The position numbers and the translations under genes were made by a program. Below are positions 1-64,000 of a stretch of 64,000 bases of DNA, piece by piece. The stretch lies in IMG/VR virus record IMGVR_UViG_3300021142_000014, positions 35,714 through 99,713 of that record, one strand, 5' to 3'. The DNA comes from a virus. Position 1 is the first letter of the stretch, and the number at the start of each line of letters is the position of its first letter. Below the pieces are notes generated by a model. It worked only from the letters and a program-made list of their open reading frames with translations. It was not told where the DNA came from and ran no database searches.

Positions 1-782
1 GGGCCGTAACTGTTTTTTACTGTTTTCATAACAACAGGGAACCCAACTTGTACGTTCTCACCATTGATCTTATCAAAATATTTATCGCTACCAGGACGCA
101 AGTAGATGCGAACTGACATTGCATGCTTAACTGCATGACCACCGGGAGTCATAGGACGGTTGTATCCATCCATGTCTGCACGTAATTGATTTAGATAGAA
201 ACAAGTTACACCATAAAGGTTTGCCAGTGGAGCAACAGTCTGAACATTACGTTTCATAACTGCAGCGTTACCACCCATTTTGTCATTCTTATCAGTCAAT
301 TGTTGCATACTATGCTTAGTGGCTGCAGCACCAATGGAATCCCATACAACTGCACAGACTTCTTTGGACTTAATCAAACTAACCATCATGTCAGTGCCAG
401 TCTCAGCATCTGGTGGTTGCACCACAATAAGACTTTCGTCAACCTTAAGACCAAGCTTCTCAGCCCATTCAGGATTAAAACGGTGTTCTAAGTCGATATA
501 AGCGACCATCTTTTCACCGTTGTAGTAATCGTAACAGTCTTTCAATGCAAGAAGAGCAAAAGAACTCTTACCGCTATGTTCCTTACCGAATAGTTCAATC
601 ATCTTGCCCTCAGGCCATCCACCAACAGCAAGAAGATAAGCGAGTGCAGGAGTAAAACATGGAATAGCATTGATCTTTTCAATGTTGTTACCACGCAGAA
701 CAATAGGTTTGTTACTACCCTCAGGTGTAAATTTATTCAAATCAGCAATAAGCTTGTCGATGCCATCTCTTGTTCTAGCCAT
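1..782 (-). CDS. recA: RecA/UvsX-family recombinase (3' end runs off the window)
   Basis: Not in the ORF track; translated by hand from ATG 782 (GGAG RBS): MARTRDGIDKLIADLNK...GGWPEGKMIELFGKEHSGKSS (Walker A)...AYIDLEHRFNPEWAEKLG...VVWDSIGA (Walker B)...YLNQLR...TPGGHAVKHAMSVRIYL. Confidence 0.95.
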   Translation of the reverse strand, partial: MARTRDGIDKLIADLNKFTPEGSNKPIVLRGNNIEKINAIPCFTPALAYLLAVGGWPEGKMIELFGKEHSGKSSFALLALKDCYDYYNGEKMVAYIDLEHRFNPEWAEKLGLKVDESLIVVQPPDAETGTDMMVSLIKSKEVCAVVWDSIGAAATKHSMQQLTDKNDKMGGNAAVMKRNVQTVAPLANLYGVTCFYLNQLRADMDGYNRPMTPGGHAVKHAMSVRIYLRPGSDKYFDKINGENVQVGFPVVMKTVKNSYG

Positions 783-897
783 AGTAATACTCCAAGTGTC
801 GTTGTATAAAATCTTCTACATCAATGTTATCTCTTGCAGCTTGTTTTTGCAAGGCTTCATACAAGTTCTTATCTAAATCAATCAATAACTGTATCAT
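775..897 (-). CDS. 40-aa ribbon-helix-helix-like small protein
   Basis: Hand-translated MIQLLIDLDKNLYEALQKQAARDNIDVEDFIQRHLEYYYG; TAATG coupling to the upstream gene and overlap with the recA start; strand-helix-turn-helix pattern. Confidence 0.6.
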   Translation of the reverse strand: MIQLLIDLDKNLYEALQKQAARDNIDVEDFIQRHLEYYYG

Positions 898-1319
898 TAT
901 GCTCCTATCGGCCAGACGTATTCAAGATCATCTGGTACATCTGTAAAATATTGTGAATAGTGTTCTGGAAACTTACGTAGAAGATTACTTTGATGTGATT
1001 TATGAAATTCTACGTCACCTAACCATTCTGGTTTGGTTATGCCAATAGGATAACCAGCAAGTAAATCTATGGATTTTTCAAGACATGTATCTTTATAACC
1101 ACGACTAGTCCATTCATTACAAATGGCTTCTTGGTATTTAAGAAGAGTGTATTCGTGACCACGCCACATCTTTACTGCTGGGTGGTTTTGCCAACCATAT
1201 CCAGGAGTGATTAATGCTTTGATTACTTGTAGGTTCTCTACACGTTGTTTGCCTAAGCGTTGACGATCAAGCACAGAAGCAGATTTAGCGAAGTCTTCAT
1301 ATGGTAGGAATGTTTGCAT
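897..1319 (-). CDS. MSMEG_6728-family pyrimidine-dimer DNA glycosylase / endonuclease V-like protein
   Basis: MQTFLPY.DF..SA.VLD..RLGKQRVE, GWQNHPAVKMWRG, FHKSHQSNLLRK and YVWP signatures. Confidence 0.85.
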   Translation of the reverse strand: MQTFLPYEDFAKSASVLDRQRLGKQRVENLQVIKALITPGYGWQNHPAVKMWRGHEYTLLKYQEAICNEWTSRGYKDTCLEKSIDLLAGYPIGITKPEWLGDVEFHKSHQSNLLRKFPEHYSQYFTDVPDDLEYVWPIGA

Positions 1320-1615
1320 TATTTAGATTGTACAGCTTCGTATTCTTCTTCTGTGGCAAATTTAAAACAACATCCATCACAGTTATGAGTACCATCATCT
1401 ACGCCATTGATAATAGAAATATCATCAGGGTCTGGGTGGCCAATGTTATGAGTGCATCTACGTTCCATAATGCCACGATCGAATCGATAAAATTGTGGAA
1501 AACTACGCATATGGTGATTACTACGCATATGGATGGTACACACTTCTCCTAAACATTGATCTTCTTCATGCGTACGGAGGCTAATGTGACTATGCTCTAA
1601 CTCATTGTATTTCAT
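1319..1615 (-). CDS. Cys/His-rich hypothetical phage protein
   Basis: 98 aa with CTIH..SNHHM, MERRC.H.IGHPDPD and H.CDGCC; translationally coupled. Confidence 0.75.
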   Translation of the reverse strand: MKYNELEHSHISLRTHEEDQCLGEVCTIHMRSNHHMRSFPQFYRFDRGIMERRCTHNIGHPDPDDISIINGVDDGTHNCDGCCFKFATEEEYEAVQSK

Positions 1616-1769
1616 ACTCTTCTTCCCCTAGTGTTTCATAAATCATAGTAGCTACTGCTTGCAAAACAAAATCATCAGGTGACAACCCTGACTTTCTAAG
1701 AGCTTTACCATAACGGATCAAAGCTACTGGACCTAATTTGAGGTTTGTATTGATAACGATTTCATTCAT
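1602..1769 (-). CDS. Small hypothetical protein, RHH-like pattern
   Basis: Start moved to ATG 1769 (ATGA overlap with the upstream small ORF); TNLKLG-helix-SGLSPDDFVLQAV. Confidence 0.6.
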   Translation of the reverse strand: MNEIVINTNLKLGPVALIRYGKALRKSGLSPDDFVLQAVATMIYETLGEEEYEIQ

Positions 1770-1900
1770 TCTTTTTCGTCTGCTTCTTCCCATTGTGTAT
1801 TCAAATTCTTATTACTAGGACAGCGATGAGTTACCTCACGAGCTAGTGCTTGAATAACTTGCTTACATTTTGGGCAACGCCATGATTTTAATTGTGTCAT
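1766..1900 (-). CDS. 44-aa putative zinc-binding protein
   Basis: Hand-translated MTQLKSWRCPKCKQVIQALAREVTHRCPSNKNLNTQWEEADEKE; strong RBS AGAAAGGA; CxxC plus HxC. Confidence 0.7.
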   Translation of the reverse strand: MTQLKSWRCPKCKQVIQALAREVTHRCPSNKNLNTQWEEADEKE

Positions 1901-1925
1901 TGTGTTTCCTTTCTTACTTAATTCA

Positions 1926-1954
1926 AAGATATCATGCTGACTTTAATAAGTCAA
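1926..1954 (-). promoter_or_regulatory. SigA-type promoter overlapping the dnaE 3' end, driving the recA cluster
   Basis: TTGACT-N17-TATCTT with TGn extended -10. Confidence 0.55.
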
Positions 1955-4900
1955 GACGAAATAAATTCTTAAGGCTTAGGCCATCTTTGAGCTTTTCTAC
2001 TTCCACCAAGACCGGCGTACCGATTTCAAGGCTTTCTTTGATCCTTGCGTAGGTGCTTGGGAAGGCCACGATTTGAATGCTTTCATCTTTCGGAGAGCTC
2101 TCTTCATCTTCCTCTTCAAGTAATCCATCCTCATCAAAATTATTAATAGGTAATTCTATCCATACTTGGCACATTTCTGCACCAGGACTTTTGCCCTTCT
2201 TGGTTATTAATAGCTTAACCTGGGTTACCATGCCACCAATCATAGCCTTTTCGCCTTGGAACATACGTTTTTCACCAGGAAAGTTCTGTTCTTCTTCAAT
2301 CAGATTAATATAATCAGCAAGAGGATCAATGCTAACCATTGTACCCAAGAGTTCCTGCTCATGGTGACCTCTGGCATTAATGTTTTCCTCATTCTCAGCG
2401 TAACATTCAAAAGTGCTAAGGCGACCAGCACAATGGATACAAGCCTCATTGCAATTATCATCTAATTTTTTGAACTCTTTCCTTGTCTTTAGGTATTCAT
2501 ATAGTGCTTGCTTAGTACTACCACATAAGCTATCAAATACACCACATTTAATCATTGATATTACGGCACGCTTATTGACTTTTCTAGTTGGTACACGTGC
2601 AAGGAAATCTTCCATGCTTTTATATGGCCCTAGCTTCTGAAGTTCTTCTGCAGCATTGGCAACATATTTAACACTGCTAAGCCCATAACGGATTACACCA
2701 GCAGATGTAAGTGTAAAGTTGCCTTCACTTTCGTTAATGTCTGGACCAAGTACTTGAATACCCAATCTACGTGCTTCTCTAGTGTAAATCACACTATCTG
2801 AAGGATTAGTGCGGAAAAGAGCAGTCATATATTCACGTGGATAATAGTATTTCATCCATGCAGTCCAGTAAGAAAGCATACTGTAGCCGTATCCGTGACT
2901 TTTGTTAAAACCATACATACCAAATGCACGCATGTCATCAAAAATAGATTCTGCAGTTCTTTTATCAATACCACTTTCAATACATTTCTGCACAAAAGTT
3001 TCTGCTTCTTCTTTCATATCCTCATAGTTAGACTTAGCAACAGCTTTACGAACACGATCAGTTTCAACAATTGTATAACCTGCTAATTCTACGCAAGTCT
3101 CCATAATTTGTTCCTGGTAAACAAAACTACCATAAGAAACACCAAGGATCTTTTCAAGCTTTGGGTGTTTGTAAGTAACCTTACGTTTACCCTCACGCTT
3201 TTGCATATACATCTCAAGCAAGTTAAGACCAGTCTCTGCATCAAATGAACGTGTAATACCTGGGCGATAGATGGCAATCATTGTGCATAAGTCTTCGATG
3301 CTACGTGGCAAGAAACGCTTTACAAGAGACCTAAGGCTACCTGTTTCAATCTGGAATAGACCAATGTTATTACCTGTGCCGACACTATCCCATACTGCAG
3401 GGTCATCGTAGTACTTTTCCCATTCATGATTCCAATCATAAAAATGTTTAAACGGGAGTACACCATCGTTATTAGTCTTGATTAATTCCAATGCAGCCAT
3501 CAAAGTACTTAGAGTGCGAAGTCCAAGCAAGTCGATCTTTACAAAACCAAGCTCATCGACTTCATTCATATCAAATTGTGTACGAATATCATCATTCTGT
3601 GGACTGTAACGCAATGGCATTGCACCAAGTAGAGTCTCTTTGCTAATCAAAATACCAGCAGCGTGCGCACTGGTGTGGCGAATGTGATTAACGAACTCAG
3701 GCAAGTTATCAAATAGCTTAGAATACTTAGTTCTCCACGGTGAATACTCTTTAGCATATTGCTTCTCAACATCTTCCCATGTAGCACCACGGTTCTTGAT
3801 GTTCCAGTCATCATCGATGATATCAATCATTTTCTGAGTATCATCCTTATTAATATCAAGACCACGACAAATATCACGGAGTGCCTGTTTCGGACCCAGT
3901 GTATTTAAAGTTCCAATGCTTGCAATATTATTCCTACCGTACTTATTTTCTAGGTACTCACGAACAAGATGACGTTCATTCTTTGGCATGTCAATATCAA
4001 TATCGGGCATGCTTACACGTTCAGGATTAAGGAAACGTTCAAAAATAAGACCAGATGGCATTGGGTCTACGGTAGTAATGCCCATAACGTAAGCAAGAAG
4101 AGAACCACCAACTGACCCGCGACTAGGACCAACGAGGAAACCATTCTTTTTACTCCAATCAATAATGTCATGCACTGTTAAGAAATAACCTGGGAAGCCA
4201 CGTGTAACAATAACTTCAAGTTCATACTCCATGCGTTCACGGTACTTAGGAATTAATTCTTCGTCTACGTGACCAACAATTTTGTTGGCAAAACCTTCTT
4301 CGATAACTTCACGAATCTTACGTTCATCCATAGCAGAAGATGAATAGAATACAGGCATCTTACGAGAACCTGGGACACGAGCATCACACATCTGTGCTAT
4401 CTCATTAGTACGGTTGATAGCTTGATCAACCAATGATTCTGGCAAGTAACTCAAACGACTTCGGGTTTCTTCTTCAGAAAAAATACATAGCTGGTTTGGA
4501 CCATAAGAGAAACGGTTAGGGTCGTTGATAGTCTTACCCATTTGAATTGCAGTCATTAGTTCGTGAGCAAACCATTGCTCAGGCTCAGCATAATGAGAGT
4601 CACTAACAGCCAAGAGAGGAACACTAAAGTCCACTGCCGCTTCAGCTACACGTAGGTTCCATTCATTACTTTCAGGGTCAAGATATGTATGTAGTTCCAA
4701 GTGAAAACGATCACCAAAGATTGCTTGGTATCTACCAATGCGTTCAACAGCTTTCTCATAGTGTTCACCATCTTTAAGGTGCTTACCAATGCAACCACCC
4801 ATACAACCACCAGTAACAACAAGGCCTTCGTTATATCGTTCTAGCAATTCCCAATCGAATCGTGGATTACCGTAATAACTACCTTCGATATAAGCGAGAC

Positions 4901-5219
4901 TGCTCAAAGCCCACAAGTTTTCTAGACCTTTGTTGTTAAGAGCAATGATGGTCATGTGGTCATAATTTTCACCTTTGCGACCACTTTTCTCAAAACGATC
5001 TTCAGTAAAGTATCCTTCCATACCAAAGAGAGGTTTGATGCCTGCTTTATCTGCAGCACGTTGAAGCCTAAGATGGCCACCACATTCGCCATGATCAGTG
5101 ATAGCAACGGATTCTTGTCCAAGCTCTACTACTCGATTTACTACTTGGTCAATAGTTGAAAGACCATCCAAAAAACTGTACTCACTGTGCGTGTGAAGGT
5201 GCACTAACCGATCTGTCAT
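1932..5219 (-). CDS. dnaE: DNA polymerase III alpha subunit (DnaE-type)
   Basis: PHP domain HLHTHSEYSFLDG and AITDHG; RGSVGGSL; FERFLNPER.SMPDIDID; KIDLLGLRTL; YGFNKSH; no intein. Confidence 0.98.
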   Translation of the reverse strand: MTDRLVHLHTHSEYSFLDGLSTIDQVVNRVVELGQESVAITDHGECGGHLRLQRAADKAGIKPLFGMEGYFTEDRFEKSGRKGENYDHMTIIALNNKGLENLWALSSLAYIEGSYYGNPRFDWELLERYNEGLVVTGGCMGGCIGKHLKDGEHYEKAVERIGRYQAIFGDRFHLELHTYLDPESNEWNLRVAEAAVDFSVPLLAVSDSHYAEPEQWFAHELMTAIQMGKTINDPNRFSYGPNQLCIFSEEETRSRLSYLPESLVDQAINRTNEIAQMCDARVPGSRKMPVFYSSSAMDERKIREVIEEGFANKIVGHVDEELIPKYRERMEYELEVIVTRGFPGYFLTVHDIIDWSKKNGFLVGPSRGSVGGSLLAYVMGITTVDPMPSGLIFERFLNPERVSMPDIDIDMPKNERHLVREYLENKYGRNNIASIGTLNTLGPKQALRDICRGLDINKDDTQKMIDIIDDDWNIKNRGATWEDVEKQYAKEYSPWRTKYSKLFDNLPEFVNHIRHTSAHAAGILISKETLLGAMPLRYSPQNDDIRTQFDMNEVDELGFVKIDLLGLRTLSTLMAALELIKTNNDGVLPFKHFYDWNHEWEKYYDDPAVWDSVGTGNNIGLFQIETGSLRSLVKRFLPRSIEDLCTMIAIYRPGITRSFDAETGLNLLEMYMQKREGKRKVTYKHPKLEKILGVSYGSFVYQEQIMETCVELAGYTIVETDRVRKAVAKSNYEDMKEEAETFVQKCIESGIDKRTAESIFDDMRAFGMYGFNKSHGYGYSMLSYWTAWMKYYYPREYMTALFRTNPSDSVIYTREARRLGIQVLGPDINESEGNFTLTSAGVIRYGLSSVKYVANAAEELQKLGPYKSMEDFLARVPTRKVNKRAVISMIKCGVFDSLCGSTKQALYEYLKTRKEFKKLDDNCNEACIHCAGRLSTFECYAENEENINARGHHEQELLGTMVSIDPLADYINLIEEEQNFPGEKRMFQGEKAMIGGMVTQVKLLITKKGKSPGAEMCQVWIELPINNFDEDGLLEEEDEESSPKDESIQIVAFPSTYARIKESLEIGTPVLVEVEKLKDGLSLKNLFRLDLLKSA

Positions 5220-5415
5220 TGCTATTCTTTTCTACTAATTGTTTTTCTACTCTATCAATATATTTGGGACTAGTTACAAGATATTCCCTAGATTTATCGT
5301 TTGGCAAACATTGATAAATTATTGTGACTAACTTTTTACGTTTACGTGGCAAACGTTTAGCACCAACTATGTGTATGTGTTTACCATCATACATGGTTAC
5401 CCACTCAGTGTTCAT
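5182..5415 (-). CDS. Hypothetical basic protein
   Basis: Start revised to ATG 5415 (MNTEWVT), ATGA-coupled to the upstream membrane ORF. Confidence 0.6.
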   Translation of the reverse strand: MNTEWVTMYDGKHIHIVGAKRLPRKRKKLVTIIYQCLPNDKSREYLVTSPKYIDRVEKQLVEKNSNDRSVSAPSHAQ

Positions 5416-5585
5416 GCATATAACCACTTTAGAAAGAAAACTATTAGAGTAAAAATCCCTAAAAATATAACCAAGTAGAATGGTAAAAAGACAATGTATT
5501 TCCAATCATCTTTATTTTTGGCACCCATAGCACCAATGCCTAGGTAAGCTAGAATAGGTACAAGTATTTGAAGAAACAACTTCAT
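5412..5585 (-). CDS. 57-aa two-TM membrane protein
   Basis: Hand-translated MKLFLQILVPILAYLGIGAMGAKNKDDWKYIVFLPFYLVIFLGIFTLIVFFLKWLYA; fills the gap below groES exactly. Confidence 0.7.
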   Translation of the reverse strand: MKLFLQILVPILAYLGIGAMGAKNKDDWKYIVFLPFYLVIFLGIFTLIVFFLKWLYA

Positions 5586-5587
5586 GA

Positions 5588-5878
5588 TTACTCTTCTACG
5601 ATAGCTAGAATGTGATCCGTAAGGAACACAAGATATTCTTCTTCATCGAGTTCAACTTTTTGAGCAGCTCGACGTTCAAATATTACTTTATCTCCAGCTT
5701 TAATTCCAGTTGGGATGATAGATCCATCCATGGCAATTCTTCCTGGTCCAATAGATACAACAACACCAGTTTCAGGCATAGCAGTAGCAGTATCCGGAAT
5801 GTAAAGACCACTCTCGGTGGTTTCTTCTACTGCAGCGATCTTAATAATTACTTTGTTTTCGAGTGCATTGAATGGCAT
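5588..5878 (-). CDS. groES: Co-chaperonin GroES (Cpn10)
   Basis: ETTESGLYIPDTA mobile loop, G.VVSIGPG, IKAGDKVIF, EEYL...DHILAIVE. Confidence 0.95.
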   Translation of the reverse strand: MPFNALENKVIIKIAAVEETTESGLYIPDTATAMPETGVVVSIGPGRIAMDGSIIPTGIKAGDKVIFERRAAQKVELDEEEYLVFLTDHILAIVEE

Positions 5879-5907
5879 TCTATTCTTTCTTATTACGTTA
5901 GTAGTTA

Positions 5908-6031
5908 TCTGAGTACCCAGTGGAGCAATGAATCGTGTCGGGTTAACCCACTACTCCACTGAGTCTTCAGAATATTTGATTCCTTGATAAGTTCCATCAA
6001 GATGGAGGTGACTAATCCTCCCTCATCAAGG
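5908..6031 (-). ncRNA. Putative structured RNA between ssb and groES
   Basis: 19-bp stem ACTCAGTGGAGTAGTGGGT/ATTCATTGCTCCACTGGGT with several G-U pairs (pairs only on the minus strand), flanked by TCTGA/TCAGA; second domain closed by CCTTGAT/ATCAAGG. Confidence 0.45.
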
Positions 6032-6040
6032 GTCAAACCT

Positions 6041-6856
6041 TTAGTTAGCTGCTAGCTTCTTACGAAGTCGTTCAGCTGTTGTCTCTTCATCGATAGCGAC
6101 ATACTCATCTTCACCATACTCTTCTTCTTCCGCAACAGGTGCAGCAGCAGGAGTAGGAGTGTCAGAAGCCTTAGGTGCTTCTTTTTCCTTGATGATTCCG
6201 TGTAGTTGAGCATCGTAGTACTCTTGGCTACCAATACGGTTGAGGAATGCTTCTACATCTGGCATGAACTTAGCATACCGAGTGTCGATGTTCTCAATTG
6301 CCTTTTCAGGAAGAGCGAATGCCATGTATGTGGTGTCAGTTCCAGCACCTTGACGCAAGATCTCAATCTCACGGTCACGGAGTGAACCATACTTCTCAGC
6401 GATAACCGCAATCTGATTCCAGTAGTTGCGCATACCCTGTGAAACAATGCCGACATACGGCTTCTTCTTAGTTACAGTCTTACCGTCAACAGTCTCACTG
6501 TATTCAGAAGTAACATCACGGTATCCAGTAATCTTACCGTCTTCACGTACTTCTTCACGGAGCACTGCTACGCCATAACCAACATCACGACGGTATACCT
6601 TGTTCTGACAAAGCTCACATGAAGCATCGAATGCAGAACGGCATACAAACGTCTTCTTCTTACCATCATGGGTAGGAACATTATCGTGCACTGGAACAAC
6701 AAAGATGTCATTCGAGTCAGTTAAAAATCGGAGAACTTTGCTCTCTCCACCCTGCCAGTAGAACCAGTTGGTCTGTTCATACGTCTTAGGGCCACTACTT
6801 TTCTGCGAACGTTCAAGGCTTTCACGTACTGCAGACATACCTTTTTTCAATGCCAT
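6041..6856 (-). CDS. Single-stranded DNA-binding protein (gp32-like)
   Basis: VLRFL, H..C..CxxC zinc site, I.RQG.GTDT.Y, acidic C-tail; lies in the replication module. Confidence 0.8.
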   Translation of the reverse strand: MALKKGMSAVRESLERSQKSSGPKTYEQTNWFYWQGGESKVLRFLTDSNDIFVVPVHDNVPTHDGKKKTFVCRSAFDASCELCQNKVYRRDVGYGVAVLREEVREDGKITGYRDVTSEYSETVDGKTVTKKKPYVGIVSQGMRNYWNQIAVIAEKYGSLRDREIEILRQGAGTDTTYMAFALPEKAIENIDTRYAKFMPDVEAFLNRIGSQEYYDAQLHGIIKEKEAPKASDTPTPAAAPVAEEEEYGEDEYVAIDEETTAERLRKKLAAN

Positions 6857-6908
6857 TTTATTTACCTATTTTCTATAATTGTTATATCGTCACGTTGACG
6901 CTTGTACT

Positions 6909-6938
6909 ACGGTACCACATGTCTCCACCATAAATCAA
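6909..6938 (-). promoter_or_regulatory. SigA-type promoter for ssb-groES-dnaE
   Basis: TTGATT-N18-TACCGT with TGG extended -10. Confidence 0.55.
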
Positions 6939-6943
6939 ATTAC

Positions 6944-7042
6944 TTAAAAAATTCTTCTAGCCCAAGCATAAAACCAATAAGCCAATATCATATCAAAGAC
7001 ATGACCGTTAAGCCAATGATGAATGCTACCTAAAAAACTCAT
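6944..7042 (-). CDS. 32-aa hydrophobic small protein
   Basis: MSFLGSIHHWLNGHVFDMILAYWFYAWARRIF, ATGA-coupled to the primase stop. Confidence 0.45.
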   Translation of the reverse strand: MSFLGSIHHWLNGHVFDMILAYWFYAWARRIF

Positions 7043-8046
7043 GCTACTCCTTGATGTGTTAATTGCCATTCCATCGAGTTCATCGTACTAGGAATCTCCA
7101 ACAATGTAGCAGGATCCTCGTCATCCGGTGTTTCGATAACTGCAATCTTAGTATACAACTTCAATTGCTCCACTAGATTATACGTTGCATTCCTTCCAGG
7201 CAAGTCGCCATCCATAAAGATAGTTACCTTAGAGAAGTTACGCAGTAACCCAATCTGTTGAGCATCTACTTTTGCGCCGAAGGTCGCCACGACATTGTCA
7301 ATCCCTCTACTCTTCAACACAAGGACGCTCATCGGGCTCTCTACAACATAGACTTTGTCAAACGCCTTGGCGTTATCTAAGTTATACAACCAAGCTCCTC
7401 GTGGGAAGCCTTTAGAGTTCCTATACTTTGGCACTCCTGGCACATCTTGGATCTTTCTAGCGACCCATCCGACCAACTTACCCTTCATAAAGTGGGGCAG
7501 TACGACCCTATCCAGGGTCACATTTACGTCCCCTTCTGGGGATTTAGAAATTTCGGTCCTTCCCCTCTCCACACCCGTGCGCATCGCCCTCTGAACGGCC
7601 TCTGAGACCCCTCTAACGGTCAAATACTCACAGGGACCTTCCCACCTTTTAAGCAGGTTATCGCTATAAACTGGGATCTCTGTACGGTCCTGGGGACTGT
7701 TGTCAAATACCCCTTCAAGACGTTTAATAAAGTCCTCAACCGATACAACCTTAAGCTCTGCTACCTCATTCTTGAGGACAGCAATAGCCTCCTCTTTGGT
7801 GACATTCATACAGTTCTGGACTAGCCAGATTATGCTACCCCCGCCACAGGTAAAACAGTTAAAAAGGAAAGTATCTTTGTTTATGCTGGCACTTGGGTTA
7901 CGATCACCGTTTTTGTGCATGCCAAAAGGCAACGGGCAAGAATGGATAAATTCATCACCATTCTCAATCAATTCTCCTACCCCAATAATATCTTGAAGCA
8001 CCACCCTAACATCAAGACCAGGGAACAAATCAGATAATGGTGTCAT
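7039..8046 (-). CDS. dnaG: DNA primase (CHC2 zinc finger + TOPRIM)
   Basis: CPLP..HKNGDRNPSAS...FNCFTCG; PKYRNS; VVESPMS; VATFG; FMDGDLPG. Confidence 0.93.
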   Translation of the reverse strand: MTPLSDLFPGLDVRVVLQDIIGVGELIENGDEFIHSCPLPFGMHKNGDRNPSASINKDTFLFNCFTCGGGSIIWLVQNCMNVTKEEAIAVLKNEVAELKVVSVEDFIKRLEGVFDNSPQDRTEIPVYSDNLLKRWEGPCEYLTVRGVSEAVQRAMRTGVERGRTEISKSPEGDVNVTLDRVVLPHFMKGKLVGWVARKIQDVPGVPKYRNSKGFPRGAWLYNLDNAKAFDKVYVVESPMSVLVLKSRGIDNVVATFGAKVDAQQIGLLRNFSKVTIFMDGDLPGRNATYNLVEQLKLYTKIAVIETPDDEDPATLLEIPSTMNSMEWQLTHQGVA

Positions 8047-8167
8047 TCTTTAACTTTTCCAAAAAGTCTTTGTTTTCTTTTTTAACCTTTTCTAGAAAGG
8101 CTCGGTCTTCTGGGTTTAAATCTCTAAGGGCGTCTTGGCCCATTTCTTTAGGAGTTCTCTCAATCAT
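8030..8167 (-). CDS. Small hypothetical protein
   Basis: Start revised to ATG 8167 (GAGG RBS); bridges dnaB and primase. Confidence 0.55.
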   Translation of the reverse strand: MIERTPKEMGQDALRDLNPEDRAFLEKVKKENKDFLEKLKNDTII

Positions 8168-9440
8168 TGTTATCCTCATATTCACGAACAACTTGAAGTG
8201 ACGTACGATCTTTAAGTTCAAAACCCATCATCCATGACTTAAGGTCACTGCGACGACTCTTAAGAATATCCATCACCAATGCCTCTTGTTGCTTCATTTC
8301 CTTGGTAGCACCAATGCCGATAGCCATGTCTACAATCTGTTCGATCTGTGAACTAAGTCCAATGTTAGCTAGCCCACCACGACCCTTCTTATTTTTCATA
8401 GCTTCACGGTTGAACTGAGCAAGCCATACAGAGGCCATACCCATCTCTCGGTTGGTAGATGCAACATCAGTAATCACTTCAGACATTTGTAGAGTCTGGA
8501 AGTTGCTTGCTTGGCCGTAACTTTTCTCAGTGCTAATCCATGACAACTGGTCACCGACAATCATGTCTGCTCCCCAATGCTTAGCCTTAGAGTAAAGTTC
8601 CATAACGCTTCGCTCGCTCTTACGGCTAGGAGAGTCGATGAGTAGATACTCACCAAACTCCATAACCTCTTCACGAGCTTCTTTAAGACGCTTCAACTCA
8701 TTAGGTGTTAGCTGACCACGCTCATAACGAGCATACGGCACACCGCTAACAAGACAGTCAAGACGCATCAAGGTTAGTTCTTTACGAAGTTCTAACGATG
8801 CAAAATAAACCTTGTTCTTACGGCGTGCTGCTTCAAGAGCAATAACGGAACCTACCCATGACTTACCAACGTTAGGGATACCTACGACAACCGCAAGCTC
8901 ACCTTTCTGAATTCCATACATGTGATCATTCAATGCATCCCAGCCAAGATAGATGCCCTTCTTATCTTTTGTTGGGTTAGATACTTCATCCATGTAATCA
9001 TTCACACGACGTTCGTAACCATCACCGTAGATTTCAATACGCTCACGTGTACTGGTATCACTCTGAATCTTTGTAAGGCTACTTAGTGCCATGGAGATAC
9101 CAACCTCTGGGTCATCTTCCAAAGCATTGGCAGCTTTTAGCAAAGCACTCTGAGTAGATGCTTTACGATATTTAGTTATCAACTCTTCAATAAGAACGCC
9201 TACTAGGTATTCTTCTTCAGGCCACTCATTACGAGCAAAATAATCTTCAAACTTAGTTTCAAGGAAATCACGATCTACAGTTTGTTTGAACTCACTGCGA
9301 ATGTAATAATCCACACTATATTCAAACAACTCACGTACACCATCATCAAAGAAGTGCTCACTACGAATTCCTTTCGCCCATATATCATCAAAACTTTCTA
9401 GCTTGACAAAATGGCGAACCATACTCTTTTCAATATCCAT
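8160..9440 (-). CDS. dnaB: DnaB-like replicative helicase
   Basis: GELAVVVGIPNVGKS, ASLEL, IVGDQL, LAQFNRE, SSQIEQIVD, ILKSR motifs. Confidence 0.92.
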   Translation of the reverse strand: MDIEKSMVRHFVKLESFDDIWAKGIRSEHFFDDGVRELFEYSVDYYIRSEFKQTVDRDFLETKFEDYFARNEWPEEEYLVGVLIEELITKYRKASTQSALLKAANALEDDPEVGISMALSSLTKIQSDTSTRERIEIYGDGYERRVNDYMDEVSNPTKDKKGIYLGWDALNDHMYGIQKGELAVVVGIPNVGKSWVGSVIALEAARRKNKVYFASLELRKELTLMRLDCLVSGVPYARYERGQLTPNELKRLKEAREEVMEFGEYLLIDSPSRKSERSVMELYSKAKHWGADMIVGDQLSWISTEKSYGQASNFQTLQMSEVITDVASTNREMGMASVWLAQFNREAMKNKKGRGGLANIGLSSQIEQIVDMAIGIGATKEMKQQEALVMDILKSRRSDLKSWMMGFELKDRTSLQVVREYEDNND

Positions 9441-9454
9441 CTTCTTACTTTCTA

Positions 9455-10255
9455 TTAAATAATCTTACGTACTGTACCATTCTTGATTTCATCAAGAGTT
9501 CTGTTCCTTGCATACTCACGATAGTCGACACCATCCATGTTATGTACAATCATTCTTTCTTTTAGGAGAGAAAAAATAGCACTACCGTATCCTTCATTCA
9601 ATTCTTCAATTGTCATGTTCGTAGTAATAAATGTAGGGCGGTTGTCGAGCGCACGCTGACGCAATACATGGTCAAACGTTGCTTCACTTAGGTTGTTCTT
9701 TGTTCGGAACTCTTTGCCAATGTCATCCAAGAAGAATACATCGCTTTTAACTACCTTAGATTCAAAACGAGCTTTTTCTTCGTTGCTACCCCATCCTCTG
9801 GTGAACTCATCAACCATTTGTGTAAAAGTAGCAAAGTAAACAGTATAACCAAGCTTTACAAGCTCTTTGGCCATAAGGCTTGTAAGAAGTGTTTTACCTG
9901 TACCCCATGTTCCGTGGTACATCAAACCCATTCCACCTTTAACAAAGTCCTTATGTTGACTTAGATAAATCTGTGCAAGCTCTAAACCTTTGTGATCACC
10001 GTTGAAATCTTGCCAATCAAGTCGTTGATAATTGAGCCCAATGCCAGCACGTAGATAGTGTTTGTACAATTGCAATTGAACTTTGCAATCACCACAAGTT
10101 CTATCTTCGCATGTAGGACAACCGTTTTTATTGAACGTCTCAAACTGGGGATGCTTGAGTTCTAGGTACTCAATCTCTTCATCATCTAGAAAATCATATT
10201 TTAGATTGACGTAATCTTTTTGCCAATCAAACAGCGAATCGTTTAAAGAAGTCAT
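9455..10255 (-). CDS. DnaC/IstB-like AAA+ helicase loader
   Basis: CxxC..CxxC N-terminal zinc site, GTWGTGKT, FFLDDIGKE, R....PTFITTN, ER..V..MDGVDYR. Confidence 0.9.
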   Translation of the reverse strand: MTSLNDSLFDWQKDYVNLKYDFLDDEEIEYLELKHPQFETFNKNGCPTCEDRTCGDCKVQLQLYKHYLRAGIGLNYQRLDWQDFNGDHKGLELAQIYLSQHKDFVKGGMGLMYHGTWGTGKTLLTSLMAKELVKLGYTVYFATFTQMVDEFTRGWGSNEEKARFESKVVKSDVFFLDDIGKEFRTKNNLSEATFDHVLRQRALDNRPTFITTNMTIEELNEGYGSAIFSLLKERMIVHNMDGVDYREYARNRTLDEIKNGTVRKII

Positions 10256-10694
10256 CTGTATTCATTAACCCTTCTGAACTTGGTCGGTTCTCTTCTTTTA
10301 TCTTATTTTGTTGCAACTCAATGTAGAGGGTGTCCTGAATCCATTTACTGCCCTTACTAAAAGCTGTAATGGTCATAACCATATCATTAATCTTACCGCC
10401 ATGCTTGTCAAACAACAATGCAATCATTGGACCAGCATCTTCCTTATAACGTTCTTGGAAGCTTTTAAGTATAGCAAGCTCTTTGACCCATTCAACTACA
10501 TATTCAAAACCGTTAACTTCTTTATAACGATTAGAAAAATATAGCAATAGCTCTTTAGGAGTTGCAGTAGAGAGATCTAATTCTTTTACAAGATCTTCTT
10601 TACTCTCTATTAGCTTTACTTCAACAACGTCATCGTAGTCATTGTCATCATAATTTGACAATGGACCATCAAAACTTTTCTTTTCTAGTGTCAT
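10227..10694 (-). CDS. Hypothetical protein, possible replication initiator or loader partner
   Basis: Start revised to ATG 10694 (GAGG RBS); helical protein immediately upstream of the loader. Confidence 0.6.
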   Translation of the reverse strand: MTLEKKSFDGPLSNYDDNDYDDVVEVKLIESKEDLVKELDLSTATPKELLLYFSNRYKEVNGFEYVVEWVKELAILKSFQERYKEDAGPMIALLFDKHGGKINDMVMTITAFSKGSKWIQDTLYIELQQNKIKEENRPSSEGLMNTDDFFKRFAV

Positions 10695-11043
10695 TTTTAA
10701 TTCCTCTAACTGATAGAAACTTATCACATACATCTGAGAACATTTGAATCTTTTTACTAATAAATTCACGCGTTACAGAATCGATGTCATGCAAACCACG
10801 ACCATTTGGACCAATGGCAGAAATATTAGATTTGTTAATCAATAAAAATCGCCATTGAGTGACTATATCATCTCTATCGTTTTCTTCATGGCCATAAACC
10901 TGTACCCATTTTTCATCAAGACCACAGATATATCCTACGTATACGAATCCATCACTAAAGATTTGTACTTCTTGTTTTCTACTAGCAACGATGGCTATAT
11001 TTCGCTCAAACATTACATCAGAAAGTTGTGCAAGGTTTTCCAT
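10669..11043 (-). CDS. Sm/LSm/Hfq-like fold protein (putative RNA-binding)
   Basis: Helix, then EVQIFSDGFVYVGYICGLDEKWVQV (Sm1-like) and FLLINKSNISAIGP (Sm2-like). Confidence 0.55.
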   Translation of the reverse strand: MENLAQLSDVMFERNIAIVASRKQEVQIFSDGFVYVGYICGLDEKWVQVYGHEENDRDDIVTQWRFLLINKSNISAIGPNGRGLHDIDSVTREFISKKIQMFSDVCDKFLSVRGIKNDTRKEKF

Positions 11044-11318
11044 TACCATTCACCGTCCGTATTGTTTTTCCAACTACTAAAATCTACTTCAAAGCCACCC
11101 CATTTGCTAGGAGCTTCAAACAAAGAAAAACTGTTTAATTTATTTTTTTGTTCAAACACAGCATCAACAAGATGCCAAGAATAAATGAATGGTGTTGCTA
11201 TGATTACTATTGGCGATAATATAAGAAAAACAATGCCAAACACAGCAGTTACAAACATTTTAATCACATTTGATTTTGACACGATATCAACTATCTGTCT
11301 CGATCTTTTTCTATTCAT
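11043..11318 (-). CDS. Membrane protein
   Basis: Long hydrophobic segment MFVTAVFGIVFLILSPIVIIATPFIYSW; AAGGAAAG RBS. Confidence 0.65.
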   Translation of the reverse strand: MNRKRSRQIVDIVSKSNVIKMFVTAVFGIVFLILSPIVIIATPFIYSWHLVDAVFEQKNKLNSFSLFEAPSKWGGFEVDFSSWKNNTDGEW

Positions 11319-11347
11319 TTACTTTCCTTTCTTACTTTTGTAAGATC

Positions 11348-12412
11348 TTAAAAATAATCCTCAAATGGATCATCTAATTCTTCGTCAGCATAAATATTAA
11401 AATCATCTACACTGTCATATTGTTCAAAAAACTCTGGGAACTGCATGTTGCCTACTTCACAAATACGTATGATCATTTTATCTTCTAAAAAATCTAACGA
11501 ATAAGGATCGTCATCAACATTTATAGCAATAGTACTAATATTATCAATCCAATCATCAATAAAATCATTTACTACTTCTATGTCTTCGGCAACAATCAAA
11601 CGTATGTCACCATAGAGTGTATCAAACAGATCTTTAGAATTCAAGTTCTCAAGGCGAACATAACGAGCAACATAATTAGAATTAATTATTTTTTGCACCA
11701 ACTCGCTCTTGCGTGTTAAAGGTAGTTTATCTCTATAACTTTCTATAAACTCACCATAGAATGTAATCATTGCTGCACTGAACTCTTTAATCTGTTTTTT
11801 AGTTAATTTACCTAAAATAAAATAAAACTTTGGTGCTAAGCATCCTTCACCATAAAAAGAAAAGAAATCAAAACATATTCTATTAATTATACTTGGTGTT
11901 AATTGTTCAGATCTAACTAATCCAAAACTAAATTTAAAACCATGTTCCCAAACGCGACGATCAACCGTTTCATATTCTCTAAACGTTTCCATAGCATTCT
12001 GATTGCCAAAAACAATAATATCAGTAGAATTTTCAATTTCATCTCGCCACTCGCTACTTAATTTTAATTCATCATTGTGTGCAACAAAGATTCTAGTACG
12101 AATATGTTCAGCATAATTATCTAATACATTTTGCACCAAGAAACTTTCATCTAAGCTAGGTACTTTTACAACTATGCTATCTGGTCCTGACAACATAATG
12201 CAAAGGAATACACTTTTAGCAATAAGACCAGGCGTTTCTTTTGATCCAACAATTAGAAATTTACGACCTGTTTTTTCTTTGTATTCTTCAAAACTGTTAG
12301 GTACAAACAAGTGTTCAATTACCATTCGATAATCATTAGGTAGAAAACGACCATATTGCGATAACACATCAACCATATCAATCGATGGATTGATAATCCA
12401 TTTGCTATTCAT
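11348..12412 (-). CDS. LuxC-like acyl-CoA reductase (ALDH superfamily), short N-terminus
   Basis: GSKETPG, VKVPS, DIIVFG, HGFKFSFGLV, DFFSFYGEGCLAP (catalytic Cys position), RICEVGNMQFP: the motif order of LuxC-family reductases. Confidence 0.75.
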   Translation of the reverse strand: MNSKWIINPSIDMVDVLSQYGRFLPNDYRMVIEHLFVPNSFEEYKEKTGRKFLIVGSKETPGLIAKSVFLCIMLSGPDSIVVKVPSLDESFLVQNVLDNYAEHIRTRIFVAHNDELKLSSEWRDEIENSTDIIVFGNQNAMETFREYETVDRRVWEHGFKFSFGLVRSEQLTPSIINRICFDFFSFYGEGCLAPKFYFILGKLTKKQIKEFSAAMITFYGEFIESYRDKLPLTRKSELVQKIINSNYVARYVRLENLNSKDLFDTLYGDIRLIVAEDIEVVNDFIDDWIDNISTIAINVDDDPYSLDFLEDKMIIRICEVGNMQFPEFFEQYDSVDDFNIYADEELDDPFEDYF

Positions 12413-13353
12413 CGCAATTTCCTACCAAAAGGGATAACGTCCTTCCATAAGGTGTTATTCTTCCATCGGTCTTTTACTTGAACAAACCCAAGTTGATCAA
12501 ATAGCTGTTCAAGGTTTAAAGCATTATCATCGCCGTATTTCACTGGATTGAATTGTAGATTACCCAATGGAGGGAATGCAAGCTCTTCATCAATATTTAA
12601 TTCAATTAATTTTTTAGCAAGACGAACTGTATTTATATGATCAGATATTTTTGGGTCTTCTAATGCCAGTACAGAATTTAGATCACCATTTTCAGCAATA
12701 AGTTTTGTAGCTTTCTTAGGACCAATACCTGGGATTCCTTTAACGTTATCACCCTTATCGCCCATCAATGCCCAGATTTCAGGAAGGCGCCATGGGTCTA
12801 CACCCCATTGTTCGTGGATGGAAACAACATCGTATATTTCTTCTTCAATATCTTTATAACTGATGCTTGGTTTAACAACCGTAATGTTGTGTCTAATTAA
12901 TTGGTGCAAATCATGATCAGCACTGACAATAATAATGCGTTCAAAAACTCCTGAATAATTCAAAGCAGCTGTAGCAATTATGTCATCTGCTTCTACATTC
13001 TCAATACGCATATATGGCAAACCAGCATTTAAACAAAGATGCATAAACATGCTAAGTTGTGGTTTAAATTCCATTGAAAAAACATCGCCCATTGGACTCT
13101 TATTATCATGTTTGCGATTGGCTTTATATTCTGGATCGAGAGCCAATCTTTTAGAGCTACGTCCTTTATCAAAGGCTACAAGAAGATGTGATGGCTCATA
13201 CTTACGCACTAAGTTGGCAATAACATTAAATGCACCATAAGCTCCCCATGTACCTGATCCATCTGGGGCACTGAGACCTTGCCTCATCAACCCGCTAAAC
13301 GAGCGAATGAAAACATTATGTCCATCAAAAATAAGTAATGTTTTCTTTTCCAT
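12409..13353 (-). CDS. 5'-3' exonuclease (Pol I N-terminal/FEN-like)
   Basis: LIFDGHN, AFDKG, YKANR, EADDIIAT, SADHDL.QL, LMGDKGDNVKGIPGIGPKKA (H3TH). Confidence 0.95.
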   Translation of the reverse strand: MEKKTLLIFDGHNVFIRSFSGLMRQGLSAPDGSGTWGAYGAFNVIANLVRKYEPSHLLVAFDKGRSSKRLALDPEYKANRKHDNKSPMGDVFSMEFKPQLSMFMHLCLNAGLPYMRIENVEADDIIATAALNYSGVFERIIIVSADHDLHQLIRHNITVVKPSISYKDIEEEIYDVVSIHEQWGVDPWRLPEIWALMGDKGDNVKGIPGIGPKKATKLIAENGDLNSVLALEDPKISDHINTVRLAKKLIELNIDEELAFPPLGNLQFNPVKYGDDNALNLEQLFDQLGFVQVKDRWKNNTLWKDVIPFGRKLR

Positions 13354-13361
13354 GGTTATCT

Positions 13362-13703
13362 TTATTTACTACCTTTTCGATAGCGATTTCGGTGTTTCTT
13401 TATTGGTTCTTTAAAAGCATCAACTCTTAATACAATCAAACGTAATTGTCGATCTGTCATCTTATTAGCTCTACGCAAAGCATGAGCAATTTTAAGTATG
13501 TCATTTAGGCTGTAACGTCTTTTACCGCCAGGTGTTCTATTAATCTCTATTTGATTGCCCAGAGAATCGTATAAAAATTGTTCTTTTGCTCTAAAAGCTG
13601 CTGGCAATAAATCAAAAAATGCTGCAGCCATCCCTTGAGTAAACAAAAGATCATCATCACGAAGTCTTAATGCACGTTTTGGCCTATTAGAGGCTTCTGA
13701 CAT
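13362..13703 (-). CDS. MerR-like HTH DNA-binding protein
   Basis: FTQGMAAAFF...RTPGGKRRYSLNDI wing motif; start revised to ATG 13703. Confidence 0.7.
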   Translation of the reverse strand: MSEASNRPKRALRLRDDDLLFTQGMAAAFFDLLPAAFRAKEQFLYDSLGNQIEINRTPGGKRRYSLNDILKIAHALRRANKMTDRQLRLIVLRVDAFKEPIKKHRNRYRKGSK

Positions 13704-14376
13704 AGAACGCTGAACGAACCTTACCAGGAGTAGTTGCCTGAACAATCTGTTCCATGCCTATGTTGCCAAGTTTAAGTTCTTTTTCCAAAGCTTCTTCATT
13801 GAGTTCATATTCTAAAGAGTATGAAGTCTCAGACTTACCATTGGGGTACTTGATTGTTTTATTAATACCAATCTCGTTAGTTATACTTGCAAACTGATCT
13901 GCATCTAGTTTTTGTCTTAACAAATCAATATCAATATTAAGTTTACCGCCAGAAACTTCTTTACTTAGCTTTATACCATGTTCTGGACTAACTAGGTAGC
14001 CACTTTCTGTTGTGTAATCTTTGCCTTCGTGGGCAATCCGCATATTAATAACTTCTGTTGCGTATGCCTTAAGAGCACTCTCTCGTCCTTCTACAATGTC
14101 CTTAGCATTACGAACAGCAATCAATTCTGCAGAAAGAGTATCAACCTCTAAAGGAGTAACATTAGGAGATGGAGCACTAATATTTGTAGAACCAAGAACC
14201 TCAAAGAGAGATCCCATAACCTCATCAACATTCGTGAGGTTTACATCAATGGCACTATTTCTTCGAGTCTCCGCTCGTGTTGCCACCTTGGGTGATTCTC
14301 CATACGAAGGTTCCATAACCTCCTGCAGGGGTGTAGTAGTAGGTACCTTGCGCTTTGGCATAATTGGTTGACCCAT
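13687..14376 (-). CDS. Hypothetical protein (coiled-coil)
   Basis: 229-aa ORF with GGAG RBS and phage codon usage. Confidence 0.75.
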   Translation of the reverse strand: MGQPIMPKRKVPTTTPLQEVMEPSYGESPKVATRAETRRNSAIDVNLTNVDEVMGSLFEVLGSTNISAPSPNVTPLEVDTLSAELIAVRNAKDIVEGRESALKAYATEVINMRIAHEGKDYTTESGYLVSPEHGIKLSKEVSGGKLNIDIDLLRQKLDADQFASITNEIGINKTIKYPNGKSETSYSLEYELNEEALEKELKLGNIGMEQIVQATTPGKVRSAFYVRSL

Positions 14377-14394
14377 TGTTTTTCTCCTTACTCA

Positions 14395-14967
14395 TTAAGC
14401 TTGTTTGATTTCAAGACTCTTGCTAGTAGCATACCATATATCGCCACTAACTCCTACTGCAGTTTTAGTTGCGTTTCTAGCTGCTTTAATAACATCATTT
14501 TTTGTCCATGGGCCTTCATCACCCAAAGAACCAAATGCTTCTGGTGCACCAGATCCCATAGCCCATCGACCACTAATTGGTATAGTTACTGAAAAATCAT
14601 CATCAATAGCTATAATCTTATCATCAATGATAATTAAAAGACCAGCTCCAAAAGATTCAATCTTTTTACTAGTCTCCAATGCACCATGCTCATCAAGTGC
14701 AGTTCTCATTGCTGGAATTACATCTTTAACAATAAATTGCTCAAGATTGTCACGATGAAATTCACGTAGTTCAGGCCAATCAGTCCAATGTTGAATTACT
14801 TGAGTTGCTCTAACGCTGCCACAACCGCCAAAAATGTATTGACGTTCTTTATCAATCCAAAGCTTTCCAGATCCTTCATGAGTTTTGTTATAATCCCAAG
14901 AGATTTCTGAATCAGCGGCAATAACCACTCCATCAACTTTGGTAATAGCAGCAGCAAGAACAGTCAT
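14395..14967 (-). CDS. HslV/proteasome-beta-like Ntn protease
   Basis: N-terminal Thr (M-T-V), VIAADS, K at the Lys33-equivalent position, FGGCGS, AMGSGA.EA.G. Confidence 0.85.
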   Translation of the reverse strand: MTVLAAAITKVDGVVIAADSEISWDYNKTHEGSGKLWIDKERQYIFGGCGSVRATQVIQHWTDWPELREFHRDNLEQFIVKDVIPAMRTALDEHGALETSKKIESFGAGLLIIIDDKIIAIDDDFSVTIPISGRWAMGSGAPEAFGSLGDEGPWTKNDVIKAARNATKTAVGVSGDIWYATSKSLEIKQA

Positions 14968-15305
14968 TAGTAGTATTCTTCCTCATCAGTTACAACTATG
15001 TCAGAATCTTCTGATGTAGATTCAACCTCTTCTTCTGTAGATTCTTCTACTTTTGGAAGTGGTTCTGAAATAAGTTCTGTTACTACGTTCTTAAATTGAG
15101 GACCTACAACATCGTCCCACATGCTTCCAAACAGTGCCTGGAGGCGTGTGTTCATATCCTCACCCTCTTCAAGATCAGCAGCTAGTTCATTTGGGCTAAT
15201 AGAAAGCTCAGCACCGACTTCGGGCTTAATCCAATCCCATTCGCCTTTAGCGTTCTTTACTTGTAGAGTTGCACCGATACTAACCGATAGTTTCAGTTCC
15301 ATCAT
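14967..15305 (-). CDS. Hypothetical protein, acidic C-terminus
   Basis: 112-aa ORF with AAGGAAG RBS, coupled to the protease gene. Confidence 0.75.
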   Translation of the reverse strand: MMELKLSVSIGATLQVKNAKGEWDWIKPEVGAELSISPNELAADLEEGEDMNTRLQALFGSMWDDVVGPQFKNVVTELISEPLPKVEESTEEEVESTSEDSDIVVTDEEEYY

Positions 15306-15408
15306 CTTCCTTTAGTTCTTGATCTTTTTTTAATGATTCAGCTTGTAATCTAGCGTGTTCAACTAGATGACGATATCCACAATTAGGGCATTGGCATTTC
15401 ACTGTCAT
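15280..15408 (-). CDS. 42-aa putative zinc-ribbon protein
   Basis: Hand-translated MTVKCQCPNCGYRHLVEHARLQAESLKKDQELKEDDGTETIG; RBS GAAAGGAAG. Confidence 0.55.
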   Translation of the reverse strand: MTVKCQCPNCGYRHLVEHARLQAESLKKDQELKEDDGTETIG

Positions 15409-15577
15409 TGTCTTCCTTTCGTTCTTCAATTAAGAATAGCTGATCATCTGGCACTGCGTCAATTTCATCGTAGGTCCATTCAATAATTATTCTACCATCA
15501 GTAGTCTTACCAACAACTTTACCTAGATTGAGTTTAAGAGCTACGATGTCACCAATTTGATATTCATGTTCATTCAT
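15383..15577 (-). CDS. Small SH3/KOW-like hypothetical protein
   Basis: YQIGDIV.L...GKVVG...IIIEW pattern. Confidence 0.6.
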   Translation of the reverse strand: MNEHEYQIGDIVALKLNLGKVVGKTTDGRIIIEWTYDEIDAVPDDQLFLIEERKEDNDSEMPMP

Positions 15578-15908
15578 TGTTTTCTTCATTTCTCCTAGCA
15601 GCCTCTTTTACCCAATTCATCATATCTATGAGTTCTTTTGCTTTAAACATAATTGTTTCATCGACTTCAATGCCATTTGCTAAAACAATTTCAAGCAACG
15701 TATCAGTTACTTCAATAACTTGATCAACACCTTTTTCATAAAAAACATACTTATATGGTTCTTTAAAAGTTGGTGTTTCTTGAACTTTTTTTCTTTCTTC
15801 TTCCATAATTTTTTTATTCTCTTCCATACGATTGCTTAATTTAACTAATTCCATACCAATAGCAAATTGTGTTCCACGTTTTAAGAGTTGTGTACTTAAT
15901 CTAGCCAT
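15570..15908 (-). CDS. Hypothetical protein
   Basis: 112-aa ORF downstream of a strong promoter, AAGGA RBS. Confidence 0.7.
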   Translation of the reverse strand: MARLSTQLLKRGTQFAIGMELVKLSNRMEENKKIMEEERKKVQETPTFKEPYKYVFYEKGVDQVIEVTDTLLEIVLANGIEVDETIMFKAKELIDMMNWVKEAARRNEENNE

Positions 15909-15933
15909 ATAATCCTTACTTTTGTTTATAAAA

Positions 15934-15963
15934 ACTTTACCATAAAAACAATATGATTGTCAA
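15934..15963 (-). promoter_or_regulatory. Strong SigA-type promoter at the head of the replication operon
   Basis: TTGACA-N18-TAAAGT with TGG extended -10, directly after the tRNA-Tyr CCA. Confidence 0.7.
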
Positions 15964-15967
15964 ATCT

Positions 15968-16051
15968 TGGTGGATGGAGAGGGATTCGAACCCCCGAACA
16001 ATAAAGAACTGGTTTACAGCCAGCCGCGTTTGGCCACTTCGCTACCCATCC
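15968..16051 (-). tRNA. trnY: tRNA-Tyr(GTA)
   Basis: GGATGGG acceptor, GCTGG-CTGTAAA-CCAGT anticodon arm, long variable region, GGTTCGAATCC, encoded CCA. Confidence 0.93.
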
Positions 16052-16052
16052 G

Positions 16053-16128
16053 TGGTGCCCCAGGCAAGACTTGAACTTGCAACCTGCGGGTTAGAACTCC
16101 GATGCTCTATCCGTTGAGCTACTAGGGC
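16053..16128 (-). tRNA. trnR: tRNA-Arg(TCT) with atypical anticodon arm
   Basis: GCCCTAG/CTGGGGC acceptor, A20 Arg identity element, TCGGA-GTTCTAA-CCCGC anticodon arm, TTCAAGT T-loop, encoded CCA. Confidence 0.85.
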
Positions 16129-16134
16129 AATAAG

Positions 16135-16371
16135 CTAATTAGTATCATAGATGTTAACGTCTATGCCATTCTCACGTAGGATATCCATTGCTTGTTCAAA
16201 ATAGGGGTTGCTCATATCATTAACAACTCTACGAGATGCAGACTTGATAACGCCTTTAACCCACATTGTATTAGCACTATAATTACTAAACGCAGCAATA
16301 AGCTTTGGTTGGGCTGGGATCTGTGCTAGTTCTAGCATAGTTTTTGCTGCCCAATTGAGATCTTTAGCCAT
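16135..16371 (-). CDS. Hypothetical protein
   Basis: 78-aa ORF, TAATG-coupled. Confidence 0.7.
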   Translation of the reverse strand: MAKDLNWAAKTMLELAQIPAQPKLIAAFSNYSANTMWVKGVIKSASRRVVNDMSNPYFEQAMDILRENGIDVNIYDTN

Positions 16372-16538
16372 TACTTCTTACATTTACAATTACAGTTGCC
16401 ACCACATGGGCTTTTCTTCTCAGGAGCTTTAGACTTCTGATAAATACCATTCTTTACACCCTGGCTAAACATATGAACAAAAGCACCAACAAACATAAAA
16501 AATAATGCTGGTAAAACTAATACTAACATTACGTGCAT
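16371..16538 (-). CDS. 55-aa TM + Cys-rich small membrane protein
   Basis: Hand-translated MHVMLVLVLPALFFMFVGAFVHMFSQG...KKSPCGGNCNCKCKK; TAATG coupling at both ends. Confidence 0.65.
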   Translation of the reverse strand: MHVMLVLVLPALFFMFVGAFVHMFSQGVKNGIYQKSKAPEKKSPCGGNCNCKCKK

Positions 16539-16696
16539 TATTGTTCCTTCTTCTTTGGAGCAGCTTTCTTTGGTGCTTTCTTAGGTGCTGGCTTTGGTGC
16601 TTCTGTTCCTAGTGGGAGTGGAATATCTGGTACATTGTTATTACCACCAGTGAGACCACCTAGAAAATTCAAAAAACCTTTTAATGTACTATTCAT
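16538..16696 (-). CDS. 52-aa protein with histone-H1-like APKK tail
   Basis: Hand-translated MNSTLKGFLNFLGG...EAPKPAPKKAPKKAAPKKKEQ; AGGAG RBS. Confidence 0.7.
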   Translation of the reverse strand: MNSTLKGFLNFLGGLTGGNNNVPDIPLPLGTEAPKPAPKKAPKKAAPKKKEQ

Positions 16697-16697
16697 A

Positions 16698-16880
16698 TTA
16701 TTCTCCTATATCCCAATCTTCGATTGAACCTAATCTTACCACATGGGCGCAAGGATCTCCACCTTCATCCCACGATCTTTCTTCGCTTTCATGCATGGGA
16801 AAACCATCATGAGTACTACAGAATTGTTCTGTGCAATAACCCTTATCGACACCAAACTTTAACCATTCATCAAAATCCAT
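16698..16880 (-). CDS. Small Cys/His hypothetical phage protein
   Basis: FDEWL..G..KGYC....C.THDG.P...GGDPC.HVVRL. Confidence 0.75.
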   Translation of the reverse strand: MDFDEWLKFGVDKGYCTEQFCSTHDGFPMHESEERSWDEGGDPCAHVVRLGSIEDWDIGE

Positions 16881-17431
16881 TATTGATCCTCATATACTTT
16901 CTCAATCCATGCTTGATAAGTCAATTCTATTACTCTAATATAATCATGAGCAATATTCAAGACGGCATTGATACCATCCTTAGGATTGTAATATGAGCCT
17001 TTACCAAGATTCCATTCGTAGTCATCAAAAGCCATAATGCCGCCTACTTCAAGGCATTGAAAAGCATTTAATCCATCAATAGCTGTTTGGCTAGCTGTAT
17101 GGTCTCCATCGATAAGGATAAAATCGTACTTTTTAGTATTGTTTTTAAAAAACTCATTGCTAGTCATTTTGTGCTTGATTACTCGTGAATCTTCACCAAA
17201 CCTGCTATCATAATATACTTCTACTTCTGCAAAATTAATAGTCTCATGCGCTAATTCTAATGAACCTTCCCATGTATCTACATCGTCTATAGTTATGATA
17301 TTACGATTGTTAAGCAACCACTCCGTTGCATCACCTGTGTATGTTCCAATTTGCAATACACGATATTCACGATCTTTTGGTAAATTCCTATCAAAAAAAT
17401 GTGGTTGAAACCAAACTGGAAAGCTACTCAT
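16880..17431 (-). CDS. Class I SAM methyltransferase (Methyltransf_24-like, possibly acting on glycans)
   Basis: LQIGTYTG, VDTWEGS, YDFILIDGDH, GGIMAFDDY; start revised to ATG 17431. Confidence 0.88.
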   Translation of the reverse strand: MSSFPVWFQPHFFDRNLPKDREYRVLQIGTYTGDATEWLLNNRNIITIDDVDTWEGSLELAHETINFAEVEVYYDSRFGEDSRVIKHKMTSNEFFKNNTKKYDFILIDGDHTASQTAIDGLNAFQCLEVGGIMAFDDYEWNLGKGSYYNPKDGINAVLNIAHDYIRVIELTYQAWIEKVYEDQ

Positions 17432-18197
17432 TGATTGTTTCCTTAATATATTTATTATATTTATTTTTATTATCTCTAAGGTATTTTGGATAAAAATCAG
17501 AATCAATATCTACTAATCTCAACTCATATCCTCTTCCAAGAGTATCTGTATTGTTTTCAAAATTATAATCTAAACTAGATTTAATTTGATCAGTATTACA
17601 TTCAGTATGAGCAAATGCTTCGATTTTATTCTTAATAAACTTAGTATCACCACAAAAAGTCCAGTGCCATCCACCATTTGGAACGCTGATTGAATTAAAA
17701 CTTAATCTTAATGAAGTAGCATTGAATCCAGGCTCCCGGTACTCACGGACACTACAGGCTTTGGCTTTCCACCACAAACCTTCACCAATGTTTTGATTGT
17801 TTAAATAGTATTGGTGAACAATCATATTGAATGAATATGAGAAGTCAGGATCAAAATTCTCACGTAAGAATTCAATAGCTTTAGGATTGGGTATCTCGTC
17901 TAGGTCATTGATAAGAACAATATCATCATCATTATATTCAGATAAATCAAGAATTATATCACGCTGGTAGTTCTCACGACCCCATTCATCAAGACCCTCA
18001 GGGAACTCAATCTCTATGACTGTGTGCTTTGGGTGCTTGATGGTGTTGGCAAGCATTGGCTTATCAAGACCAGTAAAAGTTTTAGTAGCTTCAATCGTGT
18101 AGAAATGATCAACTACGTCTTCCAAAATACCAAGACGCAATTCAAGAATATGTGTCTCGTTATGGAATGGAGTGATACTAACTACACGTCGTGACAC
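17424..18197 (-). CDS. GT17-like glycosyltransferase (beta-1,4-GlcNAc transferase family)
   Basis: F.NE..ILELRL..L..VVD.F..IEA..TFTG..KP, RE.YQRD, DLDEIP, GGWHWTF, KIEAFAHTE. Confidence 0.88.
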   Translation of the reverse strand: MSRRVVSITPFHNETHILELRLGILEDVVDHFYTIEATKTFTGLDKPMLANTIKHPKHTVIEIEFPEGLDEWGRENYQRDIILDLSEYNDDDIVLINDLDEIPNPKAIEFLRENFDPDFSYSFNMIVHQYYLNNQNIGEGLWWKAKACSVREYREPGFNATSLRLSFNSISVPNGGWHWTFCGDTKFIKNKIEAFAHTECNTDQIKSSLDYNFENNTDTLGRGYELRLVDIDSDFYPKYLRDNKNKYNKYIKETINE

Positions 18198-19468
18198 TAC
18201 TTTTGTTCCTTAAGTTTACGTGCCATCTTTGCTTTATTAGTTGCTTTGTTAAATACATTCAACCATTGCTTACATACATCTGTCCAAGTGTGTGAAATGA
18301 CCCATTCATAAGCTTTTTCAGCACGCTCAGCAGCTTCTTCTGGGTGATCCATAATATACTTAATAGTTTGAGCAGCTTCTTCAACATCCATCAAAGGACG
18401 CATACGCTCATTATCATTGTCTTTAATAATCCAGTGGCTCGGTGTGTGGCCACTAGATACCTTCCAACCACGATCTTCTCCAAGAATTTCTGGCACTGAC
18501 GTGTTGTTAGGAGCAACGACCGGAAGCTTTACAGACATTGCCTCGGTAATGCTCAAACCCCAACCCTCACCATGAGTAGTGGTTAGATAAACGTCACTTG
18601 CATTGTAAATATGATTAAGGAATTCAATTGGGAAACCACTGTGAGCACCGAACTGTCTTGGGTCTGGCACTGTAAAGTCAACATTGGGATCAAGACCAAT
18701 TGATCTTGCCATTTGCATAATGCTTCCACCAAAATCGCTTTCTTGCATGTGCATATAAAGGAATGCATTGTCAACACCCATATCCTTCAATTGCTTCATG
18801 ATCATTAAGCTACGTGAGATGTCTTTACGACCTTGGTTTCTGTTCACATTAGTGATAACAAACTTATCTTTCATTGCTGTAAAGATGTTTTCTTTAGCAG
18901 TTTTCTTATCTTCAGGTGATAATGGGAAAAAGTTTTTTGTATTTGTTCCATGGTAAATAACATCTTGTTTGTCTGCCAAAGCACCAATGAATTTACGGCT
19001 TTCACCCTTTGCATACTCTGTGTAAGCAACTGGGAAATCAAAGCTTGCAACACATTGTTTTACCCATTCTTCACGTGGACCACAATCGAATGGATAGTAA
19101 TAAACAGATGAGAATGTATTTGGCTTTGTTCGTTGGAGTTCCAAGATTTGAGGAACGATATCAATTACAATAAAAGTATCTTGAACAATAAATACAATAT
19201 CGTAATCAACCTGAGCAAGTCTATCTAGGAATACTTGACGACCAAAAACGTCTCCGTATGGTCCTTGTGTTCGCAAGGCACTGATGGCTGGCCATAGAGT
19301 ACCAGGCCAAAGTTCTCTGTCATAAGGCCCACCATCGTAGTTAACTCCAATAACATCAATCTCATACTTTCCAGTATTATTGATCTCAGTCATAATATTT
19401 TTCATTACAGTACCGAAACCAGTGCTACATGCGTAGTCACCCCACGCTAGTACTTTGATTTTGCTCAT
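18197..19468 (-). CDS. GT4 (GT-B) glycosyltransferase
   Basis: TGFG, IYHG, VNRNQGRKD, YNASDVYL...GEGWGLSITEAM..KLPVVAP. Confidence 0.92.
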   Translation of the reverse strand: MSKIKVLAWGDYACSTGFGTVMKNIMTEINNTGKYEIDVIGVNYDGGPYDRELWPGTLWPAISALRTQGPYGDVFGRQVFLDRLAQVDYDIVFIVQDTFIVIDIVPQILELQRTKPNTFSSVYYYPFDCGPREEWVKQCVASFDFPVAYTEYAKGESRKFIGALADKQDVIYHGTNTKNFFPLSPEDKKTAKENIFTAMKDKFVITNVNRNQGRKDISRSLMIMKQLKDMGVDNAFLYMHMQESDFGGSIMQMARSIGLDPNVDFTVPDPRQFGAHSGFPIEFLNHIYNASDVYLTTTHGEGWGLSITEAMSVKLPVVAPNNTSVPEILGEDRGWKVSSGHTPSHWIIKDNDNERMRPLMDVEEAAQTIKYIMDHPEEAAERAEKAYEWVISHTWTDVCKQWLNVFNKATNKAKMARKLKEQK

Positions 19469-20160
19469 AGGAGTCTCCATTCCTTTGGACTTATATTAGG
19501 ATTATTATAGGGGGTACGATAGGCTTCTTTCAAGTCTTTACGAGCACTTCCCCATTTTTTTACATAATACTCACCGCTCTTTAAAGAGTTAAGAGGCGCT
19601 GTTAATTTTTGAGTAGTTTGGTGACGAATGTGCACATAAGGAATACTTGTTTGCAATGTTTTGTATCCAAGCAAACTGATACGATATTTCATATCAGTAT
19701 CTTCCCACCAAGCTGGATCAAAATTTTCATCAAAAGTACCACATTTATCAAAAAAGTCTGGTCGTATTGCAAAACAAGCAAAACTTTGATCTTCTATGCT
19801 TTTTGTGGCATCACCCAGGACTTCATCATCCCATAAGATTTGTGTCGGATCAGTTAATGTATCAAATACATCTACTGGGAAAGCCATTACATAATTATCT
19901 GGCATTGCCAAAGTTTCACGAACTAATTGTTTTATTGTTTTTTCAGAAAAAAGAACGTCATCATTACTTACAATAATTACATCACATTTATCACTAATAG
20001 CTTGACGAATACCAGAATTCCAGGCAGCAGCTAAAGGAACTTGATATCTATACTGTGGTTGAATATATAGTTTTAACTCATGATCAGTTTTAGCACTATA
20101 AATAAAATCGACAGCTTGATCAAAATTATTAAGAATTGGGATTACTAATCCTATTTTCAT
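19465..20160 (-). CDS. GT2 (GT-A) glycosyltransferase
   Basis: IGLVIP, AAAWNSGI, VSNDDV (DxD), FDENF.PAWWEDTD. Confidence 0.9.
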   Translation of the reverse strand: MKIGLVIPILNNFDQAVDFIYSAKTDHELKLYIQPQYRYQVPLAAAWNSGIRQAISDKCDVIIVSNDDVLFSEKTIKQLVRETLAMPDNYVMAFPVDVFDTLTDPTQILWDDEVLGDATKSIEDQSFACFAIRPDFFDKCGTFDENFDPAWWEDTDMKYRISLLGYKTLQTSIPYVHIRHQTTQKLTAPLNSLKSGEYYVKKWGSARKDLKEAYRTPYNNPNISPKEWRLL

Positions 20161-20168
20161 ACTTGTCC

Positions 20169-20432
20169 TTAAAACCAGTTAATATTAACCAATTCTATAC
20201 CAAGCTCTTCACGCATTGCAACTCGTTCTCTTGGACCTGTTTTAGCCCAATAACCATACTCTTCAAACTTCAAAGCATGGTCTAAACAATCTTTAAAAAC
20301 AGGACAACCATCGCAAATACCAAAAATATATTGTTCATTGGTTCTACCATGTTTTGCATAATAAGCATTGACATCAACACCTTTACAAGCTGCTGCTAAT
20401 TGCCAATCGTAATCAATATATTTACGTTCCAT
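20169..20432 (-). CDS. whiB: WhiB-family Fe-S transcription factor
   Basis: WQLAAAC...IC.GCPV..DCL.HAL...YGYWA.T.PRER; start revised to ATG 20432. Confidence 0.9.
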   Translation of the reverse strand: MERKYIDYDWQLAAACKGVDVNAYYAKHGRTNEQYIFGICDGCPVFKDCLDHALKFEEYGYWAKTGPRERVAMREELGIELVNINWF

Positions 20433-20450
20433 AATATTTATGTGGAGTAA

Positions 20451-20560
20451 ATAGCTAAGGGAAGGGCCTCGGGAGGAGTCAAAGTTGAACACCGACTGCA
20501 ACTCCCGAGGAAGACCAGGCCCTTCATGAGGAGCGGAACGCCCTCATAAACTAAAGCTAT
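20451..20560 (-). ncRNA. Putative multi-stem RNA in the whiB leader
   Basis: GC-rich island in AT-rich DNA: closing ATAGCT/AGCTAT, hairpin ATGAGG.GCG-TTC-CGC.CCTCAT, long arm GAAGGG..CCTCGGGAG..AGTC/GACT..CTCCCGAGG.CCCTTC. Confidence 0.5.
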
Positions 20561-20784
20561 TATTTGCTCTTTTTTACATTATCCTTTCGGAATTGTTCTG
20601 CTTTTTTGAGCAAATTTACAATATATTCTACAAAATCTTCAAGTTCTTTAAGATTTTTGTCAGTCTTACTGCCAACGGCCACAGTCTTACCAATTAAAGT
20701 ACTGTGCATTTGACCACTAAGAATCATGTCCATAAGATCTCTATGGATTTGATCATAATCGTTTTTCTTGTTCTTGCCTGTCAT
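20560..20784 (-). CDS. Hypothetical protein
   Basis: Start revised to ATG 20784 (AAGGA RBS). Confidence 0.65.
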   Translation of the reverse strand: MTGKNKKNDYDQIHRDLMDMILSGQMHSTLIGKTVAVGSKTDKNLKELEDFVEYIVNLLKKAEQFRKDNVKKSK

Positions 20785-20792
20785 TTTTTCCT

Positions 20793-21182
20793 TTACCATC
20801 CTTGTCCGCAACCATTTTGATCGGGGACATAACTACTGCCTTCGATCGTTCGAGCAATTGTCACCTGCTCCTCTGGTGTTGCTAATCCTGCATTCTTGGC
20901 AAATTTTAATCCACCAAACTTAATCCAGTTGATATTGGTTATGCCTAAACCACCACTATAGTAGGGGCCTATGTAATTCCAATTACCACCCATTTCACAA
21001 ATGTTAACTTTTTCCCAAACCAACATAATTGGTCTAGAAAATAATATTACTGGATGTACTACTTTTTTAATTTTTTGAACCACTCGGGGTGTTTCTTTGC
21101 TCGTTGTTACTTTTAGAACTGGGGCATGGTGTCCAAAGATTGTCATGGCTCCCAGGATTGAAATCGTAATTAAACGTCTCAA
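20793..21182 (-). CDS. Secreted resuscitation-promoting-factor (Rpf)-like transglycosylase
   Basis: WEKVNICEMGGNW (catalytic Glu), YSGGL, W..FGG, A.LATPEEQ..IA; signal peptide MRRLITISILGAMTIFG from TTG 21182 after AGGAG. Confidence 0.85.
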   Translation of the reverse strand: MRRLITISILGAMTIFGHHAPVLKVTTSKETPRVVQKIKKVVHPVILFSRPIMLVWEKVNICEMGGNWNYIGPYYSGGLGITNINWIKFGGLKFAKNAGLATPEEQVTIARTIEGSSYVPDQNGCGQGW

Positions 21183-21250
21183 GATTTCTCCTAACACTAT
21201 ATGGATAAGTACATTAATTTTTTATAGAGCCTCCTTGTGTAAGTAAATAA

Positions 21251-21279
21251 ACCTTAATATATCTATTAAAAAAAGTCAA
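21251..21279 (-). promoter_or_regulatory. SigA-type promoter for the rpf-whiB-glycosyltransferase operon
   Basis: TTGACT-N17-TAAGGT. Confidence 0.6.
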
Positions 21280-21280
21280 A

Positions 21281-23137
21281 TCAAAACAAAAAACCATATG
21301 GGGTCAAATCAATTGTATCTTCCATGTCGGCATTTTCATCAACCACTCCACGGATTGCTTCTGCCTCTGCACGTCGTCTTAATACTTTAGCATCAACTCG
21401 TTCTTCAATGGTGTTTACTGCAACTGGACGATATACCCATGTTTTGTCAACACCTTTTGATTTTGAATCAGCTCTATTAATACGATCTTTGCGTTGTTTA
21501 TAATCAGCGTATGTGCGAGGCACTTCAATGTTCCAAAGATATGGAGCATAAAGATTCAACCCTTCTTGGCCAACATCACTAGTTATAAGAATAGCAGGGC
21601 CTTTTACAGAGTTAAACGTAGCGATGTTTTTTGCAACTGTGTCTGTATCCATACCAACACCCCAAATTGGTAACACCGGAATATCTGGAAACTTTTTTCT
21701 TAATGCTTCTAAGTATGGAAATAATGTTCCATTGGTCCAGAACGTAAACAGAACTGATTTTTCATTGTTCTCAACATATGATTCCACGTTGTCTTCAATA
21801 AGCTGATACTTAGCACTATTGAGAATGTTTATACTGTCACCAAATTGTTGTACTATTTCTTTTGCAAACTTGCCTTCACTATTCTTAAGACCAGCAGTTG
21901 TATTACATATCATTCGCAAAACATCAATATAACTCCAGTTAGCTACTGGATTATCCGGGTTGTATCTTTGACGTGCAAGATCTTCCGCCCAATCATATAT
22001 TTCACGATCTACATCAGATAGTTCATATACTAATTTTTTAGGCGTACTTTCTGGGAATTGAGCTGCAATGATAGGGTCGCTCTTCATTGCAATATGAGTC
22101 CAGTTTTCATGTTTTTTACCAAGCAATGGCAGCTTAGTACGATCCCATTCTTTTACGTACATTTCTCGTACATAACCATTAACAAAATACCCAAATTCTT
22201 TACCGTATAATGTTTTAAATGCATCAGGGTTAATATCGCTAACGCCAGGTATACCAGGGGATACTACAGAAAATATGTTCCTAATATTTAATGGACTGGT
22301 CGTATATGGGGTAGCCGTTAAAGCCAATGCTTTTGTATTCTCTGTTGCGTTGATTAATGTATGAAATCCTTCACCAAGAAGGCTTGCACCGCTATTAATC
22401 TTTTGAGCTTCATCAATAATAATAAGAACACGTTGGTCTTTGATCATTTCAAGTATTTGCAAAAGGTCAGTGCGATCATAAGATTTTACTTTTTTACGTT
22501 GGCCTTTTACTCTAGCCATGTTTCCTTCACGTACTTTTTCGTAGTTAAGAACTAACACTTGGCTATTATTCTTTTCATAAAAGGCGTGACGTTTAGCTCG
22601 AACCATCTTTTCATTAACTCTTTCGACGCTAAGATGTGTCATACGTTTAAACTCTTGTTCCCAGTCAAATTGTTTGATCTTCTTACAAAAAACCAACACC
22701 CTGTCTATCTGACCATGATCAAATAGTTTTTGGCTAGTTAAACAGCTGAGCAGCGTTTTACCTGCGCCAGTATCCCATTGAACTAATACTTTTGGATTCT
22801 CTGAATGCATCTGTTTCCAAACGTAATTGAGACCAACATGTTGAAAAGGAAATAAACTGTGTTCTTCCAAGAACGGGCTATTTACTTCATATTTCTCAGT
22901 ACTGCATAATTGTAAATCTGTATAAAGATCTTCAGCTTCATCATCTTCAAATACCAAAGAATAATTGTTATTCTTGATCATTTCAGCGAATTCATCTATC
23001 CTGTCACGGTTTTTTAGAGTACCGTAAGAATCTAACATCAAAAGTTTTTTCTTGACTTCTGTGTCCAAGGAGCTGTATCTTAGTACTCCATTGAGTAATT
23101 CACTTTTTTGTACATATATTGTCTTCTCCGAAGCCAT
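21281..23137 (-). CDS. SF2 SNF2-like helicase
   Basis: LFPFQ, WDTGAGKT, IIDEAQ, LTATP, GQEGLNL, QRKDRINR; ATG 23137 probably leaderless. Confidence 0.92.
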   Translation of the reverse strand: MASEKTIYVQKSELLNGVLRYSSLDTEVKKKLLMLDSYGTLKNRDRIDEFAEMIKNNNYSLVFEDDEAEDLYTDLQLCSTEKYEVNSPFLEEHSLFPFQHVGLNYVWKQMHSENPKVLVQWDTGAGKTLLSCLTSQKLFDHGQIDRVLVFCKKIKQFDWEQEFKRMTHLSVERVNEKMVRAKRHAFYEKNNSQVLVLNYEKVREGNMARVKGQRKKVKSYDRTDLLQILEMIKDQRVLIIIDEAQKINSGASLLGEGFHTLINATENTKALALTATPYTTSPLNIRNIFSVVSPGIPGVSDINPDAFKTLYGKEFGYFVNGYVREMYVKEWDRTKLPLLGKKHENWTHIAMKSDPIIAAQFPESTPKKLVYELSDVDREIYDWAEDLARQRYNPDNPVANWSYIDVLRMICNTTAGLKNSEGKFAKEIVQQFGDSINILNSAKYQLIEDNVESYVENNEKSVLFTFWTNGTLFPYLEALRKKFPDIPVLPIWGVGMDTDTVAKNIATFNSVKGPAILITSDVGQEGLNLYAPYLWNIEVPRTYADYKQRKDRINRADSKSKGVDKTWVYRPVAVNTIEERVDAKVLRRRAEAEAIRGVVDENADMEDTIDLTPYGFLF

Positions 23138-23143
23138 AAACAA

Positions 23144-23172
23144 ATACTACTATATTTTATAAAAAATATCAA
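23144..23172 (-). promoter_or_regulatory. SigA-type promoter giving a probable leaderless helicase mRNA
   Basis: TTGATA-N17-TAGTAT; the ATG lies 7 nt after the -10 with no SD. Confidence 0.55.
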
Positions 23173-26100
23173 TTCAGTTCGTATATATTTGTTATGTTTG
23201 ATATTCTGTTGATACTAAAAGCAGAAGGATAAAGATTTTGATTTAATTGGAAATATGGTTTACTACTAATATCTCTTCTGGAACTGACCTCATTGGTTTT
23301 ACTACTACCAACATAGTCAATATTAAGATTAGCATAATAAGCATTCTGGTCATATTGTGGTATGATACTCACCCCAGATATAAATACATTAGGATCGAGT
23401 GCAGTCATACGCACTTGAATACCACTAGCTGGTATACCAGATGCAACACTTATAAAATATTCTGGATTATTAATACCTGTAGTAATTGGATACCATGTTT
23501 GGTTTGTTTGGGTATTAGCAAACTCATAACGAACTGGGTGATAAAACGGTGCTAGCATACTTACATAGAATGGTTCGTTGTATGCAGGGTTTATTTGTTG
23601 AAGCTGCATACTAAAAGAAACATAGTTTGTAGCTGTATAGCCTTGTAACTGTATGTCAAACCAGGTATTTAGTGGTAATGTTAATGAATTATATACTTTA
23701 TACACCAATTCAGTTGTATTACCTAGAATGTCAGTAGCAAACAAACTTGCTCTATATGTTCCAAGGTTTGTTCTTGGCAAGAGTGCACGTATAACACCAC
23801 TAATTCTCATATTGCTGTGGTCTGATGGTCCAATCCAAGTTGTTGCTGGTGAACTAAAAGCACCCAATTGGTATAGAGAATAAGGAACTGCTGCACTACC
23901 ACTTATTACAAGTTGAATAATGTTGCTTGGAATGTTTTTGTTATAATTAGTTCCAGTAACTGTTGCTATGTTAATGCCAGAAGTAACCGCAAGACTGCTT
24001 CCGCTTACAGTTGTACCTGATATTACAGCATTGGTAGAAGGATTTATAAATTGTGTTTTTAGATTGATGGTTGTAGAACCAGATGCTTGTACATTGCTAA
24101 GGAAATAATAATTAAGTCCACTTGCAGGAGAATAACTACCATAACCAACAACACCAAAAGTAGGTGCACCAAATTGCACTTGCCACGTATTAATACCGCT
24201 TGCATTAACATTAGGAATGGTAAAGTTAAATGTTGCAGTGTATGCACCACCGCTAACGCTCAATCCACTAGCTGTGCCACTAAGACCCGTTGTTGGATTG
24301 TAATAATTAACAGAGGTACCAGTAATAGTTGTTCCGCTAACACCTGACCAATTAAGAATAGATCCTGAATATGGCAAGAAGTTAGCATTGTAGTAGTTGA
24401 GAAGGTTTGTACCACTAGCGTACGGCATTGATTTAATACCGTAAACAGATCCTGGAGTTCCTGATACGGAATAAATAGTACTTGTTCCCAATGTTCCATT
24501 TTTAATCAAAGTAGAGTTAATGCTCATATTTGCTAAGTTTGTAGAAGTAAGATTATTCATCAAAGTTGGGTCTGAACTAATTGTGTTCCCTTGAGTAAGA
24601 AAACTTTGCCAGTCCGTAGTAAGCCCACCAATATTAAAACTTTTAAACGAATCAATTGTTGAAAACCATGGGGTTGTTGCTGTTTGATCTACTTGAAGCA
24701 TTACATAGTTTGTATCTTGTTGTACAAAACCAGTATTAGTTCCATTGCTTGCAAGTAGATTAGATGGAAGACCTCTAAGATCATCATATACTTGCTCGTA
24801 GAATGCAGTTAAGTAACGAATTCCAGTAAAATATGCTTGGTGCCAATTTTGTTGAATGTTAATTTGATTATAATTGTGTATTCTATTATCTGGAAATCTT
24901 CTTTGAAGAAATTCAGTGTATGATTGGTAATTGTAATTACCATTAACATCAATAATTTTGTAACTAATACTTGGATCAATAATAAATGAGCTTGTAGTTG
25001 GTCCTTGCGTTGTTGTACTATTCAATTGAGAGTTGTTCAAAGATGCAAGACTTGGCCAATTATTATCATTAGCAATTGTATTAGTAGAAACACCGAGAAT
25101 TGTTGTTGAGCTTAATTGATTAGAATTCTGTGTTCGTGTTGTTAGATTGGCTCCACTATCATAAGAATATTTTACTGCGTTACCATTGATAATATTTTGT
25201 TCAATATTTGAATAAAATTGTTCTACATCATATGGGAAAACATTAATAGTTCTGTTAACTGAATCCAATGGAAGGTCATATGCTTCTGCAATTAATTTTA
25301 CAAATTCAAATTTTAAGTATGTGCAACTAGTAGTTGGTATTTCATAGATACCTTTACGCAATGTAAAATCACGTTGTATTGGAGTCCAATAAAAACTGCT
25401 TGGGTCTACGGTACCGCTGTTTGTAGAATTAATTGTGTAGTATACATTAAATTTACAATTACTATAAATAGGATCTATATATAAACGGTTAATTGTTGAT
25501 GGCGATGGATCACTTATTTTTATGTAAAAATAAACAATAGAATCTTTAACTGGTTGTGGAGCACACTTCCAATATGTTGAATCATTTACAAACATATTTG
25601 TTATATTGTTTGATGAATAAGTATAATTTTCTACAAAACCAAAACGGTTTTGAGTTATTATCGCGTTAGTACCACTGATTACGCTACTAGGTACGTCTGC
25701 TGTTGATTCAATAATAAGTTTAATACTAAAGTTTTGTAATCCTACTGAGTAAGCGACATCGGTCAACAAATTACCTGGACTGGCTGTTTGTATTTGTTTT
25801 TGGCGTGTAATGCGTATTGAAATACTTTGTGAACCAGTTAAAGGGTATGTAAAAGAACCTGTATTGGTAGATGGAGCATTATATTCAATCCTTAACCAAT
25901 TTGTAGTAGTGTAAATGTCTCCACCACCAGCTATAACAAAAGTAGAAGCACCTGGTAAATTGTTACCATTTTGGTCTAATAATTCTACGTAGCAAGGTAC
26001 ATTGAGAATATCAAAACTTATATTGTTATAATACGTTGTATTGACTAAGTTATATTGCAAAACAACTGGTTTGCTATCTGATCCACCAAAATCTGTACTG

Positions 26101-26333
26101 GAGATCCAGTTAGTTTGTGCTGCTGGATTAAAAGTAATTACATTATTTGAATTATTAGAAATTTGTAGATTAGGATCGCTATAACCAGTGTTTTGAACAT
26201 TGGATAGAGTGTCTACTACACCTGTTTGTGCATATATTTTATTATAAACAATTCCATCAACAGTAAGTGGTGGTATTACTTGTTGATCTACATAATCTTT
26301 TGATGGGTCTGTATTCTTTGGTAAAATAGCCAT
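23169..26333 (-). CDS. Large baseplate/tail structural protein (beta-sandwich domains)
   Basis: Last gene of the baseplate cluster; N/S/T-rich; start revised to ATG 26333 (MAILPKN). Confidence 0.75.
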   Translation of the reverse strand: MAILPKNTDPSKDYVDQQVIPPLTVDGIVYNKIYAQTGVVDTLSNVQNTGYSDPNLQISNNSNNVITFNPAAQTNWISSTDFGGSDSKPVVLQYNLVNTTYYNNISFDILNVPCYVELLDQNGNNLPGASTFVIAGGGDIYTTTNWLRIEYNAPSTNTGSFTYPLTGSQSISIRITRQKQIQTASPGNLLTDVAYSVGLQNFSIKLIIESTADVPSSVISGTNAIITQNRFGFVENYTYSSNNITNMFVNDSTYWKCAPQPVKDSIVYFYIKISDPSPSTINRLYIDPIYSNCKFNVYYTINSTNSGTVDPSSFYWTPIQRDFTLRKGIYEIPTTSCTYLKFEFVKLIAEAYDLPLDSVNRTINVFPYDVEQFYSNIEQNIINGNAVKYSYDSGANLTTRTQNSNQLSSTTILGVSTNTIANDNNWPSLASLNNSQLNSTTTQGPTTSSFIIDPSISYKIIDVNGNYNYQSYTEFLQRRFPDNRIHNYNQINIQQNWHQAYFTGIRYLTAFYEQVYDDLRGLPSNLLASNGTNTGFVQQDTNYVMLQVDQTATTPWFSTIDSFKSFNIGGLTTDWQSFLTQGNTISSDPTLMNNLTSTNLANMSINSTLIKNGTLGTSTIYSVSGTPGSVYGIKSMPYASGTNLLNYYNANFLPYSGSILNWSGVSGTTITGTSVNYYNPTTGLSGTASGLSVSGGAYTATFNFTIPNVNASGINTWQVQFGAPTFGVVGYGSYSPASGLNYYFLSNVQASGSTTINLKTQFINPSTNAVISGTTVSGSSLAVTSGINIATVTGTNYNKNIPSNIIQLVISGSAAVPYSLYQLGAFSSPATTWIGPSDHSNMRISGVIRALLPRTNLGTYRASLFATDILGNTTELVYKVYNSLTLPLNTWFDIQLQGYTATNYVSFSMQLQQINPAYNEPFYVSMLAPFYHPVRYEFANTQTNQTWYPITTGINNPEYFISVASGIPASGIQVRMTALDPNVFISGVSIIPQYDQNAYYANLNIDYVGSSKTNEVSSRRDISSKPYFQLNQNLYPSAFSINRISNITNIYELN

Positions 26334-26334
26334 A

Positions 26335-27297
26335 TTACTGTGCACCGTATAATGTAGATGTAACTTGTAATGAAGGAGAAGCAACACTGTTCGCTGGGAA
26401 TCCAACAGTATCAGTACTGCTTACGTAATTGATATTTCCAGTTAGGTCAATTATGATTTCTTGTGTTTGCAAGTGAGCAAAGTGAGGAGCAACATTGTTT
26501 GTTCCATTTTTTACCCAGTATCGTGTATTAGCACCTGGGTTAATAACACCAGGAGTATCTAGATTATTTGCTGTTACAGTAGTTTGAAGATTAAAATACT
26601 GCGAATATCCACCGCTAGCAGCAGTATAAGATAAAGGTACTTGTGTAAAAGTTTGTATAGGGGCACCGAAACTAATTACAAAATTAGAAAAGATTAACCT
26701 GTTGATTACATTAAGAATAATGTTTTTTGTGCCTTGGTTAAAATTAAAGAAACCAGTATTGTTTGTAGAATCCATCAATGGAATTAATACTATTTCTTGA
26801 GCTTCATTAATACCAGAAGATCCTCTTCCATACCCTGGGGTTCTCCAACTTTCTACTGCATAAAATTTTATTTGTGTTAATGCTTCGCAAAGAGTTAACA
26901 AACCCCAAAGACTTGCTCCAATTTGAAATGCTTCAGCTGCACCAAGTAATCTTTCACGATATGCAGCATCTTTGCGTATAATTTCTTGCCATTGGCTATC
27001 GGTCAATTGATCAATAAAAGGGTTGGTTGCAAAACTATATATTTCAGAAGATGCTCTTTTAACATTGAGGATAAGACCCATTATTGTGTCAAGATTGCTA
27101 AACTCTATAGTGCTTTGGCCTAACCTTGCTACAAGTTGTAGGTTGTTAAGTTGGCCTGTACCACTGTTACCTAACAATATTTTCATTAATGTAGTAAGAT
27201 TGTCACCTTCATTAAAGTTATAAATATCGTCAGGGAAGTTTTTTACTTTCTGTGGGAAAGTAGAGTGTAACTGCTGAGAAAAAACGTTACCAGCCAT
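26335..27297 (-). CDS. Baseplate wedge protein (gpI/gp7-like)
   Basis: Follows baseplate J; LD...G....R and DAAYRERL motifs. Confidence 0.7.
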   Translation of the reverse strand: MAGNVFSQQLHSTFPQKVKNFPDDIYNFNEGDNLTTLMKILLGNSGTGQLNNLQLVARLGQSTIEFSNLDTIMGLILNVKRASSEIYSFATNPFIDQLTDSQWQEIIRKDAAYRERLLGAAEAFQIGASLWGLLTLCEALTQIKFYAVESWRTPGYGRGSSGINEAQEIVLIPLMDSTNNTGFFNFNQGTKNIILNVINRLIFSNFVISFGAPIQTFTQVPLSYTAASGGYSQYFNLQTTVTANNLDTPGVINPGANTRYWVKNGTNNVAPHFAHLQTQEIIIDLTGNINYVSSTDTVGFPANSVASPSLQVTSTLYGAQ

Positions 27298-29765
27298 TAA
27301 AAGTTACTACTTCCCGTAATTGTGTAATTAATACCTGATAGAGAAGGTAATTGGTTGCTTGCAAGTAAGAAATCGCTTGTGTATGTACCTGTAGTAGTAC
27401 CATCAATAGCTACAGTATTAATACTTGTTATTCTTACATTTACCACACCTGCAACAGAAAGAATTTGTGAAGCTACATTTGCAAATGAAATAGTACCAAG
27501 ATAACCAAAATTATTAAAATATTGAGCAAGTTGGTTATAAATACTTGTTTGTACAGTTGTTTGACTATAACTTGATGAATATACTATGCGAATGTTTATT
27601 ACTAATTTTACATAAGTAGCTTGGTGTACTAGAGTGTTAGTACCAAATGGTCTGCTTTGTTGTGTTAACGATTCAACAGTTACAACATCATTATTGTATC
27701 CATGTGTGTAAGTTGCCCATGATATAAGAGTAGGTAATGCGCTTGGCCATCCAGATGGTGGTGTGGTAGTATCGAAGGCAAGACCGGTTGTTTGCAATAC
27801 ACTATTCTTATTATCAGTTGTATCATAAATTGGGTAAACCAATGCTTTACCACTTATTGTTGTGGTAGTAGCACCAGTACCGCTAGCAAGAGATACATTT
27901 TGGTTCATGTAGATACCACTATTAGTTACTTGTGTAATATAAAATTGTGTACCTGAAGTCATTGCACTGGTGGCTAAAGCCATACCTGGATAAAGATTTG
28001 CTAGACCATTATTAGTGGTTACACTTATAAAGTTTGTACCTGAATTAGTAGCTCCAGATGCAACTGTTCCAGTGAATGTAGTCCATGGATATTTATTCAA
28101 AGCAATTGGATAAGCAACTCCGCTGCTTGTATTGACATTGTATAAATAAATAGTATCTGCAATGCCACTAGTTGCTGTACTTAATTGTGATGGAAAGTTA
28201 ATTGCTGGTTGTTGGTTTAATGGAACGTATATATCACCAGATATTGTTGCATTAGTATTTGCAACAGATCCACTAGCTAAAGTATAGTTTGCTGTATTTA
28301 AGTATGGTGTTGTAGTGCCGCTTAAAACAAAGTTAGGATTGAATACAAGTTGTTCTGTTGTTGAATTGGCAGTAGTACCATTGATAAAAATATCTACATA
28401 ATTACCACTTGTAACTGCTGTTGATCTACTACAAGCAGGAAGGTATTCAGACACAACTTGAATAGAATTACCAGCAAATAAAGCAGTATTATTTGTATTA
28501 TTACTAATAGTTAATTGTAATTGAGCTGTTGGGTTAGTTGGGTAATAGTAATCTGTTAAGTTTGTATAAATAACTTGATTAAATGAATTAATGTTATTAC
28601 CAACAAGTTCATTACCTTGTGGATAAATGGCTCCACTGAATGTATTATTAAAAGATAGAGTTCCACTAAATCCAACATCAGGGTTGTTACTTCTTACATA
28701 AGTATAATAACTTGTACCACTTATTGTAGTTACACCACTTGCGTTAACACTGGCACCAGGTAACGCATAACCACTACCAAGAACTAATTTATATGGGCTT
28801 GGAGCACTAAATGTTAATTGAACACCTGAAGCAACTGTATTACCAGAACCTGTTACAACAAAGCTTTGGTTGAAACTTGCTGGTGTTACACCACTAATCA
28901 ATGTAGTAATTCCAGATGCAAGTGCACTAGCCGTTGTTGTCGTTGTGTAACTACCGCTAGCTACAATTGTTGTTCCACTATATGTAGTCCCACTAATTGT
29001 GTTAATCATTCCGCTGTAGGCAACAAGAAGAAATGTGGGGTTGCCTGATCCACTAACCACTGCATTAATTTGCAATTGTTCGCTGTAATATTGATCTTGG
29101 CTAATGGTGTTAACTAAAGAAACATTTGGATCTTGCAGGGCAGTAATAGTATATTTACCTGGTGTACCAGTTGTGTTATTAAAAGCTGTATTTGTCCATC
29201 TAGCACGTAAGGCTGAGTCACTCTCTGGATCTAATCCATTCGTGATAGAACTATTATTTTTAACAGTTGTAATGCCAACAAGGTTGCTTACTTTAGTTGT
29301 TATAGCACCAATAGGTACATTATTAATAGCACCAGGAAGTACAGAAACCACAGGAACATCGACAGAAGTGCTGCCAATTCCTATGATTGCTGGAGCAGTA
29401 GTAGCATAGTAAAGTGCTGAATTGTAATTTGTTCCAATTGGTACTGCTACTTGTGTTCCAACTGGGATGTCATAAATATTGGTTGCTGGAGTGTTAATTG
29501 AGAATGTTACAACACCTGTAGCTCTTTTACCAAGTTGTCTATAAATACCAAATAGATTACAGAATGCGTCTAATTCGATACCAGATTTAGTATTAATATC
29601 ATAACTGTATGATTGAAGGACGGAATTGTTATTGGCAATGGCAATTTCACTAGCCACTGATTCCAATATTTTGTATGTTGCGCTACCTACGCTAACATCC
29701 CAGGTCGGGTCATACACCGACAAAGAAGCTTGTAGCCTAGCGAGAATTCCCGAAGTATCAGCCAT
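27297..29765 (-). CDS. Baseplate J-like wedge protein with large SG-rich insertion
   Basis: SG.ELD...GIYR...RATG.VTF, IPVGT.V, NG.DPESDSALRAR, C-terminal V.GV.NV. Confidence 0.9.
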   Translation of the reverse strand: MADTSGILARLQASLSVYDPTWDVSVGSATYKILESVASEIAIANNNSVLQSYSYDINTKSGIELDAFCNLFGIYRQLGKRATGVVTFSINTPATNIYDIPVGTQVAVPIGTNYNSALYYATTAPAIIGIGSTSVDVPVVSVLPGAINNVPIGAITTKVSNLVGITTVKNNSSITNGLDPESDSALRARWTNTAFNNTTGTPGKYTITALQDPNVSLVNTISQDQYYSEQLQINAVVSGSGNPTFLLVAYSGMINTISGTTYSGTTIVASGSYTTTTTASALASGITTLISGVTPASFNQSFVVTGSGNTVASGVQLTFSAPSPYKLVLGSGYALPGASVNASGVTTISGTSYYTYVRSNNPDVGFSGTLSFNNTFSGAIYPQGNELVGNNINSFNQVIYTNLTDYYYPTNPTAQLQLTISNNTNNTALFAGNSIQVVSEYLPACSRSTAVTSGNYVDIFINGTTANSTTEQLVFNPNFVLSGTTTPYLNTANYTLASGSVANTNATISGDIYVPLNQQPAINFPSQLSTATSGIADTIYLYNVNTSSGVAYPIALNKYPWTTFTGTVASGATNSGTNFISVTTNNGLANLYPGMALATSAMTSGTQFYITQVTNSGIYMNQNVSLASGTGATTTTISGKALVYPIYDTTDNKNSVLQTTGLAFDTTTPPSGWPSALPTLISWATYTHGYNNDVVTVESLTQQSRPFGTNTLVHQATYVKLVINIRIVYSSSYSQTTVQTSIYNQLAQYFNNFGYLGTISFANVASQILSVAGVVNVRITSINTVAIDGTTTGTYTSDFLLASNQLPSLSGINYTITGSSNF

Positions 29766-30210
29766 TGTATAAATTTACTCCATTGTTATCGATTGACATA
29801 TTTAGATTAAGTGTGTTGCCATTTAGTGTGTTTATCACTATTGCAGCAAGAATTGATGTATTTTGTATTGTTACATTGATTGATACAATGCTTTCAATAA
29901 CTTCGCTTTTATTCCAGTTAGAAAGTTGTGCAGTGTTTTGGGCGTTTTGAAGATAAATTGCTTGTTGACCCTGGTACAATTGTAATACTCTTGTTATTTC
30001 ATTAGTTACAGCGCTAACAGTAGTAGTATTTTGGTTACCACCAACCATTCCTGGTAACAAACTACCAAAACTAGGTGTGGTAAAACCTATGCCAAGGGGT
30101 TCTTGAAACCATCTGGTTAGATCTTGGGCAAGTTTGTTACTGCCTACGGCAAATTGGATCTTTCCGTTACTTAACTGTATATCTCCGTTGCTGACTGCTA
30201 TTGTCTTCAT
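29758..30210 (-). CDS. Baseplate wedge gp25-like protein (sheath initiator)
   Basis: NGDI, KL.QDL...EP.G...P.FGS.L...G; position before baseplate J. Confidence 0.75.
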   Translation of the reverse strand: MKTIAVSNGDIQLSNGKIQFAVGSNKLAQDLTRWFQEPLGIGFTTPSFGSLLPGMVGGNQNTTTVSAVTNEITRVLQLYQGQQAIYLQNAQNTAQLSNWNKSEVIESIVSINVTIQNTSILAAIVINTLNGNTLNLNMSIDNNGVNLYNG

Positions 30211-30242
30211 GCTATCTTAGGCAAAATAGGGCTTTTTATACA

Positions 30243-31541
30243 TCAGTATTTGATGATCTTGGTGACTACGGCATATGGCTGCATGATATTGTGGCCAGAG
30301 GCTGTCGTAGCGGTGTTTCCGCTGGTTGTAAGCCCCGTTTGGGCTGCTACAGATCCAGTAGAGCTTGGAACTGTAAAAGCAAGACCAGGAATAGATACGC
30401 TACCGGTAACTGCTTGAGAAGCAATAGAAAGAGATGGAATCGAAAGTGCAGGTATAGTAGCACCATTAACAGTGAGTGAAGGGATACTAACACTAACTCC
30501 AGATAGACTGTGGGAGTGACCAGAGTCACTGGCACTGACATTAATACCTGGAGCTACACTGCTAGTAGATTCTGAACTAATACGAGTTGATTGCACACCG
30601 CCTGCAGGCACTGCAGTACCAATATAGTAACTTCCAGTACTATTACCTGTTTCCCAAAAGCTTCCTGCTGTAGGAGTTATACCGTGGCTGTGAGCACTTT
30701 GGGAAGCACTTGCACCAATATTAGCAGCACCACTTCCTGTATTCCCAGAACTAATACTAGCACTACCTGCTACAGTAGTAGTTGAATTGGTAGTACCAGT
30801 TCCTGTAGATCCTGAACCAGTAGATCCACCGGCTGTATTCAAACTGACAGTATTGCTAGTTCCTGTTGAAGTAGAACCAGTATAACTAGGTACGGTAAAT
30901 GTACTAGAAGGCACCGTAAATGCGTGGGTGTGACTAACTAGAGGGGTTTCTCCAGATACCAGTACGTGAGTTTCTTCACCGCTATAAGTGGCTAAAGCTC
31001 TAAAGGTAAGCCCTGTGCCACTTCCTGCACCAATCGTTGTACGACCTCTAAGATCAGGTACGTTAAAACTAGATCCCGTTCCACCCCAAGTATAACTAAT
31101 GGCATTAAATAAACCGCTATATGTAGTTGTAGAATAACTAGATCCATCACATAGAAGATACCCAGACGGTGCAACAGGGCCAGCAAAATCAAGAAGCGTT
31201 CCTGCAGGTACTCCTCCTGTTGCTGCACTGCTCGGTAGAGGTGCTGTACTAATTACTTGATTTTTAGTTCTATCAAATGTTCCAGCATACAAAAATAATC
31301 TATAAAGACTAGTTCGTTTTTCTACCCACCAAACTTGATCTGTTTGCAATTGAGATAAAGTAACTCCAGGTGGCATGGCTTGTAGATCTATTTCTATTTG
31401 AAAACCTTTTGTATCTAATCCATAACATATATAATTCTGCGCTGCATTAGTAGCTGCACTGAATGGATGAAGTTGTGGTAAAGTAGTAATAGTTACTTTA
31501 ACAACACCTAAATTTTTATTATCTTGGATTCCTACACTCAT
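30243..31541 (-). CDS. Spike-position protein fused to a tail-collar domain and His-rich needle
   Basis: PAGTLLDFAG..APSGYLLCDGS...LF.AI..TWG....FNVPDLRGR (tail collar); HxH motifs; HNIMQPY..V.KIIKY. Confidence 0.85.
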   Translation of the reverse strand: MSVGIQDNKNLGVVKVTITTLPQLHPFSAATNAAQNYICYGLDTKGFQIEIDLQAMPPGVTLSQLQTDQVWWVEKRTSLYRLFLYAGTFDRTKNQVISTAPLPSSAATGGVPAGTLLDFAGPVAPSGYLLCDGSSYSTTTYSGLFNAISYTWGGTGSSFNVPDLRGRTTIGAGSGTGLTFRALATYSGEETHVLVSGETPLVSHTHAFTVPSSTFTVPSYTGSTSTGTSNTVSLNTAGGSTGSGSTGTGTTNSTTTVAGSASISSGNTGSGAANIGASASQSAHSHGITPTAGSFWETGNSTGSYYIGTAVPAGGVQSTRISSESTSSVAPGINVSASDSGHSHSLSGVSVSIPSLTVNGATIPALSIPSLSIASQAVTGSVSIPGLAFTVPSSTGSVAAQTGLTTSGNTATTASGHNIMQPYAVVTKIIKY

Positions 31542-34369
31542 GATAACAATTCCATACCGTAGTGCATAATTTTACCATTTTTTATGGGTGCAGTAAGGTC
31601 TAGTTGTGTAGTAAATCCACCACTTCTACTACCCTGGTGTGTCACTGCCATGCAATAAAATTGGTAATTATCAGTTGTTCCATTTTCGTTTATGAAATTA
31701 ATTTTTACTCGCATACCTGGGTATACTTCTGGTAAAAATGTTGTTTGCACCGTACTAACAAACTGATTTGTCCACTGCAACATAAATGTATGCAATGCAT
31801 AAAAGTATTCCATTGCTTGGCTGTGTACAAATTGTTGTTCTTGTACATATGGTCTCATACCATATTTATCTAAGAATTTACTAACATTGATTAAGTTATT
31901 TTGGAACTGTTGGGTGGATTGAGTTAAAACATTGTAGAAGTTATTATCAAGAGCACTTTGGCTACTTAAACTACCAGGCAATGTACCAAATAAAATAGAC
32001 ATAGTAGTATTATCTTGCACGCTAACAATACCATTGGTCGTAAAATAGTCAGCATCACTAACTTGTTGTCCAATACCAGTTGTATCACCAACAATACCTA
32101 CGTGCGTAGCTAGTTGGTCATCATTGTGATAAAGTTCAAAATCAATAATTTCTACTGGACTTATTTCTATTGCAGGATCGGTTCCATATATTCCGTAATA
32201 ATCAGGGAACCAAGCTACAAAGTCACCATTTGGTGCACTTTGATATAAACGTAAACCAGCACCAAGTATTTGTGTTAAGTCTTTCATCACTGGGTTGTCT
32301 AACAAGAATGCCCTCGGTGTACCAACTAGAACTGATGCTCTAGGGTCATATTGAGGCATGCCATACATGTTTGTGAATGATCCAGCAAGCACTGTAGCAG
32401 CTCTTGCATTAGCATCATTTGGATTAACTGAAGTTGATGTATTGACTACAGGAGATGAATTTGGATTGATACCCGCGTTAGGATTTAATGATATAGGTCG
32501 TCTAGCGCCCATGTATCTATTGTTGGGATAGCCTTTACCCCAATCAACAGGTAGACCACCAGCTATATTATTCCAATAAATTTTTGTTTCGCTTAATGGA
32601 ATTTTTGGTGCATTGGCTGCTATAGCCCAACCAACATTATTTTGAGCAGGTGCTTTCTGATAAGGGTTTGGTGCACCAAAATTTGATGAAAGAGTAATTA
32701 CGTGTTGTGGAGCATTCCCAGGATCTCCTGGTATTTCAAAAAACATAATATCACCCATTTGAGGTGGAACAGTATTTGGTATCCATTGACCATATTTATC
32801 ATTTTGATAACCAGTCCAAGTTTTGTTTAATCCGCTTGCAGAAGTAATTCTTACCGGACCACATTGATCCCAAGTATTAATACCAAGTTGAATGTTTGCA
32901 CCTGTTTTGTATGCCCATTGGACTAAACCAGAACAATCAAACGATCCAGTGCCTTTACCATAAGCGCCTGGGTTTTCTCTTGTTGGACCTTTACTTGAAT
33001 CATTATTCTCAGTATATGCATCGCCAAGTTGTCCTCTCATCAATGTAATAACGTTTGTTACTCCACCTTCTATAACTGTGGCATTCGTTGATGAATCAGC
33101 AGTAGTTTGTGATTGAGAATTGATTAATGTAGTACTAAAATCTTTTAGTATACCAACGCTTACTTTTGTTTGATCTGCCCATGATATTCTTACGTTAGCT
33201 GGGCTTGGGGTTGTTGTTCCAGTCCAAGCAGTCGGATCTCCAGTTTTTCCATTAAGAAATGCCAGAACTCCTGGGTGTATTTGTGCATAATCTACAGTGG
33301 GATCGTAAACAGCTTGACCATTTTTAGTCCCATCTATTTGTTGTGGAACACTTGTTGCTCTAAGAACAACTGCTTTATCAGCTTCAAAATTTTGTACTAA
33401 TAACAATCTTCCATCGTAAGAATTATTAACATGGTTGTAAGAAATAAATTGTTTAGCAGCACTAACTCCTGATGCAGGCATGTTTGGTGTTTTTAAATAT
33501 GACCATGGGAGTGAGCAATAAAATATACCTTTTGTATCACCAGTTGTACTATTAATTTGATTAATATTTACTGGGTTTAATGGGTTACTACCTGGTTTGT
33601 TTTTGTCATTGGCACCAGGTAATATAGTTTTAGTAACAAATGCTTTAGCTTGACTAACATTAAAATCAGTACCACCAGTTGCAGGTGCTTGGTTGTTAGT
33701 TACGTTAGTACCTGTTGTAACACTTTGACCACTGGTTACACCAGCTGCTCCTATAGCTTTACTTATTGATGCAAATACGTTTTGATTTAGACCATTAGAA
33801 CTAAGCAACGTTGAATAACAACGACTCATAAAATCTACAAAAGTATTTGGAATTGATTGGATATGGATAGCACTTGGGTTCCAACCAACAACTTTATACA
33901 AAAGATTAACTATTGCTTGAGCTACTCCACCGTCATTAAGTGTTTTATTACTGCTTTGAGCAACAGTATCCATAAAGTTAAGCAATAAATTTTGAAAACT
34001 AACCAGAGTATCATCCCAATATGTTACCTGCAAAATTCTTAATGTGCATTGTGCTTGCACAGTAATTGGAACAGGAACTATTGTTTCAAGTGGAGCATAA
34101 GTTACAAATCCAGTAAAAACTTGTACAGATTTAATTCTTTTTAAAAATACTGTAATGCGATCCATTGTTTTGATAGCATTAGTACCATCATAATTATATT
34201 TTTTATTAGGATTGTTTAACGTACAACTAAACGTACTCACAGCATTTACTTGTCTTGTTAAAGTAAAATCAATTAAATCAGAAGATACGTCTTGAACTCC
34301 GTTATCGTTTCCTATTACAACAGTAACGTCAGGAGTATAGAAAAAGTTTTGCGAAGAATTAGTAGCCAT
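31538..34369 (-). CDS. Baseplate hub with NlpC/P60 peptidoglycan hydrolase domain
   Basis: Hub N- and C-terminal regions (L.NP, VFTG.V; PE.YPGMR...V.H...GGFTT); FDCSGLVQWAY...GD..FF...HV NlpC/P60 core. Confidence 0.85.
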   Translation of the reverse strand: MATNSSQNFFYTPDVTVVIGNDNGVQDVSSDLIDFTLTRQVNAVSTFSCTLNNPNKKYNYDGTNAIKTMDRITVFLKRIKSVQVFTGFVTYAPLETIVPVPITVQAQCTLRILQVTYWDDTLVSFQNLLLNFMDTVAQSSNKTLNDGGVAQAIVNLLYKVVGWNPSAIHIQSIPNTFVDFMSRCYSTLLSSNGLNQNVFASISKAIGAAGVTSGQSVTTGTNVTNNQAPATGGTDFNVSQAKAFVTKTILPGANDKNKPGSNPLNPVNINQINSTTGDTKGIFYCSLPWSYLKTPNMPASGVSAAKQFISYNHVNNSYDGRLLLVQNFEADKAVVLRATSVPQQIDGTKNGQAVYDPTVDYAQIHPGVLAFLNGKTGDPTAWTGTTTPSPANVRISWADQTKVSVGILKDFSTTLINSQSQTTADSSTNATVIEGGVTNVITLMRGQLGDAYTENNDSSKGPTRENPGAYGKGTGSFDCSGLVQWAYKTGANIQLGINTWDQCGPVRITSASGLNKTWTGYQNDKYGQWIPNTVPPQMGDIMFFEIPGDPGNAPQHVITLSSNFGAPNPYQKAPAQNNVGWAIAANAPKIPLSETKIYWNNIAGGLPVDWGKGYPNNRYMGARRPISLNPNAGINPNSSPVVNTSTSVNPNDANARAATVLAGSFTNMYGMPQYDPRASVLVGTPRAFLLDNPVMKDLTQILGAGLRLYQSAPNGDFVAWFPDYYGIYGTDPAIEISPVEIIDFELYHNDDQLATHVGIVGDTTGIGQQVSDADYFTTNGIVSVQDNTTMSILFGTLPGSLSSQSALDNNFYNVLTQSTQQFQNNLINVSKFLDKYGMRPYVQEQQFVHSQAMEYFYALHTFMLQWTNQFVSTVQTTFLPEVYPGMRVKINFINENGTTDNYQFYCMAVTHQGSRSGGFTTQLDLTAPIKNGKIMHYGMELLS

Positions 34370-35046
34370 TATGAGGGCATACCCTTGATAGTATTAGATA
34401 TTGCTGCCAATCCGCTAACAGTGGTAGCAGAAGTATCAATCCAATTAAGTCCATAAGATTGTTGATCTGCTGCTGTTGGCGCATAAGTATTTGATGTAAT
34501 CATTGCAGTAACAGGTGATTTTTGTGAATTTTGTGTAAGAATGTTCATCTGATAAGATGTAACGTATACGTTTCTAAAACGTACATATTGTTTTTCTACA
34601 GTTTGAATCCAACCTTGATAACTTAAAGGGTTTAATGGTTTAGTGCTAATAAGTGTATTAAAATTTGATGATGATTGATCAGAATTATTATGATAATTAA
34701 TAACCATAGGTAAATTAGTTGAGCCGTTAACAATTGATTGTTGATGAATCCATAAAGTATCTTGGAATTTTTGCATTCTTGCAAAACCATTTGCTGGATC
34801 AATATTTTCAAAACCAGCAGCTGGTGTAACAGCTTTACCATTCTGTTTACGGTTGCCGATGGCAGGCCATGCTATAGTAAACTGCAAAAACATTTGAGCA
34901 CGACGGATTGGGATACGACTAAGCTTGTCACGGACTTGTTGTGTCGTGAATTCGTTTTGAGAACCAGTACTAAACGTTTGTAGCCAAATGTCAAACGTGG
35001 TTGTACCTTTACCGTTGTATAATGTTATTGTTGCGTTCCCAGCCAT
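34369..35046 (-). CDS. Tail/baseplate structural protein
   Basis: Between tape measure and hub; tube-like beta pattern. Confidence 0.65.
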   Translation of the reverse strand: MAGNATITLYNGKGTTTFDIWLQTFSTGSQNEFTTQQVRDKLSRIPIRRAQMFLQFTIAWPAIGNRKQNGKAVTPAAGFENIDPANGFARMQKFQDTLWIHQQSIVNGSTNLPMVINYHNNSDQSSSNFNTLISTKPLNPLSYQGWIQTVEKQYVRFRNVYVTSYQMNILTQNSQKSPVTAMITSNTYAPTAADQQSYGLNWIDTSATTVSGLAAISNTIKGMPS

Positions 35047-35207
35047 TGCTGCCAATCCTGATCGTTGTGAGGAGATACCTCATGAATGAGTCCCATTTTG
35101 TCGCTCCATGCAAAGCCATTAAATCCTACGAGTTGTTGATCTGGGTGCAAAATAGGTGATGACACTCTACAATTAGCATAATAATCGTTTTGGTTAGTAT
35201 TTTCCAT
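35025..35207 (-). CDS. Small hypothetical tail-region protein
   Basis: 60-aa ORF filling the gap. Confidence 0.55.
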   Translation of the reverse strand: MENTNQNDYYANCRVSSPILHPDQQLVGFNGFAWSDKMGLIHEVSPHNDQDWQQWLGTQQ

Positions 35208-35210
35208 AGT

Positions 35211-35849
35211 TTATTTCGTTGAAGGTGTAGTTTGTTGTATGATTCCACTGTTAATACCATTAATAATATCCTGGTATTGAAAATTAACATCAGCAGTACT
35301 TAGACCAGTCCATGCAGAACTAAATCCAATTCCACCGCCGTGATTAGTTATATTTTTAATATAGTTTAAAGCAGATAAGTTAGTTGCATTTATAGCAGAT
35401 TGGCTAATAGTTTGATCCACCTGGACAGTAATATTATAAGGATAAGTAACCGTAGTGTAATCCCAACCCATTTGGAAACTTTCCAACCAAACAGCAAAAT
35501 GCAAGTTTTGGCTAGGTACACTGAACATTATATGTTTCTTATGGGAGTTTTGATCATCTTGCATTGTTTTAAATTGTTCAAACATTTTTAACAATGCACC
35601 TCTGCTACCAGCATCACCTTGTATATCTACAGTAGTAATATTTACTGATAATATTTGAGTTACACGGCCAGCAATGGTGCTATAACTTTGCGTATTTAAG
35701 CTATAATTCCAATTGAGTGAATTTAAATTAAATGGGAAATTATATGTTGTATTAGTGTAAGTATCAACAAATGTAGCTACAGCAGGGACAATTGGTTCCT
35801 GATATGGTAGATAACCATCATTGCTTCCGTATGGTGTAAATAATGACAT
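35211..35849 (-). CDS. Tail tube initiator-like protein
   Basis: Directly after tape measure; F..N.NSL.WNY.LNT....T.AGRV.QILS...I.G.AG. Confidence 0.7.
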   Translation of the reverse strand: MSLFTPYGSNDGYLPYQEPIVPAVATFVDTYTNTTYNFPFNLNSLNWNYSLNTQSYSTIAGRVTQILSVNITTVDIQGDAGSRGALLKMFEQFKTMQDDQNSHKKHIMFSVPSQNLHFAVWLESFQMGWDYTTVTYPYNITVQVDQTISQSAINATNLSALNYIKNITNHGGGIGFSSAWTGLSTADVNFQYQDIINGINSGIIQQTTPSTK

Positions 35850-35852
35850 TGT

Positions 35853-38234
35853 TTAAAGTATTCTAGAACTAGTTGGTTGATAATTTGGAGGTCTTTCACC
35901 AGTTTTATTACCTTGATTTCCTGTTTTAACAGCAGCAGTAAATTGGTGTTGAATAGATGGATGCAAACCAACTGTAACATGAACGTTTGAAGAACCCATA
36001 GTCGGATCACGCATTGAACCAGTTAATGTATGGAAAGACTTATTTTTTGACCAGTTAGCAAGTTCAGCATTCCCAGAACTTATTTCATTCCCTGCATCAG
36101 CAAACCTTTTCATGGAATAACTTTCCATCTGTTTGGCTAGTCCACGTCCTGCACCCAATGTACCTATGTCAATAACTCCAGCAGCAAGGTAATCTGCAGA
36201 ACCAGCAACAACATTGAATGCACCTTCAAGACCTTTACCAATACCACCCCAGAATGAGTTACCATCAGATTTCTTTTTACCTGGGTGCGCTAATTGATTT
36301 TTTTGTTGTACAACACCCCATGCCCAGTTCAATGCATTTTGAGGAGATTGTGCTTCTTTTTGATATCCTTGCATTGTACCAAGAATCATTTGAAGAACCA
36401 TTGCTTTATCAGAATTTTTATTAAAGAAATCGTTCTTACCCTTGTATTTTGCATTGGCATCAATACCAGCCCAACCTAATATTTGTCCTTGTGATGCATT
36501 CTGTGCTTTTGCTAATTTTCCTGCACCAGCCGTTCTTTCTGCTGCGTACAATCCTAAGTATGAAGTTCCAAGATTTTGAGCCATCAAAGCGTTGTTTAGA
36601 GTACTTCCCATACCTTCGGTACCAGTTGCACCCATTGATTGCAAAACAAAATTACCTGCTCCAAAATTTGCTGCATTGACACCAAGCTGAGCAGCTACTG
36701 CTCCTTGAGCACCCATACCAGCAAACGATGTCATTCCTTGAAGATAAGCTTGATTTCCATAGGCTGTACTTGTTTGAGTAGTGTTCTCAAGTTGTCTTAC
36801 TTGACCAAAAGCAGCAGCATTTGCATTGATACCAACACCTGAAGCAAGACCAGCACCGAGTACCTGTTGAGTTTGTTGTGCATCTAAACCATAATTCTTT
36901 TTAAAATTCATTGCTTGGTTTACATAGTTACTAAGACCAGCGCCTTTTAGACCCAATGCACCACCGGACATTTGTGCTTGTATAACATCTTGCATGCTAT
37001 AGAATGGATTTAAATTAAAATCAGATTTAAGGAATGCTTGTGCTGTCATTCCAGCAGTTCGGCCATAATCAGTTTGACCAAATACTTGACCTTGTTGTTG
37101 AGCAAAACCAGTAATTTGACGAATTTGGTTTGCAACATCAACAGCGCTACCATAAATAGCACCAGCCATATTGACATAACCTGTATATTTGGTAAACGCT
37201 TTCATTAAATTACTTCCAAATACATGTGCTACTTGATCAGCTATTTTTATTGTTTTCTTTTCAATATCTGAATAGCCTGCAGATCTTTCATAATAAGGAG
37301 TAGGTTGACCTGTAATTGGATCTGGTATGTTTCTAACTTCAGCATTTTGTTGTGCTTTTTGAATTTCGTAAGGTGATATTCCTGAGTTGCCCAATGCTTT
37401 TTGTGCTGCTTTTGCCAACCGTGAACCAATGCGACCTGTTCCGGCTACTCTGTTGATGTTATTCATCAAATCTTTATATGCATAAGTAGCTGCTCTAGCC
37501 TCATCGCCAACTGGCACTGTGCTATTCATGTTTTTGTATCGAGACAATTGGTCTCTAAGATCTCCTTGGTTTGTGTTGTATGGTTCAACACGATCAGAAA
37601 ACATACCCTGATATTCATCATCATCATCGCTATAGGATGCAGAAGACGTTGGCGGCGGTGGGTTACGTCTTCCTCCACCTCCTACACCAGCAACCGTTCC
37701 TGTATAGGGGTTGCTATCACGAAGCATCATCCTATTCATTAAAGCATTAGGGTTTTTTACGTAACTTGCTGGGTTCTGCAATACATATTCTTGATATGCG
37801 TTGGATGTACCAGTAAAATCTTGGCTAGCTAATGGGCTAGTTCCATAACCATAATCTCTACCTGTATAGCTTCCATAACCATATCCTGGGCTACCAGCAA
37901 GACCTAGCATGCTCATTGCTTGGCCCATGTTGCCACCTAAACCACGAACACTACTAAGAATTTCTTGTATTCTTTGCAGGTTGCTATCAAGAGCTGTTTG
38001 GTTAATCTGAGTAGTAGTTTTTACAATTTCTAGAATAGATTTCATTCCTTCTAGAACATCAAGATTCTCTTGCCAGAATTCTCTCATCTTACTGGCTTTT
38101 TCGGTTAGACCTTCTGTAGCATCATTAATGGCGTCGAGATCTGAACGGATTTGACTAGTAATAGCTTGGATGCCTTGAAATCCTTGTTGGGCGGCACCGG
38201 TATTGGCACCAACTTCAAACTCCATATCAGCCAT
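35853..38234 (-). CDS. Tape measure protein
   Basis: 793 aa, A/G/Q-rich and helical, directly after the frameshifted chaperone pair. Confidence 0.85.
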   Translation of the reverse strand: MADMEFEVGANTGAAQQGFQGIQAITSQIRSDLDAINDATEGLTEKASKMREFWQENLDVLEGMKSILEIVKTTTQINQTALDSNLQRIQEILSSVRGLGGNMGQAMSMLGLAGSPGYGYGSYTGRDYGYGTSPLASQDFTGTSNAYQEYVLQNPASYVKNPNALMNRMMLRDSNPYTGTVAGVGGGGRRNPPPPTSSASYSDDDDEYQGMFSDRVEPYNTNQGDLRDQLSRYKNMNSTVPVGDEARAATYAYKDLMNNINRVAGTGRIGSRLAKAAQKALGNSGISPYEIQKAQQNAEVRNIPDPITGQPTPYYERSAGYSDIEKKTIKIADQVAHVFGSNLMKAFTKYTGYVNMAGAIYGSAVDVANQIRQITGFAQQQGQVFGQTDYGRTAGMTAQAFLKSDFNLNPFYSMQDVIQAQMSGGALGLKGAGLSNYVNQAMNFKKNYGLDAQQTQQVLGAGLASGVGINANAAAFGQVRQLENTTQTSTAYGNQAYLQGMTSFAGMGAQGAVAAQLGVNAANFGAGNFVLQSMGATGTEGMGSTLNNALMAQNLGTSYLGLYAAERTAGAGKLAKAQNASQGQILGWAGIDANAKYKGKNDFFNKNSDKAMVLQMILGTMQGYQKEAQSPQNALNWAWGVVQQKNQLAHPGKKKSDGNSFWGGIGKGLEGAFNVVAGSADYLAAGVIDIGTLGAGRGLAKQMESYSMKRFADAGNEISSGNAELANWSKNKSFHTLTGSMRDPTMGSSNVHVTVGLHPSIQHQFTAAVKTGNQGNKTGERPPNYQPTSSRIL

Positions 38235-38662
38235 TACTCATCTCCTAACTTATCTATATCTATGTTATTAAGATCGGTTATTAAACTCATCTGTCTAACA
38301 AATTCTTCATTAGCGGCAGTTTCTTCTTCATCCTGCTGTTTTTTAGTCTTTTCAGCAGCTTCAGCAAACAACCTATCGATGGCACGTGCTTCTTCCATTG
38401 TTTCTGGAGTGCTCCAAACAATGCCTTCATTCTCACTATTATCTTGCTTATTCTTCATGTATTCTTGATACATTGCAGTGTTGTTAATAAAAAGATCTCG
38501 TTCAAATCGAGCTTCTTCTAACTCATTTTCTTTCCTGCGCTTGCGTATTATAACGGTTGCAAGGATTCTTTCTTGTAAGAAATTGAGATCAGGCCGAGTA
38601 AACACACCCATTACATTGGCAAGTTCGCTCTTCTCAATTACGTACGGATCTACTTCCCACCT
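38234..38662 (-). CDS. Tail assembly chaperone, -1 frameshift extension (gpGT-like)
   Basis: The frame opens exactly at the slippery site (TAA CCC AAA AGG TGG GAA...) and continues into the 125-aa ORF. Confidence 0.8.
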   Translation of the reverse strand, partial: RWEVDPYVIEKSELANVMGVFTRPDLNFLQERILATVIIRKRRKENELEEARFERDLFINNTAMYQEYMKNKQDNSENEGIVWSTPETMEEARAIDRLFAEAAEKTKKQQDEEETAANEEFVRQMSLITDLNNIDIDKLGDE

Positions 38663-39171
38663 TTTGGGTTATCCGTTTCCTCTTCTTGTTCAAAGATGTC
38701 TGGAGGTAGGATTGGCTCAATGATATTGAGTTCTTGTAGAACCATCATGACACGGTTTTCTAAGGTGTCAATTTCTTCGTAAAGAATATCAACCACTGCG
38801 TCATGCCAGTTTTCTGTTACATAATCATACTTTTGTCTAACAACGTTAATGTTTCTATTGCTAGGAATAAGATCCTTGCCATCAACGCTTACTAAACCAG
38901 CAGCCACAACAGCTGCCTTATAAGAACGACCATAGCCAATACTTTCTAGGTATGGCTTGGTAATTAGACTAATCTCTAGCTTTTCATTGATTGTCAATGT
39001 CCTTACCACAAATTTGTGGAAAGGTATGCTAGTGATTTCACGTTGAAGGTAACCTACAAAGAGCAGCCCCTCAAACTCATCTTTCCATTCTTCTGGAAAG
39101 GTGTCTATGTTCTTACTTTCGGTCTGGGAGAGGTCTTCAGTCCCCCATCCGTTGTTAATAATGTTTGTCAT
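38650..39171 (-). CDS. Tail assembly chaperone (gpG-like)
   Basis: Upstream of tape measure; F.VRTLT..E.L, VAA.LVSVDG..L. Confidence 0.85.
   Translation of the reverse strand: MTNIINNGWGTEDLSQTESKNIDTFPEEWKDEFEGLLFVGYLQREITSIPFHKFVVRTLTINEKLEISLITKPYLESIGYGRSYKAAVVAAGLVSVDGKDLIPSNRNINVVRQKYDYVTENWHDAVVDILYEEIDTLENRVMMVLQELNIIEPILPPDIFEQEEETDNPKGGK
38662..38668 (-). other. Programmed -1 ribosomal frameshift site C-CCA-AAA
   Basis: X XXY YYZ heptamer three sense codons before the gpG stop; predicted fusion about 312 aa. Confidence 0.8.
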
Positions 39172-39185
39172 TGTTCCTTTGGATC

Positions 39186-39208
39186 TAGGGCCCCTTCCCG
39201 AGGGCCTA
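39186..39208 (-). terminator. GC-rich hairpin before the chaperone gene (terminator/attenuator without U-tract)
   Basis: TAGGCCCT-CGGGA-AGGGGCCCTA stem-loop. Confidence 0.35.
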
Positions 39209-39219
39209 CCAGTAATTTA

Positions 39220-40203
39220 CTAGTTCTTGTTTAGTACGCGTACGTAAGGCTTCTTAACACGGCGGCTACGAATATCTACTTGAGCGAAGAACTGTCCACC
39301 TGAAAGAGTAGGTGTCGTAAGAACTGTACCTACAACATTGTTAGCAAGTGCAGAACCAGTTACAACGCCAGCAGAAGAAACTGAAGTAGTTGTAGAAGCA
39401 GGAACAGCTAGTACACCAGCGTTGCTTGTGCTAAGAACACCTACGGTTGCACCAATGGCTGTACCAGAAGCAACAACTGCCTTAGGTGTAAGACCTTCGA
39501 TCTGTACCCAAGCAAAGTTACCAGCAGGGATGTTTACTAGAGCAATTCCAGCAAATCCACCAGACTTAGTACCAACAGTAACAACGTTACCATTTACACC
39601 GCTGAGTGTTGTGTTAACACTGCTAACGTATGAAGTTCCGATTGCATCTTGCTTAACCTGGTATGAGACACCAGAAGCAGGTGAGATGTAACGGTTGTTC
39701 TCGTCTTGCCATACAGTAGCCCATCCACCAGAAATGGTTGATGCGGTACCGTTGTAAACGAGTGTGTAACGTGATTCGTCAGGACCGATTACAGTTTGGT
39801 TAGAAGCAGCACCACTCAGTGTAGCCTGAGGAGTTCCAATACCAGCACCAGCACCAGCTGTTCCACCTGCATCAAATCCTTGAGCAGCAAAACCGGCAAG
39901 GCTGACTGCGGTTACGTTAGGGCTAACCTGTGATAGGTAGCTAAAGAAGCTCTGACCACTGGCAGCAGCCATTGCGTTAACGCCAGATGAAGACTGTGCG
40001 AGAACATAGCTACCACTAGTTGTTACGGTGTCAGTGTTAACGGAAACAACGCTAATAACATTCTGACGAGCACCTAGGCTAATCTTTGAGAATGTTTCAG
40101 CGTCGACCACGTATTGCACACCTGGCAACATCTTTCTGTGATCTGGGAGGATGGCTTGACCAACTCCAGCTTGTAGTTGAATTACGAATGAACGTGCAGA
40201 CAT
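39220..40203 (-). CDS. Virion structural/decoration protein
   Basis: After tail tube; strong RBS; GIALVNIPAGNFAWVQIEG cement/decoration-like motif; SG-rich. Confidence 0.65.
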   Translation of the reverse strand: MSARSFVIQLQAGVGQAILPDHRKMLPGVQYVVDAETFSKISLGARQNVISVVSVNTDTVTTSGSYVLAQSSSGVNAMAAASGQSFFSYLSQVSPNVTAVSLAGFAAQGFDAGGTAGAGAGIGTPQATLSGAASNQTVIGPDESRYTLVYNGTASTISGGWATVWQDENNRYISPASGVSYQVKQDAIGTSYVSSVNTTLSGVNGNVVTVGTKSGGFAGIALVNIPAGNFAWVQIEGLTPKAVVASGTAIGATVGVLSTSNAGVLAVPASTTTSVSSAGVVTGSALANNVVGTVLTTPTLSGGQFFAQVDIRSRRVKKPYVRVLNKN

Positions 40204-40221
40204 ATTAGTTCATTTCCTTTC

Positions 40222-40704
40222 TTATGCGTTTAGTTGTACTTCGGTTCTAGAGCGATACATGATGGTAATTGACTTTGGAATGGTCATAGTACCAATTTGT
40301 ACCATTTCATCAATGGTTACGTTTACGACAACACAGCCATTGTAAGTAATGACACGCTGCGTACCATCTGGCTTTGTGATGATCTTTTGGCAAGTTACTT
40401 CACCTTGTGCAAGTTGAGCCTTAAATACATCAAGCAAGTCAGCTGCAGTGGTGAAATCACCACCGAGTTGTGCCCAAACTTCTGCATTCCATTGTTCCAA
40501 GAATTGGATTTCAAGCATTCCTGCTTGCAAAGCAGCAGGTAGAGCAATCTCAATTGGATAAGCAGAATCTAGTGGTTGAATAGGTTGTGGTTGAGCTACA
40601 GGCTGAGGAGCAGTTTCACTAATCATCTGTGCATAGGCTAGTGTCTGTCCATGGTAGGTAAACGCAGTATAATGCCCACCTACGCGAAATTTTGATGTTG
40701 CCAT
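40222..40704 (-). CDS. Tail tube protein
   Basis: 160 aa directly after the sheath; I.PLD...P.EI, E.WN..VW..LG, Y.GC.V..V...E. Confidence 0.85.
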   Translation of the reverse strand: MATSKFRVGGHYTAFTYHGQTLAYAQMISETAPQPVAQPQPIQPLDSAYPIEIALPAALQAGMLEIQFLEQWNAEVWAQLGGDFTTAADLLDVFKAQLAQGEVTCQKIITKPDGTQRVITYNGCVVVNVTIDEMVQIGTMTIPKSITIMYRSRTEVQLNA

Positions 40705-40715
40705 ATTCTATACTC

Positions 40716-42281
40716 CTAGTAGGATACGAGGTTGCTCTGAGTATTTCCAGTGATTACAGTTCCAGTCTGAGTGTTTAGACTCAAAGTTACCTGGATGTAG
40801 TTAATTGGATATGTCGGAGAATATTGGAAAGTAATGTAAACTGTTGTTGGGTTTGGTGCAGCAAGCTGATAGCTTAGGTTTTGATAGCTTTGAATCAAAC
40901 CATCTGCAACGGCGGACTTAAGTGTCGATGCTACGATACCAACTGCTGAATTGACTGTTGTGCTAGTCATAGGGCCACCGATTAGGTAGCTGCTATTAAG
41001 CGCTGCAGAAACATTATTGGCAAGTTGGTCGCCGATTGCACTGATTGAGATTTCTTGTGTCAACCAGTTAGTTACATTTGTATTAAGTCCTTGAAGAACC
41101 CATAGGTTGCCATCTCGCTTCTGGAATACAGTGGTAATACCGTATGGAAGGTAATTTGTTGCAGCATCTGTAAGAGCAATCTGGTTAGGAATGTAGTTAA
41201 ATCCAGCAACTGTCTTGTTAGTGATTGGAGTAGCTACGTTAGGTTGACCAGCAAACAAACCGGCAAGTGCAGCAGAAAGGTAATATCCAGGAATGTTAAA
41301 GTTAACATTGGTAAGACCAGTATTGCTGCTAAGACCTGGGTTGTAGTTGATTGATCCTGGGAATGCTAGAGAAACTCGTGTTCCTGCAGTGCTTCCACCA
41401 AAACCACTAGCTAATGTTTGCATAGCAGAAGTAGTTACTTGGTTAAATGTTCCATCAACACCTACGAATGAACGCTGGTAACGACCAACATTGTATTGTG
41501 CAGCAAGGTAACTTGTAAGAGCTGTAGCAACTGTTCCAGTACCATAAGGAATGATTTGTCCAAAGTTTGTACCACTTGTATTGACAAATCCATAAAGAGG
41601 AACAATTACATCAGTACCAGTATAGTTCGCCAAGTAGGTTGGGTCGTTTCCTGATGCAGTGGCTGAAAGAGCACGTGTCCAGTCAGATGTAGAAGCAATT
41701 GCAGTTCCACTGCTTGAGATTCTAGCTACTGGCAATACTTGTACAGTGTTTGCACCGTTTTGGAAGGCGAGTTGTGCAGCAAGAGTAACTGGGCTAGTGA
41801 TTGTAGAACCACTAACTGCTGCTCCACAAGTAGCGGCAAGAGTATTGAAATTAGTGTAAGTACCGTAAGCACCCCAGTTGTGTCCATAAGTAACGCTGAT
41901 GGTTCCGCTAGGTAGTGCAGCAACACCAGCAGATACACCGCTAGTGCTAAGGTAGCTAAAAGGCTGGTTGGTTGGTGTATTGATAGTGAAGTTAACACCA
42001 TAAGTACCAGTAACGGTAGTGGTACCGCTTACCCAAGTTACTGTGTAACCAGAGTAAGTAGAGTAAGTACCTGTAGTGGTTGTATTGACCATAGGAACTG
42101 TTAGTTGTCCAAGGTTTACTCCACTTGTAGCAATAACGTTATTGAACGTGTCAGTGCTAGATCCGGCCACAGCCTGGTCAGCGAGCAAAAGAATATTAAT
42201 GTTAGTTGGGTTGATAGCGGTCAACGCAGTACCTGACTGCGTTACATAGACCCCTGGAACCTGATAGTTGGAAATGGGCAT
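40716..42281 (-). CDS. Contractile tail sheath protein
   Basis: Y..PGVYV, LAAQLAF.NGA, AA.AG, P.TNK, C-terminal Y.P.YPINYI.V. Confidence 0.92.
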   Translation of the reverse strand: MPISNYQVPGVYVTQSGTALTAINPTNINILLLADQAVAGSSTDTFNNVIATSGVNLGQLTVPMVNTTTTGTYSTYSGYTVTWVSGTTTVTGTYGVNFTINTPTNQPFSYLSTSGVSAGVAALPSGTISVTYGHNWGAYGTYTNFNTLAATCGAAVSGSTITSPVTLAAQLAFQNGANTVQVLPVARISSSGTAIASTSDWTRALSATASGNDPTYLANYTGTDVIVPLYGFVNTSGTNFGQIIPYGTGTVATALTSYLAAQYNVGRYQRSFVGVDGTFNQVTTSAMQTLASGFGGSTAGTRVSLAFPGSINYNPGLSSNTGLTNVNFNIPGYYLSAALAGLFAGQPNVATPITNKTVAGFNYIPNQIALTDAATNYLPYGITTVFQKRDGNLWVLQGLNTNVTNWLTQEISISAIGDQLANNVSAALNSSYLIGGPMTSTTVNSAVGIVASTLKSAVADGLIQSYQNLSYQLAAPNPTTVYITFQYSPTYPINYIQVTLSLNTQTGTVITGNTQSNLVSY

Positions 42282-42349
42282 ACATTCTCCTTCAATGCCT
42301 TGTGCAAATTCTTTATTGTTTTACAATGTTTCTTTTAATAGTTTTATTC

Positions 42350-43024
42350 TCAAGTGTTATTTGAGGTTTCGTTGATTGGAGCTAAAAATGGAGGTGTTTG
42401 GACCACCGGACTACCACTTGCCACAACTTTAGTAATTTGAGGAATAACGTAATCATATTTAGTCTCGTAAAAGTCACCTATACATTGGATTCTGATACTG
42501 GCTTCATAAGTTAATTCTTCTGGACTCCAAGGGGTTCCTGCGCTAACGCTATCTCCCAATGGGGTAAATGTGTCTAAAAGCAGTGTCATTCCAACTAGAT
42601 CATTATTGGTAATACTGTTAATAAAAGCAGTGCTGGCAGGGCTTCCCTGACCCATAAGAATCAAGTTAGTAATACTGTCATATAAGCGATCTCGTTCTTC
42701 TGAATGCATAGCCATTATTTGGAGATCTATACTACCTTCAAAATAACCGCTTCTTGAGACTGAAGTACCTGGATAAGTTACTCCACTAATGGTTATACCA
42801 CTTGCAACGGCTGTATATGTATCTGGGTTTAAACCTGACCATTGAATCTTGCTAGGTCTAAACTGAACAAACACTGCTGGCCATTCTACCAACTCTAACG
42901 GATACTCAATAGTTATACTATTAGGAGTTAGATCTAAACTTGTATCAACAGGAGAAGATGCTAAGGTATTAAACCCTGCATTTAAAGCTTCTACTATTGT
43001 GGTTTTAACGGCTGTGGTAAACAT
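42350..43024 (-). CDS. Tail terminator/completion protein
   Basis: Upstream of the sheath; IEYP....WPA, G.I.L...A..S.ERDRLYD. Confidence 0.7.
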   Translation of the reverse strand: MFTTAVKTTIVEALNAGFNTLASSPVDTSLDLTPNSITIEYPLELVEWPAVFVQFRPSKIQWSGLNPDTYTAVASGITISGVTYPGTSVSRSGYFEGSIDLQIMAMHSEERDRLYDSITNLILMGQGSPASTAFINSITNNDLVGMTLLLDTFTPLGDSVSAGTPWSPEELTYEASIRIQCIGDFYETKYDYVIPQITKVVASGSPVVQTPPFLAPINETSNNT

Positions 43025-43540
43025 TTAGTTTGAACTTCTTCCGTGAATTATTTGCTCAATCTCACTTCTGGCTTCAGTTTTCATAAACATATTGATTATG
43101 TCTTCTTTTCTAGATGTTCTTTTCCATTCATCTACACTCATTTGTATAGCTTTATTTAAAAAGTTCAATCCTTGTTTTTGTGGGTAATACCATTCTGGTG
43201 TATCGTCTTTTAATTTTCCGTTACTTGATAATCTAGTTATCACTGGTATTTTGCCAATTTTGTTGGCACCTGCTCTTCTAAAAGCAATAGTGCCATCAGG
43301 GTTTCTAACAGGTATAACACGACCTGCTAAATCAACCATTGCGTGAGCTTCTACACCTTGATCGAGATCATACATATATGCAGTCTCATCAGGCACTTGA
43401 ATGCCAATTTGCCCTTTTTGGTAAACAGGTATTAAACTATTTAATCCTTTACCTGTTTTACGTGGTCCAATAACTTGTGCAATTTCTACAGCACGGTGAG
43501 CAAGCCTACGAGCAACATCTTCAGGAATAGAATATTTCAT
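43025..43540 (-). CDS. Neck/tail completion protein
   Basis: P.KTG...SL, W.YP...G.NFL..AI; located in the neck cluster. Confidence 0.6.
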   Translation of the reverse strand: MKYSIPEDVARRLAHRAVEIAQVIGPRKTGKGLNSLIPVYQKGQIGIQVPDETAYMYDLDQGVEAHAMVDLAGRVIPVRNPDGTIAFRRAGANKIGKIPVITRLSSNGKLKDDTPEWYYPQKQGLNFLNKAIQMSVDEWKRTSRKEDIINMFMKTEARSEIEQIIHGRSSN

Positions 43541-44223
43541 ATTACAGGTACGTTGTAATAAGGGCTACTAGGAAAAACGTTTTCTAGCGTAGCCATTTGA
43601 TTAACATAAATAGTATTATTGTAACTAATTCCTGGACCAGTACGAATGCTTTGTGGGGTAACTGCACTAACTTGAAAACGGTCTCCAAGTACAGTTGGTG
43701 TATCTTTGTACCATTCATTAACACGAACCACAAGATCACCCGTTCTTATCTCAGGAAACCAACTGAATTGAACAGTAGGATTATCTTTCCAGAATTGACC
43801 AGTACTTAGGTTAGAACGAATTTGTTGAGTATCAGCAGCAAGCATGTAAAGGTGATAACAGGTAGGTTTAAATCCACCACTGAATGTTGTTCCATAGCAA
43901 GTCCCGCAATAACTATTACCAGTTTGACGGTATACTTTGCTAACTCTTGATTGGATAGCAGCATTAGGTTGCGTTGGATTGGGGCTATCTTGGCATTGCT
44001 GGCAGTATCCTACAAGACCAAGGGCAGCATCCTCTGCACGCCATAATTGACGTACAATGCATTCTTCACCGAACCATTGAAGAGCTTCATCATGGAATCG
44101 CTGCTCATTAGTTTGAGTCCATCCTTCTTGTTGTTTTACAACAAGTAGAGGGCTTTCCTGTTGAGTAGAAAGACCATTCACTCCTGGTACGACAGGACCT
44201 GGTTGTGGATTGATACCGGACAA
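43537..44223 (-). CDS. Head-tail connector (stopper-like) with CxxC pairs
   Basis: AL...GE, C..C, C.TCYGT.F.GG, P.IR.GD..VR; start revised to TTG 44223. Confidence 0.65.
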   Translation of the reverse strand: MSGINPQPGPVVPGVNGLSTQQESPLLVVKQQEGWTQTNEQRFHDEALQWFGEECIVRQLWRAEDAALGLVGYCQQCQDSPNPTQPNAAIQSRVSKVYRQTGNSYCGTCYGTTFSGGFKPTCYHLYMLAADTQQIRSNLSTGQFWKDNPTVQFSWFPEIRTGDLVVRVNEWYKDTPTVLGDRFQVSAVTPQSIRTGPGISYNNTIYVNQMATLENVFPSSPYYNVPVI

Positions 44224-44224
44224 A

Positions 44225-45091
44225 TTATGCTCCACCCATGTTGACTGCCGCATATTGGAAGTGAGGACGTGCTGGGTTAGTAAACATACGAGGGATAAGA
44301 CCACCAGCAACAAGAAGGCTTCTCTTGGAACCAACCATGAATTGACGTTTCATCTGACGGAGTTGCTTATCAGCTACTTCCTTGTCAAATAGATACAATT
44401 GCCACCAACGGTTGTAGTAATCTCTACGATCCATCCAGGCAGCATTCATGCCTGTTGGAGATGGTTGTTCAATATAGTTACGGGCAATATGTTTTAAAAA
44501 GTGAGCATACGTTTGACTTGCCAATACTCCATAATAAGTACTTGGATATGGAACTTGAGCATTTAGACCAATTTGATATGCTGGAGAAAATATAGGTTGA
44601 AATTCAAAGTTAATGTAGTCAATGGTTTCGTCTTGCATAACCATTGCAACTTCTTCGTACATCATAAAACCACTTTGTTGTAGTTCTTGAAGGTATGGTC
44701 CACCAGCAGTTGAGTCGAAGCTTTTGTCAAGTCTGTGTACAATACCAGTTACAATTTGACGTTCGTCATAACCTAAATTAGACCAATATGGCATCTGATC
44801 AGTAACAACAATGCTATCAACGTAGATTCTTGGACTTCCACTAATAGTATAATTCCAAGTTATATTGTAATTACCTTGAACAGATGTTTGATTGGCATTA
44901 AGCATGTACTGATATGTTCCAACGCTTTCATACGTTGCTACTGTGCCAGGAGCTACTACAACTGTGCCGTTGTCTGCATTGATTACGCTAAGTGTTACTA
45001 ATTGATTGTCAGGGTCAGTAAGAACACCTTGTGAGTAGGTCATAATGCCTACTGGCTCTACTGCATATTGTGGGAAGGGGCGTACTCTCAT
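44225..45091 (-). CDS. Head-to-tail adaptor with N-terminal Ig-like domain
   Basis: G.Y.Y...G.Y...W.Y Ig-like N-terminus; DS..GGP.L, Y.EQP, DRRDY..RW. Confidence 0.7.
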   Translation of the reverse strand: MRVRPFPQYAVEPVGIMTYSQGVLTDPDNQLVTLSVINADNGTVVVAPGTVATYESVGTYQYMLNANQTSVQGNYNITWNYTISGSPRIYVDSIVVTDQMPYWSNLGYDERQIVTGIVHRLDKSFDSTAGGPYLQELQQSGFMMYEEVAMVMQDETIDYINFEFQPIFSPAYQIGLNAQVPYPSTYYGVLASQTYAHFLKHIARNYIEQPSPTGMNAAWMDRRDYYNRWWQLYLFDKEVADKQLRQMKRQFMVGSKRSLLVAGGLIPRMFTNPARPHFQYAAVNMGGA

Positions 45092-45103
45092 GTTTATCCT
45101 TAA

Positions 45104-47581
45104 TTAAAATCCAATAGTTGCTGTGCCTTTTGGCCAACGAATCATAAGAAGACCAGATCCACCAGCTGAGGCGTTAACAGCATTAGGTCCTGCTCCTCCA
45201 CCACCTCCACCACCAGTGTTTGCAACTCCTGCAGTAGATTGTGTAATGCTGCTGCTGTTAGATGCTCCAGTACCACCACCACCGGCACCACCAACTCCAT
45301 TAGCACCAGCATTATTATTTGCTCCTCCACCACCTCCACCACCACCGTAGTAGCCAAATACACTAGTACTAGTTGCGGTTGCCCAAGCTGAATCAGTTAG
45401 GGTTATACCGGTTCCACCATTCTCTGTACCAGCTCCACTAGCTCCAGCTCCACCAACTCCACCACCTCCACCGCCCCAGTAGCTTGGTATATTTCCATAG
45501 CCAGAACCACCAGCGTAGATACCTGCTCCACCAGCATTATTATTTGCTCCTCCACCACCAGCGCCATTTGCACCAGTGTAAGCAGGAGCACTGGTACCAC
45601 CAGCGCTACCTCCGACAGCATTGTAGGCACCATATCCACCACCAAAACCTGTATAAAGAACAGCACCACCAGAGGGTTGAATAAGAGTTGCACCACCTGA
45701 GCCACCATTTGAGGAACTACCAGCAGCTCCACCAGCTCCAATAGTTATTGCATAAGGGTTAACAGACAATGTTGTAGCTGATTTTTGATATACTGCACCA
45801 GCTCCACCACCACCTCCTGGAACATAAACACCTGCAGATAGAGTCTTATATGCTCCACCTCCACCACCGCCTCCAACTAATACAAATTCTGCATTGTTAA
45901 GTGCTGATATAGAAACAGTAAATGAACCAGTTGAAGTCCAAACAGCATAATCGTAGGTACTGTCTGAGTAATGTGTTGCATTCGTAGCAGTAACATTAGG
46001 CAGTGGATTAGGAATAATACCTGTTCCAGTAGCGCTTGTTTGTGCGCCACCTGCGGTGATAGAAATAACTGTTGGTGTGTAAGTTATTCCCTTGGTGAAA
46101 GAGCCTGTGACAACTGCTGAGTTTGTTCCGTAAGCTACGCTTGTATAGAATGACGTTGAGTCAGATCCAACCATAAGAGCAACATATGTTGCTGGGGTTG
46201 TTCCAGATCCTGCAGGAGTCCATGAAATTGTTGTTGATGTGGTTGTTACAGAACTTGTTAATACACCGGTTACGGCGCTTGGAAGAGGGTTAGGGATAAT
46301 AGCAGTTGTAGTTGCTGATGTACTACTACCACCAGTGTTTTGAGCAACAACCGTTGGAGTGTATGATGCACCAGCTTGGAATACATTAGTATATGTAGTT
46401 CCATAAAGAGTAAAAGTTTTACTACCATTAAGGGTTGCAATGTTTGTAGCATATGGTACAGAAGTGCTAACTTGATCATATGGTGAAGAGCAAGTAAGAG
46501 CAACACTATAAGTAGTTGGTTGTGAATATTGAGTGTTAGCGGACGTTGGTGTCCAAGCCACCGTTGCACTAGAGTAACTAATAGATGAAGTATTTACACC
46601 TGTTACTGCTGCTGGTGGGTAAAGAAGATTTTGAGGTGTTCCTGGAGTACGGCCTATTGCATTATTAGCAATTACGTTAACTACAGCAACAGGTTCAATA
46701 GGATTAGTTATACCTGACATTGTATATGTTGTTGCTGACTGTGTAGAACTAGTAAATCCATTATTTGCATCAGAATATGTATAGTTATCAGCTAAACTAT
46801 GTAATGGATTAGTATCAACATTAGTAATTACAATGTTGATAAAACCATTATTACCAGATTTGGTAGCTGTAAAGGTTGGAGCAACCGTAGGAGCAGTCAA
46901 TGGGTTAGGAGTCAAAACAATATTTGCTCCACTGGCGCTCGTTCCAGCAAAATTTTGTGATTGAACATAAAACGTATATGGCATTCCTGTAAGAAATCCA
47001 TGGTTCATAAGACCTGTAACAGTTGGTGATGTGCCTGGTCCAGATATAGTTAAAGTTGCACTATCTTGTGTTGTTAAACCAGTTCCAATATTGGTAAGTG
47101 TTCCAGTGGCAGAAAGTATGTAACTTGCAGCATTTGGAACTTGAAGAAATGTATATTGAACTCCACTAAGAGACGTAATAACTACAGAAAGACCTGAAGG
47201 AGTTGCTGTAGCAATAAATGGTTCTACTTGGTTGCTTGCATTACCATATTTACTATTACCATACTTATTGCTTGCATATCCTTCAAATTGATAATAAGCA
47301 TTTGCAACAAATGGATAAGTAATTGTTAGTGGATTTGTAGCGCCTGTGATTGTGGTTCCACTAATAGCAACCAACGGTGACCCACTAAAAGCAGTCACTC
47401 CATAACTAGTCGCTGGATGACCCAATGGATTAGGTGTTAAATAAACGTTAACAACAGAATTATCTCCTGAAGTCGTTCCACCTGAAATAACTACGGCACC
47501 TGAGATGGTGTCAATGAATGGAGGCTGTGGTTGCAAGTGAGCCGACGCTTCCGAAGCAATGATCCCAGGAATAATAGGCAT
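45104..47581 (-). CDS. FN3-repeat, glycine-rich virion fibre protein
   Basis: P.AVTGV.....T.SWTP FN3-like repeats; C-terminal Gly-rich domain (VGGGGGGG...GGGGAG...ANTGGGGGG...GGSG..IRW). Confidence 0.8.
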   Translation of the reverse strand: MPIIPGIIASEASAHLQPQPPFIDTISGAVVISGGTTSGDNSVVNVYLTPNPLGHPATSYGVTAFSGSPLVAISGTTITGATNPLTITYPFVANAYYQFEGYASNKYGNSKYGNASNQVEPFIATATPSGLSVVITSLSGVQYTFLQVPNAASYILSATGTLTNIGTGLTTQDSATLTISGPGTSPTVTGLMNHGFLTGMPYTFYVQSQNFAGTSASGANIVLTPNPLTAPTVAPTFTATKSGNNGFINIVITNVDTNPLHSLADNYTYSDANNGFTSSTQSATTYTMSGITNPIEPVAVVNVIANNAIGRTPGTPQNLLYPPAAVTGVNTSSISYSSATVAWTPTSANTQYSQPTTYSVALTCSSPYDQVSTSVPYATNIATLNGSKTFTLYGTTYTNVFQAGASYTPTVVAQNTGGSSTSATTTAIIPNPLPSAVTGVLTSSVTTTSTTISWTPAGSGTTPATYVALMVGSDSTSFYTSVAYGTNSAVVTGSFTKGITYTPTVISITAGGAQTSATGTGIIPNPLPNVTATNATHYSDSTYDYAVWTSTGSFTVSISALNNAEFVLVGGGGGGGAYKTLSAGVYVPGGGGGAGAVYQKSATTLSVNPYAITIGAGGAAGSSSNGGSGGATLIQPSGGAVLYTGFGGGYGAYNAVGGSAGGTSAPAYTGANGAGGGGANNNAGGAGIYAGGSGYGNIPSYWGGGGGGVGGAGASGAGTENGGTGITLTDSAWATATSTSVFGYYGGGGGGGGANNNAGANGVGGAGGGGTGASNSSSITQSTAGVANTGGGGGGGAGPNAVNASAGGSGLLMIRWPKGTATIGF

Positions 47582-47584
47582 AAT

Positions 47585-48334
47585 TTAAATTATGTCTCCG
47601 GTAACAACCCAAACATTTTGTGAACCAATTTGATTACCAATCCATATAGCAGTTGCAGTACTGTATATTTGTCGAAGTTGTGGGTTGTTACCATTATTTA
47701 AGGAACCTGTTGAAATAATAGTTGCTCCACCAGAGAAAGTTACAGTACCACTAGTCATTTGAATAAATGTAACTTGTTGTCCATAACCAATACCACTGGC
47801 AGGCAATTGGATAGCACAATTACCACTAATTTGAACAATGTTGTTAATGTCTGTAGAATTAGCAATATACGTTGCTGCCCCATAATTAGTATCCCAAATA
47901 TATTGAACTGATCCAGCGGGAATATAATTTGACCAATATGGCGCTGAGCTAGTTCCTGAAGCACTGGAAATAAAGAATTGACCACTAGCAGTAGGTGATG
48001 GAAAATCACCATTGTTTATCTGGTTTATAATACCAAAATCAGTGATGAGCGGACCAGCAACCCATGGAACAGTTCCACTAACACCAGTAGTTACAGGGCC
48101 AAACCCACCTTCTGCTTGGCGTTGTACAATAGCAACAGTAGATGTTCCGCTGCTTGTTACATAAATGATTTCTTGTGTTCCGGTAGCACCATAATATCCT
48201 GGATTAAGTACTACTGGGACGTATGTTCCAGCCACTGGTGTAGGCCAATTAGTACCGGTAATAGTGGTTTGACCACCATTAACAATACCAGAAGCAATGC
48301 CATAGGCAAAATCTAAACGAGAACGTGTTGCCAT
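47585..48334 (-). CDS. Tail-fibre-type structural protein
   Basis: EIIYVT....V.R..EG N-terminus; C-terminal LP...GQ.V..IQ...G.VTF...L..YS.A...W.V.GD fibre-tip domain. Confidence 0.7.
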   Translation of the reverse strand: MATRSRLDFAYGIASGIVNGGQTTITGTNWPTPVAGTYVPVVLNPGYYGATGTQEIIYVTSSGTSTVAIVQRQAEGGFGPVTTGVSGTVPWVAGPLITDFGIINQINNGDFPSPTASGQFFISSASGTSSAPYWSNYIPAGSVQYIWDTNYGAATYIANSTDINNIVQISGNCAIQLPASGIGYGQQVTFIQMTSGTVTFSGGATIISTGSLNNGNNPQLRQIYSTATAIWIGNQIGSQNVWVVTGDII

Positions 48335-48340
48335 TTAATC

Positions 48341-48832
48341 CTACTTTGCAGGTGGTGTGTGAATTGATTGAGCGTTGATTGCATTAGTGTTGAAACGTAG
48401 GTAGGTCTGTGGCAAACGACCATCTTGATTGACGTGGCAATAGCTTGGATCCCCGGCCTGTCCATGGGACACCGTGAGAGGGTTCTTTGCGTTAAGACCT
48501 GATACGTCAACTACGAGTGCTGTGTGCCAGCCGGTTCCTGGGCCATAAACGATTACGTCGCCTGGCAGGACATCCTTGAGGGCAATCTTGTGACCGTGTG
48601 CGAGTAGTGTGCCGGTGTAACCGGTGTGGTTGTAGCTCTGAGCATTTGGATCAGGAGCGCCAGCCCAGTTGTAGCAGAGGGTAACAAAGGCTGAGCAGTC
48701 GGCGGTCACTGGCAGTTTGCCTGGGTGTCCAATACCCGACATACGTTGAGGTCCTTCTGAGTAGGTGAACTTGGCGTGGTTAGTGGCACCCCATTTGGCC
48801 CAAGCTACGATGGTATCTCTTACGTCAGTCAT
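48341..48832 (-). CDS. NlpC/P60 cysteine peptidase (endolysin or virion hydrolase)
   Basis: Y......R, ADCSAFV..CY..AG, GYTGTL, PGDV..YG.G.G.HTALV, SHG. Confidence 0.85.
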   Translation of the reverse strand: MTDVRDTIVAWAKWGATNHAKFTYSEGPQRMSGIGHPGKLPVTADCSAFVTLCYNWAGAPDPNAQSYNHTGYTGTLLAHGHKIALKDVLPGDVIVYGPGTGWHTALVVDVSGLNAKNPLTVSHGQAGDPSYCHVNQDGRLPQTYLRFNTNAINAQSIHTPPAK

Positions 48833-48846
48833 GATTTTCCTTTTTA

Positions 48847-49044
48847 TTATGGTTGTGGATCTGGGTTTACAAAAGTAGTGCCGTTATACGTCCAACCAAT
48901 AGATGCTGGGTTGTCAACAGTGTATTCAACAGCGTTTACAGCATCTATCATTGATGGAACGGCATTTAGTGCTATTTCAAGACTGTTGGCTACTATTACG
49001 TTTATTACTACGTTATTAGCGTCAAGAATGGCAAAAGTTAACAT
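48847..49044 (-). CDS. Small fibre-associated protein
   Basis: FAILD.NN.V.NVIVA...A.IGWTY.G..F..P motif. Confidence 0.7.
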   Translation of the reverse strand: MLTFAILDANNVVINVIVANSLEIALNAVPSMIDAVNAVEYTVDNPASIGWTYNGTTFVNPDPQP

Positions 49045-49078
49045 ATTTTCCTCAATAATCCTATAATCTATGGTGGAT

Positions 49079-51298
49079 TTAGGTAGGTACTACATCTTCC
49101 CCGAGGTTATTCACAGGCTCCGAATAGTCACCTGGCTGGTCATTTTCAGATGTGTACTCCCCAACAACGTCTGGGTTGTTAGGTGTAACATAGAAATTGA
49201 CCTCGTTGACTGGCTCAACCTTGGCAGATTCTACAGATCTTACATTCATTACTAGGCTGAGTCCATAGCGAACCAATCCGACTGTTGTGGCAATTGCTCT
49301 TCTAAGATAAGTTCTACCCTTGGTAGTACCAATTTCATAGCTAACCGTGGCAGTGGCGTATTTTTTACGGTTGTTTGCCTTGGTTACAGTAGCTGATACA
49401 CTCTGCAATACTGAAGCATTCTTATGTGTAACTTTTCCACCACTTACAACCTTACCAATGAATATAACAATATTCTTGGCAATTTTACGGTATGCATGGG
49501 ATTTGATATTAAAACTCAAATTAGTGGATAGAGTCTTGATAGAGGTAGCACGGCGTTTATTGGTTCTAGCAAGGTTTATTCTATTAGCGTTGGCATTCCT
49601 ATTGAACCTAGATAATTTAGTGGTTTTAATAAGCCCTGTAGTTCTAGCAATCGCATAACGATAGAATTGATCAATTTTTCCATCGAATGCAATATTAGTT
49701 GCAGTTACTTTAGCAACTCTAATGAACCTAGAAAATTTCCTGGTAGTAGCAAGATTAATGACTGCTGCCGTTGCTCTTCTTGTGAATCTAAATAATTTGT
49801 TATTTTTGGTTAACCCTGTGAATATAACTTTTATGTTCTTGCCATAGTTTTTGCTGACTTTAACGAGCATTGCACGGTTAGCTGTTGCGAGGCGTCTAGC
49901 TACGACAATTCTTGTTGCAATAGTAATGCCTACTTGGGTTGATTTAGCTACTCTAATAAATCTAGATTGTTTAGTAGTGGTAACCAAATTGGTTGTTCTA
50001 GCTATGGCATAACGGTAGAATCGATCGATCTTTCCATCTCGTGCTATGTTGATAACCATAGAAATGGCTTTTTTAAAAAGAACATTAATTCTATAAGAAT
50101 TTGCTATGTTGATAGCATTAGCTGAACCGGTTCTTATAAACCTACCAATTTTAATAGTTTTGACAATATTGATAGCTATAGCACGGACTCTGGCATTATA
50201 TGTCCTGCTACTCTTTACAAGAGACACCCTAGTAACGGTAACTAATTTGCTTCTAATGTTAGAATTTTTAGATGTAATAAGCGAAACTCTGGTGGCAAAC
50301 GCTTTTTTAAAATTATTGTAAGATTTTGCATTACGAATTAAGAACGTGGATTCAACTAATGCTTGTTTTATACGTTTGATTGTTTTATAGTTATTTGCTA
50401 TGTTTATGCTTGTTATAGTACTTGTTCTAAACCTATTAAAGGTTTTACTAGAATTTACTAGTCTGGTTGCAGTAGCGATAGCACTTCTGTAATATTGATC
50501 AAATGGCTTTAAACTATTTGCTAAAGAGGTTTGCAATGCCTTAGCAGTACGGGTGAATCTAGATCGTTTGACAATGATTACTGATTGTGTATAGGCAGCA
50601 ATCGCTTTTCTAAAGAATTGATCGATGCGGCCTTCGAATGCAAGGTTTACAAGATTAACTATAGAAATTCTAAAATGTCTTGTTATCTTAGTAACTTTTG
50701 CGTAACCAATGCTATTGGCAGTAACACGACGAATACCTGTAAAACGCTTGCTATTTCTTATAACACCAGTATAATTAGCTATTACATCTTTTAGTTTGGA
50801 TCTAATATATCTAGTAACGATAGCTGAGGTTTGTAGAGCAATGGCAAATCTTAATTGGATATAACTTTTTGAGGTTTTTGCTAAATTTGTAGACGTAGAT
50901 GAAGCTTGTTTAATTCTACCGATTTTTGACTGGTTATTAACCAATATTGTGGCCAAAGCGATGGCATTCTTAAAGTAATCAAGGTGCTTCTGGAATCCAT
51001 AACCACCTCTCCAACCAAGTTCATACGCTTCAGTATTGGGTGAATAGAATGCTCTAGTAAAGCTACTCTTAGGTCCTACATAAGGTGGTGGGACATGTGG
51101 ACCTTGACCACCTCTCCAACCTTCTGGTACTTTACCATTTTTGTTCGTGGCAAAATAACCAAATAGAATAGTCTTATAATTACTACTATATTCTGGCGGG
51201 TGTGGTCCACCCTCACCACCAGTCCAACCTTCAATAACCTTATTATTGGTTGAACGATACCCTCTAGTAATATTATTCTTGGGTTTTTTATTGGCCAT
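49079..51298 (-). CDS. Highly basic ~20-aa-repeat protein
   Basis: 739 aa, R/K/T/A/I-rich; repeats such as FYRYAIARTTNLVTTTKQSR; three GWxGG motifs at the N-terminus; acidic C-tail. Confidence 0.75.
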   Translation of the reverse strand: MANKKPKNNITRGYRSTNNKVIEGWTGGEGGPHPPEYSSNYKTILFGYFATNKNGKVPEGWRGGQGPHVPPPYVGPKSSFTRAFYSPNTEAYELGWRGGYGFQKHLDYFKNAIALATILVNNQSKIGRIKQASSTSTNLAKTSKSYIQLRFAIALQTSAIVTRYIRSKLKDVIANYTGVIRNSKRFTGIRRVTANSIGYAKVTKITRHFRISIVNLVNLAFEGRIDQFFRKAIAAYTQSVIIVKRSRFTRTAKALQTSLANSLKPFDQYYRSAIATATRLVNSSKTFNRFRTSTITSINIANNYKTIKRIKQALVESTFLIRNAKSYNNFKKAFATRVSLITSKNSNIRSKLVTVTRVSLVKSSRTYNARVRAIAINIVKTIKIGRFIRTGSANAINIANSYRINVLFKKAISMVINIARDGKIDRFYRYAIARTTNLVTTTKQSRFIRVAKSTQVGITIATRIVVARRLATANRAMLVKVSKNYGKNIKVIFTGLTKNNKLFRFTRRATAAVINLATTRKFSRFIRVAKVTATNIAFDGKIDQFYRYAIARTTGLIKTTKLSRFNRNANANRINLARTNKRRATSIKTLSTNLSFNIKSHAYRKIAKNIVIFIGKVVSGGKVTHKNASVLQSVSATVTKANNRKKYATATVSYEIGTTKGRTYLRRAIATTVGLVRYGLSLVMNVRSVESAKVEPVNEVNFYVTPNNPDVVGEYTSENDQPGDYSEPVNNLGEDVVPT

Positions 51299-51406
51299 TA
51301 TGCTATATTACGCAATCTTTGATGGTTAGATTCTTGGGGAAGAGCAAGCTAGAAAGGGATTACTATATACTCTGTTGAGTTATAGAGGGTCTTACATTGT
51401 AAGGAT

Positions 51407-51826
51407 CTAAAGGCTGTATTTACTAATGATGCAATCTACTTCTTGTTCAATAGTTAAACCATCTTTAATTATAAAATCGACGTAATTTATTGGGTCTTGC
51501 CAAAGGGTATTAGTGTCCTCAAAACGGCTTTTTTTGATACGGTCCATCCAGATAAGAATGTCTGGTTTGCCAAAAGCCTCTCTTGCCTCTTCCGTAGGGC
51601 AAACAAAATCCACAATTATGTTATGACCTTGGCGTTCTAAAAGTCTTGCCATCTCACCAAGCCTGCGTGCTTGTTCAACCCTGTCATCGTTTGAGAACCC
51701 AAGATCTGAATTAATTGTTGCCCTAACCTCATCAGCATTCAAATGGATTACAGGTATTTTTTCTTTTAAACCATTTGCTAGAGCAGTTTTACCCGATCCA
51801 GGAAGCCCAATAATCTGGATAATCAT
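51407..51826 (-). CDS. cysC: Adenylyl-sulfate (APS) kinase, PAPS-forming
   Basis: GLPGSGKT, LNADEVR..INSDLGFS..DR.EQARR, IVDFVCP. Confidence 0.88.
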   Translation of the reverse strand: MIIQIIGLPGSGKTALANGLKEKIPVIHLNADEVRATINSDLGFSNDDRVEQARRLGEMARLLERQGHNIIVDFVCPTEEAREAFGKPDILIWMDRIKKSRFEDTNTLWQDPINYVDFIIKDGLTIEQEVDCIISKYSL

Positions 51827-52407
51827 TAATGGTAGAATTTTGTTATTGCCCAGCGCACTCCACTGATAACTGGTTCTACTTGGTGTGCATAAGGAAAGTG
51901 TGCAGGGAAAATAATTAATTGCCCTTTCTTTGGTTTAATTTTTAAATCAAATTCAACAAAATTAATTTCTCCACCTTCGTAATCATTGTTAAGATAATGT
52001 GTTAAAGAAAAAGTTCTTTTTTCAAACATAGCACCACGACCCCAGTCAATATGTGCTTTGTAATGATGACCTATTTCATATTTTAGAATTTGGTATGCAT
52101 CAGATCCGATAGTATCTGTATGGTACTTTTCACAATAATCGTCTACATATGCCTTATAAGCATTATCAAAATGTTCTCTTATACTATCTATTATTTTGTT
52201 CCTACCATCATTGGAAATACCCATAAGCTTTACTTTTCTAGCTTCTGGAATATTTATGTTTTCTCCAACATAGGAATGTGGAGCCCAATTTAGAGAACCA
52301 TTTTTAATATGCTCTTCCCATTCAGGAACCATATTGGAAATATTTTCTCCTACATTGCTATAACTTATTATTCCTGGTGCTAGTATTTCTCTTTTTATTT
52401 TATCCAC
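51826..52407 (-). CDS. 2OG-Fe(II) oxygenase, prolyl-4-hydroxylase-like
   Basis: ILKY..G.HYKAHID (HxD), R.FS...YLNNDYEGGE, FP..F.Y.H.V.PV.SG.R. Confidence 0.92.
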   Translation of the reverse strand: MDKIKREILAPGIISYSNVGENISNMVPEWEEHIKNGSLNWAPHSYVGENINIPEARKVKLMGISNDGRNKIIDSIREHFDNAYKAYVDDYCEKYHTDTIGSDAYQILKYEIGHHYKAHIDWGRGAMFEKRTFSLTHYLNNDYEGGEINFVEFDLKIKPKKGQLIIFPAHFPYAHQVEPVISGVRWAITKFYH

Positions 52408-52417
52408 AATTTACCTT

Positions 52418-53113
52418 TTATTTTTTAACTGTAACCATAAACTCAAGAGGTGATTCAAATGTTTCGCTCCACACTGAGTCATCAAGCAATGGTTCTACGT
52501 GTTTAAACATTCTGACTGGAGTAGTTGTTACTAAAACTCCACCCTTTTTTAGAAGAATAGATGATGCGGTTAAAATTTCTTTTATAACATCTAGTCCGTC
52601 TTCGCCACCAGCTACTGACGTTAAATCGTAAGGAAGAGTATCCACTTTTGAAAGATCATCTGGAATGGGTATGCATGGATAACCTGCAAGGATAAAATCG
52701 ACCTGACCATGAAGATGTTTGAGATTATCAATTGAATCCAGAGCACTACACATCACTGGAATGAATTTAGAATTGCTTTTATTTATTTGCTCTTTAAAAC
52801 CATCTGCATTCTTTGTAGTCCAAAAAAATGGCTTTTCATATTTCTCTACACCATAAATTACTGAATTGGGGAATTCTATTGCCATCGCTATGCCGAGCAT
52901 GCCTGATCCAGCACACATGTCTATTACGGTAAGGCCTTCTAATGGATTAATCTTTTCTTTTACAAAAAACAACATGTTTTCAAAAAACACATCAATTCCA
53001 TAAGCCTCTGCATAAACACCCTCACCAATGGCTATTTGCAATCCACGAAACTCGTAAAAGCCGTCATCGTATGCTTTTTGATTTAAGGGCAATTCAAATT
53101 GTTCTCTAGGCAT
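52418..53113 (-). CDS. PrmC/HemK-like SAM methyltransferase with altered NPPY motif
   Basis: F.GL...IG.GV, IDMCAGSG, DFILAGYPCIP at the NPPY position, GGEDGLDVI. Confidence 0.8.
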   Translation of the reverse strand: MPREQFELPLNQKAYDDGFYEFRGLQIAIGEGVYAEAYGIDVFFENMLFFVKEKINPLEGLTVIDMCAGSGMLGIAMAIEFPNSVIYGVEKYEKPFFWTTKNADGFKEQINKSNSKFIPVMCSALDSIDNLKHLHGQVDFILAGYPCIPIPDDLSKVDTLPYDLTSVAGGEDGLDVIKEILTASSILLKKGGVLVTTTPVRMFKHVEPLLDDSVWSETFESPLEFMVTVKK

Positions 53114-53123
53114 ATTTTGTCTC

Positions 53124-53699
53124 CTATTTTGATTCTATAGCCCACATAGGCATTATGTCCACAACTAAATTAATCCTTGGTGTTGTTCCATTGTTATCAA
53201 CTGCATGGCGTTTAACATTATTTATCTCCCAGATTTCCCCTGGCTTCATGTTTATAGTTTCGCCATCAACCCATGTTTCACATTGAGGATTAGTTATTAT
53301 CGGTATTTGATGTCTATGTACAGCACTAAAATATTGTCCAAGATCTATATGAATATAGATATTGGTTCCAGCTGGCAATAAGAAATAAAATATTTTAGCT
53401 GCTTTACCATCGCAGTCTTTTTCTAATTTATCGATTATTGGTTTAGTTAATGCCCAAAGTTCTTTATCTTTACATTCAAATTCTGGCGTGAAAGGTGCCG
53501 GATAGAACCAATTCCTGGGGTAATCCTGCACTATTAGAATTTTACCATGTTGATGGTGGGTTAGATTTAACCGTTCATCAAAGTATTTATCTTCATTCTT
53601 GCTCAACAAATAATCCGCAATTTTACCAACGTCTACGTTGCCTTTGTTAATAAAATTAAATGGATTATTGTATTTGCTCCAAACTTTAGTTAATGTCAT
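53124..53699 (-). CDS. Aspartyl/asparaginyl beta-hydroxylase-like 2OG oxygenase
   Basis: L.AG..I..HID, HR.QIPIITNP, MKPGE.WEINN...H.V.N.G...RINLVVD. Confidence 0.88.
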   Translation of the reverse strand: MTLTKVWSKYNNPFNFINKGNVDVGKIADYLLSKNEDKYFDERLNLTHHQHGKILIVQDYPRNWFYPAPFTPEFECKDKELWALTKPIIDKLEKDCDGKAAKIFYFLLPAGTNIYIHIDLGQYFSAVHRHQIPIITNPQCETWVDGETINMKPGEIWEINNVKRHAVDNNGTTPRINLVVDIMPMWAIESK

Positions 53700-54413
53700 T
53701 TAAGGCTCATAACCAAAAGTTTCAAATTCCCAAGACCATTCTTTTTGTATAGTTTCAAGTTCTTGCTTGCCAAATATATTTTTGTATGAAATGTGTTGTG
53801 GTTTGTAATCGCTTTTTGCTTTATAAGGTATTGTAATTGCTGGCAACCCAACCATTGGTAAAATTTTATTTATTTCGTTTTCTATTCCATTTTCATATCG
53901 TAAAATATGATCAACTAATATTTCACCATTTGATGAATATATCCATTTAGTACTATTAAGGGCATAAAATTCTGGTTCTCTTGCATAAAAAAAACGATAA
54001 TTTAAATAATCTTTTTGCTTTCCAGATAATGCATCCCAGTCATAACCGCCACCATATTCAAATGGATCAGCATCATTGTTTGTTTTTACTCCCCAATATT
54101 CTCTCATTTTATGAAAAAACCATGAAGTTATGATTTCATATGGGTGCCTTACAAAAACAGCAGAGATTGTATTATCTATTTTTTCTTCACCAAAAACTTT
54201 ACAGACTTCTTCATAAGAAGCATGATTCTCAAGCTGTGTATCACCATAAATAAAGTTTCTTGGTATATGGCCATATTGTGATTCATCAATAGGCATCATT
54301 GGCGTGCAGGTAGAGTTTTCTGGAACTAAATTATATAATGATAATTCTAACGAGCTGCCGCCGACTTTATAATTCTTTAACAATAAAAAGTTATTATCGG
54401 GAGAATAGATCAC
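53700..54413 (-). CDS. Sulfotransferase (family 2-like)
   Basis: 5'-PSB K..KVGGSS, 3'-PB FVRHPY....S.F, I.RYE, C-terminal E.E.FGY. Confidence 0.82.
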   Translation of the reverse strand: MIYSPDNNFLLLKNYKVGGSSLELSLYNLVPENSTCTPMMPIDESQYGHIPRNFIYGDTQLENHASYEEVCKVFGEEKIDNTISAVFVRHPYEIITSWFFHKMREYWGVKTNNDADPFEYGGGYDWDALSGKQKDYLNYRFFYAREPEFYALNSTKWIYSSNGEILVDHILRYENGIENEINKILPMVGLPAITIPYKAKSDYKPQHISYKNIFGKQELETIQKEWSWEFETFGYEP

Positions 54414-54685
54414 TACTCACCCTTGTTTATTTTTTCCAATTCAAGGTTGGACAATGTAATAGCACTTTTTATGTCTGTGGCAATACCGACTACTTTTACT
54501 TTACCTGGGTTAGTACCTCTAGAAACAATATAGAATTTATAATTCTTATCTTTTTCTATAAATAGTCTTGTTGCAGTACGTGATTCCAGAAAACGAAGAT
54601 AACGTGTTTGATTTTCATTGTTTTTAGGGATTACCATCGTTTTCCAACGACGCTTTTCATTGTATATTTTATTTTTCTTAAACAT
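54413..54685 (-). CDS. Hypothetical basic protein
   Basis: 90-aa ORF, TAATG-coupled. Confidence 0.55.
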   Translation of the reverse strand: MFKKNKIYNEKRRWKTMVIPKNNENQTRYLRFLESRTATRLFIEKDKNYKFYIVSRGTNPGKVKVVGIATDIKSAITLSNLELEKINKGE

Positions 54686-55398
54686 TAGCTTTCTACCTTA
54701 TAAACTTTTTTACGCCATATATTTTTTCTATACCAACCAACTTGGTAATCATAGCTTCTTTCGGGATGGTTTTCCATACTTCTTTTCCATATCCCTTTCT
54801 TCTTTTTAGCTACCCAGTCTTCTCTTTTGAATGGAATAACTTGAAGAATCGGAGTACCTTTAGGAATAGCACCTTCAAAACCCTTTATAACGCTAAATGG
54901 TATGTTACCGCCATGCATAAAGAAGTCACCGTCTACGATACCAGTGAATGTCATAAATGGTAGATCAAACCTATTAAATGGGTGTGTCAAAATTGCACTA
55001 TATCCTTCAGGAAGGTGGAAAGCATACTGAGTTTGCCAAATAAAATGCTCTTCATCATGACCAGCTGGCGATGGCATTGGGTCTGTAGTCATTGGAGGTC
55101 TATTGCTAATTGGCATTGGTTGTTGTTTGCAACGGATAGATGGTCCATTCTCTGTTTGCTCTACATAAACTTCTTGTGGCAAAGACATATAAAATCCAGT
55201 TGTCATAGCATCTAAGAATGGTATACACATCTTAAGACCCATAGCAGGCATATTGTTATTTGGATCTTTATTATCTAAAAACTTTGGTGTTTTTTTATAC
55301 CAATCAGGTACGATTTCAACCATAGCTCCTATACCCTTTTTTTCTACGGTTGGGGAGCCTTCATAATAAAGTACGTTTTTATTATTCTTTTTAAACAT
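54685..55398 (-). CDS. Conserved hypothetical protein, paralog A (possible dUTPase-like fold)
   Basis: PDWYK, K.CIPFLDA.T.G, P.GYS...THP.NR.DLPF, I.KGTP..QVIPFKRE.W, Y....W.KK.Y. Confidence 0.75.
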   Translation of the reverse strand: MFKKNNKNVLYYEGSPTVEKKGIGAMVEIVPDWYKKTPKFLDNKDPNNNMPAMGLKMCIPFLDAMTTGFYMSLPQEVYVEQTENGPSIRCKQQPMPISNRPPMTTDPMPSPAGHDEEHFIWQTQYAFHLPEGYSAILTHPFNRFDLPFMTFTGIVDGDFFMHGGNIPFSVIKGFEGAIPKGTPILQVIPFKREDWVAKKKKGIWKRSMENHPERSYDYQVGWYRKNIWRKKVYKVES

Positions 55399-56078
55399 TA
55401 TTTATACACCTTCTTCTTCCAGAAGTTTTTTCTATAATGACCATTCAACAACTCAGATATAGGAGCTTTCACAGTAGTATCAGCTATGTCCCAAAGACCT
55501 TTTGTAGATTTAGCTACCCATTCTTCTCTTTTAAATGGTATCACTTGAGCTATAGGGGTGCCTTTAGGTATTTCACCTTCAAAACCTTTTTTAATAAAAA
55601 AAGACATGTTAGCACCGGGCATTACATAATCGTCTACCACCGCACTGCTTGTTAAGAATGGTAGATCCCAACGATTCAATGGGTGTGTGTAAAGTAATGA
55701 ATAACCATCAGGAGGTCTTACAGTTATGTTAGCAAACCAAATAAAATGTTCATCTTCATATCCCTCTGGGACTGGTGATGGATCAGTTACTGCACTTGGC
55801 CTATTGTTAACGACAGGTTCTTTTGGATTATTATAACGTATAATTACACCGTTTTCTGTTCTTTGAACATATACACTTTCTTCAAGAACTATGGTGTAAC
55901 CGAGCGTAAGGCTTTCAAGGAATGGGATGCAATGTTTAACTCCAGGCCATTCTTGACCATTTTCGTCAGTTACCCATCTTTTTGTTTTTTTGTACCAATC
56001 AGGTACAACGGAAAGCATAGGCCTCATGTGATCTATAAAACCATTACGACTTTCGTATTTTATGATTTGACGCGACAT
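55398..56078 (-). CDS. Conserved hypothetical protein, paralog B
   Basis: Same motif set as 54685..55398. Confidence 0.75.
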   Translation of the reverse strand: MSRQIIKYESRNGFIDHMRPMLSVVPDWYKKTKRWVTDENGQEWPGVKHCIPFLESLTLGYTIVLEESVYVQRTENGVIIRYNNPKEPVVNNRPSAVTDPSPVPEGYEDEHFIWFANITVRPPDGYSLLYTHPLNRWDLPFLTSSAVVDDYVMPGANMSFFIKKGFEGEIPKGTPIAQVIPFKREEWVAKSTKGLWDIADTTVKAPISELLNGHYRKNFWKKKVYK

Positions 56079-56404
56079 TACTCTTCGTCTTCCTCTTCCT
56101 CATTAACCTCTAGTTCTTGTTCAACGGCTTGCCATTTACCTATTGGACAGAATGCATTAGGTAATTTTACTTTTCCAGGCATAAAGCAACCACATTCTTT
56201 ACATAGCATGGATGACTTACGAATGCGTGGACAATCTTTGCAAATTGCAAGGCGTTCACTAGCTAATTCGTCTTCTACTCTACCAATTTTTTTATTGAAT
56301 AGATCCCATGGTCTAGCTGGGCGTTGTTCAGATGTTTCTTCGGAAGTATTCTTTAGATTTTCTAAATATAATTCCCAAGGCGTTTGCTTTGGTTGTCCGT
56401 TCAT
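56078..56404 (-). CDS. Six-Cys small protein (DUF6171-like)
   Basis: RPWD, ERL.IC..CP, C.ECGCFM..K..L..A.CP.GKW. Confidence 0.75.
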   Translation of the reverse strand: MNGQPKQTPWELYLENLKNTSEETSEQRPARPWDLFNKKIGRVEDELASERLAICKDCPRIRKSSMLCKECGCFMPGKVKLPNAFCPIGKWQAVEQELEVNEEEEDEE

Positions 56405-56406
56405 TT

Positions 56407-56640
56407 TTAACGGTATTCACTCGCAAATTCACCGGCTTCTTCATCGTAACCAAGACCAACTTGGATAAAAGCGCCGCGTTCATGATCTGTAATATCAATT
56501 ATTATTGGTTGGCTTGTCATAATTGCTGCATTTCTAGCACTGCAACTTTGAACATGAACTACTTGACCATCAAGGATAAATGCCAAACGGTTAGTAGTAT
56601 TGATAGCTATCATTGGATCTTCTGGGATTGGAATTGCCAT
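56407..56640 (-). CDS. Small fibre chaperone-like protein, paralog 1
   Basis: RLAFILDG.V..V..C..R.AA...SQP...DIT...G..YD. Confidence 0.7.
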   Translation of the reverse strand: MAIPIPEDPMIAINTTNRLAFILDGQVVHVQSCSARNAAIMTSQPIIIDITDHERGAFIQVGLGYDEEAGEFASEYR

Positions 56641-56641
56641 A

Positions 56642-56881
56642 TTAACTCCTATTATTTTCTAGGCTTTCACCATCAAAATCAGTGAAAGTATCGGTAGCTA
56701 CATCATACTGAAATCCTACCGGTATGTCAAGTCCTGTTATGTTTCTTGCTATTGGCTTACTTAGTAATAAAGCTGCAAATCTCTCTGAGCATTCAATTAC
56801 TTCTTGTACAAAACCATCAAGAATAAAAGCAATCCGATACATAGGAGGCGTATTATTTAGGTCTTCTTCTTTGTTTGTCAT
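56642..56881 (-). CDS. Small fibre chaperone-like protein, paralog 2
   Basis: RIAFILDG.V.EV..C.ERFAALLLSKP...IT...G..YD. Confidence 0.7.
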   Translation of the reverse strand: MTNKEEDLNNTPPMYRIAFILDGFVQEVIECSERFAALLLSKPIARNITGLDIPVGFQYDVATDTFTDFDGESLENNRS

Positions 56882-56897
56882 GGTCTCTTTCTATTGA

Positions 56898-58049
56898 TTA
56901 TATCGCTGAGAATGGTCCTACAGTACTACCCTGGGTGGCACTTCCGCCAACCGGTGAATCAATGATACCAACACTAACATTACCAGTTGGAGCAGTCTGA
57001 TTACTAGACAAAGTTCCCAGAGATGTTACCAATGCAGAATCACTAAAGGCAGTTGCTGTAATATTGCTGTTAGTAGTAACGATTTGGATAGAGTTAATCT
57101 GAGCTGTTGTGCTATTTGAAGGTCCTTGTAGAACTCCTGTTGCAATTGTAGTGATTGTACCACCTACAGATTGTAGCAAGCTTAGCTGGTTATAGTACTG
57201 TGTTGTGTAGTTGGCTGTGTATCCAGCGCAAGCACCATATGACGAGCAAGAATACGATGTACATTGCGTAGCGTATCCTCCACAAGCTGTTCCATAACTT
57301 ATGCAGGGTGGGAAATACGGTGGAAAGAATGGTGGTGGGAAATACGGTGGAAAGAATGGTGGTGGGAAGTAAGGTGGGAAGAATGGAGGAAAGAATGGTG
57401 GAAAGAATGGTGGTGGGAAGTAAGGTGGGAAGAATGGAGGAAAGAATGGTGGAGGTGGTGGTGAGTAGCTAAGGTTGTTTGGTCTTGGAATTTCAACAGG
57501 TCGAGTATTTGGTGAATCTTCTTTTGTACGACGCTTTCGCTTAGGCAACGTTGTAGTTGCTCCCTTAGCATTTGGATCACCATAAGCACTGCTGTAACCA
57601 TAACCTGTGCAAACAGTGTAATAGCTTTGACACACTGGTCCATAGCCTGCGCATGTATAACCTGTGCAAGGATATCCACCAGTACAAGTATAGCTTGTTA
57701 TGTTATTTTGTGAGTAAGCATTGTTAACAACTGCCCACCAGTTACCAGTACTTGTCCACCAAAAAGCAATTCCAGTACCGTTTGAAGCACTCTTCAACGT
57801 CATTGTTGCGCTAGCTTTGTAAGGTATTGTAGCTAATGGGTAAGAACTAGCTGCTGTTGATGTAGTTGCTGATCCGCTTGTTGCATACCATACACCAGTT
57901 TGTGCAACCCAAAGTTGTCCACCTGGGACAGCTGTTCCTAATGATCCTGATGTTGTTCTTGCAAAAAGGTCACTAATAGGTGCTAAAGATCCTGATAGGA
58001 GCCCATAAGCACGGGCTGCAAGGTCACTTAGTGCTGAGAATAATGGCAT
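56898..58049 (-). CDS. Virion-type beta-sandwich protein with Cys-ladder stalk and Pro/Phe/Tyr-rich knob
   Basis: MP.....AARAYG N-terminus, D.F.R...SLG...W..G.W; Cys at 122,128,133,140,147 and 249,256,263,268,274; 52-residue P/F/Y tract. Confidence 0.8.
   Translation of the reverse strand: MPLFSALSDLAARAYGLLSGSLAPISDLFARTTSGSLGTAVPGGQLWVAQTGVWYATSGSATTSTAASSYPLATIPYKASATMTLKSASNGTGIAFWWTSTGNWWAVVNNAYSQNNITSYTCTGGYPCTGYTCAGYGPVCQSYYTVCTGYGYSSAYGDPNAKGATTTLPKRKRRTKEDSPNTRPVEIPRPNNLSYSPPPPPFFPPFFPPYFPPPFFPPFFPPFFPPYFPPPFFPPYFPPPFFPPYFPPCISYGTACGGYATQCTSYSCSSYGACAGYTANYTTQYYNQLSLLQSVGGTITTIATGVLQGPSNSTTAQINSIQIVTTNSNITATAFSDSALVTSLGTLSSNQTAPTGNVSVGIIDSPVGGSATQGSTVGPFSAI
57306..57461 (-). repeat. 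Coding tandem repeat for the PPFF/PPYF tract
   Basis: Two exact 27-bp units (ggtgggaaatacggtggaaagaatggt) plus a 42-bp duplication at 51-bp spacing. Confidence 0.9.
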
Positions 58050-58074
58050 TAGAAATTAATCTCCGATAATAGCA

Positions 58075-61000
58075 TTAGAACTTAGTCTGTCCGAGTAGCA
58101 TAACATACGTATTAGCTGCTGTACATATTAATGTAATAGCATAAAAGTCATAGTTTACTGTTGCATCTGCAGCAGTCCATATTGAACCACCCTGGTAATA
58201 CGCTGTTACGGTGTAAGTGTTAGTATATGCTGTTCCATGGGCAGGTAGCGTAGTACCACCGTTAACAGTGTAACCATTGATCGTAAACCCTGATGGGAGA
58301 TAGGCTGTAGAACCATTATTTGTACCAACAGTGACAGTAACGGCTTGACCAACAGTAGTTGGAGCATTGGTTATTTGGATTTGCCATGCTGATGTTGGAG
58401 CAGCAGTGTAGACATAGACTCCACCAGAAACGGTGTTGAGAACAGCAGCAGCGCTTGAAGATACTACACCAGAACTAACTACAACCTGTTCTAGAGGCGC
58501 TACTAGCAATGGGTTAGTAGCATAAGGGATAACCCCACCAGTACCAGTTGTACCGCTTACAACAGGACCTGAGACCCACTGAGAACCACTATAGATAAGC
58601 ATTGCATTGGCAGTAGGTGCACCGCTTGATACTGTGTAACCTTGTAGTTTAGTTACTTTTGCATTACCTATTGTACCAGTAAGATCTCCACCGACTGCAG
58701 AACCACTGGTCATTACAGCAGAACCACTTACGGTAACAGCTCCACTGAATGAAACGTTACCTATTTGTGTACTTGTTCCTGATACTGTAAATCCACTGGC
58801 TACAACAACGTTTCCACCACTAGTAATTGTCATTGCATCATTAGCTGCATTATTAGTTACAAAGTGTATAGCATTGTTGCCATAAGTACCAATAGCTAGA
58901 TCTGTAGAGGCTGAAGCAAGGTAAACAGCACCTGCAATGTTAAATGCACCATTACCAGTAAAGTTACTGGAGTTCATACCAAACTCACCGTAGTTAGTAC
59001 CACTTGTTCCCAAGTTATTACTTACGTTTAGGTTAGTACTTGCAGATGTACCAGAGTTGGTATTTTGAACAATAACTTGGTTATAGTTGTTAACACTATT
59101 GTTAAAACCAGCCATGATGTTAACGTCAGAGTATGAAAGTCCTCCACCGAAGTTGATTGGTGGGTTAGTAGTAGGCGTGGTAGCGTTGATTGTGTAATTA
59201 ACGTTTAGAGCACCAGAAATAGTTTCTGTACCAGTTATGCTAACGTTTCCATTAACATTGAATGGACTATTAACATTCAAAGTACCGGTAACGGTTCCTC
59301 CACTAAGTGGAAGCTTGTTAGCATCACTACCAGAAAGTGTTACTACTTGCCCTGATAAAGTTGCAATGCTGCTTGTGTTAGTAGTTACATTACCTGAAGT
59401 AGTTGCATATTGACCACTAAGGGTTGCGTATTGTCCGCTAAGGTTTGCAACATTGGTATTAGTAGTATTTAGGTTACCACTAGTTGTGTTGTATGATCCT
59501 GAAAGGGTTACAAACTGTCCAGAAAGGGTTGCAAGCGATCCACTAGTAGCAGCAATGTTACTATTTGCTGTAACCATTTGCCCTGATAGCGTTGCAATAC
59601 TGCTTGTGTTAGTAGTTACAATACCACTTGTTGATACGTACTGGCCTGAAAGAGTAGCAAGGCTACCACTAGTAGCAGCAATATTAGCATTTGCTGTAAC
59701 CATTTGACCTGATAGGGTAGAAATGCTACTTGTATTAGTGGTTACAATTCCTGAGGTTGTAGCGTATTGACCACTAAGTGTTGCAAGGTTGCTATTGGTT
59801 GTAGTTATTGAACCACTCAGTGCTAACAAGTCTCCAGAAAGATTAGTAACTTGATTTTCTGCAATTTGTATACCACTAGTTGTAATGTTGCTTATACGAC
59901 CATAGCCATCTGTAGTAATAATTGAAACATTATTGTTTGAACCATAAGTACCTGATGTACCTATAGTTGCAAGATCAATGCTATCTGGGTTAACAACAAT
60001 TCTACTTGAGTTTGCAGTGACAACATCAATTGTATTACCAGTTTTGGTAAGACCACCACCAGCATTAATTTCTCCAGCACCTGAGAATTGTGAAAATTGA
60101 ATAGTATCAGTACCAATAACAATGTCACCATTGGGACCAGTACCTGCAGAGGCCATAATATATCCATTATTAGCATTTACTGTACCGCTCTGTACGAATA
60201 TAAAATCACCAGCAGTTACTTGACCACTAATTGAATCATTGTAATCAGATGCACGAGTTAGTTTCCAAGGAATTGATGAACTACCTGTAACTGTAACTAC
60301 ATAAACACCATTTTGGGTTCCTGTAGTTTGGTCTTTAACTAGAATACGAGCACCACTAACAAATCCACTAGCTGCTATAGAATCTATTGCAAACCCAGCA
60401 TTAGTGGTTGAAGTTAGAGTAGCTCCAATGCCGTAACCACCATCTTGGTCTATTGTTCCACCACTGTATGTAGCTGTAAGGTTGCCTGTGGTTCCAGCAA
60501 ATGCAGGAGCGTGTACGTTGAGCTGTGCAACTGCAGCATCTACATATTGCTTGTTAGCTAACTCGTAAGTACCTGTAGGAAATGTTGGGTAGTAAGTAAG
60601 TCCAGAAAAAGTTGTGGTGCCTGTAAAAGTTTTAATACCACTAATAGTTTGTGTTGTTCCTAGAGTTACTGTGCTACCGCTAAGAGTAGCAAGATTAGAG
60701 TTAGTTGTATTTAAGCTACCACTAATTGAAGCAATATTTGATTCATCGGTAACTTGTTTTCCAGAGATTGTTGCTATGTTAGTTGTATTAGTAGAAATAG
60801 TTCCACTAAGTGCAGTGGAGATTGTTGGGTTAGGGTAAGTACCTTGGAGGTCACCACCGGCTGTTACGCCACTTATACTAGTAAGAACATTTATTCCACT
60901 TACAGTAAGAGTACCTGGAACATTAACATTGTGGTTGGCAGTACCTAAAACAATTTGATCTTGTGTAGAAGAAGTAGCACCAGCACCAGTGTGATCTGTA

Positions 61001-63246
61001 CCAATAGCAACAGATCCAGGTGCAGTTGCATTGGTTTGGTAACCAATTGCTGTAGCATAATTGCTACCAGTATTATTAATATTGGCTAGATAACCAATTG
61101 ATACACCAAATTCATTGTAATAATAACCGGCTTCATAACCAATAGCTACACCATCAAAATTTTGAGTAGAACCAGCATAAGCACCAATAGCTACACCATT
61201 ATTGTTACTAGATTGACCAGCATAGTTACCAATAGCTACACCAGCAGAATTGACGCTGGATATGGGAGTGTTAGCTCCTAGTGCAATATTAGTAGAATTT
61301 ACAGAAAGTGTACCAGTAACAGTTAAGTTACCAGAAATAGTACCACCTGTTCTTGGAAGAGCAGCGTAAGCTACTCCAGAAACTGTAACTAAGCTACCAC
61401 TAATTGAAGCAATATTTGATTCATCGGTAACTTGTTTTCCAGAGATTGTTGCTATGTAACTTGCTTGATTGGTAACGATACCAGAAGTGGTAGCGTATTG
61501 TCCTGAAAGCGTGGCAATGTTTGCTTCATCAGTGACTTGTTTTCCGCTTATTGTAGCTATGTAACTAGTATTATTAGTAACAATCCCTGAAGTTGTAACG
61601 TATTGACCTGATAGTGTAGCAATATTAGAAGCATCTGTAGCTTGCTTGCCAGATACACTAGCAATGTTTCCAGATATGCTAGTCATATCTGTTACTAGGT
61701 TATTTACTTGACTTTCAGCAATCTGGATTGTGTAAAGTTGTGCGTTAGTAACACGACCATTTGAATCGATAGAAAGCAATGGAGTTTGTGTAGCAGATCC
61801 ATAAGTACCACTAACACCACTAATTGTTCTAAGAGTTGGGTTAGGGTATGTCCCAGTTAAATCTCCACCAGCAGTTGTGCCAGAAAAGATTGTTCTTCCT
61901 GAAGTAGTTACAAATTGACCACTTAGAGTAACAAGAGATCCTGAGAGTGAAGCAATATTAGCTTCGTCAGTTACTTGCTTTCCACTAATAGTAGCAACAC
62001 TTCCTGATAATGTAGAGAGGTTTGAAGCGTTAGTTGAGATACCGTTATTAGCAGTGATCATTTGACCACTAAGTGTGGCAATATATCCAGTTTGGTTGGT
62101 TACAATACCTGACGTAGTATTGTATGAGCCAGAAAGTGATGCGAATTGACCACTAAGATTGGCAACATTAGAGTTAGTTGTAACTAAGTTACCTGAAAGA
62201 GTTACGTATTGACCAGAAAGTGTGGCGATGTTATTTGCTTCAGTAGCAAGAGTATTGGCTTGACCACTAACTACTACATTGAGTCCTGATATTTGTGTAT
62301 TTACACTAGCGAACCCTGAGTCTGTAGTAGTCGATAGATTATCTATTCTTGTACTTAAACCACTAACTTGAGTGTTTAAAGAATTAATGTTTGTAGTTTG
62401 ACCACTAACAGTAGAATTTAGAGTAGAAATACTTACAGATTGACCACTAGTTGTTACAAATAATGCATTGATTTGCCCACTCTGTGTATTAATTTGCCCA
62501 CTCTGTGTATTAATTTGCCCACTCTGTGTATTAATTTGCCCACTCTGTGTATTGATGTTTGTACCATTAGTGTTAATTTGGGTCTGTAAACCACTAATAG
62601 TTGTATTTAATCCACTTACTGCACTTGTTAGAATAAATATATTAATACCTGAAACATTGGTTATACGACCAGCATTATCCCATGAAAATGTTGGCAAGAA
62701 GCTTCCGCCACCACCAGAGAACGTGTCGCCAGTGTATATTGCTTTAAGTGTTGGATTAGGATAAGTACCAGCAAGGTCTCCACCAGCAGCTGTGCCTGAT
62801 ACTACTAAGGTTGAATTGCCAATTATGCTTGTTGCAAGGTTAAATTGAGCTTGTTCAATAGCTGTAGCAACAGGAAAAACATTATAATCGCTAGAAGATC
62901 CTACTGAGTGCGAAGTTGCAGTTGTTCCGTCATAGCCACGGCCATTGGTACCACTAACGTTATAAACAAAAATAGTGGTATTAACACCAAGTGAGATGGC
63001 ACCGCTAGCACACAGTATCTTTTCTTCGCTGCCTAGACCGTAATCTACAACAAGCGTAAAAGGTCCACTAGTTCCTAGTGGATTAGTGGTATTATATCCG
63101 CCTGCGCTAACTTCATACCATCCCGTGGTATTAGCTACAGTTATTGTTTGTCCGCTTGCGAATGCATAGTTAAGCGATGCTGAAAGATACGTAGGTGCAG
63201 CACCACCAGGGTATGATCGTATTACACTGGAATCTGGGAGGGCCAT
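58075..63246 (-). CDS. Long tail fibre (trimeric coiled-coil, YadA-like head repeats, GGDL.GTYPNP repeats)
   Basis: 1723 aa; heptads such as IATLSGQ; GVAIG/ATAIG/SVAIG repeats; NKQYVD; RILVKDQT..QNGVY..WKLTRA.D module. Confidence 0.88.
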   Translation of the reverse strand: MALPDSSVIRSYPGGAAPTYLSASLNYAFASGQTITVANTTGWYEVSAGGYNTTNPLGTSGPFTLVVDYGLGSEEKILCASGAISLGVNTTIFVYNVSGTNGRGYDGTTATSHSVGSSSDYNVFPVATAIEQAQFNLATSIIGNSTLVVSGTAAGGDLAGTYPNPTLKAIYTGDTFSGGGGSFLPTFSWDNAGRITNVSGINIFILTSAVSGLNTTISGLQTQINTNGTNINTQSGQINTQSGQINTQSGQINTQSGQINALFVTTSGQSVSISTLNSTVSGQTTNINSLNTQVSGLSTRIDNLSTTTDSGFASVNTQISGLNVVVSGQANTLATEANNIATLSGQYVTLSGNLVTTNSNVANLSGQFASLSGSYNTTSGIVTNQTGYIATLSGQMITANNGISTNASNLSTLSGSVATISGKQVTDEANIASLSGSLVTLSGQFVTTSGRTIFSGTTAGGDLTGTYPNPTLRTISGVSGTYGSATQTPLLSIDSNGRVTNAQLYTIQIAESQVNNLVTDMTSISGNIASVSGKQATDASNIATLSGQYVTTSGIVTNNTSYIATISGKQVTDEANIATLSGQYATTSGIVTNQASYIATISGKQVTDESNIASISGSLVTVSGVAYAALPRTGGTISGNLTVTGTLSVNSTNIALGANTPISSVNSAGVAIGNYAGQSSNNNGVAIGAYAGSTQNFDGVAIGYEAGYYYNEFGVSIGYLANINNTGSNYATAIGYQTNATAPGSVAIGTDHTGAGATSSTQDQIVLGTANHNVNVPGTLTVSGINVLTSISGVTAGGDLQGTYPNPTISTALSGTISTNTTNIATISGKQVTDESNIASISGSLNTTNSNLATLSGSTVTLGTTQTISGIKTFTGTTTFSGLTYYPTFPTGTYELANKQYVDAAVAQLNVHAPAFAGTTGNLTATYSGGTIDQDGGYGIGATLTSTTNAGFAIDSIAASGFVSGARILVKDQTTGTQNGVYVVTVTGSSSIPWKLTRASDYNDSISGQVTAGDFIFVQSGTVNANNGYIMASAGTGPNGDIVIGTDTIQFSQFSGAGEINAGGGLTKTGNTIDVVTANSSRIVVNPDSIDLATIGTSGTYGSNNNVSIITTDGYGRISNITTSGIQIAENQVTNLSGDLLALSGSITTTNSNLATLSGQYATTSGIVTTNTSSISTLSGQMVTANANIAATSGSLATLSGQYVSTSGIVTTNTSSIATLSGQMVTANSNIAATSGSLATLSGQFVTLSGSYNTTSGNLNTTNTNVANLSGQYATLSGQYATTSGNVTTNTSSIATLSGQVVTLSGSDANKLPLSGGTVTGTLNVNSPFNVNGNVSITGTETISGALNVNYTINATTPTTNPPINFGGGLSYSDVNIMAGFNNSVNNYNQVIVQNTNSGTSASTNLNVSNNLGTSGTNYGEFGMNSSNFTGNGAFNIAGAVYLASASTDLAIGTYGNNAIHFVTNNAANDAMTITSGGNVVVASGFTVSGTSTQIGNVSFSGAVTVSGSAVMTSGSAVGGDLTGTIGNAKVTKLQGYTVSSGAPTANAMLIYSGSQWVSGPVVSGTTGTGGVIPYATNPLLVAPLEQVVVSSGVVSSSAAAVLNTVSGGVYVYTAAPTSAWQIQITNAPTTVGQAVTVTVGTNNGSTAYLPSGFTINGYTVNGGTTLPAHGTAYTNTYTVTAYYQGGSIWTAADATVNYDFYAITLICTAANTYVMLLGQTKF
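60712..61457. repeat. Exact 68-bp direct repeats (60712-60779 and 61390-61457) flanking the YadA-like module
   Basis: taagctaccactaattgaagc...agagattgttgctatgt identical in both copies; offset 678 bp, in frame. Confidence 0.9.
62471..62553. repeat. 21-bp coding tandem repeat x4 (INTQSGQ heptads)
   Basis: atttgcccactctgtgtatta repeated four times without spacers. Confidence 0.95.
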
Positions 63247-63294
63247 TAAATAATACTCCTATTAATTGTTTATCTACCTGTTACTGATTACTAA

Positions 63295-63834
63295 TTAGTA
63301 TGGGTAAGAAGCAGATTGCCAAGTAGGAGTAACAGTTAGTGAGTCGCCTGAAGCTAGAGTTACGGTTGAAAGATCAGAGAATGGTGCGTACCATAGAACT
63401 GTACTTCCGCCTGAGCTACTTGATCCTACAGTACCAGTGATGGTAAGGAAGATACCGTTGATAGTAGTGTATGTAGCACCAGTGTTTGTGAATGTAAGAG
63501 GGTTAGTTCCTGAGTAAGTACAGTATTGTACAGGAATTCCTGTGCTTGTACCAATTGTAATTGTGTTAGTCTGTGGTGCTTGCCAACCAGATCCAGAAAG
63601 AGTTAGACGTGAATAACCACTGAGACCACTAGCTTCAAGAATTGGGTAAGTACCACCATTGAGGGTAAGAGGAACATCACCTGCAGCAGCGTATCCACTA
63701 ATGGTTGACCAAGTAGTGGCTGTAAGACCTAGATAAAGTGTAGAAGGAACGGCCTGTGTTCCTCTTGGAATTGCGTTCAAAAGGTAGTTAAGACCTTCCT
63801 GAGGAAAATAAAAATTAGAGTTAAAACTAGCCAT
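63295..63834 (-). CDS. Minor tail/fibre-associated structural protein
   Basis: EGL..LL, LYLGL, E.SG..GY.R, TFT, I.G.FL, L.SGD.L.VT pattern. Confidence 0.7.
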   Translation of the reverse strand: MASFNSNFYFPQEGLNYLLNAIPRGTQAVPSTLYLGLTATTWSTISGYAAAGDVPLTLNGGTYPILEASGLSGYSRLTLSGSGWQAPQTNTITIGTSTGIPVQYCTYSGTNPLTFTNTGATYTTINGIFLTITGTVGSSSSGGSTVLWYAPFSDLSTVTLASGDSLTVTPTWQSASYPY

Positions 63835-63842
63835 AGTTGCTC

Positions 63843-64000
63843 CTATATAAATTGAATGCTAATATTAAATTTGATGCTGTCTCCGTACTGCAAACCAATA
63901 CCTGGAAAACTGCTTTTTAAAAACATAAAACCAGCTTGACCCACTACAGTAGTAAGAGAAGGAATTATCGTTGTCATCATACTAGAGCCATTTACGCCCC
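63843..64000 (-). CDS. 3' end of a structural protein (partial)
   Basis: Open frame ...GFMFLKSSFPGIGLQYGDSIKFNISIQFI* from the window edge. Confidence 0.6.
   Translation of the reverse strand, partial: GVNGSSMMTTIIPSLTTVVGQAGFMFLKSSFPGIGLQYGDSIKFNISIQFI

Follow-up and report, generated by a model that had tools for sequence, protein, structure and literature searches.

Ser-Gly excess in the peripheral tail, baseplate and fibre domains of a freshwater myovirus lineage, a candidate O-glycosylation tag

Ser-Gly is the glycosaminoglycan attachment site of animal proteoglycans, where it is read by a xylosyltransferase and has acidic flanks. In the accessory Sec system, the GT4-family O-GlcNAc transferase GtfA/GtfB acts in the cytoplasm on Ser of charge-poor, Ser-rich repeat adhesins. 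TibC, also cytoplasmic, performs Ser-only hyper-glycosylation of repetitive adhesins, one mapped site being N-S-G-G (PMC4358343). Among phages, virion glycosylation involving phage-encoded glycosyltransferases is reported for the mycobacteriophages Che8, Corndog and Myrna (Freeman et al. 2023, Cell Host Microbe, as cited in PMC12363180), and PMC12619734 puts these glycans on the C-terminal ends of capsid and tail-tube subunits.

The window, that is, the whole 64,000-nucleotide stretch analysed here, comes from an uncultured freshwater myovirus of about 130-138 kb, whose host is probably actinobacterial. Its tail genes follow the order of Myrna-type mycobacteriophages (sheath, tube, chaperones, tape measure, hub, baseplate J, minor tail). 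Like Che8, Corndog and Myrna, this phage, known here from sequence alone, carries its own soluble glycosyltransferases: a GT4 with an EX7E motif, a GT2-like protein and a GT17. An earlier note on this DNA had proposed that the Ser-Gly (SG) pairs crowding its exposed virion proteins bear a phage-encoded sulfated glycan. The features are collected in Table 1.

Table 1. Sugar genes, SG-rich virion proteins and accessory island of the window (SG observed vs expected; GS observed)
Feature	Position	Strand	Details
Class I SAM methyltransferase	16880..17506	(-)	Methyltransf_24/O-methyltransferase-like; adjoins GT genes
GT17-family glycosyltransferase, 257 aa	17424..18197	(-)	10/17 related records
GT4-family glycosyltransferase, 427 aa	18197..19480	(-)	PF00534 Glycos_transf_1, 43.2 bits vs 26.4 cut-off
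GT2-like protein, 231 aa	19465..20160	(-)	Weak family match; 12/17 related records
Minor tail protein, 1078 aa	23169..26405	(-)	phrog_2840; SG 22 vs 7.7, z 5.6
Baseplate J-like protein, 822 aa	27297..29765	(-)	Pfam Baseplate_J; SG 31 vs 7.7, z 9.3
Charge-poor protein, 327 aa	39220..40203	(-)	Between tube and tail chaperones; SG 10 vs 4.8, GS 2
Tail sheath, 521 aa	40716..42281	(-)	Pfam Phage_sheath_1C; SG 11 vs 4.9
Protein of 224 aa	42350..43024	(-)	phrog_2748; directly upstream of sheath; SG 5 vs 1.5
Charge-poor virion protein, 249 aa	47585..48334	(-)	SG 9 vs 3.3, GS 3
Accessory island	51407..54413	(-)	APS-kinase-like, 2OG-Fe(II) oxygenase, PrmC/HemK-like methyltransferase, Asp/Asn beta-hydroxylase-like, weak sulfotransferase match
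Fibre, 1723 aa	58075..63246	(-)	SG 95 vs 27.4, GS 25, shuffle z 14.9
Charge-poor protein, 179 aa	63295..63834	(-)	Upstream of fibre; SG 8 vs 2.7, GS 3

Pooling 21 charge-poor virion proteins, we find 243 SG against 110 expected (observed/expected, O/E, 2.2), and SG is the top outlier among the 400 dipeptides. The excess is specific to Ser and to the direction of the pair: in the same set, GS (O/E 1.01) and TG (1.00) stay at expectation. NG is under-represented (0.64-0.72). When the fibre is left out, the pool still holds 148 SG against 82.6 expected. Eight proteins without mutual BLAST similarity share the excess (191 SG against 60 expected); Ser precedes 37.5% of their Gly, while charged residues precede only 3.3%. 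The Ser of SG pairs uses AGY and TCN codons alike, and thus the excess reflects protein-level selection and no DNA motif. Lineage-wide, the outer proteins of tail, baseplate and fibre reach three to six times the expected SG, and non-virion proteins give an O/E of 0.82. The SG and GS hand counts of the earlier note all came out right on recount, SG lying far above expectation and GS at it. The note was also correct that buried and non-virion proteins escape the bias (SG: tube 0, tape measure 4, hub 5, DnaE 3) and that the SG-rich virion proteins nearly lack charge (3-10% charged residues vs 23-32% in replication proteins). Its name of decoration protein for the 327-aa protein is at best provisional, since the gene sits between those of the tube and the tail chaperones.

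The excess is restricted to particular domains. In the baseplate J-like protein, the insertion 231-680 carries 28 SG against 4.9 expected, Ser preceding 28 of its 41 Gly (68%), and the conserved ends are at expectation (681-822, 1 vs 1.1). The 1078-aa minor tail protein, which probably begins at the Met of codon 25, has 19 SG against 4.6 expected in its C-part (641-1078), where 53% of Gly are preceded by Ser, and 3 against 3.3 in its N-part. All SG of the sheath lie within residues 16-292, 8 of the 11 in predicted coil; the C-terminal core (301-521) has 0 against 1.5 expected at the same 4.5% charge. The sheath matched PF17482 at 27.6 bits (cut-off 26.9), and Foldseek matched its AlphaFold2 model, of mean pLDDT only 58.7, to the sheaths of phage 812, AFP and pyocin with E down to 3e-7. 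In the fibre, coiled-coil heptad blocks make up residues 201-640, 791-880 and 1126-1310, a YadA-head-like beta block fills 641-790, and the C-terminal part is rich in beta structure; the SG excess sits in the heptads and the C-terminus, and the YadA-like block holds only 1 against 2.2 expected. Thus J 681-822, sheath 301-521 and this beta block are charge-poor domains that adjoin SG-rich ones and have no excess themselves. Some charge-poor, probably exposed whole proteins also show none (825 aa, 17 vs 15.7; 383 aa, 3 vs 4.2; 432 aa, 12 vs 8.3). The major capsid protein, read from relatives, is neither charge-poor (24% charged residues) nor SG-rich (2 vs 1.0). The idea that the whole exterior is covered is not supported. 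In the relative G007, whose 179-aa ortholog is 100% identical, two more SG-rich small proteins (8 vs 1.9 and 7 vs 2.2 expected) and head genes lie upstream of it.

The typical context of the motif is T-aliphatic-S-G-T/I/V, with T and then A/I/V/L before the pair and T/I/V after it. Outside the fibre, T is enriched 2.5-fold at -2 (p 2e-6) and Ala 3.7-fold at -1; we found no context enrichment around Ser that lacks a following Gly. The flanks are alike in predicted alpha-helix (fibre 207-352) and in beta/coil regions (sheath). AlphaFold2 predicts fibre 207-352 as a single long helix, mostly at pLDDT 70-88, with 14 SG inside, and 54% of the fibre's SG-SG spacings are divisible by 7, so the heptad spacing described earlier holds. 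In one heptad block, 100% of Gly follow Ser. Gln comes after 23 of the 95 fibre SG, a 5.8-fold excess. Since 61 of the 95 lie in duplicated heptad units, they are not independent events.

The lineage keeps the excess while individual sites come and go. All 103 of 103 clusters of J-protein homologs retain it (O/E 1.4-3.8), and among 13 J orthologs we counted 88 SG columns, of which 2 are universal and 42 are singletons. Conservation is no higher for Gly within SG (0.70) than for the remaining Gly (0.76). Mean SG counts are 11.9 against 4.8 expected in 25 sheath orthologs, 8.4 against 4.6 in 26 orthologs of the 327-aa protein, 10.0 against 3.7 in those of the 249-aa protein and 4.6 against 1.6 in those of the 224-aa protein. 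Distant fibre homologs conserve the heptad SG as part of the repeat, and S-G-Q heptads occur in all fibres. In summary, across the lineage the peripheral domains of the tail, baseplate and fibre proteins carry SG as a motif under protein-level selection.

The GT4 is the sole universal sugar enzyme, being found in 17 of 17 records covering the region at 64-83% identity, and it is intact: E305 and E313 of its EX7E motif are invariant in the alignment, phage TJE1 included. Its best solved relative is chlorovirus B736L (E 2e-5). Searching 50,697 phage records by tblastn with the GT4 and GT17, we matched no Mycobacterium phage; the best GT4 match was Tetrasphaera phage TJE1 (38%). Pfam and NCBIfam scans of the sugar region, the modification island and most virion-module proteins returned, as glycosyltransferases, only GT2, GT4 and GT17, and no BAHT. 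In five records we found no thymidylate-synthase-like gene for hydroxymethyl-base DNA.

The genes for sulfation have another distribution. Of 20 related records, only 6 have the island's sulfotransferase and APS kinase, and these 6 belong to the closest clade. The other 14 include some of estimated 82-89% completeness with equally SG-rich fibres; in relatives lacking the pair, a few of them without GT17 and the GT2-like gene as well, fibre SG was 64 against 22.7 expected, 90 against 23.7 and 69 against 16.4. The sulfotransferase match (PF03567) spans the whole profile at 20.7 bits, under the cut-off of 22. The APS-kinase-like protein, a short P-loop protein, scores 65.6 bits in Pfam (cut-off 21.1) over profile positions 4-91 of 152 only, and 66.7 bits against NCBIfam apsK, under its 138.7 cut-off. 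Carried as an accessory by a single sub-clade, the island does not belong to the SG system. The earlier note had GT2, GT4, GT17, methyltransferase, sulfotransferase and APS kinase together build a sulfated proteoglycan-like glycan over the virion, and indeed all these gene families are present in the window and Ser-Gly is the animal dipeptide. However, the SG excess is complete in records without the sulfation genes, no acidic flanks surround the pairs, Pfam scans found no xylosyltransferase-type family, and the capsid protein is not SG-rich. Across the whole lineage the evidence already contradicts the full scheme, and we regard it as very improbable. Of the co-occurrence it predicts, the GT4 part stood within this lineage, while sulfotransferase, APS kinase, GT17 and GT2-like genes vary under a constant excess. 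SG as an acceptor tag of a phage glycosyltransferase survives this, and is the reading that we rank highest.

Our tentative inference from the sequences is threefold: a sugar is attached, the GT4 attaches it, and SG is the signal that this enzyme recognises. The Ser in (T)-aliphatic-S-G would be the O-glycosylation acceptor, and the conserved soluble GT4 would read SG in the host cytoplasm. The GT2-like, GT17 and methyltransferase genes, where present, might extend or trim the glycan, and the outcome would be a neutral sugar coat over otherwise charge-free surfaces. A single strong dipeptide outlier written in both Ser codon families, shared by mutually dissimilar proteins and missing from equally charge-poor domains, with the same flanks in helix and beta/coil settings, is consistent with such a tag. 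So are the persistence of the excess through site turnover, the universal GT4 with its invariant EX7E, the lack of a hydroxymethyl-base DNA gene in the five records, and the precedents of TibC and of Che8, Corndog and Myrna. The duplicated fibre heptads and the unenriched capsid protein weigh against it, and the GT4 could have another substrate, e.g. the host envelope or DNA. Further counter-evidence comes from a siphovirus lineage that has, upstream of terminase at 18 loci, a GT2-like/GT4 cassette related to this one (about 50% GT4 identity over the aligned part). Only 1 of these 18 has an SG-rich protein, and pooled SG O/E is about 1.45 with the cassette vs 1.28 without; cassette carriage is no predictor of SG excess across this second lineage. 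Moreover, Myrna, reported as glycosylated and sharing the tail-gene order, has no excess (73 SG vs 68 expected), and lambda reaches 1.7-fold (47 vs 27.9) without any glycosyltransferase, so a mild preference for SG exists in phage structural proteins in any case. These controls set the baseline for ordinary phage structural proteins at 1.2-1.7-fold.

The reading by GT4 is ranked slightly ahead of its rivals, and a structural or compositional motif with nothing attached is almost as likely. Exposed domains would have been rebuilt as near-uncharged Ser/Thr/Asn/Gly-rich surfaces; the polar position before Gly, held by Asp/Glu/Lys/Arg or Ser in ordinary phage proteins, would here become Ser, given the chemical lability of Asn-Gly and the beta-branching of Thr, and the fibre SG would be an invariable component of a heptad unit copied by duplication. 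The lambda excess, the depletion of NG, the coil setting of most sheath SG, the repeat-bound SG of distant fibres and the charge-poor nature of the lone SG-rich siphovirus protein all fit. Among unrelated phages (575 ORFs), SG O/E is 1.18 where charge exceeds 20% and climbs to 1.4-2.0 in low-charge ORFs. Ser and charged residues together precede 36% of Gly in structural proteins of lambda, 32% in phiC31 and 24% in Myrna, comparable to Ser alone in the eight SG-rich proteins here. However, the shares in the J insertion, the 1078-aa C-part and the pure heptad block are well above what replacement would give, and equally charge-poor proteins and domains go without. Fast turnover of SG glycines is unlike obligatory turns, and a Gly in each heptad of a predicted helix makes no turn. 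Alternatively, SG might mark some other modification or interaction, such as a host enzyme, PrmC-like Gln methylation in S-G-Q in the closest clade, or lower protease or particle capture in lake water. Neither charge depletion nor a GT cassette alone predicts the excess across lineages, the island has a methyltransferase of the PrmC/HemK family (E 6e-16 to NCBIfam TIGR03534, under its cut-off), and the Gln-followed fibre SG resemble the PrmC GGQ target. We consider this unlikely, since the island is confined to the closest clade while S-G-Q heptads are in all fibres, non-fibre SG is followed by T/I/V and not Q, and nothing points to a specific host enzyme.

If the GT4 does read the tag, virion glycosylation would extend beyond a few mycobacteriophages and be a common trait of abundant lake phages. 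The sequon would be readable from sequence, making glycosylated virions predictable from metagenomes, and a soluble Ser-directed GT4 might find use in glycoengineering. The wider picture, which we consider less likely than not, is of widespread freshwater, probably actinobacterial myoviruses wearing a dense O-glycan layer on outer tail, baseplate and fibre domains, set by hundreds of SG tags and one GT4; selection would act on tag number while sites come and go, a phage counterpart of the viral glycan shield that is encoded in the protein sequence itself. If the cause is structural, the motif gives a clear rule for making almost charge-free protein surfaces and warns that a dipeptide excess near glycosyltransferase genes need not be a sequon.

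Compared with Che8, Corndog and Myrna as described in those reports, the candidate sites here are different: the tube has no SG, the capsid is not enriched, and hundreds of internal SG lie in tail, baseplate and fibre domains. The GT4 and GT17 are also set apart from the mycobacteriophages by the record search above, and Myrna does not share the SG excess. Animal proteoglycan sites have in common with ours the SG dipeptide and Ser rather than Thr; the Thr/aliphatic flanks, the near-charge-free proteins, the lack of a xylosyltransferase-type family and, for sulfated proteoglycans, sulfation genes that do not travel with the excess set our motif apart. From GtfA/GtfB the system differs in its GT4 (15.1 bits against the GtfA model TIGR02918, cut-off 574.6) and in having neither a GtfB partner nor accessory Sec genes. 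The fibre resembles trimeric autotransporter adhesins in alternating heptad coiled-coil blocks with an ...AIGY.../...SIGY... beta block, though its YadA_head match reaches only 22.3 of the 25 bits required and coiled-coil families in Pfam also score under threshold; we know of no trimeric adhesin stalk with Ser-Gly at e/f of nearly every heptad, as here. TibC/AAH are iron-containing dodecameric heptosyltransferases acting on a beta-helix of 19-residue repeats, unlike our fibre, and the candidate enzyme here is a GT4 with no heptose pathway seen. As a functional analogy only, the proposed system would nevertheless resemble TibC/AAH acting on TibA/AIDA-I: a soluble cytoplasmic enzyme placing many Ser sugars on a long repetitive surface fibre.

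We recounted the Ser-Gly (SG) dipeptides of the window, and all the hand counts of the earlier note were reproduced. Pooling the 21 charge-poor virion proteins, we find 243 SG against 110 expected, about 12.7 standard deviations over expectation and the most extreme of the 400 dipeptides. In the same proteins, the observed/expected ratios (O/E) of GS (1.01), TG (1.00) and AG (1.12) were unremarkable, and NG was depleted (0.72). With the fibre excluded, the remaining charge-poor virion proteins still hold 148 SG versus 82.6. Nearly all of the excess sits in eight proteins (191 versus 60), while the other thirteen contain 52 versus 50. The absence of the bias from non-virion proteins also held (O/E 0.82 for 35 proteins). 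A DNA-level motif is ruled out as the source: AGY and TCN codons both encode the Ser of SG, in near-background proportions, and the signal is thus a protein-level one. Common ancestry of the eight SG-rich proteins is likewise ruled out, since they show no mutual BLAST similarity at E 0.01.

The IMG/VR virus record is 99.7 kb long, with an estimated completeness of 69%, and the window covers its terminal 64 kb. The contractile-tail virion module in the window begins, in transcription order, with the 179-aa protein, the 1723-aa fibre, a 383-aa protein and a seven-gene modification island. Proteins of 739, 163, 249 and 825 aa, four small proteins, the sheath, the tube and the 327-aa protein follow, then two chaperones, the tape measure, the hub, a collar-domain protein and baseplate J, and finally a DUF7297 protein and the 1078-aa minor tail protein. 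From the sheath through the minor tail, this gene order is that of mycobacteriophage Myrna, and sheaths of cluster C and Gordonia phages share 25-30% identity with that of the window. An encoded Rpf-like transglycosylase and a GT4 glycosyltransferase with Tetrasphaera phage TJE1 as best cultured match (38% identity) suggest an actinobacterium as the host. The sheath gene was detected in about 20 runs of freshwater metagenomes. PDB sequence searches with the sheath and the 288-aa and 739-aa virion-module proteins gave no match.

Features of the window (every gene is on the minus strand)
Feature	Position	Strand	Remark
GT17 gene	17424-18197	minus	
GT4 gene	18197-19480	minus	
GT2-like gene	19465-20160	minus	
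Contractile-tail virion module	23169-63834	minus	
ORF at the module end	23169-26405	minus	listed start TTG; translation likely begins at a Met 24 codons further on (M-A-I-L-P-K...)
Modification island	51407-54413	minus	
APS-kinase-like gene	51407-51826	minus	
PrmC/HemK-like gene	52418-53113	minus	
Fibre gene	58075-63246	minus	
AIGY/SIGY repeats of the fibre	60877-61326	minus	residues 641-790
179-aa protein gene	63295-63834	minus	

The SG excess is a property of domains rather than of whole proteins. The baseplate J insertion (residues 231-680) has 28 SG versus 4.9, with Ser preceding 28 of its 41 Gly, while the conserved ends of the protein stay at expectation, including the equally charge-poor residues 681-822. 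Similarly, the sheath has 11 versus 3.4 in residues 1-300 and 0 versus 1.5 in its equally charge-poor core (301-521), and the minor tail protein has 19 versus 4.6 in its C-half and 3 versus 3.3 in its N-half. In the fibre, 61 SG lie in heptad blocks, one of which carries Ser before 18/18 Gly; the C-terminal part holds 17 versus 5.5 and the YadA-head-like beta block 1 versus 2.2. The heptad placement of SG proposed earlier was borne out, 54% of the spacings being multiples of seven, and this layout is consistent with weak matches to coiled-coil and YadA_head families. AlphaFold2 predicted fibre residues 207-352 as a single long helix (pLDDT 70-88 over most of it) with 14 SG inside. Mapping secondary structure on a low-confidence sheath model (pLDDT 58.7) placed 8 of the 11 SG in coil. 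The dipeptide is thus enriched in predicted helical and beta/coil settings alike. Outside the fibre, T is 2.5-fold enriched at -2 (p 2e-6), -1 is Ala or aliphatic, and T, I or V comes after the Gly. Ser without a following Gly showed no sequence context, and the fewer T-G sites had SG-type flanks.

The YadA-head-like block of the fibre is one of AIGY and SIGY repeats (YadA_head, sub-threshold at 22.3 versus 25 bits), which together with the heptad blocks gives the fibre a trimeric-autotransporter-like layout. Four to five copies of the motif G-G-D-L-x-G-T-Y-P-N-P-T are spread along the fibre, where heptad blocks border small globular inserts.

The SG feature is real, under selection and lineage-wide. 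It is kept in all forty-odd related IMG/VR loci and in 103 J protein clusters (34-94% identity). Among these clusters, the median SG O/E is 2.95 for those more than 49% identical (GS 0.84) and 2.41 for those with 34-40% identity (GS 1.36); charge is 6.4%. Individual sites are not fixed: of 88 SG columns in 13 J orthologs, 2 are universal, 22 occur in half or more of the sequences and 42 in a single one. Ser is somewhat better conserved in SG than elsewhere (0.58 versus 0.47); the Gly is no better (0.70 versus 0.76). Heptad SG is retained as a repeat component even in 40%-identical fibre homologs. The head genes are located past the contig end of the window record. In the close relative G007, genes for a protease, a cement protein and a major head protein come first, then those for three small proteins rich in SG and for the fibre. 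Its cement protein (PF23968; head module L054:3673-5229) has about 10% charge and 2-5 SG versus ~1. With 24% charge and 2 SG versus 1.0 in the major head protein (phrog_2522), the capsid shell itself is spared charge depletion. The 179-aa protein is 100% identical to its G007 counterpart (L054:7692-8231), while the adjacent fibre, 1997 aa long in G007, reaches 76% identity in the top local BLASTP alignment of 759 residues, which suggests a recent mosaic exchange inside the fibre gene.

We checked which sugar genes accompany the SG excess. The window encodes GT4 with an invariant EX7E motif, a weak GT2-like protein, GT17 and an O-methyltransferase-like protein. GT4 is present in 17/17 related records covering the region (64-83% identity), with no GT4-less record among them, GT2-like in 12/17 and GT17 in 10/17. 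Six of 20 records, every one from the closest clade, carry the short APS-kinase-like gene and the sulfotransferase match, the latter scoring below cut-off. In relatives G011 (89% complete) and G012 (82%), GT4 is the sole such gene, and G015 has GT4 and GT2-like; all three are without GT17, sulfotransferase and APS kinase. Their fibre homologs nevertheless hold 64/22.7, 90/23.7 and 69/16.4 SG (observed/expected), respectively, and their J proteins match the window's in SG richness. The expected co-occurrence of SG enrichment with the sulfotransferase, GT17 and GT2 genes therefore failed, and the sulfation island is ruled out as the SG partner. With none of these tied to SG, GT4 is the sole remaining candidate.

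At 139 aa as called (an open frame of 175 aa in relatives), the APS-kinase-like protein is short; it matches the family profile over the P-loop half alone and may be a kinase with another specificity. Single in-frame stops lie within conserved sugar genes (TAG in GT4 of G003, TAG in GT2-like of G001, TGA in GT17 of G010) and could reflect pseudogenes, assembly errors or recoding. For DNA glycosylation as the role of the glycosyltransferases, a thymidylate-synthase-like hydroxymethylase was looked for and not found in 5 records; these are incomplete and other routes exist, so such a role may still apply.

Outside the lineage, Myrna virions are reported to be glycosylated (PMC12363180). Myrna has ordinary charge and no SG excess (73 versus 68; GS 83), so phage glycosylation is not generally marked by such an excess. 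Its counterparts of J, sheath and minor tail (2 versus 3.5, 2 versus 1.9 and 4 versus 5.5) rule out SG as an inherent trait of these folds; few window SG sites aligned with Myrna residues. Lambda, which has no glycosyltransferase, holds 47 versus 27.9, and phiC31 30 versus 25.3. Across 575 ORFs of unrelated phages, the SG O/E was 1.18 at normal and 1.4-2.0 at low charge; a mild preference is thus normal, but the 3-6-fold domain values of this lineage are not. The low-charge structural proteins of TJE1, whose GT4 homolog is the 38% match, fall inside the lambda baseline (36 versus ~20).

In siphoviruses of a 36-kb lineage (loci L086, L088-L090 and L117; records G021-G024), one record of which has direct terminal repeats, a related GT2-like/GT4 pair occupies the position immediately upstream of the terminase gene. 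In the loci examined in detail, GT2-like is 38-42% and GT4 46-51% identical to the window's, and the cassette appears to be passed between phages of unrelated lineages. SG-rich proteins occur in 1/18 cassette-bearing loci (G021: 27 versus 7.6, 13 versus 4.7, 17 versus 7.2), which are the charge-poor proteins of that locus as well. Pooled O/E was about 1.45 with the cassette and 1.28 in six loci without it. We found no cassette-SG association across this lineage, a weak test with enzymes just ~50% identical where aligned. The cassette alone is no predictor of SG excess. Nor is charge depletion alone, because low-charge ORFs elsewhere hold 8 versus 7.4 and 4 versus 4.1.

Our first-ranked explanation, held tentatively, is that the Ser of SG is an O-glycosylation tag read by GT4. 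Ranked second, and a serious possibility, is a motif of charge-free surfaces with a purely structural basis. Ser and Asp/Glu/Lys/Arg together precede 24-36% of Gly in ordinary phage structural proteins; the corresponding figures here are 37.5% for Ser on its own and 3.3% for the charged residues. Ser substituting for charged residues would account for a large share of the pooled excess, and the heptad SG would follow from duplication. However, this leaves over the non-repetitive domains of J and the minor tail protein, where Ser stands before 53-68% of Gly, as well as the lack of excess in equally charge-poor neighbouring domains, the rapid turnover of SG sites and the Gly in each heptad of the predicted fibre helix.

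Another modification or role of SG is improbable. The island encodes a PrmC/HemK-like glutamine methyltransferase (E 6e-16 against NCBIfam TIGR03534, sub-threshold), and Gln follows 23/95 fibre SG, S-G-Q resembling the PrmC target G-G-Q; yet most relatives are without the island, and their fibres retain S-G-Q. The sulfated proteoglycan-like coat of the earlier note, which drew on the island's sulfation genes, we consider very improbable, given the SG-rich relatives without them. For a GT4-read tag, the closest working analogy would be the cytoplasmic TibC/AAH system, which hyper-glycosylates repetitive adhesins on Ser only (PMC4358343); the likeness is one of presumed mechanism, not of family membership.

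What the first reader, a model, noticed from the sequence alone, without database searches (positions are those of the whole stretch)
51407..58049. Substrate-plus-tailoring island: extensin-like peptide followed by prolyl hydroxylase, Asp/Asn hydroxylase, sulfotransferase, APS kinase and methyltransferase
One tightly packed operon, with several TAATG junctions, runs: Cys-ladder/Pro-rich protein, two small paralogs, six-Cys protein, two larger paralogs, small basic ORF, sulfotransferase, Asp/Asn hydroxylase, PrmC-like methylase, P4H-like oxygenase, CysC. The knob begins S-P-P-P-P-P (the plant extensin hydroxylation motif) and carries 4 Tyr within PPYF units. P4H, a PAPS supply and a sulfotransferase are what Pro hydroxylation and Tyr or glycan sulfation would need. 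KRKRR could be a processing site, giving RiPP-like logic. Inference: a dedicated post-translational modification pathway for a virion appendage, rather than unrelated auxiliary metabolic genes.
Basis: partly seen in the sequence, partly recalled or inferred. Interest (0 to 1): 0.82.

Follow-up and report, generated by a model that had tools for sequence, protein, structure and literature searches.

The report
Phage fibre knob with tailoring enzymes
An uncultured phage of actinobacteria encodes, beside its tail fibre, a sugar-binding-type protein with a proline-phenylalanine knob. The gene is followed by a prolyl-hydroxylase-like enzyme and by a separate, mobile hydroxylase/sulfotransferase/kinase cassette, so the phage probably modifies its own host-recognition protein chemically, though no chemistry has been shown.

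Summary
The gene string is real and tightly packed: 12 co-directional genes at 51407-58049, with four TAATG junctions.

It is not one pathway. It is three modules with separate histories.

1. **Lectin-fold protein and its partners.** The 383-aa protein resembles mycobacteriophage receptor-binding domains (Z 14.8). It has a hypervariable Cys/Tyr-rich insert. It travels with small 77-aa proteins, a DUF6171 protein and dUTPase-fold proteins (phrog_7084) in about 20 phage lineages.
2. **P4H-like oxygenase plus a HemK-like methylase.** In this protein family only this lineage has these two genes in the operon together with the PPFF knob.
3. **Asp/Arg-hydroxylase-like, sulfotransferase and APS-kinase-like trio.** It recurs as a contiguous cassette in five more viral contigs that lack the lectin protein, and rearranged beside it in one complete 43-kb phage.

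The P4H-PPFF link is supported. Of 50 other viral records with PPFF-type tracts, 46 carry P4H-like genes, often adjacent, against 2 of 31 lectin-family records without PPFF.

- The SPPPPP motif and the PPYF tyrosines are not conserved in sister strains.
- "CysC" is a short form that lacks the C-terminal half of the domain.
- The methylase lacks the NPPY motif.

This scan already found PPFF plus hydroxylase arrays on other DNA. Here the tract sits in a new place, in an unrelated phage. I class it as a new variant of a known kind.

The parts
58075..63246 (-). 1723-aa tail-fibre-like protein directly upstream (context, not a tailoring gene)
   Evidence: Heptad-like repeats and weak YadA_head and ANG-1 matches. 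The C-terminal part is conserved in sister strains and in L018.
56898..58049 (-). 383-aa lectin-fold, receptor-binding-type protein. Residues 25-122 and 277-383 form one beta-sandwich. Residues 123-276 are an insert made of a Cys/Tyr ladder, KRKRR and a 52-residue PPFF/PPYF tract.
   Evidence: AF2 pLDDT is above 90 for the two flanks and 35-55 for the insert. VIA: CBM66 Z 16.8, Douge baseplate 8zdo_a Z 14.8, TM4 gp23 receptor-binding domain 9n6a Z 14.8. The family comprises 46 proteins and only this lineage has the Pro-rich insert.
57306..57461 (-). DNA encoding the PPFF/PPYF tract, the candidate prolyl-hydroxylase substrate
   Evidence: Most Pro-rich segment of the record. Repeat number and Y/F content differ among three strains. 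PPFF tracts co-occur with P4H-like genes elsewhere.
56642..56881 (-). 79-aa small protein, paralog 1 of the small-domain family
   Evidence: The family accompanies the lectin protein in 21 of 23 distinct loci. It has 549 clusters in the representative library. It is fused to a PF11397 glycosyltransferase in L037.
56407..56640 (-). 77-aa small protein, paralog 2
   Evidence: Same family. No Pfam match. The nearest named Atlas clusters are tail-fibre assembly proteins, at a chance-level score of 0.82.
56078..56404 (-). 108-aa six-Cys protein, DUF6171-like
   Evidence: PF19668 7e-6 (26.7 bits, cut-off 27) and phrog_13558 1.5e-16. Found in 16 lectin-family loci and 9 PPFF loci.
55398..56078 (-). 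226-aa dUTPase-fold protein (phrog_7084), paralog 1
   Evidence: phrog_7084 5e-27. Homologs lie in 19 PPFF/P4H loci.
54685..55398 (-). 237-aa dUTPase-fold protein (phrog_7084), paralog 2
   Evidence: AF2 pLDDT 89.8. The top 22 VIA hits are all dUTPase or dCTP-deaminase superfamily, Z 9.9-5.4, and the next row is Z 4.9 (TLP20), then 3.3. Cys58 is invariant. This matches the 'conserved cysteine, dUTPase fold' protein of the Syn9 dioxygenase array (PMC2938197).
54413..54685 (-). 90-aa basic ORF of unknown role
   Evidence: Homologs occur only in the sister strains and twice in L018, next to the trio genes.
53700..54413 (-). 237-aa sulfotransferase-like protein (trio member)
   Evidence: Sulfotransfer_2 5e-4 over its full length, and phrog_3347 2e-7. 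Invariant K-x-G-G and R-x-P...S motifs. Contiguous with the hydroxylase and kinase in L063-L066 and L069.
53124..53699 (-). 191-aa Asp/Arg beta-hydroxylase-family 2OG oxygenase (trio member)
   Evidence: PF05118 2e-12. The nearest solved relative is L-proline cis-4-hydroxylase, at 6e-3. H-x-D and a distal His are visible in the translation.
52418..53113 (-). 231-aa HemK-like class I methyltransferase with an altered motif IV
   Evidence: HemK 1e-4. (G/S)YPC replaces NPPY in all three strains. Found only in this lineage.
51826..52407 (-). 193-aa collagen-type prolyl-4-hydroxylase-like 2OG oxygenase
   Evidence: PF13640 3e-18. Bacillus anthracis P4H 1e-7 and PBCV-1 P4H 5e-4. 34% identical to P4H-like genes of PPFF arrays.
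51407..51826 (-). 139-aa short APS-kinase-like P-loop kinase (trio member)
   Evidence: PF01583 7e-18, but the match ends at residue 84. 55-67% identical to the kinase domain of 251-269-aa proteins in other trio cassettes, which add a nucleotidyltransferase-like domain.

Best explanation
The island lies in the tail-fibre region of an uncultured myovirus of Actinobacteria. It is a mosaic of three modules.

**Module 1.** A lectin-fold, receptor-binding-type protein carries a hypervariable Cys/Tyr-rich insert on a long beta-hairpin. Its usual companions come with it: two small 77-aa proteins, a DUF6171 Cys protein and two dUTPase-fold proteins.

**Module 2.** In this lineage the tip of the insert is a basic motif plus a (PPFF)n tract. 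The operon has also gained a collagen-type prolyl-hydroxylase-like oxygenase and a HemK-like methylase. I infer that the oxygenase hydroxylates prolines of the tract in the host cytoplasm before virion assembly.

**Module 3.** A mobile three-gene cassette holds an Asp/Arg-beta-hydroxylase-family oxygenase, a sulfotransferase and an APS-kinase-like kinase. It follows a hydroxylate-then-sulfate logic, with the kinase turning host APS into PAPS. Its acceptor is not identified. It may be this protein or another fibre protein, but it need not be.

**Shown:** gene content, folds and co-occurrence. **Inferred:** every chemical step.
For: - **Fold and position of the 383-aa protein:**
- **Module 1 is conserved.** The small protein is present in 21 of 23 distinct loci, DUF6171 in 16 and phrog_7084 in 8.
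- **The Pro-rich insert is lineage-specific.** Only the three strains of this lineage have it among 46 family members.
- **A natural control.** The complete 43-kb phage G001 has the lectin protein without the insert, has the trio, and has no PF13640 gene anywhere.
- **PPFF tracts go with P4H-like genes.** 46 of 50 records with PPFF-type tracts carry PF13640, mostly 5-12 copies, against 2 of 31 lectin-family records without PPFF. Uncorrected Fisher p is 2e-15. 49 of 78 loci have a P4H-like ORF inside the locus, at a median distance of 446 bp. The tracts sit on 7 different protein backgrounds, and 5 of these have a P4H-like gene within 1 kb.
- **Shared accessory genes.** The same loci hold phrog_7084, DUF6065 and DUF6171.
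- **Independent lineage.** Those phages share no detectable sheath homolog with this virus.
- **The trio is a unit.** It is contiguous in L063, L064, L065, L066 and L069, and rearranged in L018. The kinase is 55-67% identical across lineages, while the hydroxylase and sulfotransferase are 31-40% identical. This fits a fixed donor and a changing acceptor.
- **Published predictions.** Iyer et al. 2010 predicted hydroxylation followed by sulfation of co-encoded tail-collar or collagen-like proteins for beta-hydroxylase + sulfotransferase + PAPS-synthetase neighbourhoods. They also noted a dUTPase-fold protein with a conserved cysteine in the Syn9 dioxygenase array (PMC2938197).
- **Precedent in actinophages.** Methylation of a mycobacteriophage tail protein is needed for progeny infectivity (PMC13445384).
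Against: - There is no biochemical or proteomic evidence at all.
- P4H-like genes also follow a lectin-family protein that has no Pro-rich insert (L021). The enzyme is therefore not strictly tied to PPFF.
- The PPFF/P4H association is not corrected for shared ancestry. Most of the 50 records may belong to one group of about 110-kb phages.
- Here the P4H-like gene lies 4.5 kb from the substrate gene and is a single copy, not an adjacent array.
- The trio occurs without any detectable lectin protein, and no single phage protein is shared by all trio loci. This fits a host or small-molecule acceptor as well as a virion one.
- The nearest cultured-phage relatives of the kinase sit in DNA or nucleotide-sugar contexts.
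- The kinase lacks the C-terminal half of the APS-kinase domain, and LDGD is LNAD.
- The record holds no ATP sulfurylase.
- Virion location of the 383-aa protein is inferred from fold and position only.
Confidence: 0.45

Rival explanations
1. One dedicated pathway. All five enzymes act in turn on the knob of the 383-aa protein, giving proline hydroxylation, Asp/Asn hydroxylation, sulfation with phage-made PAPS and methylation, possibly after cleavage at KRKRR.
For: All genes lie in one tight co-directional string. In this lineage the methylase and P4H-like genes sit inside the trio, between the hydroxylase and the kinase. In L018 the trio genes are interleaved with the module 1 genes. In L037 the small domain is fused to a glycosyltransferase of the family that, from my own knowledge, glycosylates hydroxyproline of Skp1. 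This hints that module 1 proteins recruit tailoring enzymes.
Against: Five contigs carry the trio with no lectin protein, small domain or DUF6171 within 8 kb, and none in the whole records held. L018 has the trio but no Pro-rich insert. The tyrosines and the SPPPPP motif are not conserved. I saw no EGF-type hydroxylation consensus (C-x-D/N-x4-F/Y-x-C) in the insert when reading the translation. No protease or Hint domain is present.
Confidence: 0.12
2. Accessory metabolism. The oxygenases, sulfotransferase, kinase and methylase are auxiliary genes parked at the end of the structural module. They act on a host cell-envelope component or a small molecule, for example to alter the receptor on infected cells or to make a sulfated metabolite. 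The neighbouring fibre proteins are not their substrates.
For: Most lectin-family loci have no enzymes at all. The trio moves between unrelated phages and lies next to an endolysin, DUF2061 membrane proteins and a tryptophan-halogenase-like gene in L064, L066 and L069. The Asp_Arg_Hydrox family also holds free-proline hydroxylases and, from my own knowledge, lipid hydroxylases such as LpxO. The sulfotransferase resembles carbohydrate-type families. Iyer et al. proposed secondary-metabolite roles for cyanophage dioxygenase arrays.
Against: This does not explain why PPFF-tract proteins sit within a few hundred bases of P4H-like genes in dozens of loci and on several protein backgrounds. It also does not explain why, in this family, the P4H-like gene appears in the operon of the only lineage that has the tract.
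Confidence: 0.25
3. Nucleotide or DNA modification. The dUTPase-fold proteins, the P-loop kinase, the methylase and the 2OG oxygenases act on nucleotides or on phage DNA, as in thymidine hypermodification pathways.
For: phrog_7084 has a dUTPase/dCTP-deaminase fold, with motif-III-like G-I-V-D-G-D and a conserved Gln where motif IV would lie. Kinase homologs in Xylella phage Salvo and Ralstonia phage RSL1 lie beside topoisomerase and MazG genes or nucleotide-sugar genes. In haloarchaeal viruses phrog_7084 lies two genes from a ribonucleotide reductase gene. HemK-like methylases are related to N6-adenine DNA methylases (my own knowledge).
Against: The oxygenases belong to peptide-modifying families (P4H and Asp/Arg hydroxylase), not to TET/JBP or AlkB. 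A sulfotransferase has no known role in DNA modification (my own knowledge). The genes lie in the fibre region, far from the replication genes at 1932-9440. The methylase lacks the NPPY motif that amino-methylating enzymes use.
Confidence: 0.08

Closest known systems
PPFF-tract proteins with arrays of P4H-like oxygenases in about 110-kb freshwater phages
   Same: A Pro-Pro-Phe/Tyr-Phe polymer sits in a fibre-region protein. P4H-like 2OG oxygenase, dUTPase-fold (phrog_7084/DUF6065) and DUF6171 genes share the gene string.
   Different: Here the tract is an internal insert at the tip of a Cys ladder in a lectin-fold protein. In the other phages it is a C-terminal tail after FN3 or before a Hint domain. 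Here there is one P4H-like gene instead of 5-12. The phage is an unrelated myovirus. A sulfation cassette and a methylase are added, and neither was found in the 78 PPFF loci.
Beta-hydroxylase + sulfotransferase + PAPS-synthetase neighbourhoods with tail-collar or collagen-like proteins (Iyer, Abhiman, de Souza, Aravind 2010, PMC2938197)
   Same: An Asp/Pro beta-hydroxylase-family oxygenase, a sulfotransferase, a PAPS-forming enzyme and a methyltransferase are encoded beside a phage-fibre-type, non-enzymatic protein. The same hydroxylate-then-sulfate logic was predicted there.
   Different: Those are bacterial operons with full PAPS synthetases, and the methyltransferase is fused to a phytanoyl-CoA hydroxylase. 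Here the genes are in a phage and the kinase is a 139-aa short form. The candidate substrate has no Collar or collagen-like repeat. That prediction has not been tested either.
Chlorovirus PBCV-1 prolyl 4-hydroxylase (PDB 5c5t) and Bacillus anthracis P4H (3itq)
   Same: Same enzyme family by sequence. PBCV-1 is a virus that encodes both the enzyme and proline-rich repeat proteins that the enzyme hydroxylates in vitro (my own knowledge).
   Different: Those substrates are PAPK-type or GPP-type repeats, not PPFF. Sequence similarity is limited to the catalytic core (E 1e-7 and 5e-4). No activity is known for any phage enzyme of this kind.
Post-translational modification of actinophage virion proteins: host MepM methylation of mycobacteriophage tail protein Gp34 (PMC13445384), and virion glycosylation by phage glycosyltransferases
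   Same: A tail protein of a phage of Actinobacteria needs a chemical modification made in the infected cell in order to bind the host.
   Different: There the enzyme is host-encoded and the modification is methylation at an ELS motif. Here the enzymes are phage-encoded and the predicted chemistry is hydroxylation, with or without sulfation.
RiPP pathways (leader/core peptide with recognition element and tailoring enzymes)
   Same: A candidate substrate gene is followed by tailoring enzymes. A small domain is sometimes fused to an enzyme (L037), as RiPP recognition elements are.
   Different: The substrate is a 383-aa folded protein, not a short precursor. No leader, protease, cyclase or radical SAM enzyme is present. 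The small domain shows no detectable similarity to PqqD-type elements.

Membership tests
Collagen-type prolyl 4-hydroxylase (Pfam 2OG-FeII_Oxy_3) | Domain match above the curated threshold | tested here: met
   67.1 bits against a cut-off of 27. The best solved relatives are the B. anthracis and PBCV-1 P4Hs.
Collagen-type prolyl 4-hydroxylase (Pfam 2OG-FeII_Oxy_3) | H-x-D ... H iron triad and a basic residue about 10 positions after the distal His | tested here: met
   H-I-D, a distal His in Y-A-H-Q-V and an Arg 10 residues later are visible in the translation and in the alignment to 3itq.
Collagen-type prolyl 4-hydroxylase (Pfam 2OG-FeII_Oxy_3) | Hydroxylation of peptidyl proline | not testable with these tools
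   Needs an enzyme assay or mass spectrometry.
Adenylyl-sulfate kinase (CysC) | P-loop and domain match above threshold | tested here: met
   G-L-P-G-S-G-K-T; 65.6 bits against 21.1.
Adenylyl-sulfate kinase (CysC) | Full-length domain, including the C-terminal substrate-lid half | tested here: not met
   The match covers profile positions 4-91 of 152 and residues 2-84 of 139. All PDB alignments stop near residue 84.
Adenylyl-sulfate kinase (CysC) | L-D-G-D motif | tested here: not met
   It reads L-N-A-D in the alignment to 2yvu. The D-L-G-F-S...D-R stretch downstream is kept.
Sulfotransferase (Sulfotransfer_2 / Gal-3-O-sulfotransferase-like) | Domain match above the curated threshold | tested here: not met
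   20.7 bits against a cut-off of 22, although the match runs the full length. phrog_3347 gives 2e-7. The homolog in L064 matches Sulfotransfer_1 at 2.5e-3.
Sulfotransferase (Sulfotransfer_2 / Gal-3-O-sulfotransferase-like) | PAPS-binding loops (5'-phosphosulfate K-x-G-G-S/T; 3'-phosphate R-x-P...S) | tested here: inconclusive
   K16-V-G-G and R89-x-P...S97 are invariant in four homologs. I assigned them to the PAPS loops by eye, not from a structure.
Aspartyl/asparaginyl beta-hydroxylase family (PF05118) | Domain match above threshold | tested here: met
   47.5 bits against 22.6.
Aspartyl/asparaginyl beta-hydroxylase family (PF05118) | EGF-type acceptor consensus (C-x-D/N-x4-F/Y-x-C) in the proposed substrate | tested here: not met
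   I found no such motif when reading the Cys-rich insert of the 383-aa translation by eye; no pattern search was run. The family also contains free-proline hydroxylases, so the acceptor is open.
PrmC/HemK N5-glutamine methyltransferase | SAM-binding motif I and overall similarity | tested here: met
   D-M-C-A-G-S-G, and HemK hits at 1e-4 over residues 17-181.
PrmC/HemK N5-glutamine methyltransferase | N-P-P-Y motif IV | tested here: not met
   Replaced by G-Y-P-C or S-Y-P-C in all three strains.
dUTPase / dCTP deaminase superfamily (for the 226-aa and 237-aa paralogs) | Fold | tested here: met
   Z 9.9 (rmsd 2.6, 123 residues aligned) down to 5.4 for 22 consecutive superfamily members. The next row is Z 4.9 (TLP20), then 3.3. 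Foldseek probability is about 1.0 at E 1e-3.
dUTPase / dCTP deaminase superfamily (for the 226-aa and 237-aa paralogs) | The five dUTPase sequence motifs, including the C-terminal P-loop-like motif V | tested here: inconclusive
   A motif-III-like G-I-V-D-G-D and a conserved Gln186 are present. Motifs I, II and V could not be recognised. There is no sequence match to any solved dUTPase.
PPFF-tract / P4H-array system of freshwater phages (this scan) | Pro-Pro-aromatic-Phe polymer in a fibre-region protein | tested here: met
   A 52-residue tract.
PPFF-tract / P4H-array system of freshwater phages (this scan) | P4H-like gene(s) and dUTPase-fold helper genes in the same gene string | tested here: met
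   One P4H-like gene and two phrog_7084 genes lie in the operon. Homologs of both are in the PPFF loci.
PPFF-tract / P4H-array system of freshwater phages (this scan) | FN3 carrier and/or Hint cap, and a tandem array of several oxygenases | tested here: not met
   The carrier is a lectin-fold protein with an internal insert. No FN3 or Hint match was found. There is a single P4H-like gene in the island.
RiPP biosynthetic cluster | Short precursor with a leader, a processing protease and a recognised recognition element | tested here: not met
   The substrate candidate is a folded 383-aa protein. No protease is present. The small domain has no Pfam match.

The most novel reading that the evidence does not exclude
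A phage chemically tailors the tip of its own receptor-binding protein with several enzymes that it encodes itself. Prolines of a (PPFF)n knob are hydroxylated. A second hydroxylase and a sulfotransferase, fed by a phage kinase, add sulfate esters, and a HemK-like enzyme methylates. The small 77-aa proteins act as adaptors that bring the enzymes to the protein, as their fusion to a hydroxyproline-type glycosyltransferase in another phage suggests. As far as I know this would be the first sulfated or hydroxyproline-bearing phage adhesin. It would also give a natural substrate to the abundant orphan viral "P4H" genes.
Probability: 0.15. Interest if true: 0.85.

Novelty: new variant of a known kind. 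Interest (0 to 1): 0.6.

Why it matters
Prolyl-hydroxylase-like 2OG oxygenases are among the commonest unexplained enzyme genes in aquatic phages. A defined candidate substrate makes their function testable with one peptide and one enzyme.

This window places the PPFF tract on a new carrier, in a phage unrelated to those where the pairing was seen before. That strengthens the case that tract and enzyme belong together.

It also separates out a compact hydroxylase/sulfotransferase/kinase cassette that moves between phages. That cassette is a phage counterpart of a bacterial neighbourhood predicted in 2010 to hydroxylate and sulfate fibre-like proteins.

If virion adhesins are modified in this way, host-range prediction from sequence alone would miss part of the picture.

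Tried and rejected
**Nothing found**
- Nucleotide search and 383-aa protein search against 50,697 cultured phages.
- The sulfotransferase has no homolog there.
- A profile of phrog_7084 against PDB sequences.
- Literature searches for DUF6065, DUF6171, PPFF with phage, and Gnt1/Skp1 with phage.

**Tools and limits**
Viral-contig loci were used instead.
- The first family alignment was too diverse for the search for related loci.
- The search for fused forms of the small domain returned only the query's own protein.
I did not rerun it.

**Ideas dropped**
- I first guessed that phrog_7084 was a cupin oxygenase. The fold search rejects this: cupins score Z 3.0 or below.
- The link between phrog_7084 and DUF6065 is weak by hhalign (E 1e-3, probability 20%). 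I keep it only as a lead.
- I considered that the kinase might be a 5-hydroxymethyluracil DNA kinase. The two papers read give no link to APS-kinase-like proteins, so I dropped it.
- The C-terminal nucleotidyltransferase-like domain of the long kinases has no copy in this genome (best E 0.008, outside the window).
- The 65-aa ORF at 48847-49044 is not a convincing member of the small-domain family (7 bits).
- The Atlas lead to tail-fibre assembly proteins scores at chance level (0.82) and has no Pfam support.

Full report
**Setting.** The window is bases 35714-99713 of a 99.7-kb IMG/VR virus record, estimated 69% complete. It encodes a tail sheath, a baseplate wedge protein, a DnaE-like polymerase and a DnaB-like helicase. 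It also encodes WhiB (2e-12) and an Rpf-type transglycosylase domain (2e-10). The polymerase is closest to those of Rhodococcus and Mycobacterium phages, at 34-35% identity. The virus is therefore a myovirus, most likely of Actinobacteria. Almost all genes in the window read on the minus strand.

**Observation.** Four junctions are TAATG and one is TAGTG. The other gaps are 0-25 nt. The consensus scan shows no excess of terminator-like or promoter-like sites over shuffled sequence. The 383-aa protein has ten cysteines at 122, 128, 133, 140, 147 and 249, 256, 263, 268, 274, with mirrored spacing. It also has a KRKRR motif and a 52-residue tract of P, F and Y only.

Family assignments hold with caveats:
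- The P4H-like, Asp_Arg_Hydrox and APS_kinase matches are above the Pfam cut-offs.
- The sulfotransferase is just below its cut-off (20.7 against 22 bits) but matches phrog_3347 at 2e-7.
- The kinase aligns to CysC only over its first 84 residues, and L-D-G-D reads L-N-A-D.
- The methylase resembles HemK at 1e-4, but (G/S)YPC replaces NPPY in all three strains.

**The 383-aa protein.** It belongs to a family of at least 46 proteins. They share an N-terminal and a C-terminal region, and between these lies a middle part of 48-229 residues rich in Cys, Tyr, Ser, Thr and Gly. AlphaFold places residues 25-122 and 277-383 in one beta-sandwich with pLDDT above 90. Two long strands lead out to the insert, which is modelled at low confidence. 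The sandwich matches carbohydrate-binding modules and lectins. It also matches the receptor-binding domain of mycobacteriophage TM4 gp23 and a Douge baseplate protein, both at Z 14.8. The gene follows the 1723-aa fibre gene directly. This points to a receptor-binding or adhesin role, but virion location is inferred, not shown.

**Relatives and co-occurrence.**
- Two sister strains carry the same island (L003-L016 and L017). Their tracts differ in repeat number. Three of the four tyrosines are phenylalanine in one sister strain. SPPPPP reads APIPPP in one sister strain and APPPP in the other.
- Among 23 distinct lectin-family loci, the small 77-aa protein is present in 21, DUF6171 in 16 and phrog_7084 in 8. 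These proteins are the family's real companions.
- Outside this lineage, enzymes from the island appear only in L018 and L021.
- L018 belongs to a complete 43-kb genome with terminal repeats. It has the lectin protein without any proline insert. It has the sulfotransferase, the hydroxylase and the kinase in a different order, interleaved with the companion genes. It has no PF13640 gene anywhere.
- L021 has a lectin-family protein without a Pro-rich insert. This is followed by two P4H-like genes, a DUF6065 gene and a PF11397 glycosyltransferase.
- In L037 the small domain is fused to a PF11397 glycosyltransferase, and in L038 it abuts one. From my own knowledge, PF11397 is the family of the Skp1 hydroxyproline GlcNAc-transferase.

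**The two larger paralogs.** The 237-aa protein folds with pLDDT 89.8. Its 22 best structural matches are all dUTPases or dCTP deaminases, Z 9.9 to 5.4. The next row is Z 4.9 (TLP20), then 3.3. The family has an invariant cysteine and no Pfam annotation. Homologs lie beside the fibre genes of haloarchaeal myoviruses. Iyer et al. [quoted passage not shown] This is very probably the same kind of protein. Its role is unknown.

**The trio.** A search with the sulfotransferase found five more viral contigs: L063, L064, L065, L066 and L069. In each, hydroxylase, sulfotransferase and kinase are contiguous in that order. No lectin protein, small domain or DUF6171 is detectable near them or in the whole records held. 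These records are fragments.

In L063 the cassette follows a 924-aa tail fibre. In the L064 type it follows an endolysin, and in L066 and L069 a tryptophan-halogenase-like gene follows it.

The kinase is 55-67% identical across lineages. The other two genes are 31-40% identical. In the five contigs the kinase is 251-269 aa long and carries an extra C-terminal domain with H-x-G-H and I-S-x-T motifs. This domain matches CTP_transf_like at the threshold. The arrangement recalls bifunctional PAPS synthases, but this is speculation. The window's kinase lacks that domain, and the genome has no copy of it and no ATP sulfurylase.

Homologs of the kinase in cultured phages lie in DNA or nucleotide-sugar contexts.

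Iyer et al. described bacterial neighbourhoods of beta-hydroxylase, sulfotransferase, PAPS synthetase and methyltransferase genes with tail-collar or collagen-like proteins. They predicted hydroxylation followed by sulfation of those proteins. The phage cassette fits that logic. Its acceptor here is open.

**PPFF tracts and P4H.** A codon-pattern scan for PPFF-PP(F/Y)F-PP found at least 120 viral stretches, and 80 loci were fetched. The tracts occur in several settings:
- as C-terminal tails after FN3-like domains;
- in small proteins;
- as linkers in proteins of about 1000 aa;
- before Hint-type domains.

Of 50 such records, 46 carry PF13640 genes, mostly 5-12 copies. Among lectin-family records without PPFF the figure is 2 of 31. 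Within the fetched loci, 49 of 78 contain a P4H-like ORF, at a median distance of 446 bp from the tract gene. The non-repeat parts of the tract proteins fall into seven sequence clusters, and five of these have a P4H-like gene within 1 kb. The same loci hold phrog_7084, DUF6065 and DUF6171 genes, but no sulfotransferase, kinase, methylase or lectin-family protein.

These phages have a DnaE-like polymerase 34-37% identical to the window's, and no detectable sheath homolog. The uncorrected Fisher p of 2e-15 overstates the evidence, because many of the records are related. The pairing is still seen on several protein backgrounds and in at least two unrelated phage groups. Earlier follow-ups in this scan reached the same pairing on other genomes.

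**Reading.** The island is a mosaic.
I put it near even odds.
- The methylase entered with the P4H-like gene and may act on the same protein, but nothing tests that.
- The trio is a separate mobile unit with a plausible hydroxylate-then-sulfate chemistry and an unknown acceptor.
- Tyrosine sulfation of PPYF, the extensin analogy and KRKRR processing find no support in the comparisons.

**Novelty.** The chemistry is predicted, not shown, and similar predictions exist: Iyer et al. 2010, and earlier findings of this scan. Three things are new here:
- the carrier, an internal knob on a lectin-fold receptor-binding-type protein;
- an independent phage lineage;
- the recognition of the three-gene sulfation cassette in phages, together with its kinase-nucleotidyltransferase fusion.

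Noticed in passing
L037:11037-12146 (also L038:5080-6224): The small 77-aa domain that accompanies the lectin-family protein is fused to the N-terminus of a PF11397 'GlcNAc' glycosyltransferase in one phage. In another phage it directly abuts such a gene. This suggests an adaptor role for the small protein.
   Followed up: partly
L064:8656-9414, L066:8608-9417, L063:6955-7710, L065:5028-5804: In other phages the APS-kinase-like domain is fused to a roughly 115-residue nucleotidyltransferase-like domain with H-x-G-H and I-S-x-T motifs (CTP_transf_like, 2.6e-4). The arrangement recalls bifunctional PAPS synthases. The window's kinase lacks this domain.
   Followed up: partly
L077, L101, L102, L134, L149: PPFF-type tracts run straight into a Cys-led segment that looks like the start of a Hint/intein-type self-cleaving domain. 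I judged this from the translation only.
   Followed up: no
window 57228-57686: The ten cysteines of the 383-aa protein have mirrored spacing (6,5,7,7 | 7,7,5,6) on the two arms that flank the PPFF tract. AlphaFold extends the flanking strands as a long hairpin but models the ladder itself at low confidence. Some family members have no cysteine at all (P0041, P0042).
   Followed up: partly
window 20169-21197: WhiB (PF02467, 2e-12) and an Rpf-type transglycosylase domain (PF06737, 2e-10) point to an actinobacterial host.
   Followed up: yes
window 16880-20160: A cassette of Methyltransf_24, GT17, a phrog_2170 glycosyltransferase and GT2 genes lies 30 kb from the island. It could also act on virion proteins.
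   Followed up: partly
G000:C1:48-311 (outside the window): A second PF13640 (P4H-like) gene lies at the very start of the virus record. Its neighbours are cut off by the contig end.
   Followed up: no
L066:9728-11251 and L069:9865-11418: A tryptophan-halogenase-like gene (phrog_2928, 3e-103) sits just after the hydroxylase/sulfotransferase/kinase cassette. This echoes the halogenase-dioxygenase pairing described for cyanophage Syn9.
   Followed up: no
window 49079-51298: The 739-aa polycationic repeat protein directly downstream has N-terminal G-W-x-G-G motifs followed by short P-H-x-P-P-x-Y stretches. It is conserved in the sister strains only.
   Followed up: no
window 47585-48334, 45104-47581 and 58075-63246: Between the two closest strains the enzyme genes are 91-100% identical, except the sulfotransferase at 79%. 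The fibre and two downstream structural proteins are only 50-76% identical. This is a mosaic pattern typical of host-range modules.
   Followed up: partly

Follow-up and report, generated by a model that had tools for sequence, protein, structure and literature searches.

What structure does a mirrored set of cysteines encode in a phage protein, and what might it do there? The question is raised by P0001, a gene on the minus strand (56898-58049) of a 64,000-nucleotide stretch of a viral genome, referred to here as the window. The open reading frame list and the translation give a product of 383 amino acids, in which a split ConA-like sandwich is combined with an insert that resembles a hairpin laddered by cysteines.

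The cysteine pattern and the split sandwich

The translated product contains ten cysteines, at positions 122, 128, 133, 140 and 147 and at positions 249, 256, 263, 268 and 274. Their spacings read 6,5,7,7, then 102, then 7,7,5,6, and all five mirrored pairs add up to 396. The initial annotation had described these positions, spacings and sums and placed the feature at 57228-57686. All of this is exact, with the C274 codon at 57228-57230 and the C122 codon at 57684-57686. When the residues between the first and the last cysteine were shuffled, five mirrored pairs appeared in 0 of 2000 shuffles. A repeat search found no inverted repeat between the two arms at the DNA level, so the mirror exists at the protein level only. 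A DNA palindrome as its source was ruled out on this basis.

The ascending arm (residues 116-147; 57609-57704, minus strand) contains C122, C128, C133, C140 and C147, with x-G/S-Y after each of them. The descending arm (residues 249-281; 57207-57305, minus strand) contains C249, C256, C263, C268 and C274. Over the whole protein, x-[G/S]-Y stands directly after 9 of the 10 cysteines. The arms had been called rich in Tyr, Gly and Thr, and the residue counts agree (Y8 T7 G7 C5 in the ascending arm, Y7 C5 S5 G5 A5 in the descending arm). Between C147 and C249 lie 101 residues, including KRKRR and a Pro/Phe/Tyr tract, matching the loop of about 100 residues noted before.

The insert separates two halves that are predicted with good confidence by AF2. 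The N-terminal half (residues about 22-113; 57711-57986, minus strand) ends with NWWAVV and has pLDDT values of 78-94. The C-terminal half (residues 282-383; 56901-57206, minus strand) begins with QLSLLQ and has values of 70-95. The model as a whole is confident at residues 30-120 and 275-383, with pLDDT >85 across most of both halves. A structure search (VIA), with alignments covering residues 20-383, returned CBM66 (4b1m), with a Z score of 16.5 and an rmsd of 2.7 Å over 148 of the 165 residues of 4b1m. The receptor-binding domain (RBD) of TM4 gp23 (9n6a, Z 14.8), the Douge baseplate protein (8zdo chain a, Z 14.7), both from mycobacteriophages, and many ConA-like structures at Z >10 were also found. 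Foldseek gave no match in the PDB at E<=0.001, the best lectin having an E value of 0.23. Among the BFVD matches are minor tail and tail fibre proteins of actinophages, with weak E values. AF2 and VIA together confirm, at the level of models, that the body of P0001 is a ConA/CBM66-like beta-sandwich of the sugar-binding type. It is cut exactly between NWWAVV and QLSLLQ, where the interruption of a lectin-like sandwich had been proposed. It is preceded by a helix at residues 4-18 (57996-58040, minus strand), which is modelled at low pLDDT and coincides with a conserved family consensus, MPL..SARA.G. The helix is a possible attachment element.

Strands 104-122 and 277-295 project from the sandwich as a two-stranded ribbon that points toward the first cysteine pair. 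The model of the homologue P0052 agrees, with a ribbon that extends further (105-128 and 184-207). The ribbon reaches the first cysteine in P0001 and the first two in P0052. In the ascending arm of P0001 the sandwich strand continues to residue 122, beyond which pLDDT falls below 50. Values of 35-48 are seen at residues 128-270 of P0001 and 127-183 of P0052, with no rung modelled past the base. A model of 56898-58049, which had been suggested as a check, is therefore confident for the sandwich but not for the rungs, as the arms have pLDDT <50.

Cysteine statistics across the family

The P0001 family comprises 1161 representative clusters (E<=1e-3). P0001 itself matches no family in Pfam, NCBIfam or PHROG, and no relevant family was found for any of 27 aligned relatives. 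A profile search of the PDB with P0001 returned nothing real, and the ESM Atlas only unnamed clusters. In GenBank phage records, neither megablast with 8 kb of the sequence nor tblastn with P0001 or P0027 gave a match. The literature on disulfide ladders in phages, TM4 gp23 and PFFPP repeats likewise yielded nothing on this family.

Across 177 members, cysteine makes up 11.7% of the inserts and 0.1% of the rest of the protein. The cysteine count is even in 162 of the 177 (binomial p 2.5e-32), and 13 of the 15 members with an odd count have one more cysteine just past the insert boundary used. The even counts are not confined to multiples of four (93 vs 69), which points to disulfides rather than metal sites. 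Metal sites had been named as an alternative that would overturn the ladder. In one such case the cysteines would hold Zn or Fe-S inside the cell, in the cytoplasm, and would at no stage be joined by disulfides. Synthesis of the protein in a reducing cytoplasm agrees with metal binding and counts against a ladder. Cysteine-rich intracellular proteins usually bind zinc, and CxxC or CxC pairs occur in some distant relatives. However, P0001 contains no His and no CxxC or CxxH pair, its spacings within the arms are 5-7 only, and ten cysteines cannot fill Cys4 sites. Family-wide, His accounts for only 0.4% of the insert. Together with the parity of the counts, this makes metal binding very improbable.

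An exact mirror is significant at p<=0.001 in 21 of 173 family members. Non-periodic palindromes occur in distinct lineages, such as P0052 (5,5,7,7 and 7,7,5,5 around a central 15), P0090 (7,9,9,11,9 and 10,11,9,9,7 around a central 19), P0184, P0120 and P0140. Mirrored order is better than direct order in 64 proteins and the reverse holds in 25 (p 4e-5). Centred spacings correlate at 0.18 in mirrored and at -0.07 in direct order, compared to -0.05±0.03 in shuffles. At the sequence level, the difference between P0001 (6...6) and P0052 (5...5) reads as a compensated change. The mirrored covariation that the initial annotation expected of homologues thus holds in many lineages but not in all, since about 137 of the 173 members have no significant exact mirror. 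The descending arm of the relative L010 (spacings 7,8,5,6) is one residue off the mirror. In P0016 the arms are matched in cysteine number, but one has a period of 5 and the other of 4, while P0010, P0015 and P0019 look like direct repeats.

Direct order in some relatives would suit a different fold, a compact or solenoid-like disulfide-rich module without a nested ladder, in which the mirror is a pseudo-symmetry of C-x-G/S-Y units; the beta-helix of beetle antifreeze protein is an example of such a module. All ten cysteines of P0001 do belong to direct units of the form C-x-[G/S]-Y, and many relatives have a strict period of 12, 11-13 or 5 residues. Periodicity cannot, however, yield 6,5,7,7 with 7,7,5,6 or 7,9,9,11,9 with 10,11,9,9,7, and mirrored order beats direct order across the family. 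Five cysteines per arm and the Cys-free loop of 101 residues force at least one bond between the arms. More generally, where the count per arm is odd (5+5 in P0001, 7+7 in P0073), pairing within one arm cannot satisfy all cysteines. We consider a solenoid-like module unlikely.

The position of the cysteines relative to the sandwich is constrained as well. The distances of the first and the last cysteine from the sandwich co-vary, and 116 of 173 members fall into three classes (d1-d2 = 9, 5, 3), where 45 are expected by chance and the maximum in 2000 shuffles is 57. The main class shifts by two residues at a time (10/1, 12/3, 14/5, 16/7), which is what a beta-ribbon would predict.

A full-length copy of P0001 with 89% identity is present in the viral contigs L001 and L002. 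Compared to L001, the ascending arm differs at 2 codons, both synonymously, while the descending arm has 5 synonymous and 2 non-synonymous differences. The overall ratio of 7 synonymous to 2 non-synonymous changes indicates, as far as codon comparison can tell, that both arms are under purifying selection. Such selection argues against the insert being a disordered spacer and the mirror a by-product of low-complexity repeat evolution, as would be compatible with the low AF2 confidence, the biased composition and the tandem-repeat DNA nearby. The shuffling result, the lack of a DNA repeat between the arms, and signals of parity, mirror and register that hold across the family also stand against a spacer. 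We disfavour it and give it hardly any weight.

A proposed disulfide stalk

The reading we prefer, with a probability of about 0.6, is that P0001 is an accessory protein associated with the tail fibre or baseplate, whose split sandwich, a fold that serves phages as a receptor-binding or glycan-binding head, carries a stalk of five disulfide rungs between the arms. Two neighbouring sandwich strands would be drawn out into a long hairpin. The rungs C122-C274, C128-C268, C133-C263, C140-C256 and C147-C249 would hold the antiparallel arms in register, and the disulfides would most likely arise when the particle comes into oxic water. A point against the ladder is that the 64-kb window yielded no thiol oxidase. 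The outcome would be a stiff stalk of about 26 residues per arm. It would show an unusually large, Cys-free tip, consisting of a basic patch followed by (PPFF)n, with a length that drifts by repeat slippage. We infer oxidised cysteines, nested ladder pairing and arms in the form of a beta-ribbon, and, from the fold likeness and the place of the gene, a location in the virion and contact with the host surface. The relatives show that the mirrored cysteine stalk, a previously undescribed feature, is family-wide, and its rungs are probably disulfides. The support that the family gives to the ladder is strong, though indirect.

The geometry of the ribbon is not ideal for such a ladder. The AF2 strand ends imply a register sum that is 3 above the cysteine sum in both modelled proteins (399 vs 396 in P0001, 312 vs 309 in P0052). 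At a register sum of 399 and without a bulge, C122 would face Y277 and not C274. Odd rung spacings (5 and 7) make an ideal flat ribbon with all disulfides at non-hydrogen-bonded sites impossible and require bulges or irregular structure. The poor fit of odd spacings to a flat ribbon is also a point for the solenoid-like module.

The arms could alternatively belong to different chains. Arms of neighbouring subunits, in a homo-oligomer or in adjacent tail proteins, would pair antiparallel through interchain disulfides and cement the fibre or baseplate. An antiparallel homodimer needs a palindromic cysteine pattern just as a hairpin does, phage receptor-binding proteins are usually oligomers, and the Cys/Tyr/Gly/Ser composition of the insert resembles that of chain-cross-linking proteins. 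The monomer model also leaves the arms unfolded. In that model, however, the arms exit from adjacent sandwich strands that are paired together. The first and last cysteines are moreover register-locked to the sandwich of their own chain, which is expected of an intrachain hairpin and unneeded between chains. We therefore rate interchain cross-linking as improbable, slightly more so than the solenoid-like module.

The intrachain stalk, if true, would be a new structural solution, a length-adjustable, disulfide-stapled stalk set into the lectin-fold head of a phage tail protein. Freshwater viromes would hold many examples (>1000 sequence clusters), in proteins without annotation. It would bear on how many ordered disulfides arise after lysis in proteins of the reducing cytoplasm, and on whether a natural scaffold exists that shows peptides on the tip of a rigid rod. 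The tests of mirrored covariation and parity are reusable for other cysteine-rich inserts. A wider proposal is more doubtful. The relatives may form a large, undescribed phage tail family in which a register-locked, multi-rung ladder serves as a rigid stalk that can evolve, with changes in the number of rungs (2 to over 15) and in their spacing while the arms stay matched. Such a family would constitute a viral protein-display scaffold with no known counterpart. What the stalk of P0001 displays would then be a (PPFF)n repeat of the contingency type, open to modification by adjacent modifying enzymes.

Known systems, the tip and the genome context

CBM66 (4b1m), the C-terminal RBD of TM4 gp23 (9n6a) and the Douge baseplate protein (8zdo chain a) have the beta-sandwich fold in common with P0001. 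For TM4 gp23 and the Douge protein, the likeness extends to an actinobacterial host and a gene in the tail region. P0001 differs from all three in that its sequence has no detectable relative among Pfam, PHROG, NCBIfam or PDB entries. None of the three is described with a long cysteine-laddered hairpin between two sandwich strands.

Ladders of this kind are known from small peptides. In theta-defensins, with their cyclic cystine ladder, and in tachyplesin, protegrin and gomesin-type peptides, antiparallel strands are joined by parallel disulfide rungs, with the cysteines mirrored about the turn (PMC10096437, PMC13001179). P0001 likewise has mirrored cysteines in equal numbers per arm, and the pattern recurs in its relatives. 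Cystine-ladder peptides are secreted and comprise 17-25 residues, with 2-3 rungs two residues apart. The P0001 family differs in that the ladder would be an insertion in a phage protein of 300-500 residues, the turn is replaced by 15-100 residues, and the proposed rungs, five in P0001 and up to about 10 or more in relatives, lie 5-12 residues apart.

The initial annotation compared the insert to the bovine ultralong CDR-H3. The CDR-H3 forms, and the insert would form, a long two-stranded projection from a beta-sandwich with a variable element at the tip. The stalk of the ultralong CDR-H3 contains no disulfides, and its knob is a small disulfide-rich fold. In P0001 this arrangement is inverted: the cysteines are in the stalk, and the Cys-free tip, basic and (PPFF)n, is predicted without structure. 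There is no disulfide-rich knob.

Tenebrio molitor antifreeze protein is a disulfide-braced beta-helix with 12-residue coils, whose disulfides form within one coil of one continuous run. It offers a lead in its short Thr/Ser/Gly/Cys-rich repeats with a cysteine every 5-7 residues, and some P0001 relatives have an exact 12-residue period. P0001 differs by its two separated arms, mirrored spacing and odd cysteine count per arm.

The first half of the tip (residues 148-196; 57462-57608, minus strand) contains YGYSSAYGDPNA, the KRKRR patch at residues 170-174 (57528-57542) and a Pro-rich spacer. Relatives with 76% and 67% identity retain the patch in the form RRKKR or RRRRK. The second half (residues 197-248; 57306-57461, minus strand) is the Pro/Phe/Tyr tract, 52 residues of (PPFF/PPYF)n encoded by tandem-repeat DNA. 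At 57307-57453, TRF reports repeat periods of 12, 27 and 51 nt, and the repeat search also assigns this region to repeat family D1. Residues 148-248 contain no cysteine, 36% Pro and 18% Phe, with an AF2 pLDDT of 36-54. The previously proposed knob is thus a low-confidence segment of basic patch and (PPFF)n repeat, with no folded domain. The expectation of a variable loop, on the other hand, is borne out among close relatives: tip lengths are 64, 92, 94 and 101 residues, and 10 non-synonymous changes plus indels separate P0001 from L001. Within the family the P0001-type tip is an outlier, as other tips are <=30 residues long. Metagenome contigs break within the (PPFF)n repeat in all four runs examined, and one contig of low depth skips 57460-57547. 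A diversity-generating retroelement with P0001 as its target was rejected, since the 99.7-kb record (estimated 69% complete) has no RVT_1 match and the repeat search found no template-like direct repeat of the insert.

Immediately upstream of P0001 lies a gene for a fibre-like protein of 1723 residues (58075-63246, minus strand), with weak matches to YadA_head, ANG-1 and the PHROG categories 'tail needle' and 'minor tail protein'. In L001 the homologue is preceded by the same fibre-like neighbour, with 1997 residues. The surrounding genome carries sheath and baseplate genes, and the presence of whiB and of an Rpf-like gene suggests that the host is actinobacterial (PMC6802176). We propose that the phage is a freshwater myovirus of Actinobacteria. 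Fold likeness to 9n6a and 8zdo chain a and the position in the tail module agree in placing the modelled P0001 with phage receptor-binding or baseplate accessory proteins. Receptor binding is suggested by analogy, from the fold and the adjacent fibre gene. The ladder, if real, would also bear on where host-range variability resides in phages that infect low-GC freshwater Actinobacteria, which are abundant and hard to culture. Freshwater metagenome runs belonging to at least 17 studies contain the P0001 gene without change. Its neighbourhood also contains genes for a 2OG oxygenase, an Asp/Asn hydroxylase, a sulfotransferase with an APS kinase, and glycosyltransferases.

A split lectin-like head with mirrored cysteines

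The 383-aa product of the minus-strand ORF at 56898..58049 (P0001) contains ten cysteines, at positions 122, 128, 133, 140, 147 and 249, 256, 263, 268, 274. Their spacings are 6,5,7,7–102–7,7,5,6, and the two positions in every mirrored pair add up to 396. The pattern spans 57228-57686 on the minus strand, bounded by the codons for C274 and C122. These values, as well as the Tyr/Gly/Thr-rich character of the two arms (residues 116-147 and 249-281), had been proposed in the initial annotation: the values are exact in the translation, and both arms are indeed abundant in Tyr, Gly, Thr and Ser. When the residues between the first and last cysteine were shuffled, five mirrored pairs were reached in 0 of 2000 trials; a mirror devoid of structural meaning is hardly credible. 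A DNA inverted repeat as a trivial source was ruled out: no reverse-complement repeat was found between the arms, and the symmetry is therefore confined to the protein level. A direct C-x-[G/S]-Y unit begins at nine of the ten cysteines, so the unit keeps one orientation in both arms and the mirror lies solely in the linker lengths.

In the AlphaFold2 model (27 relatives), residues ~30-120 and 275-383 form one β-sandwich with high confidence. The unusually long strands 104-122 and 277-295 project from it as a pair, and pLDDT is below 50 throughout residues 128-270. By exhaustive structural comparison the sandwich is ConA-like, matching CBM66 (4b1m; Z 16.5, rmsd 2.7 Å), the mycobacteriophage TM4 gp23 receptor-binding domain (9n6a; Z 14.8) and a Douge baseplate protein (8zdo_a; Z 14.7). 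Foldseek by itself gave only weak legume-lectin matches; against BFVD it returned six uncharacterised uncultured-phage proteins followed, with weak E values, by actinophage minor tail proteins. Because model and structural comparison both show a ConA-like sandwich, the proposal of a lectin-like sandwich split between NWWAVV and QLSLLQ was correct. The head is a known fold, employed by known phage receptor-binding proteins.

The sandwich carries a small polymorphism at window 57921-57930 (residues ~40-43; AVPGGQ vs AT-SGQ, differing by substitutions and a 3-nt deletion), found in two contigs with a close copy of the gene (L001/L002) and in contigs from two of the four metagenome runs compared. 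The remaining sandwich and the arms were identical in that comparison.

Probable cysteine pairing across the family

For P0001, Pfam, PHROG, NCBIfam and PDB yielded no matching sequence family, and no relative was found among the GenBank phage records searched. A word search recovered 46 metagenomic relatives, and a profile search 1161 representative clusters (283 with E<=1e-30). The two sandwich halves are common to all relatives; the insert between them comprises 60-411 residues and is not alignable across the family. One ENA metagenome protein (P0002, 222 aa) terminates in the ten residues LLYTSPSPRD, which resemble translated sequencing adaptor at a contig end. Its apparent C-terminus is an artefact and not a natural truncated form.

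With insert bounds set in 177 members by HMMs of the two sandwich halves, four independent family signals emerge: composition, parity, mirror covariation and register lock. Cys makes up 11.7% of the inserts vs 0.1% of the remaining protein, and Tyr 10.4% vs 3.1% elsewhere. The Cys number is even in 162 of 177 inserts (p 2.5e-32), and 13 of the 15 odd-count inserts have one further Cys just beyond the set boundary. Even counts without a preference for multiples of four (93 vs 69) argue for fully paired disulfides over Cys4 metal sites. Metal binding by the insert cysteines is very unlikely given these counts and an insert His content of 0.4%.

The exact-mirror score is never or almost never matched by shuffles in 21 of 173 members. 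Among them are non-periodic palindromes from clearly distinct lineages: 5,5,7,7–15–7,7,5,5 in the relative P0052, 7,9,9,11,9–19–10,11,9,9,7 in a different lineage, 5,5,5,5,7,7,5,12–10–12,5,7,7,5,5,5,5 in another, and 12,12,11–18–11,12,12 and ...15,10–18–10,15... in others. Among proteins where the predictions differ, mirrored order is better in 64 and direct order in 25 (p 4e-5), and spacings within a protein correlate at 0.18 in mirrored, -0.07 in direct and -0.05±0.03 in shuffled order. The outer spacings of P0001 (6...6) and P0052 (5...5) represent a compensated change. The expected mirror covariation among homologues is thus seen in many lineages, but the majority of members have no significant exact mirror, and some have a direct-repeat appearance. 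The distances of the first Cys to the N-half (d1) and of the last Cys to the C-half (d2) also co-vary: d1-d2 is 9, 5 or 3 in 116 of 173 proteins (expected 45; maximum 57 in 2000 shuffles). In the largest class, the pair shifts mostly by two residues (10/1, 12/3, 14/5, 16/7), as for a cross-strand pair on a β-ribbon.

A ladder topology is well supported for the P0001 lineage and many others, and we assign an intrachain ladder a probability of about 0.6. The odd Cys number per arm (5+5 in P0001) excludes pairing wholly within one arm; that the insert serves interchain cross-linking is unlikely. AlphaFold modelled no rungs, whether in P0001 or in P0052, a short and perfect palindrome whose ribbon ends at the second Cys, and the strand ends in both models would imply a register three residues off the Cys mirror. 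With the odd rung spacings of 5 and 7, the bonds of a flat ribbon cannot all occupy non-hydrogen-bonded sites; the Gly/Pro content of the linkers hints at bulges. A regular β-ribbon is not established. P0016 has six cysteines per side, yet their period is 5 in one arm and 4 in the other. A disulfide module other than a ladder is a doubtful but conceivable reading. In relatives with a higher Cys density, the tips are probably more complex.

Cystine ladders are known from small defence peptides (PMC10096437, PMC13001179). The P0001 ladder would differ in being long, multi-rung, register-locked and inserted in a head; we found no description in the literature of such a ladder in such a head, or of the P0001 family.

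The tip and its Pro/Phe repeat

The predicted ~100-aa loop enclosing KRKRR and a Pro/Phe/Tyr tract is present between C147 and C249. The central-Cys gap is at most 30 residues across the family, except in the P0001 lineage (102 in the window, 95 in L001/L002). The 101-residue tip opens with a conserved YGYSS.YGDPNA stretch, followed by a basic patch (KRKRR; RRKKR / RRRRK in relatives), a spacer rich in Pro and a (PPFF/PPYF)n tract running up to C249. At the DNA level the tract is a tandem repeat whose periods are multiples of three. The tip contains no Cys and has no predicted structure, and is therefore not the "knob" initially suggested. The accompanying analogy to bovine ultralong CDR-H3 is inverted: cysteines lie in the knob there and in the stalk here. 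The notion of constant arms and a variable loop agrees with the tip lengths of 64, 92, 94 and 101 aa among four relatives (67-100% identity), and with arm codon differences of 2 non-synonymous and 7 synonymous in a close-relative comparison.

Repeats of the PFFPP type are found in further phage proteins. The products of L008:5289-6935 and L012:2619-3908, on two other viral contigs, consist mostly of PFFPPTF / PPFFPPFF repeats, alternating with Cys-rich modules in L008. Neighbouring genes are an SLT_3 lysozyme-like and a Phage_cement_2-like one. The repeat has no Pfam family. Its occurrence in these proteins identifies the tract as a recurrent module of freshwater phages.

Genomic setting and possible role

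The window is part of an IMG/VR virus record of 99.7 kb with an estimated completeness of 69%. Genes for a tail sheath, a baseplate wedge and a DnaE-type polymerase are present. Pfam matches on the minus strand include whiB (20169-20501), an Rpf-like transglycosylase (20793-21197) and, within 16880-21197, GT4 and GT17 glycosyltransferases and a Methyltransf_24 methyltransferase, with a GT2-like match just under the cut-off. These genes point to an actinobacterial host and a capacity for glycan modification; whiB is the marker by which freshwater phages are assigned to Actinobacteria (PMC6802176). Freshwater metagenomes of at least 17 studies contain the P0001 gene near-unchanged. It is immediately preceded by a 1723-aa fibre-like gene, an order kept in a related contig.

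We propose that the lectin-fold head sits on the phage tail, presumably attached via its N-terminal helix, with a disulfide-stapled, two-armed stalk projecting from it. The stalk would stiffen upon oxidation outside the cell and hold the basic, Pro/Phe-rich, length-variable segment clear of the head, and either head or tip could contact the cell envelope. We consider a role of P0001 in adsorption an even bet.

Downstream of the P0001 gene, five consecutive minus-strand genes at 51407-54413 encode a short APS kinase (139 aa), a 2OG-Fe(II) oxygenase (PF13640), a PrmC/HemK-like methyltransferase, an Asp/Asn β-hydroxylase and a Sulfotransfer_2-like protein. Their Pfam assignments hold, the sulfotransferase lying slightly under the cut-off, and the enzymes could modify the adjacent Pro/Tyr/Asn-rich structural proteins. 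The distantly related myovirus contig L007 carries a Cys-rich P0001 homologue (557 aa, 7857-9530). Directly upstream, in L007:39-7857, lie a PHROG-7084-like gene, whose identity to window 54685-55398 is 31%, and genes for six 2OG-Fe(II) oxygenase paralogues that are relatives of window 51826-52407. The same stretch also encodes a DUF6065 protein and a protein resembling glutathione peroxidase. The association of oxygenase and PHROG 7084 with the P0001 family therefore recurs.

Two tandem paralogue pairs lie on the minus strand of the window, at 54685-56078 (237 and 226 aa, 49% identical, PHROG 7084) and 56407-56881 (77 and 79 aa, 51% identity across 49 aa). Between them, also on the minus strand, a DUF6171-like protein of 108 aa with six Cys and an acidic tail is encoded at 56078-56404.
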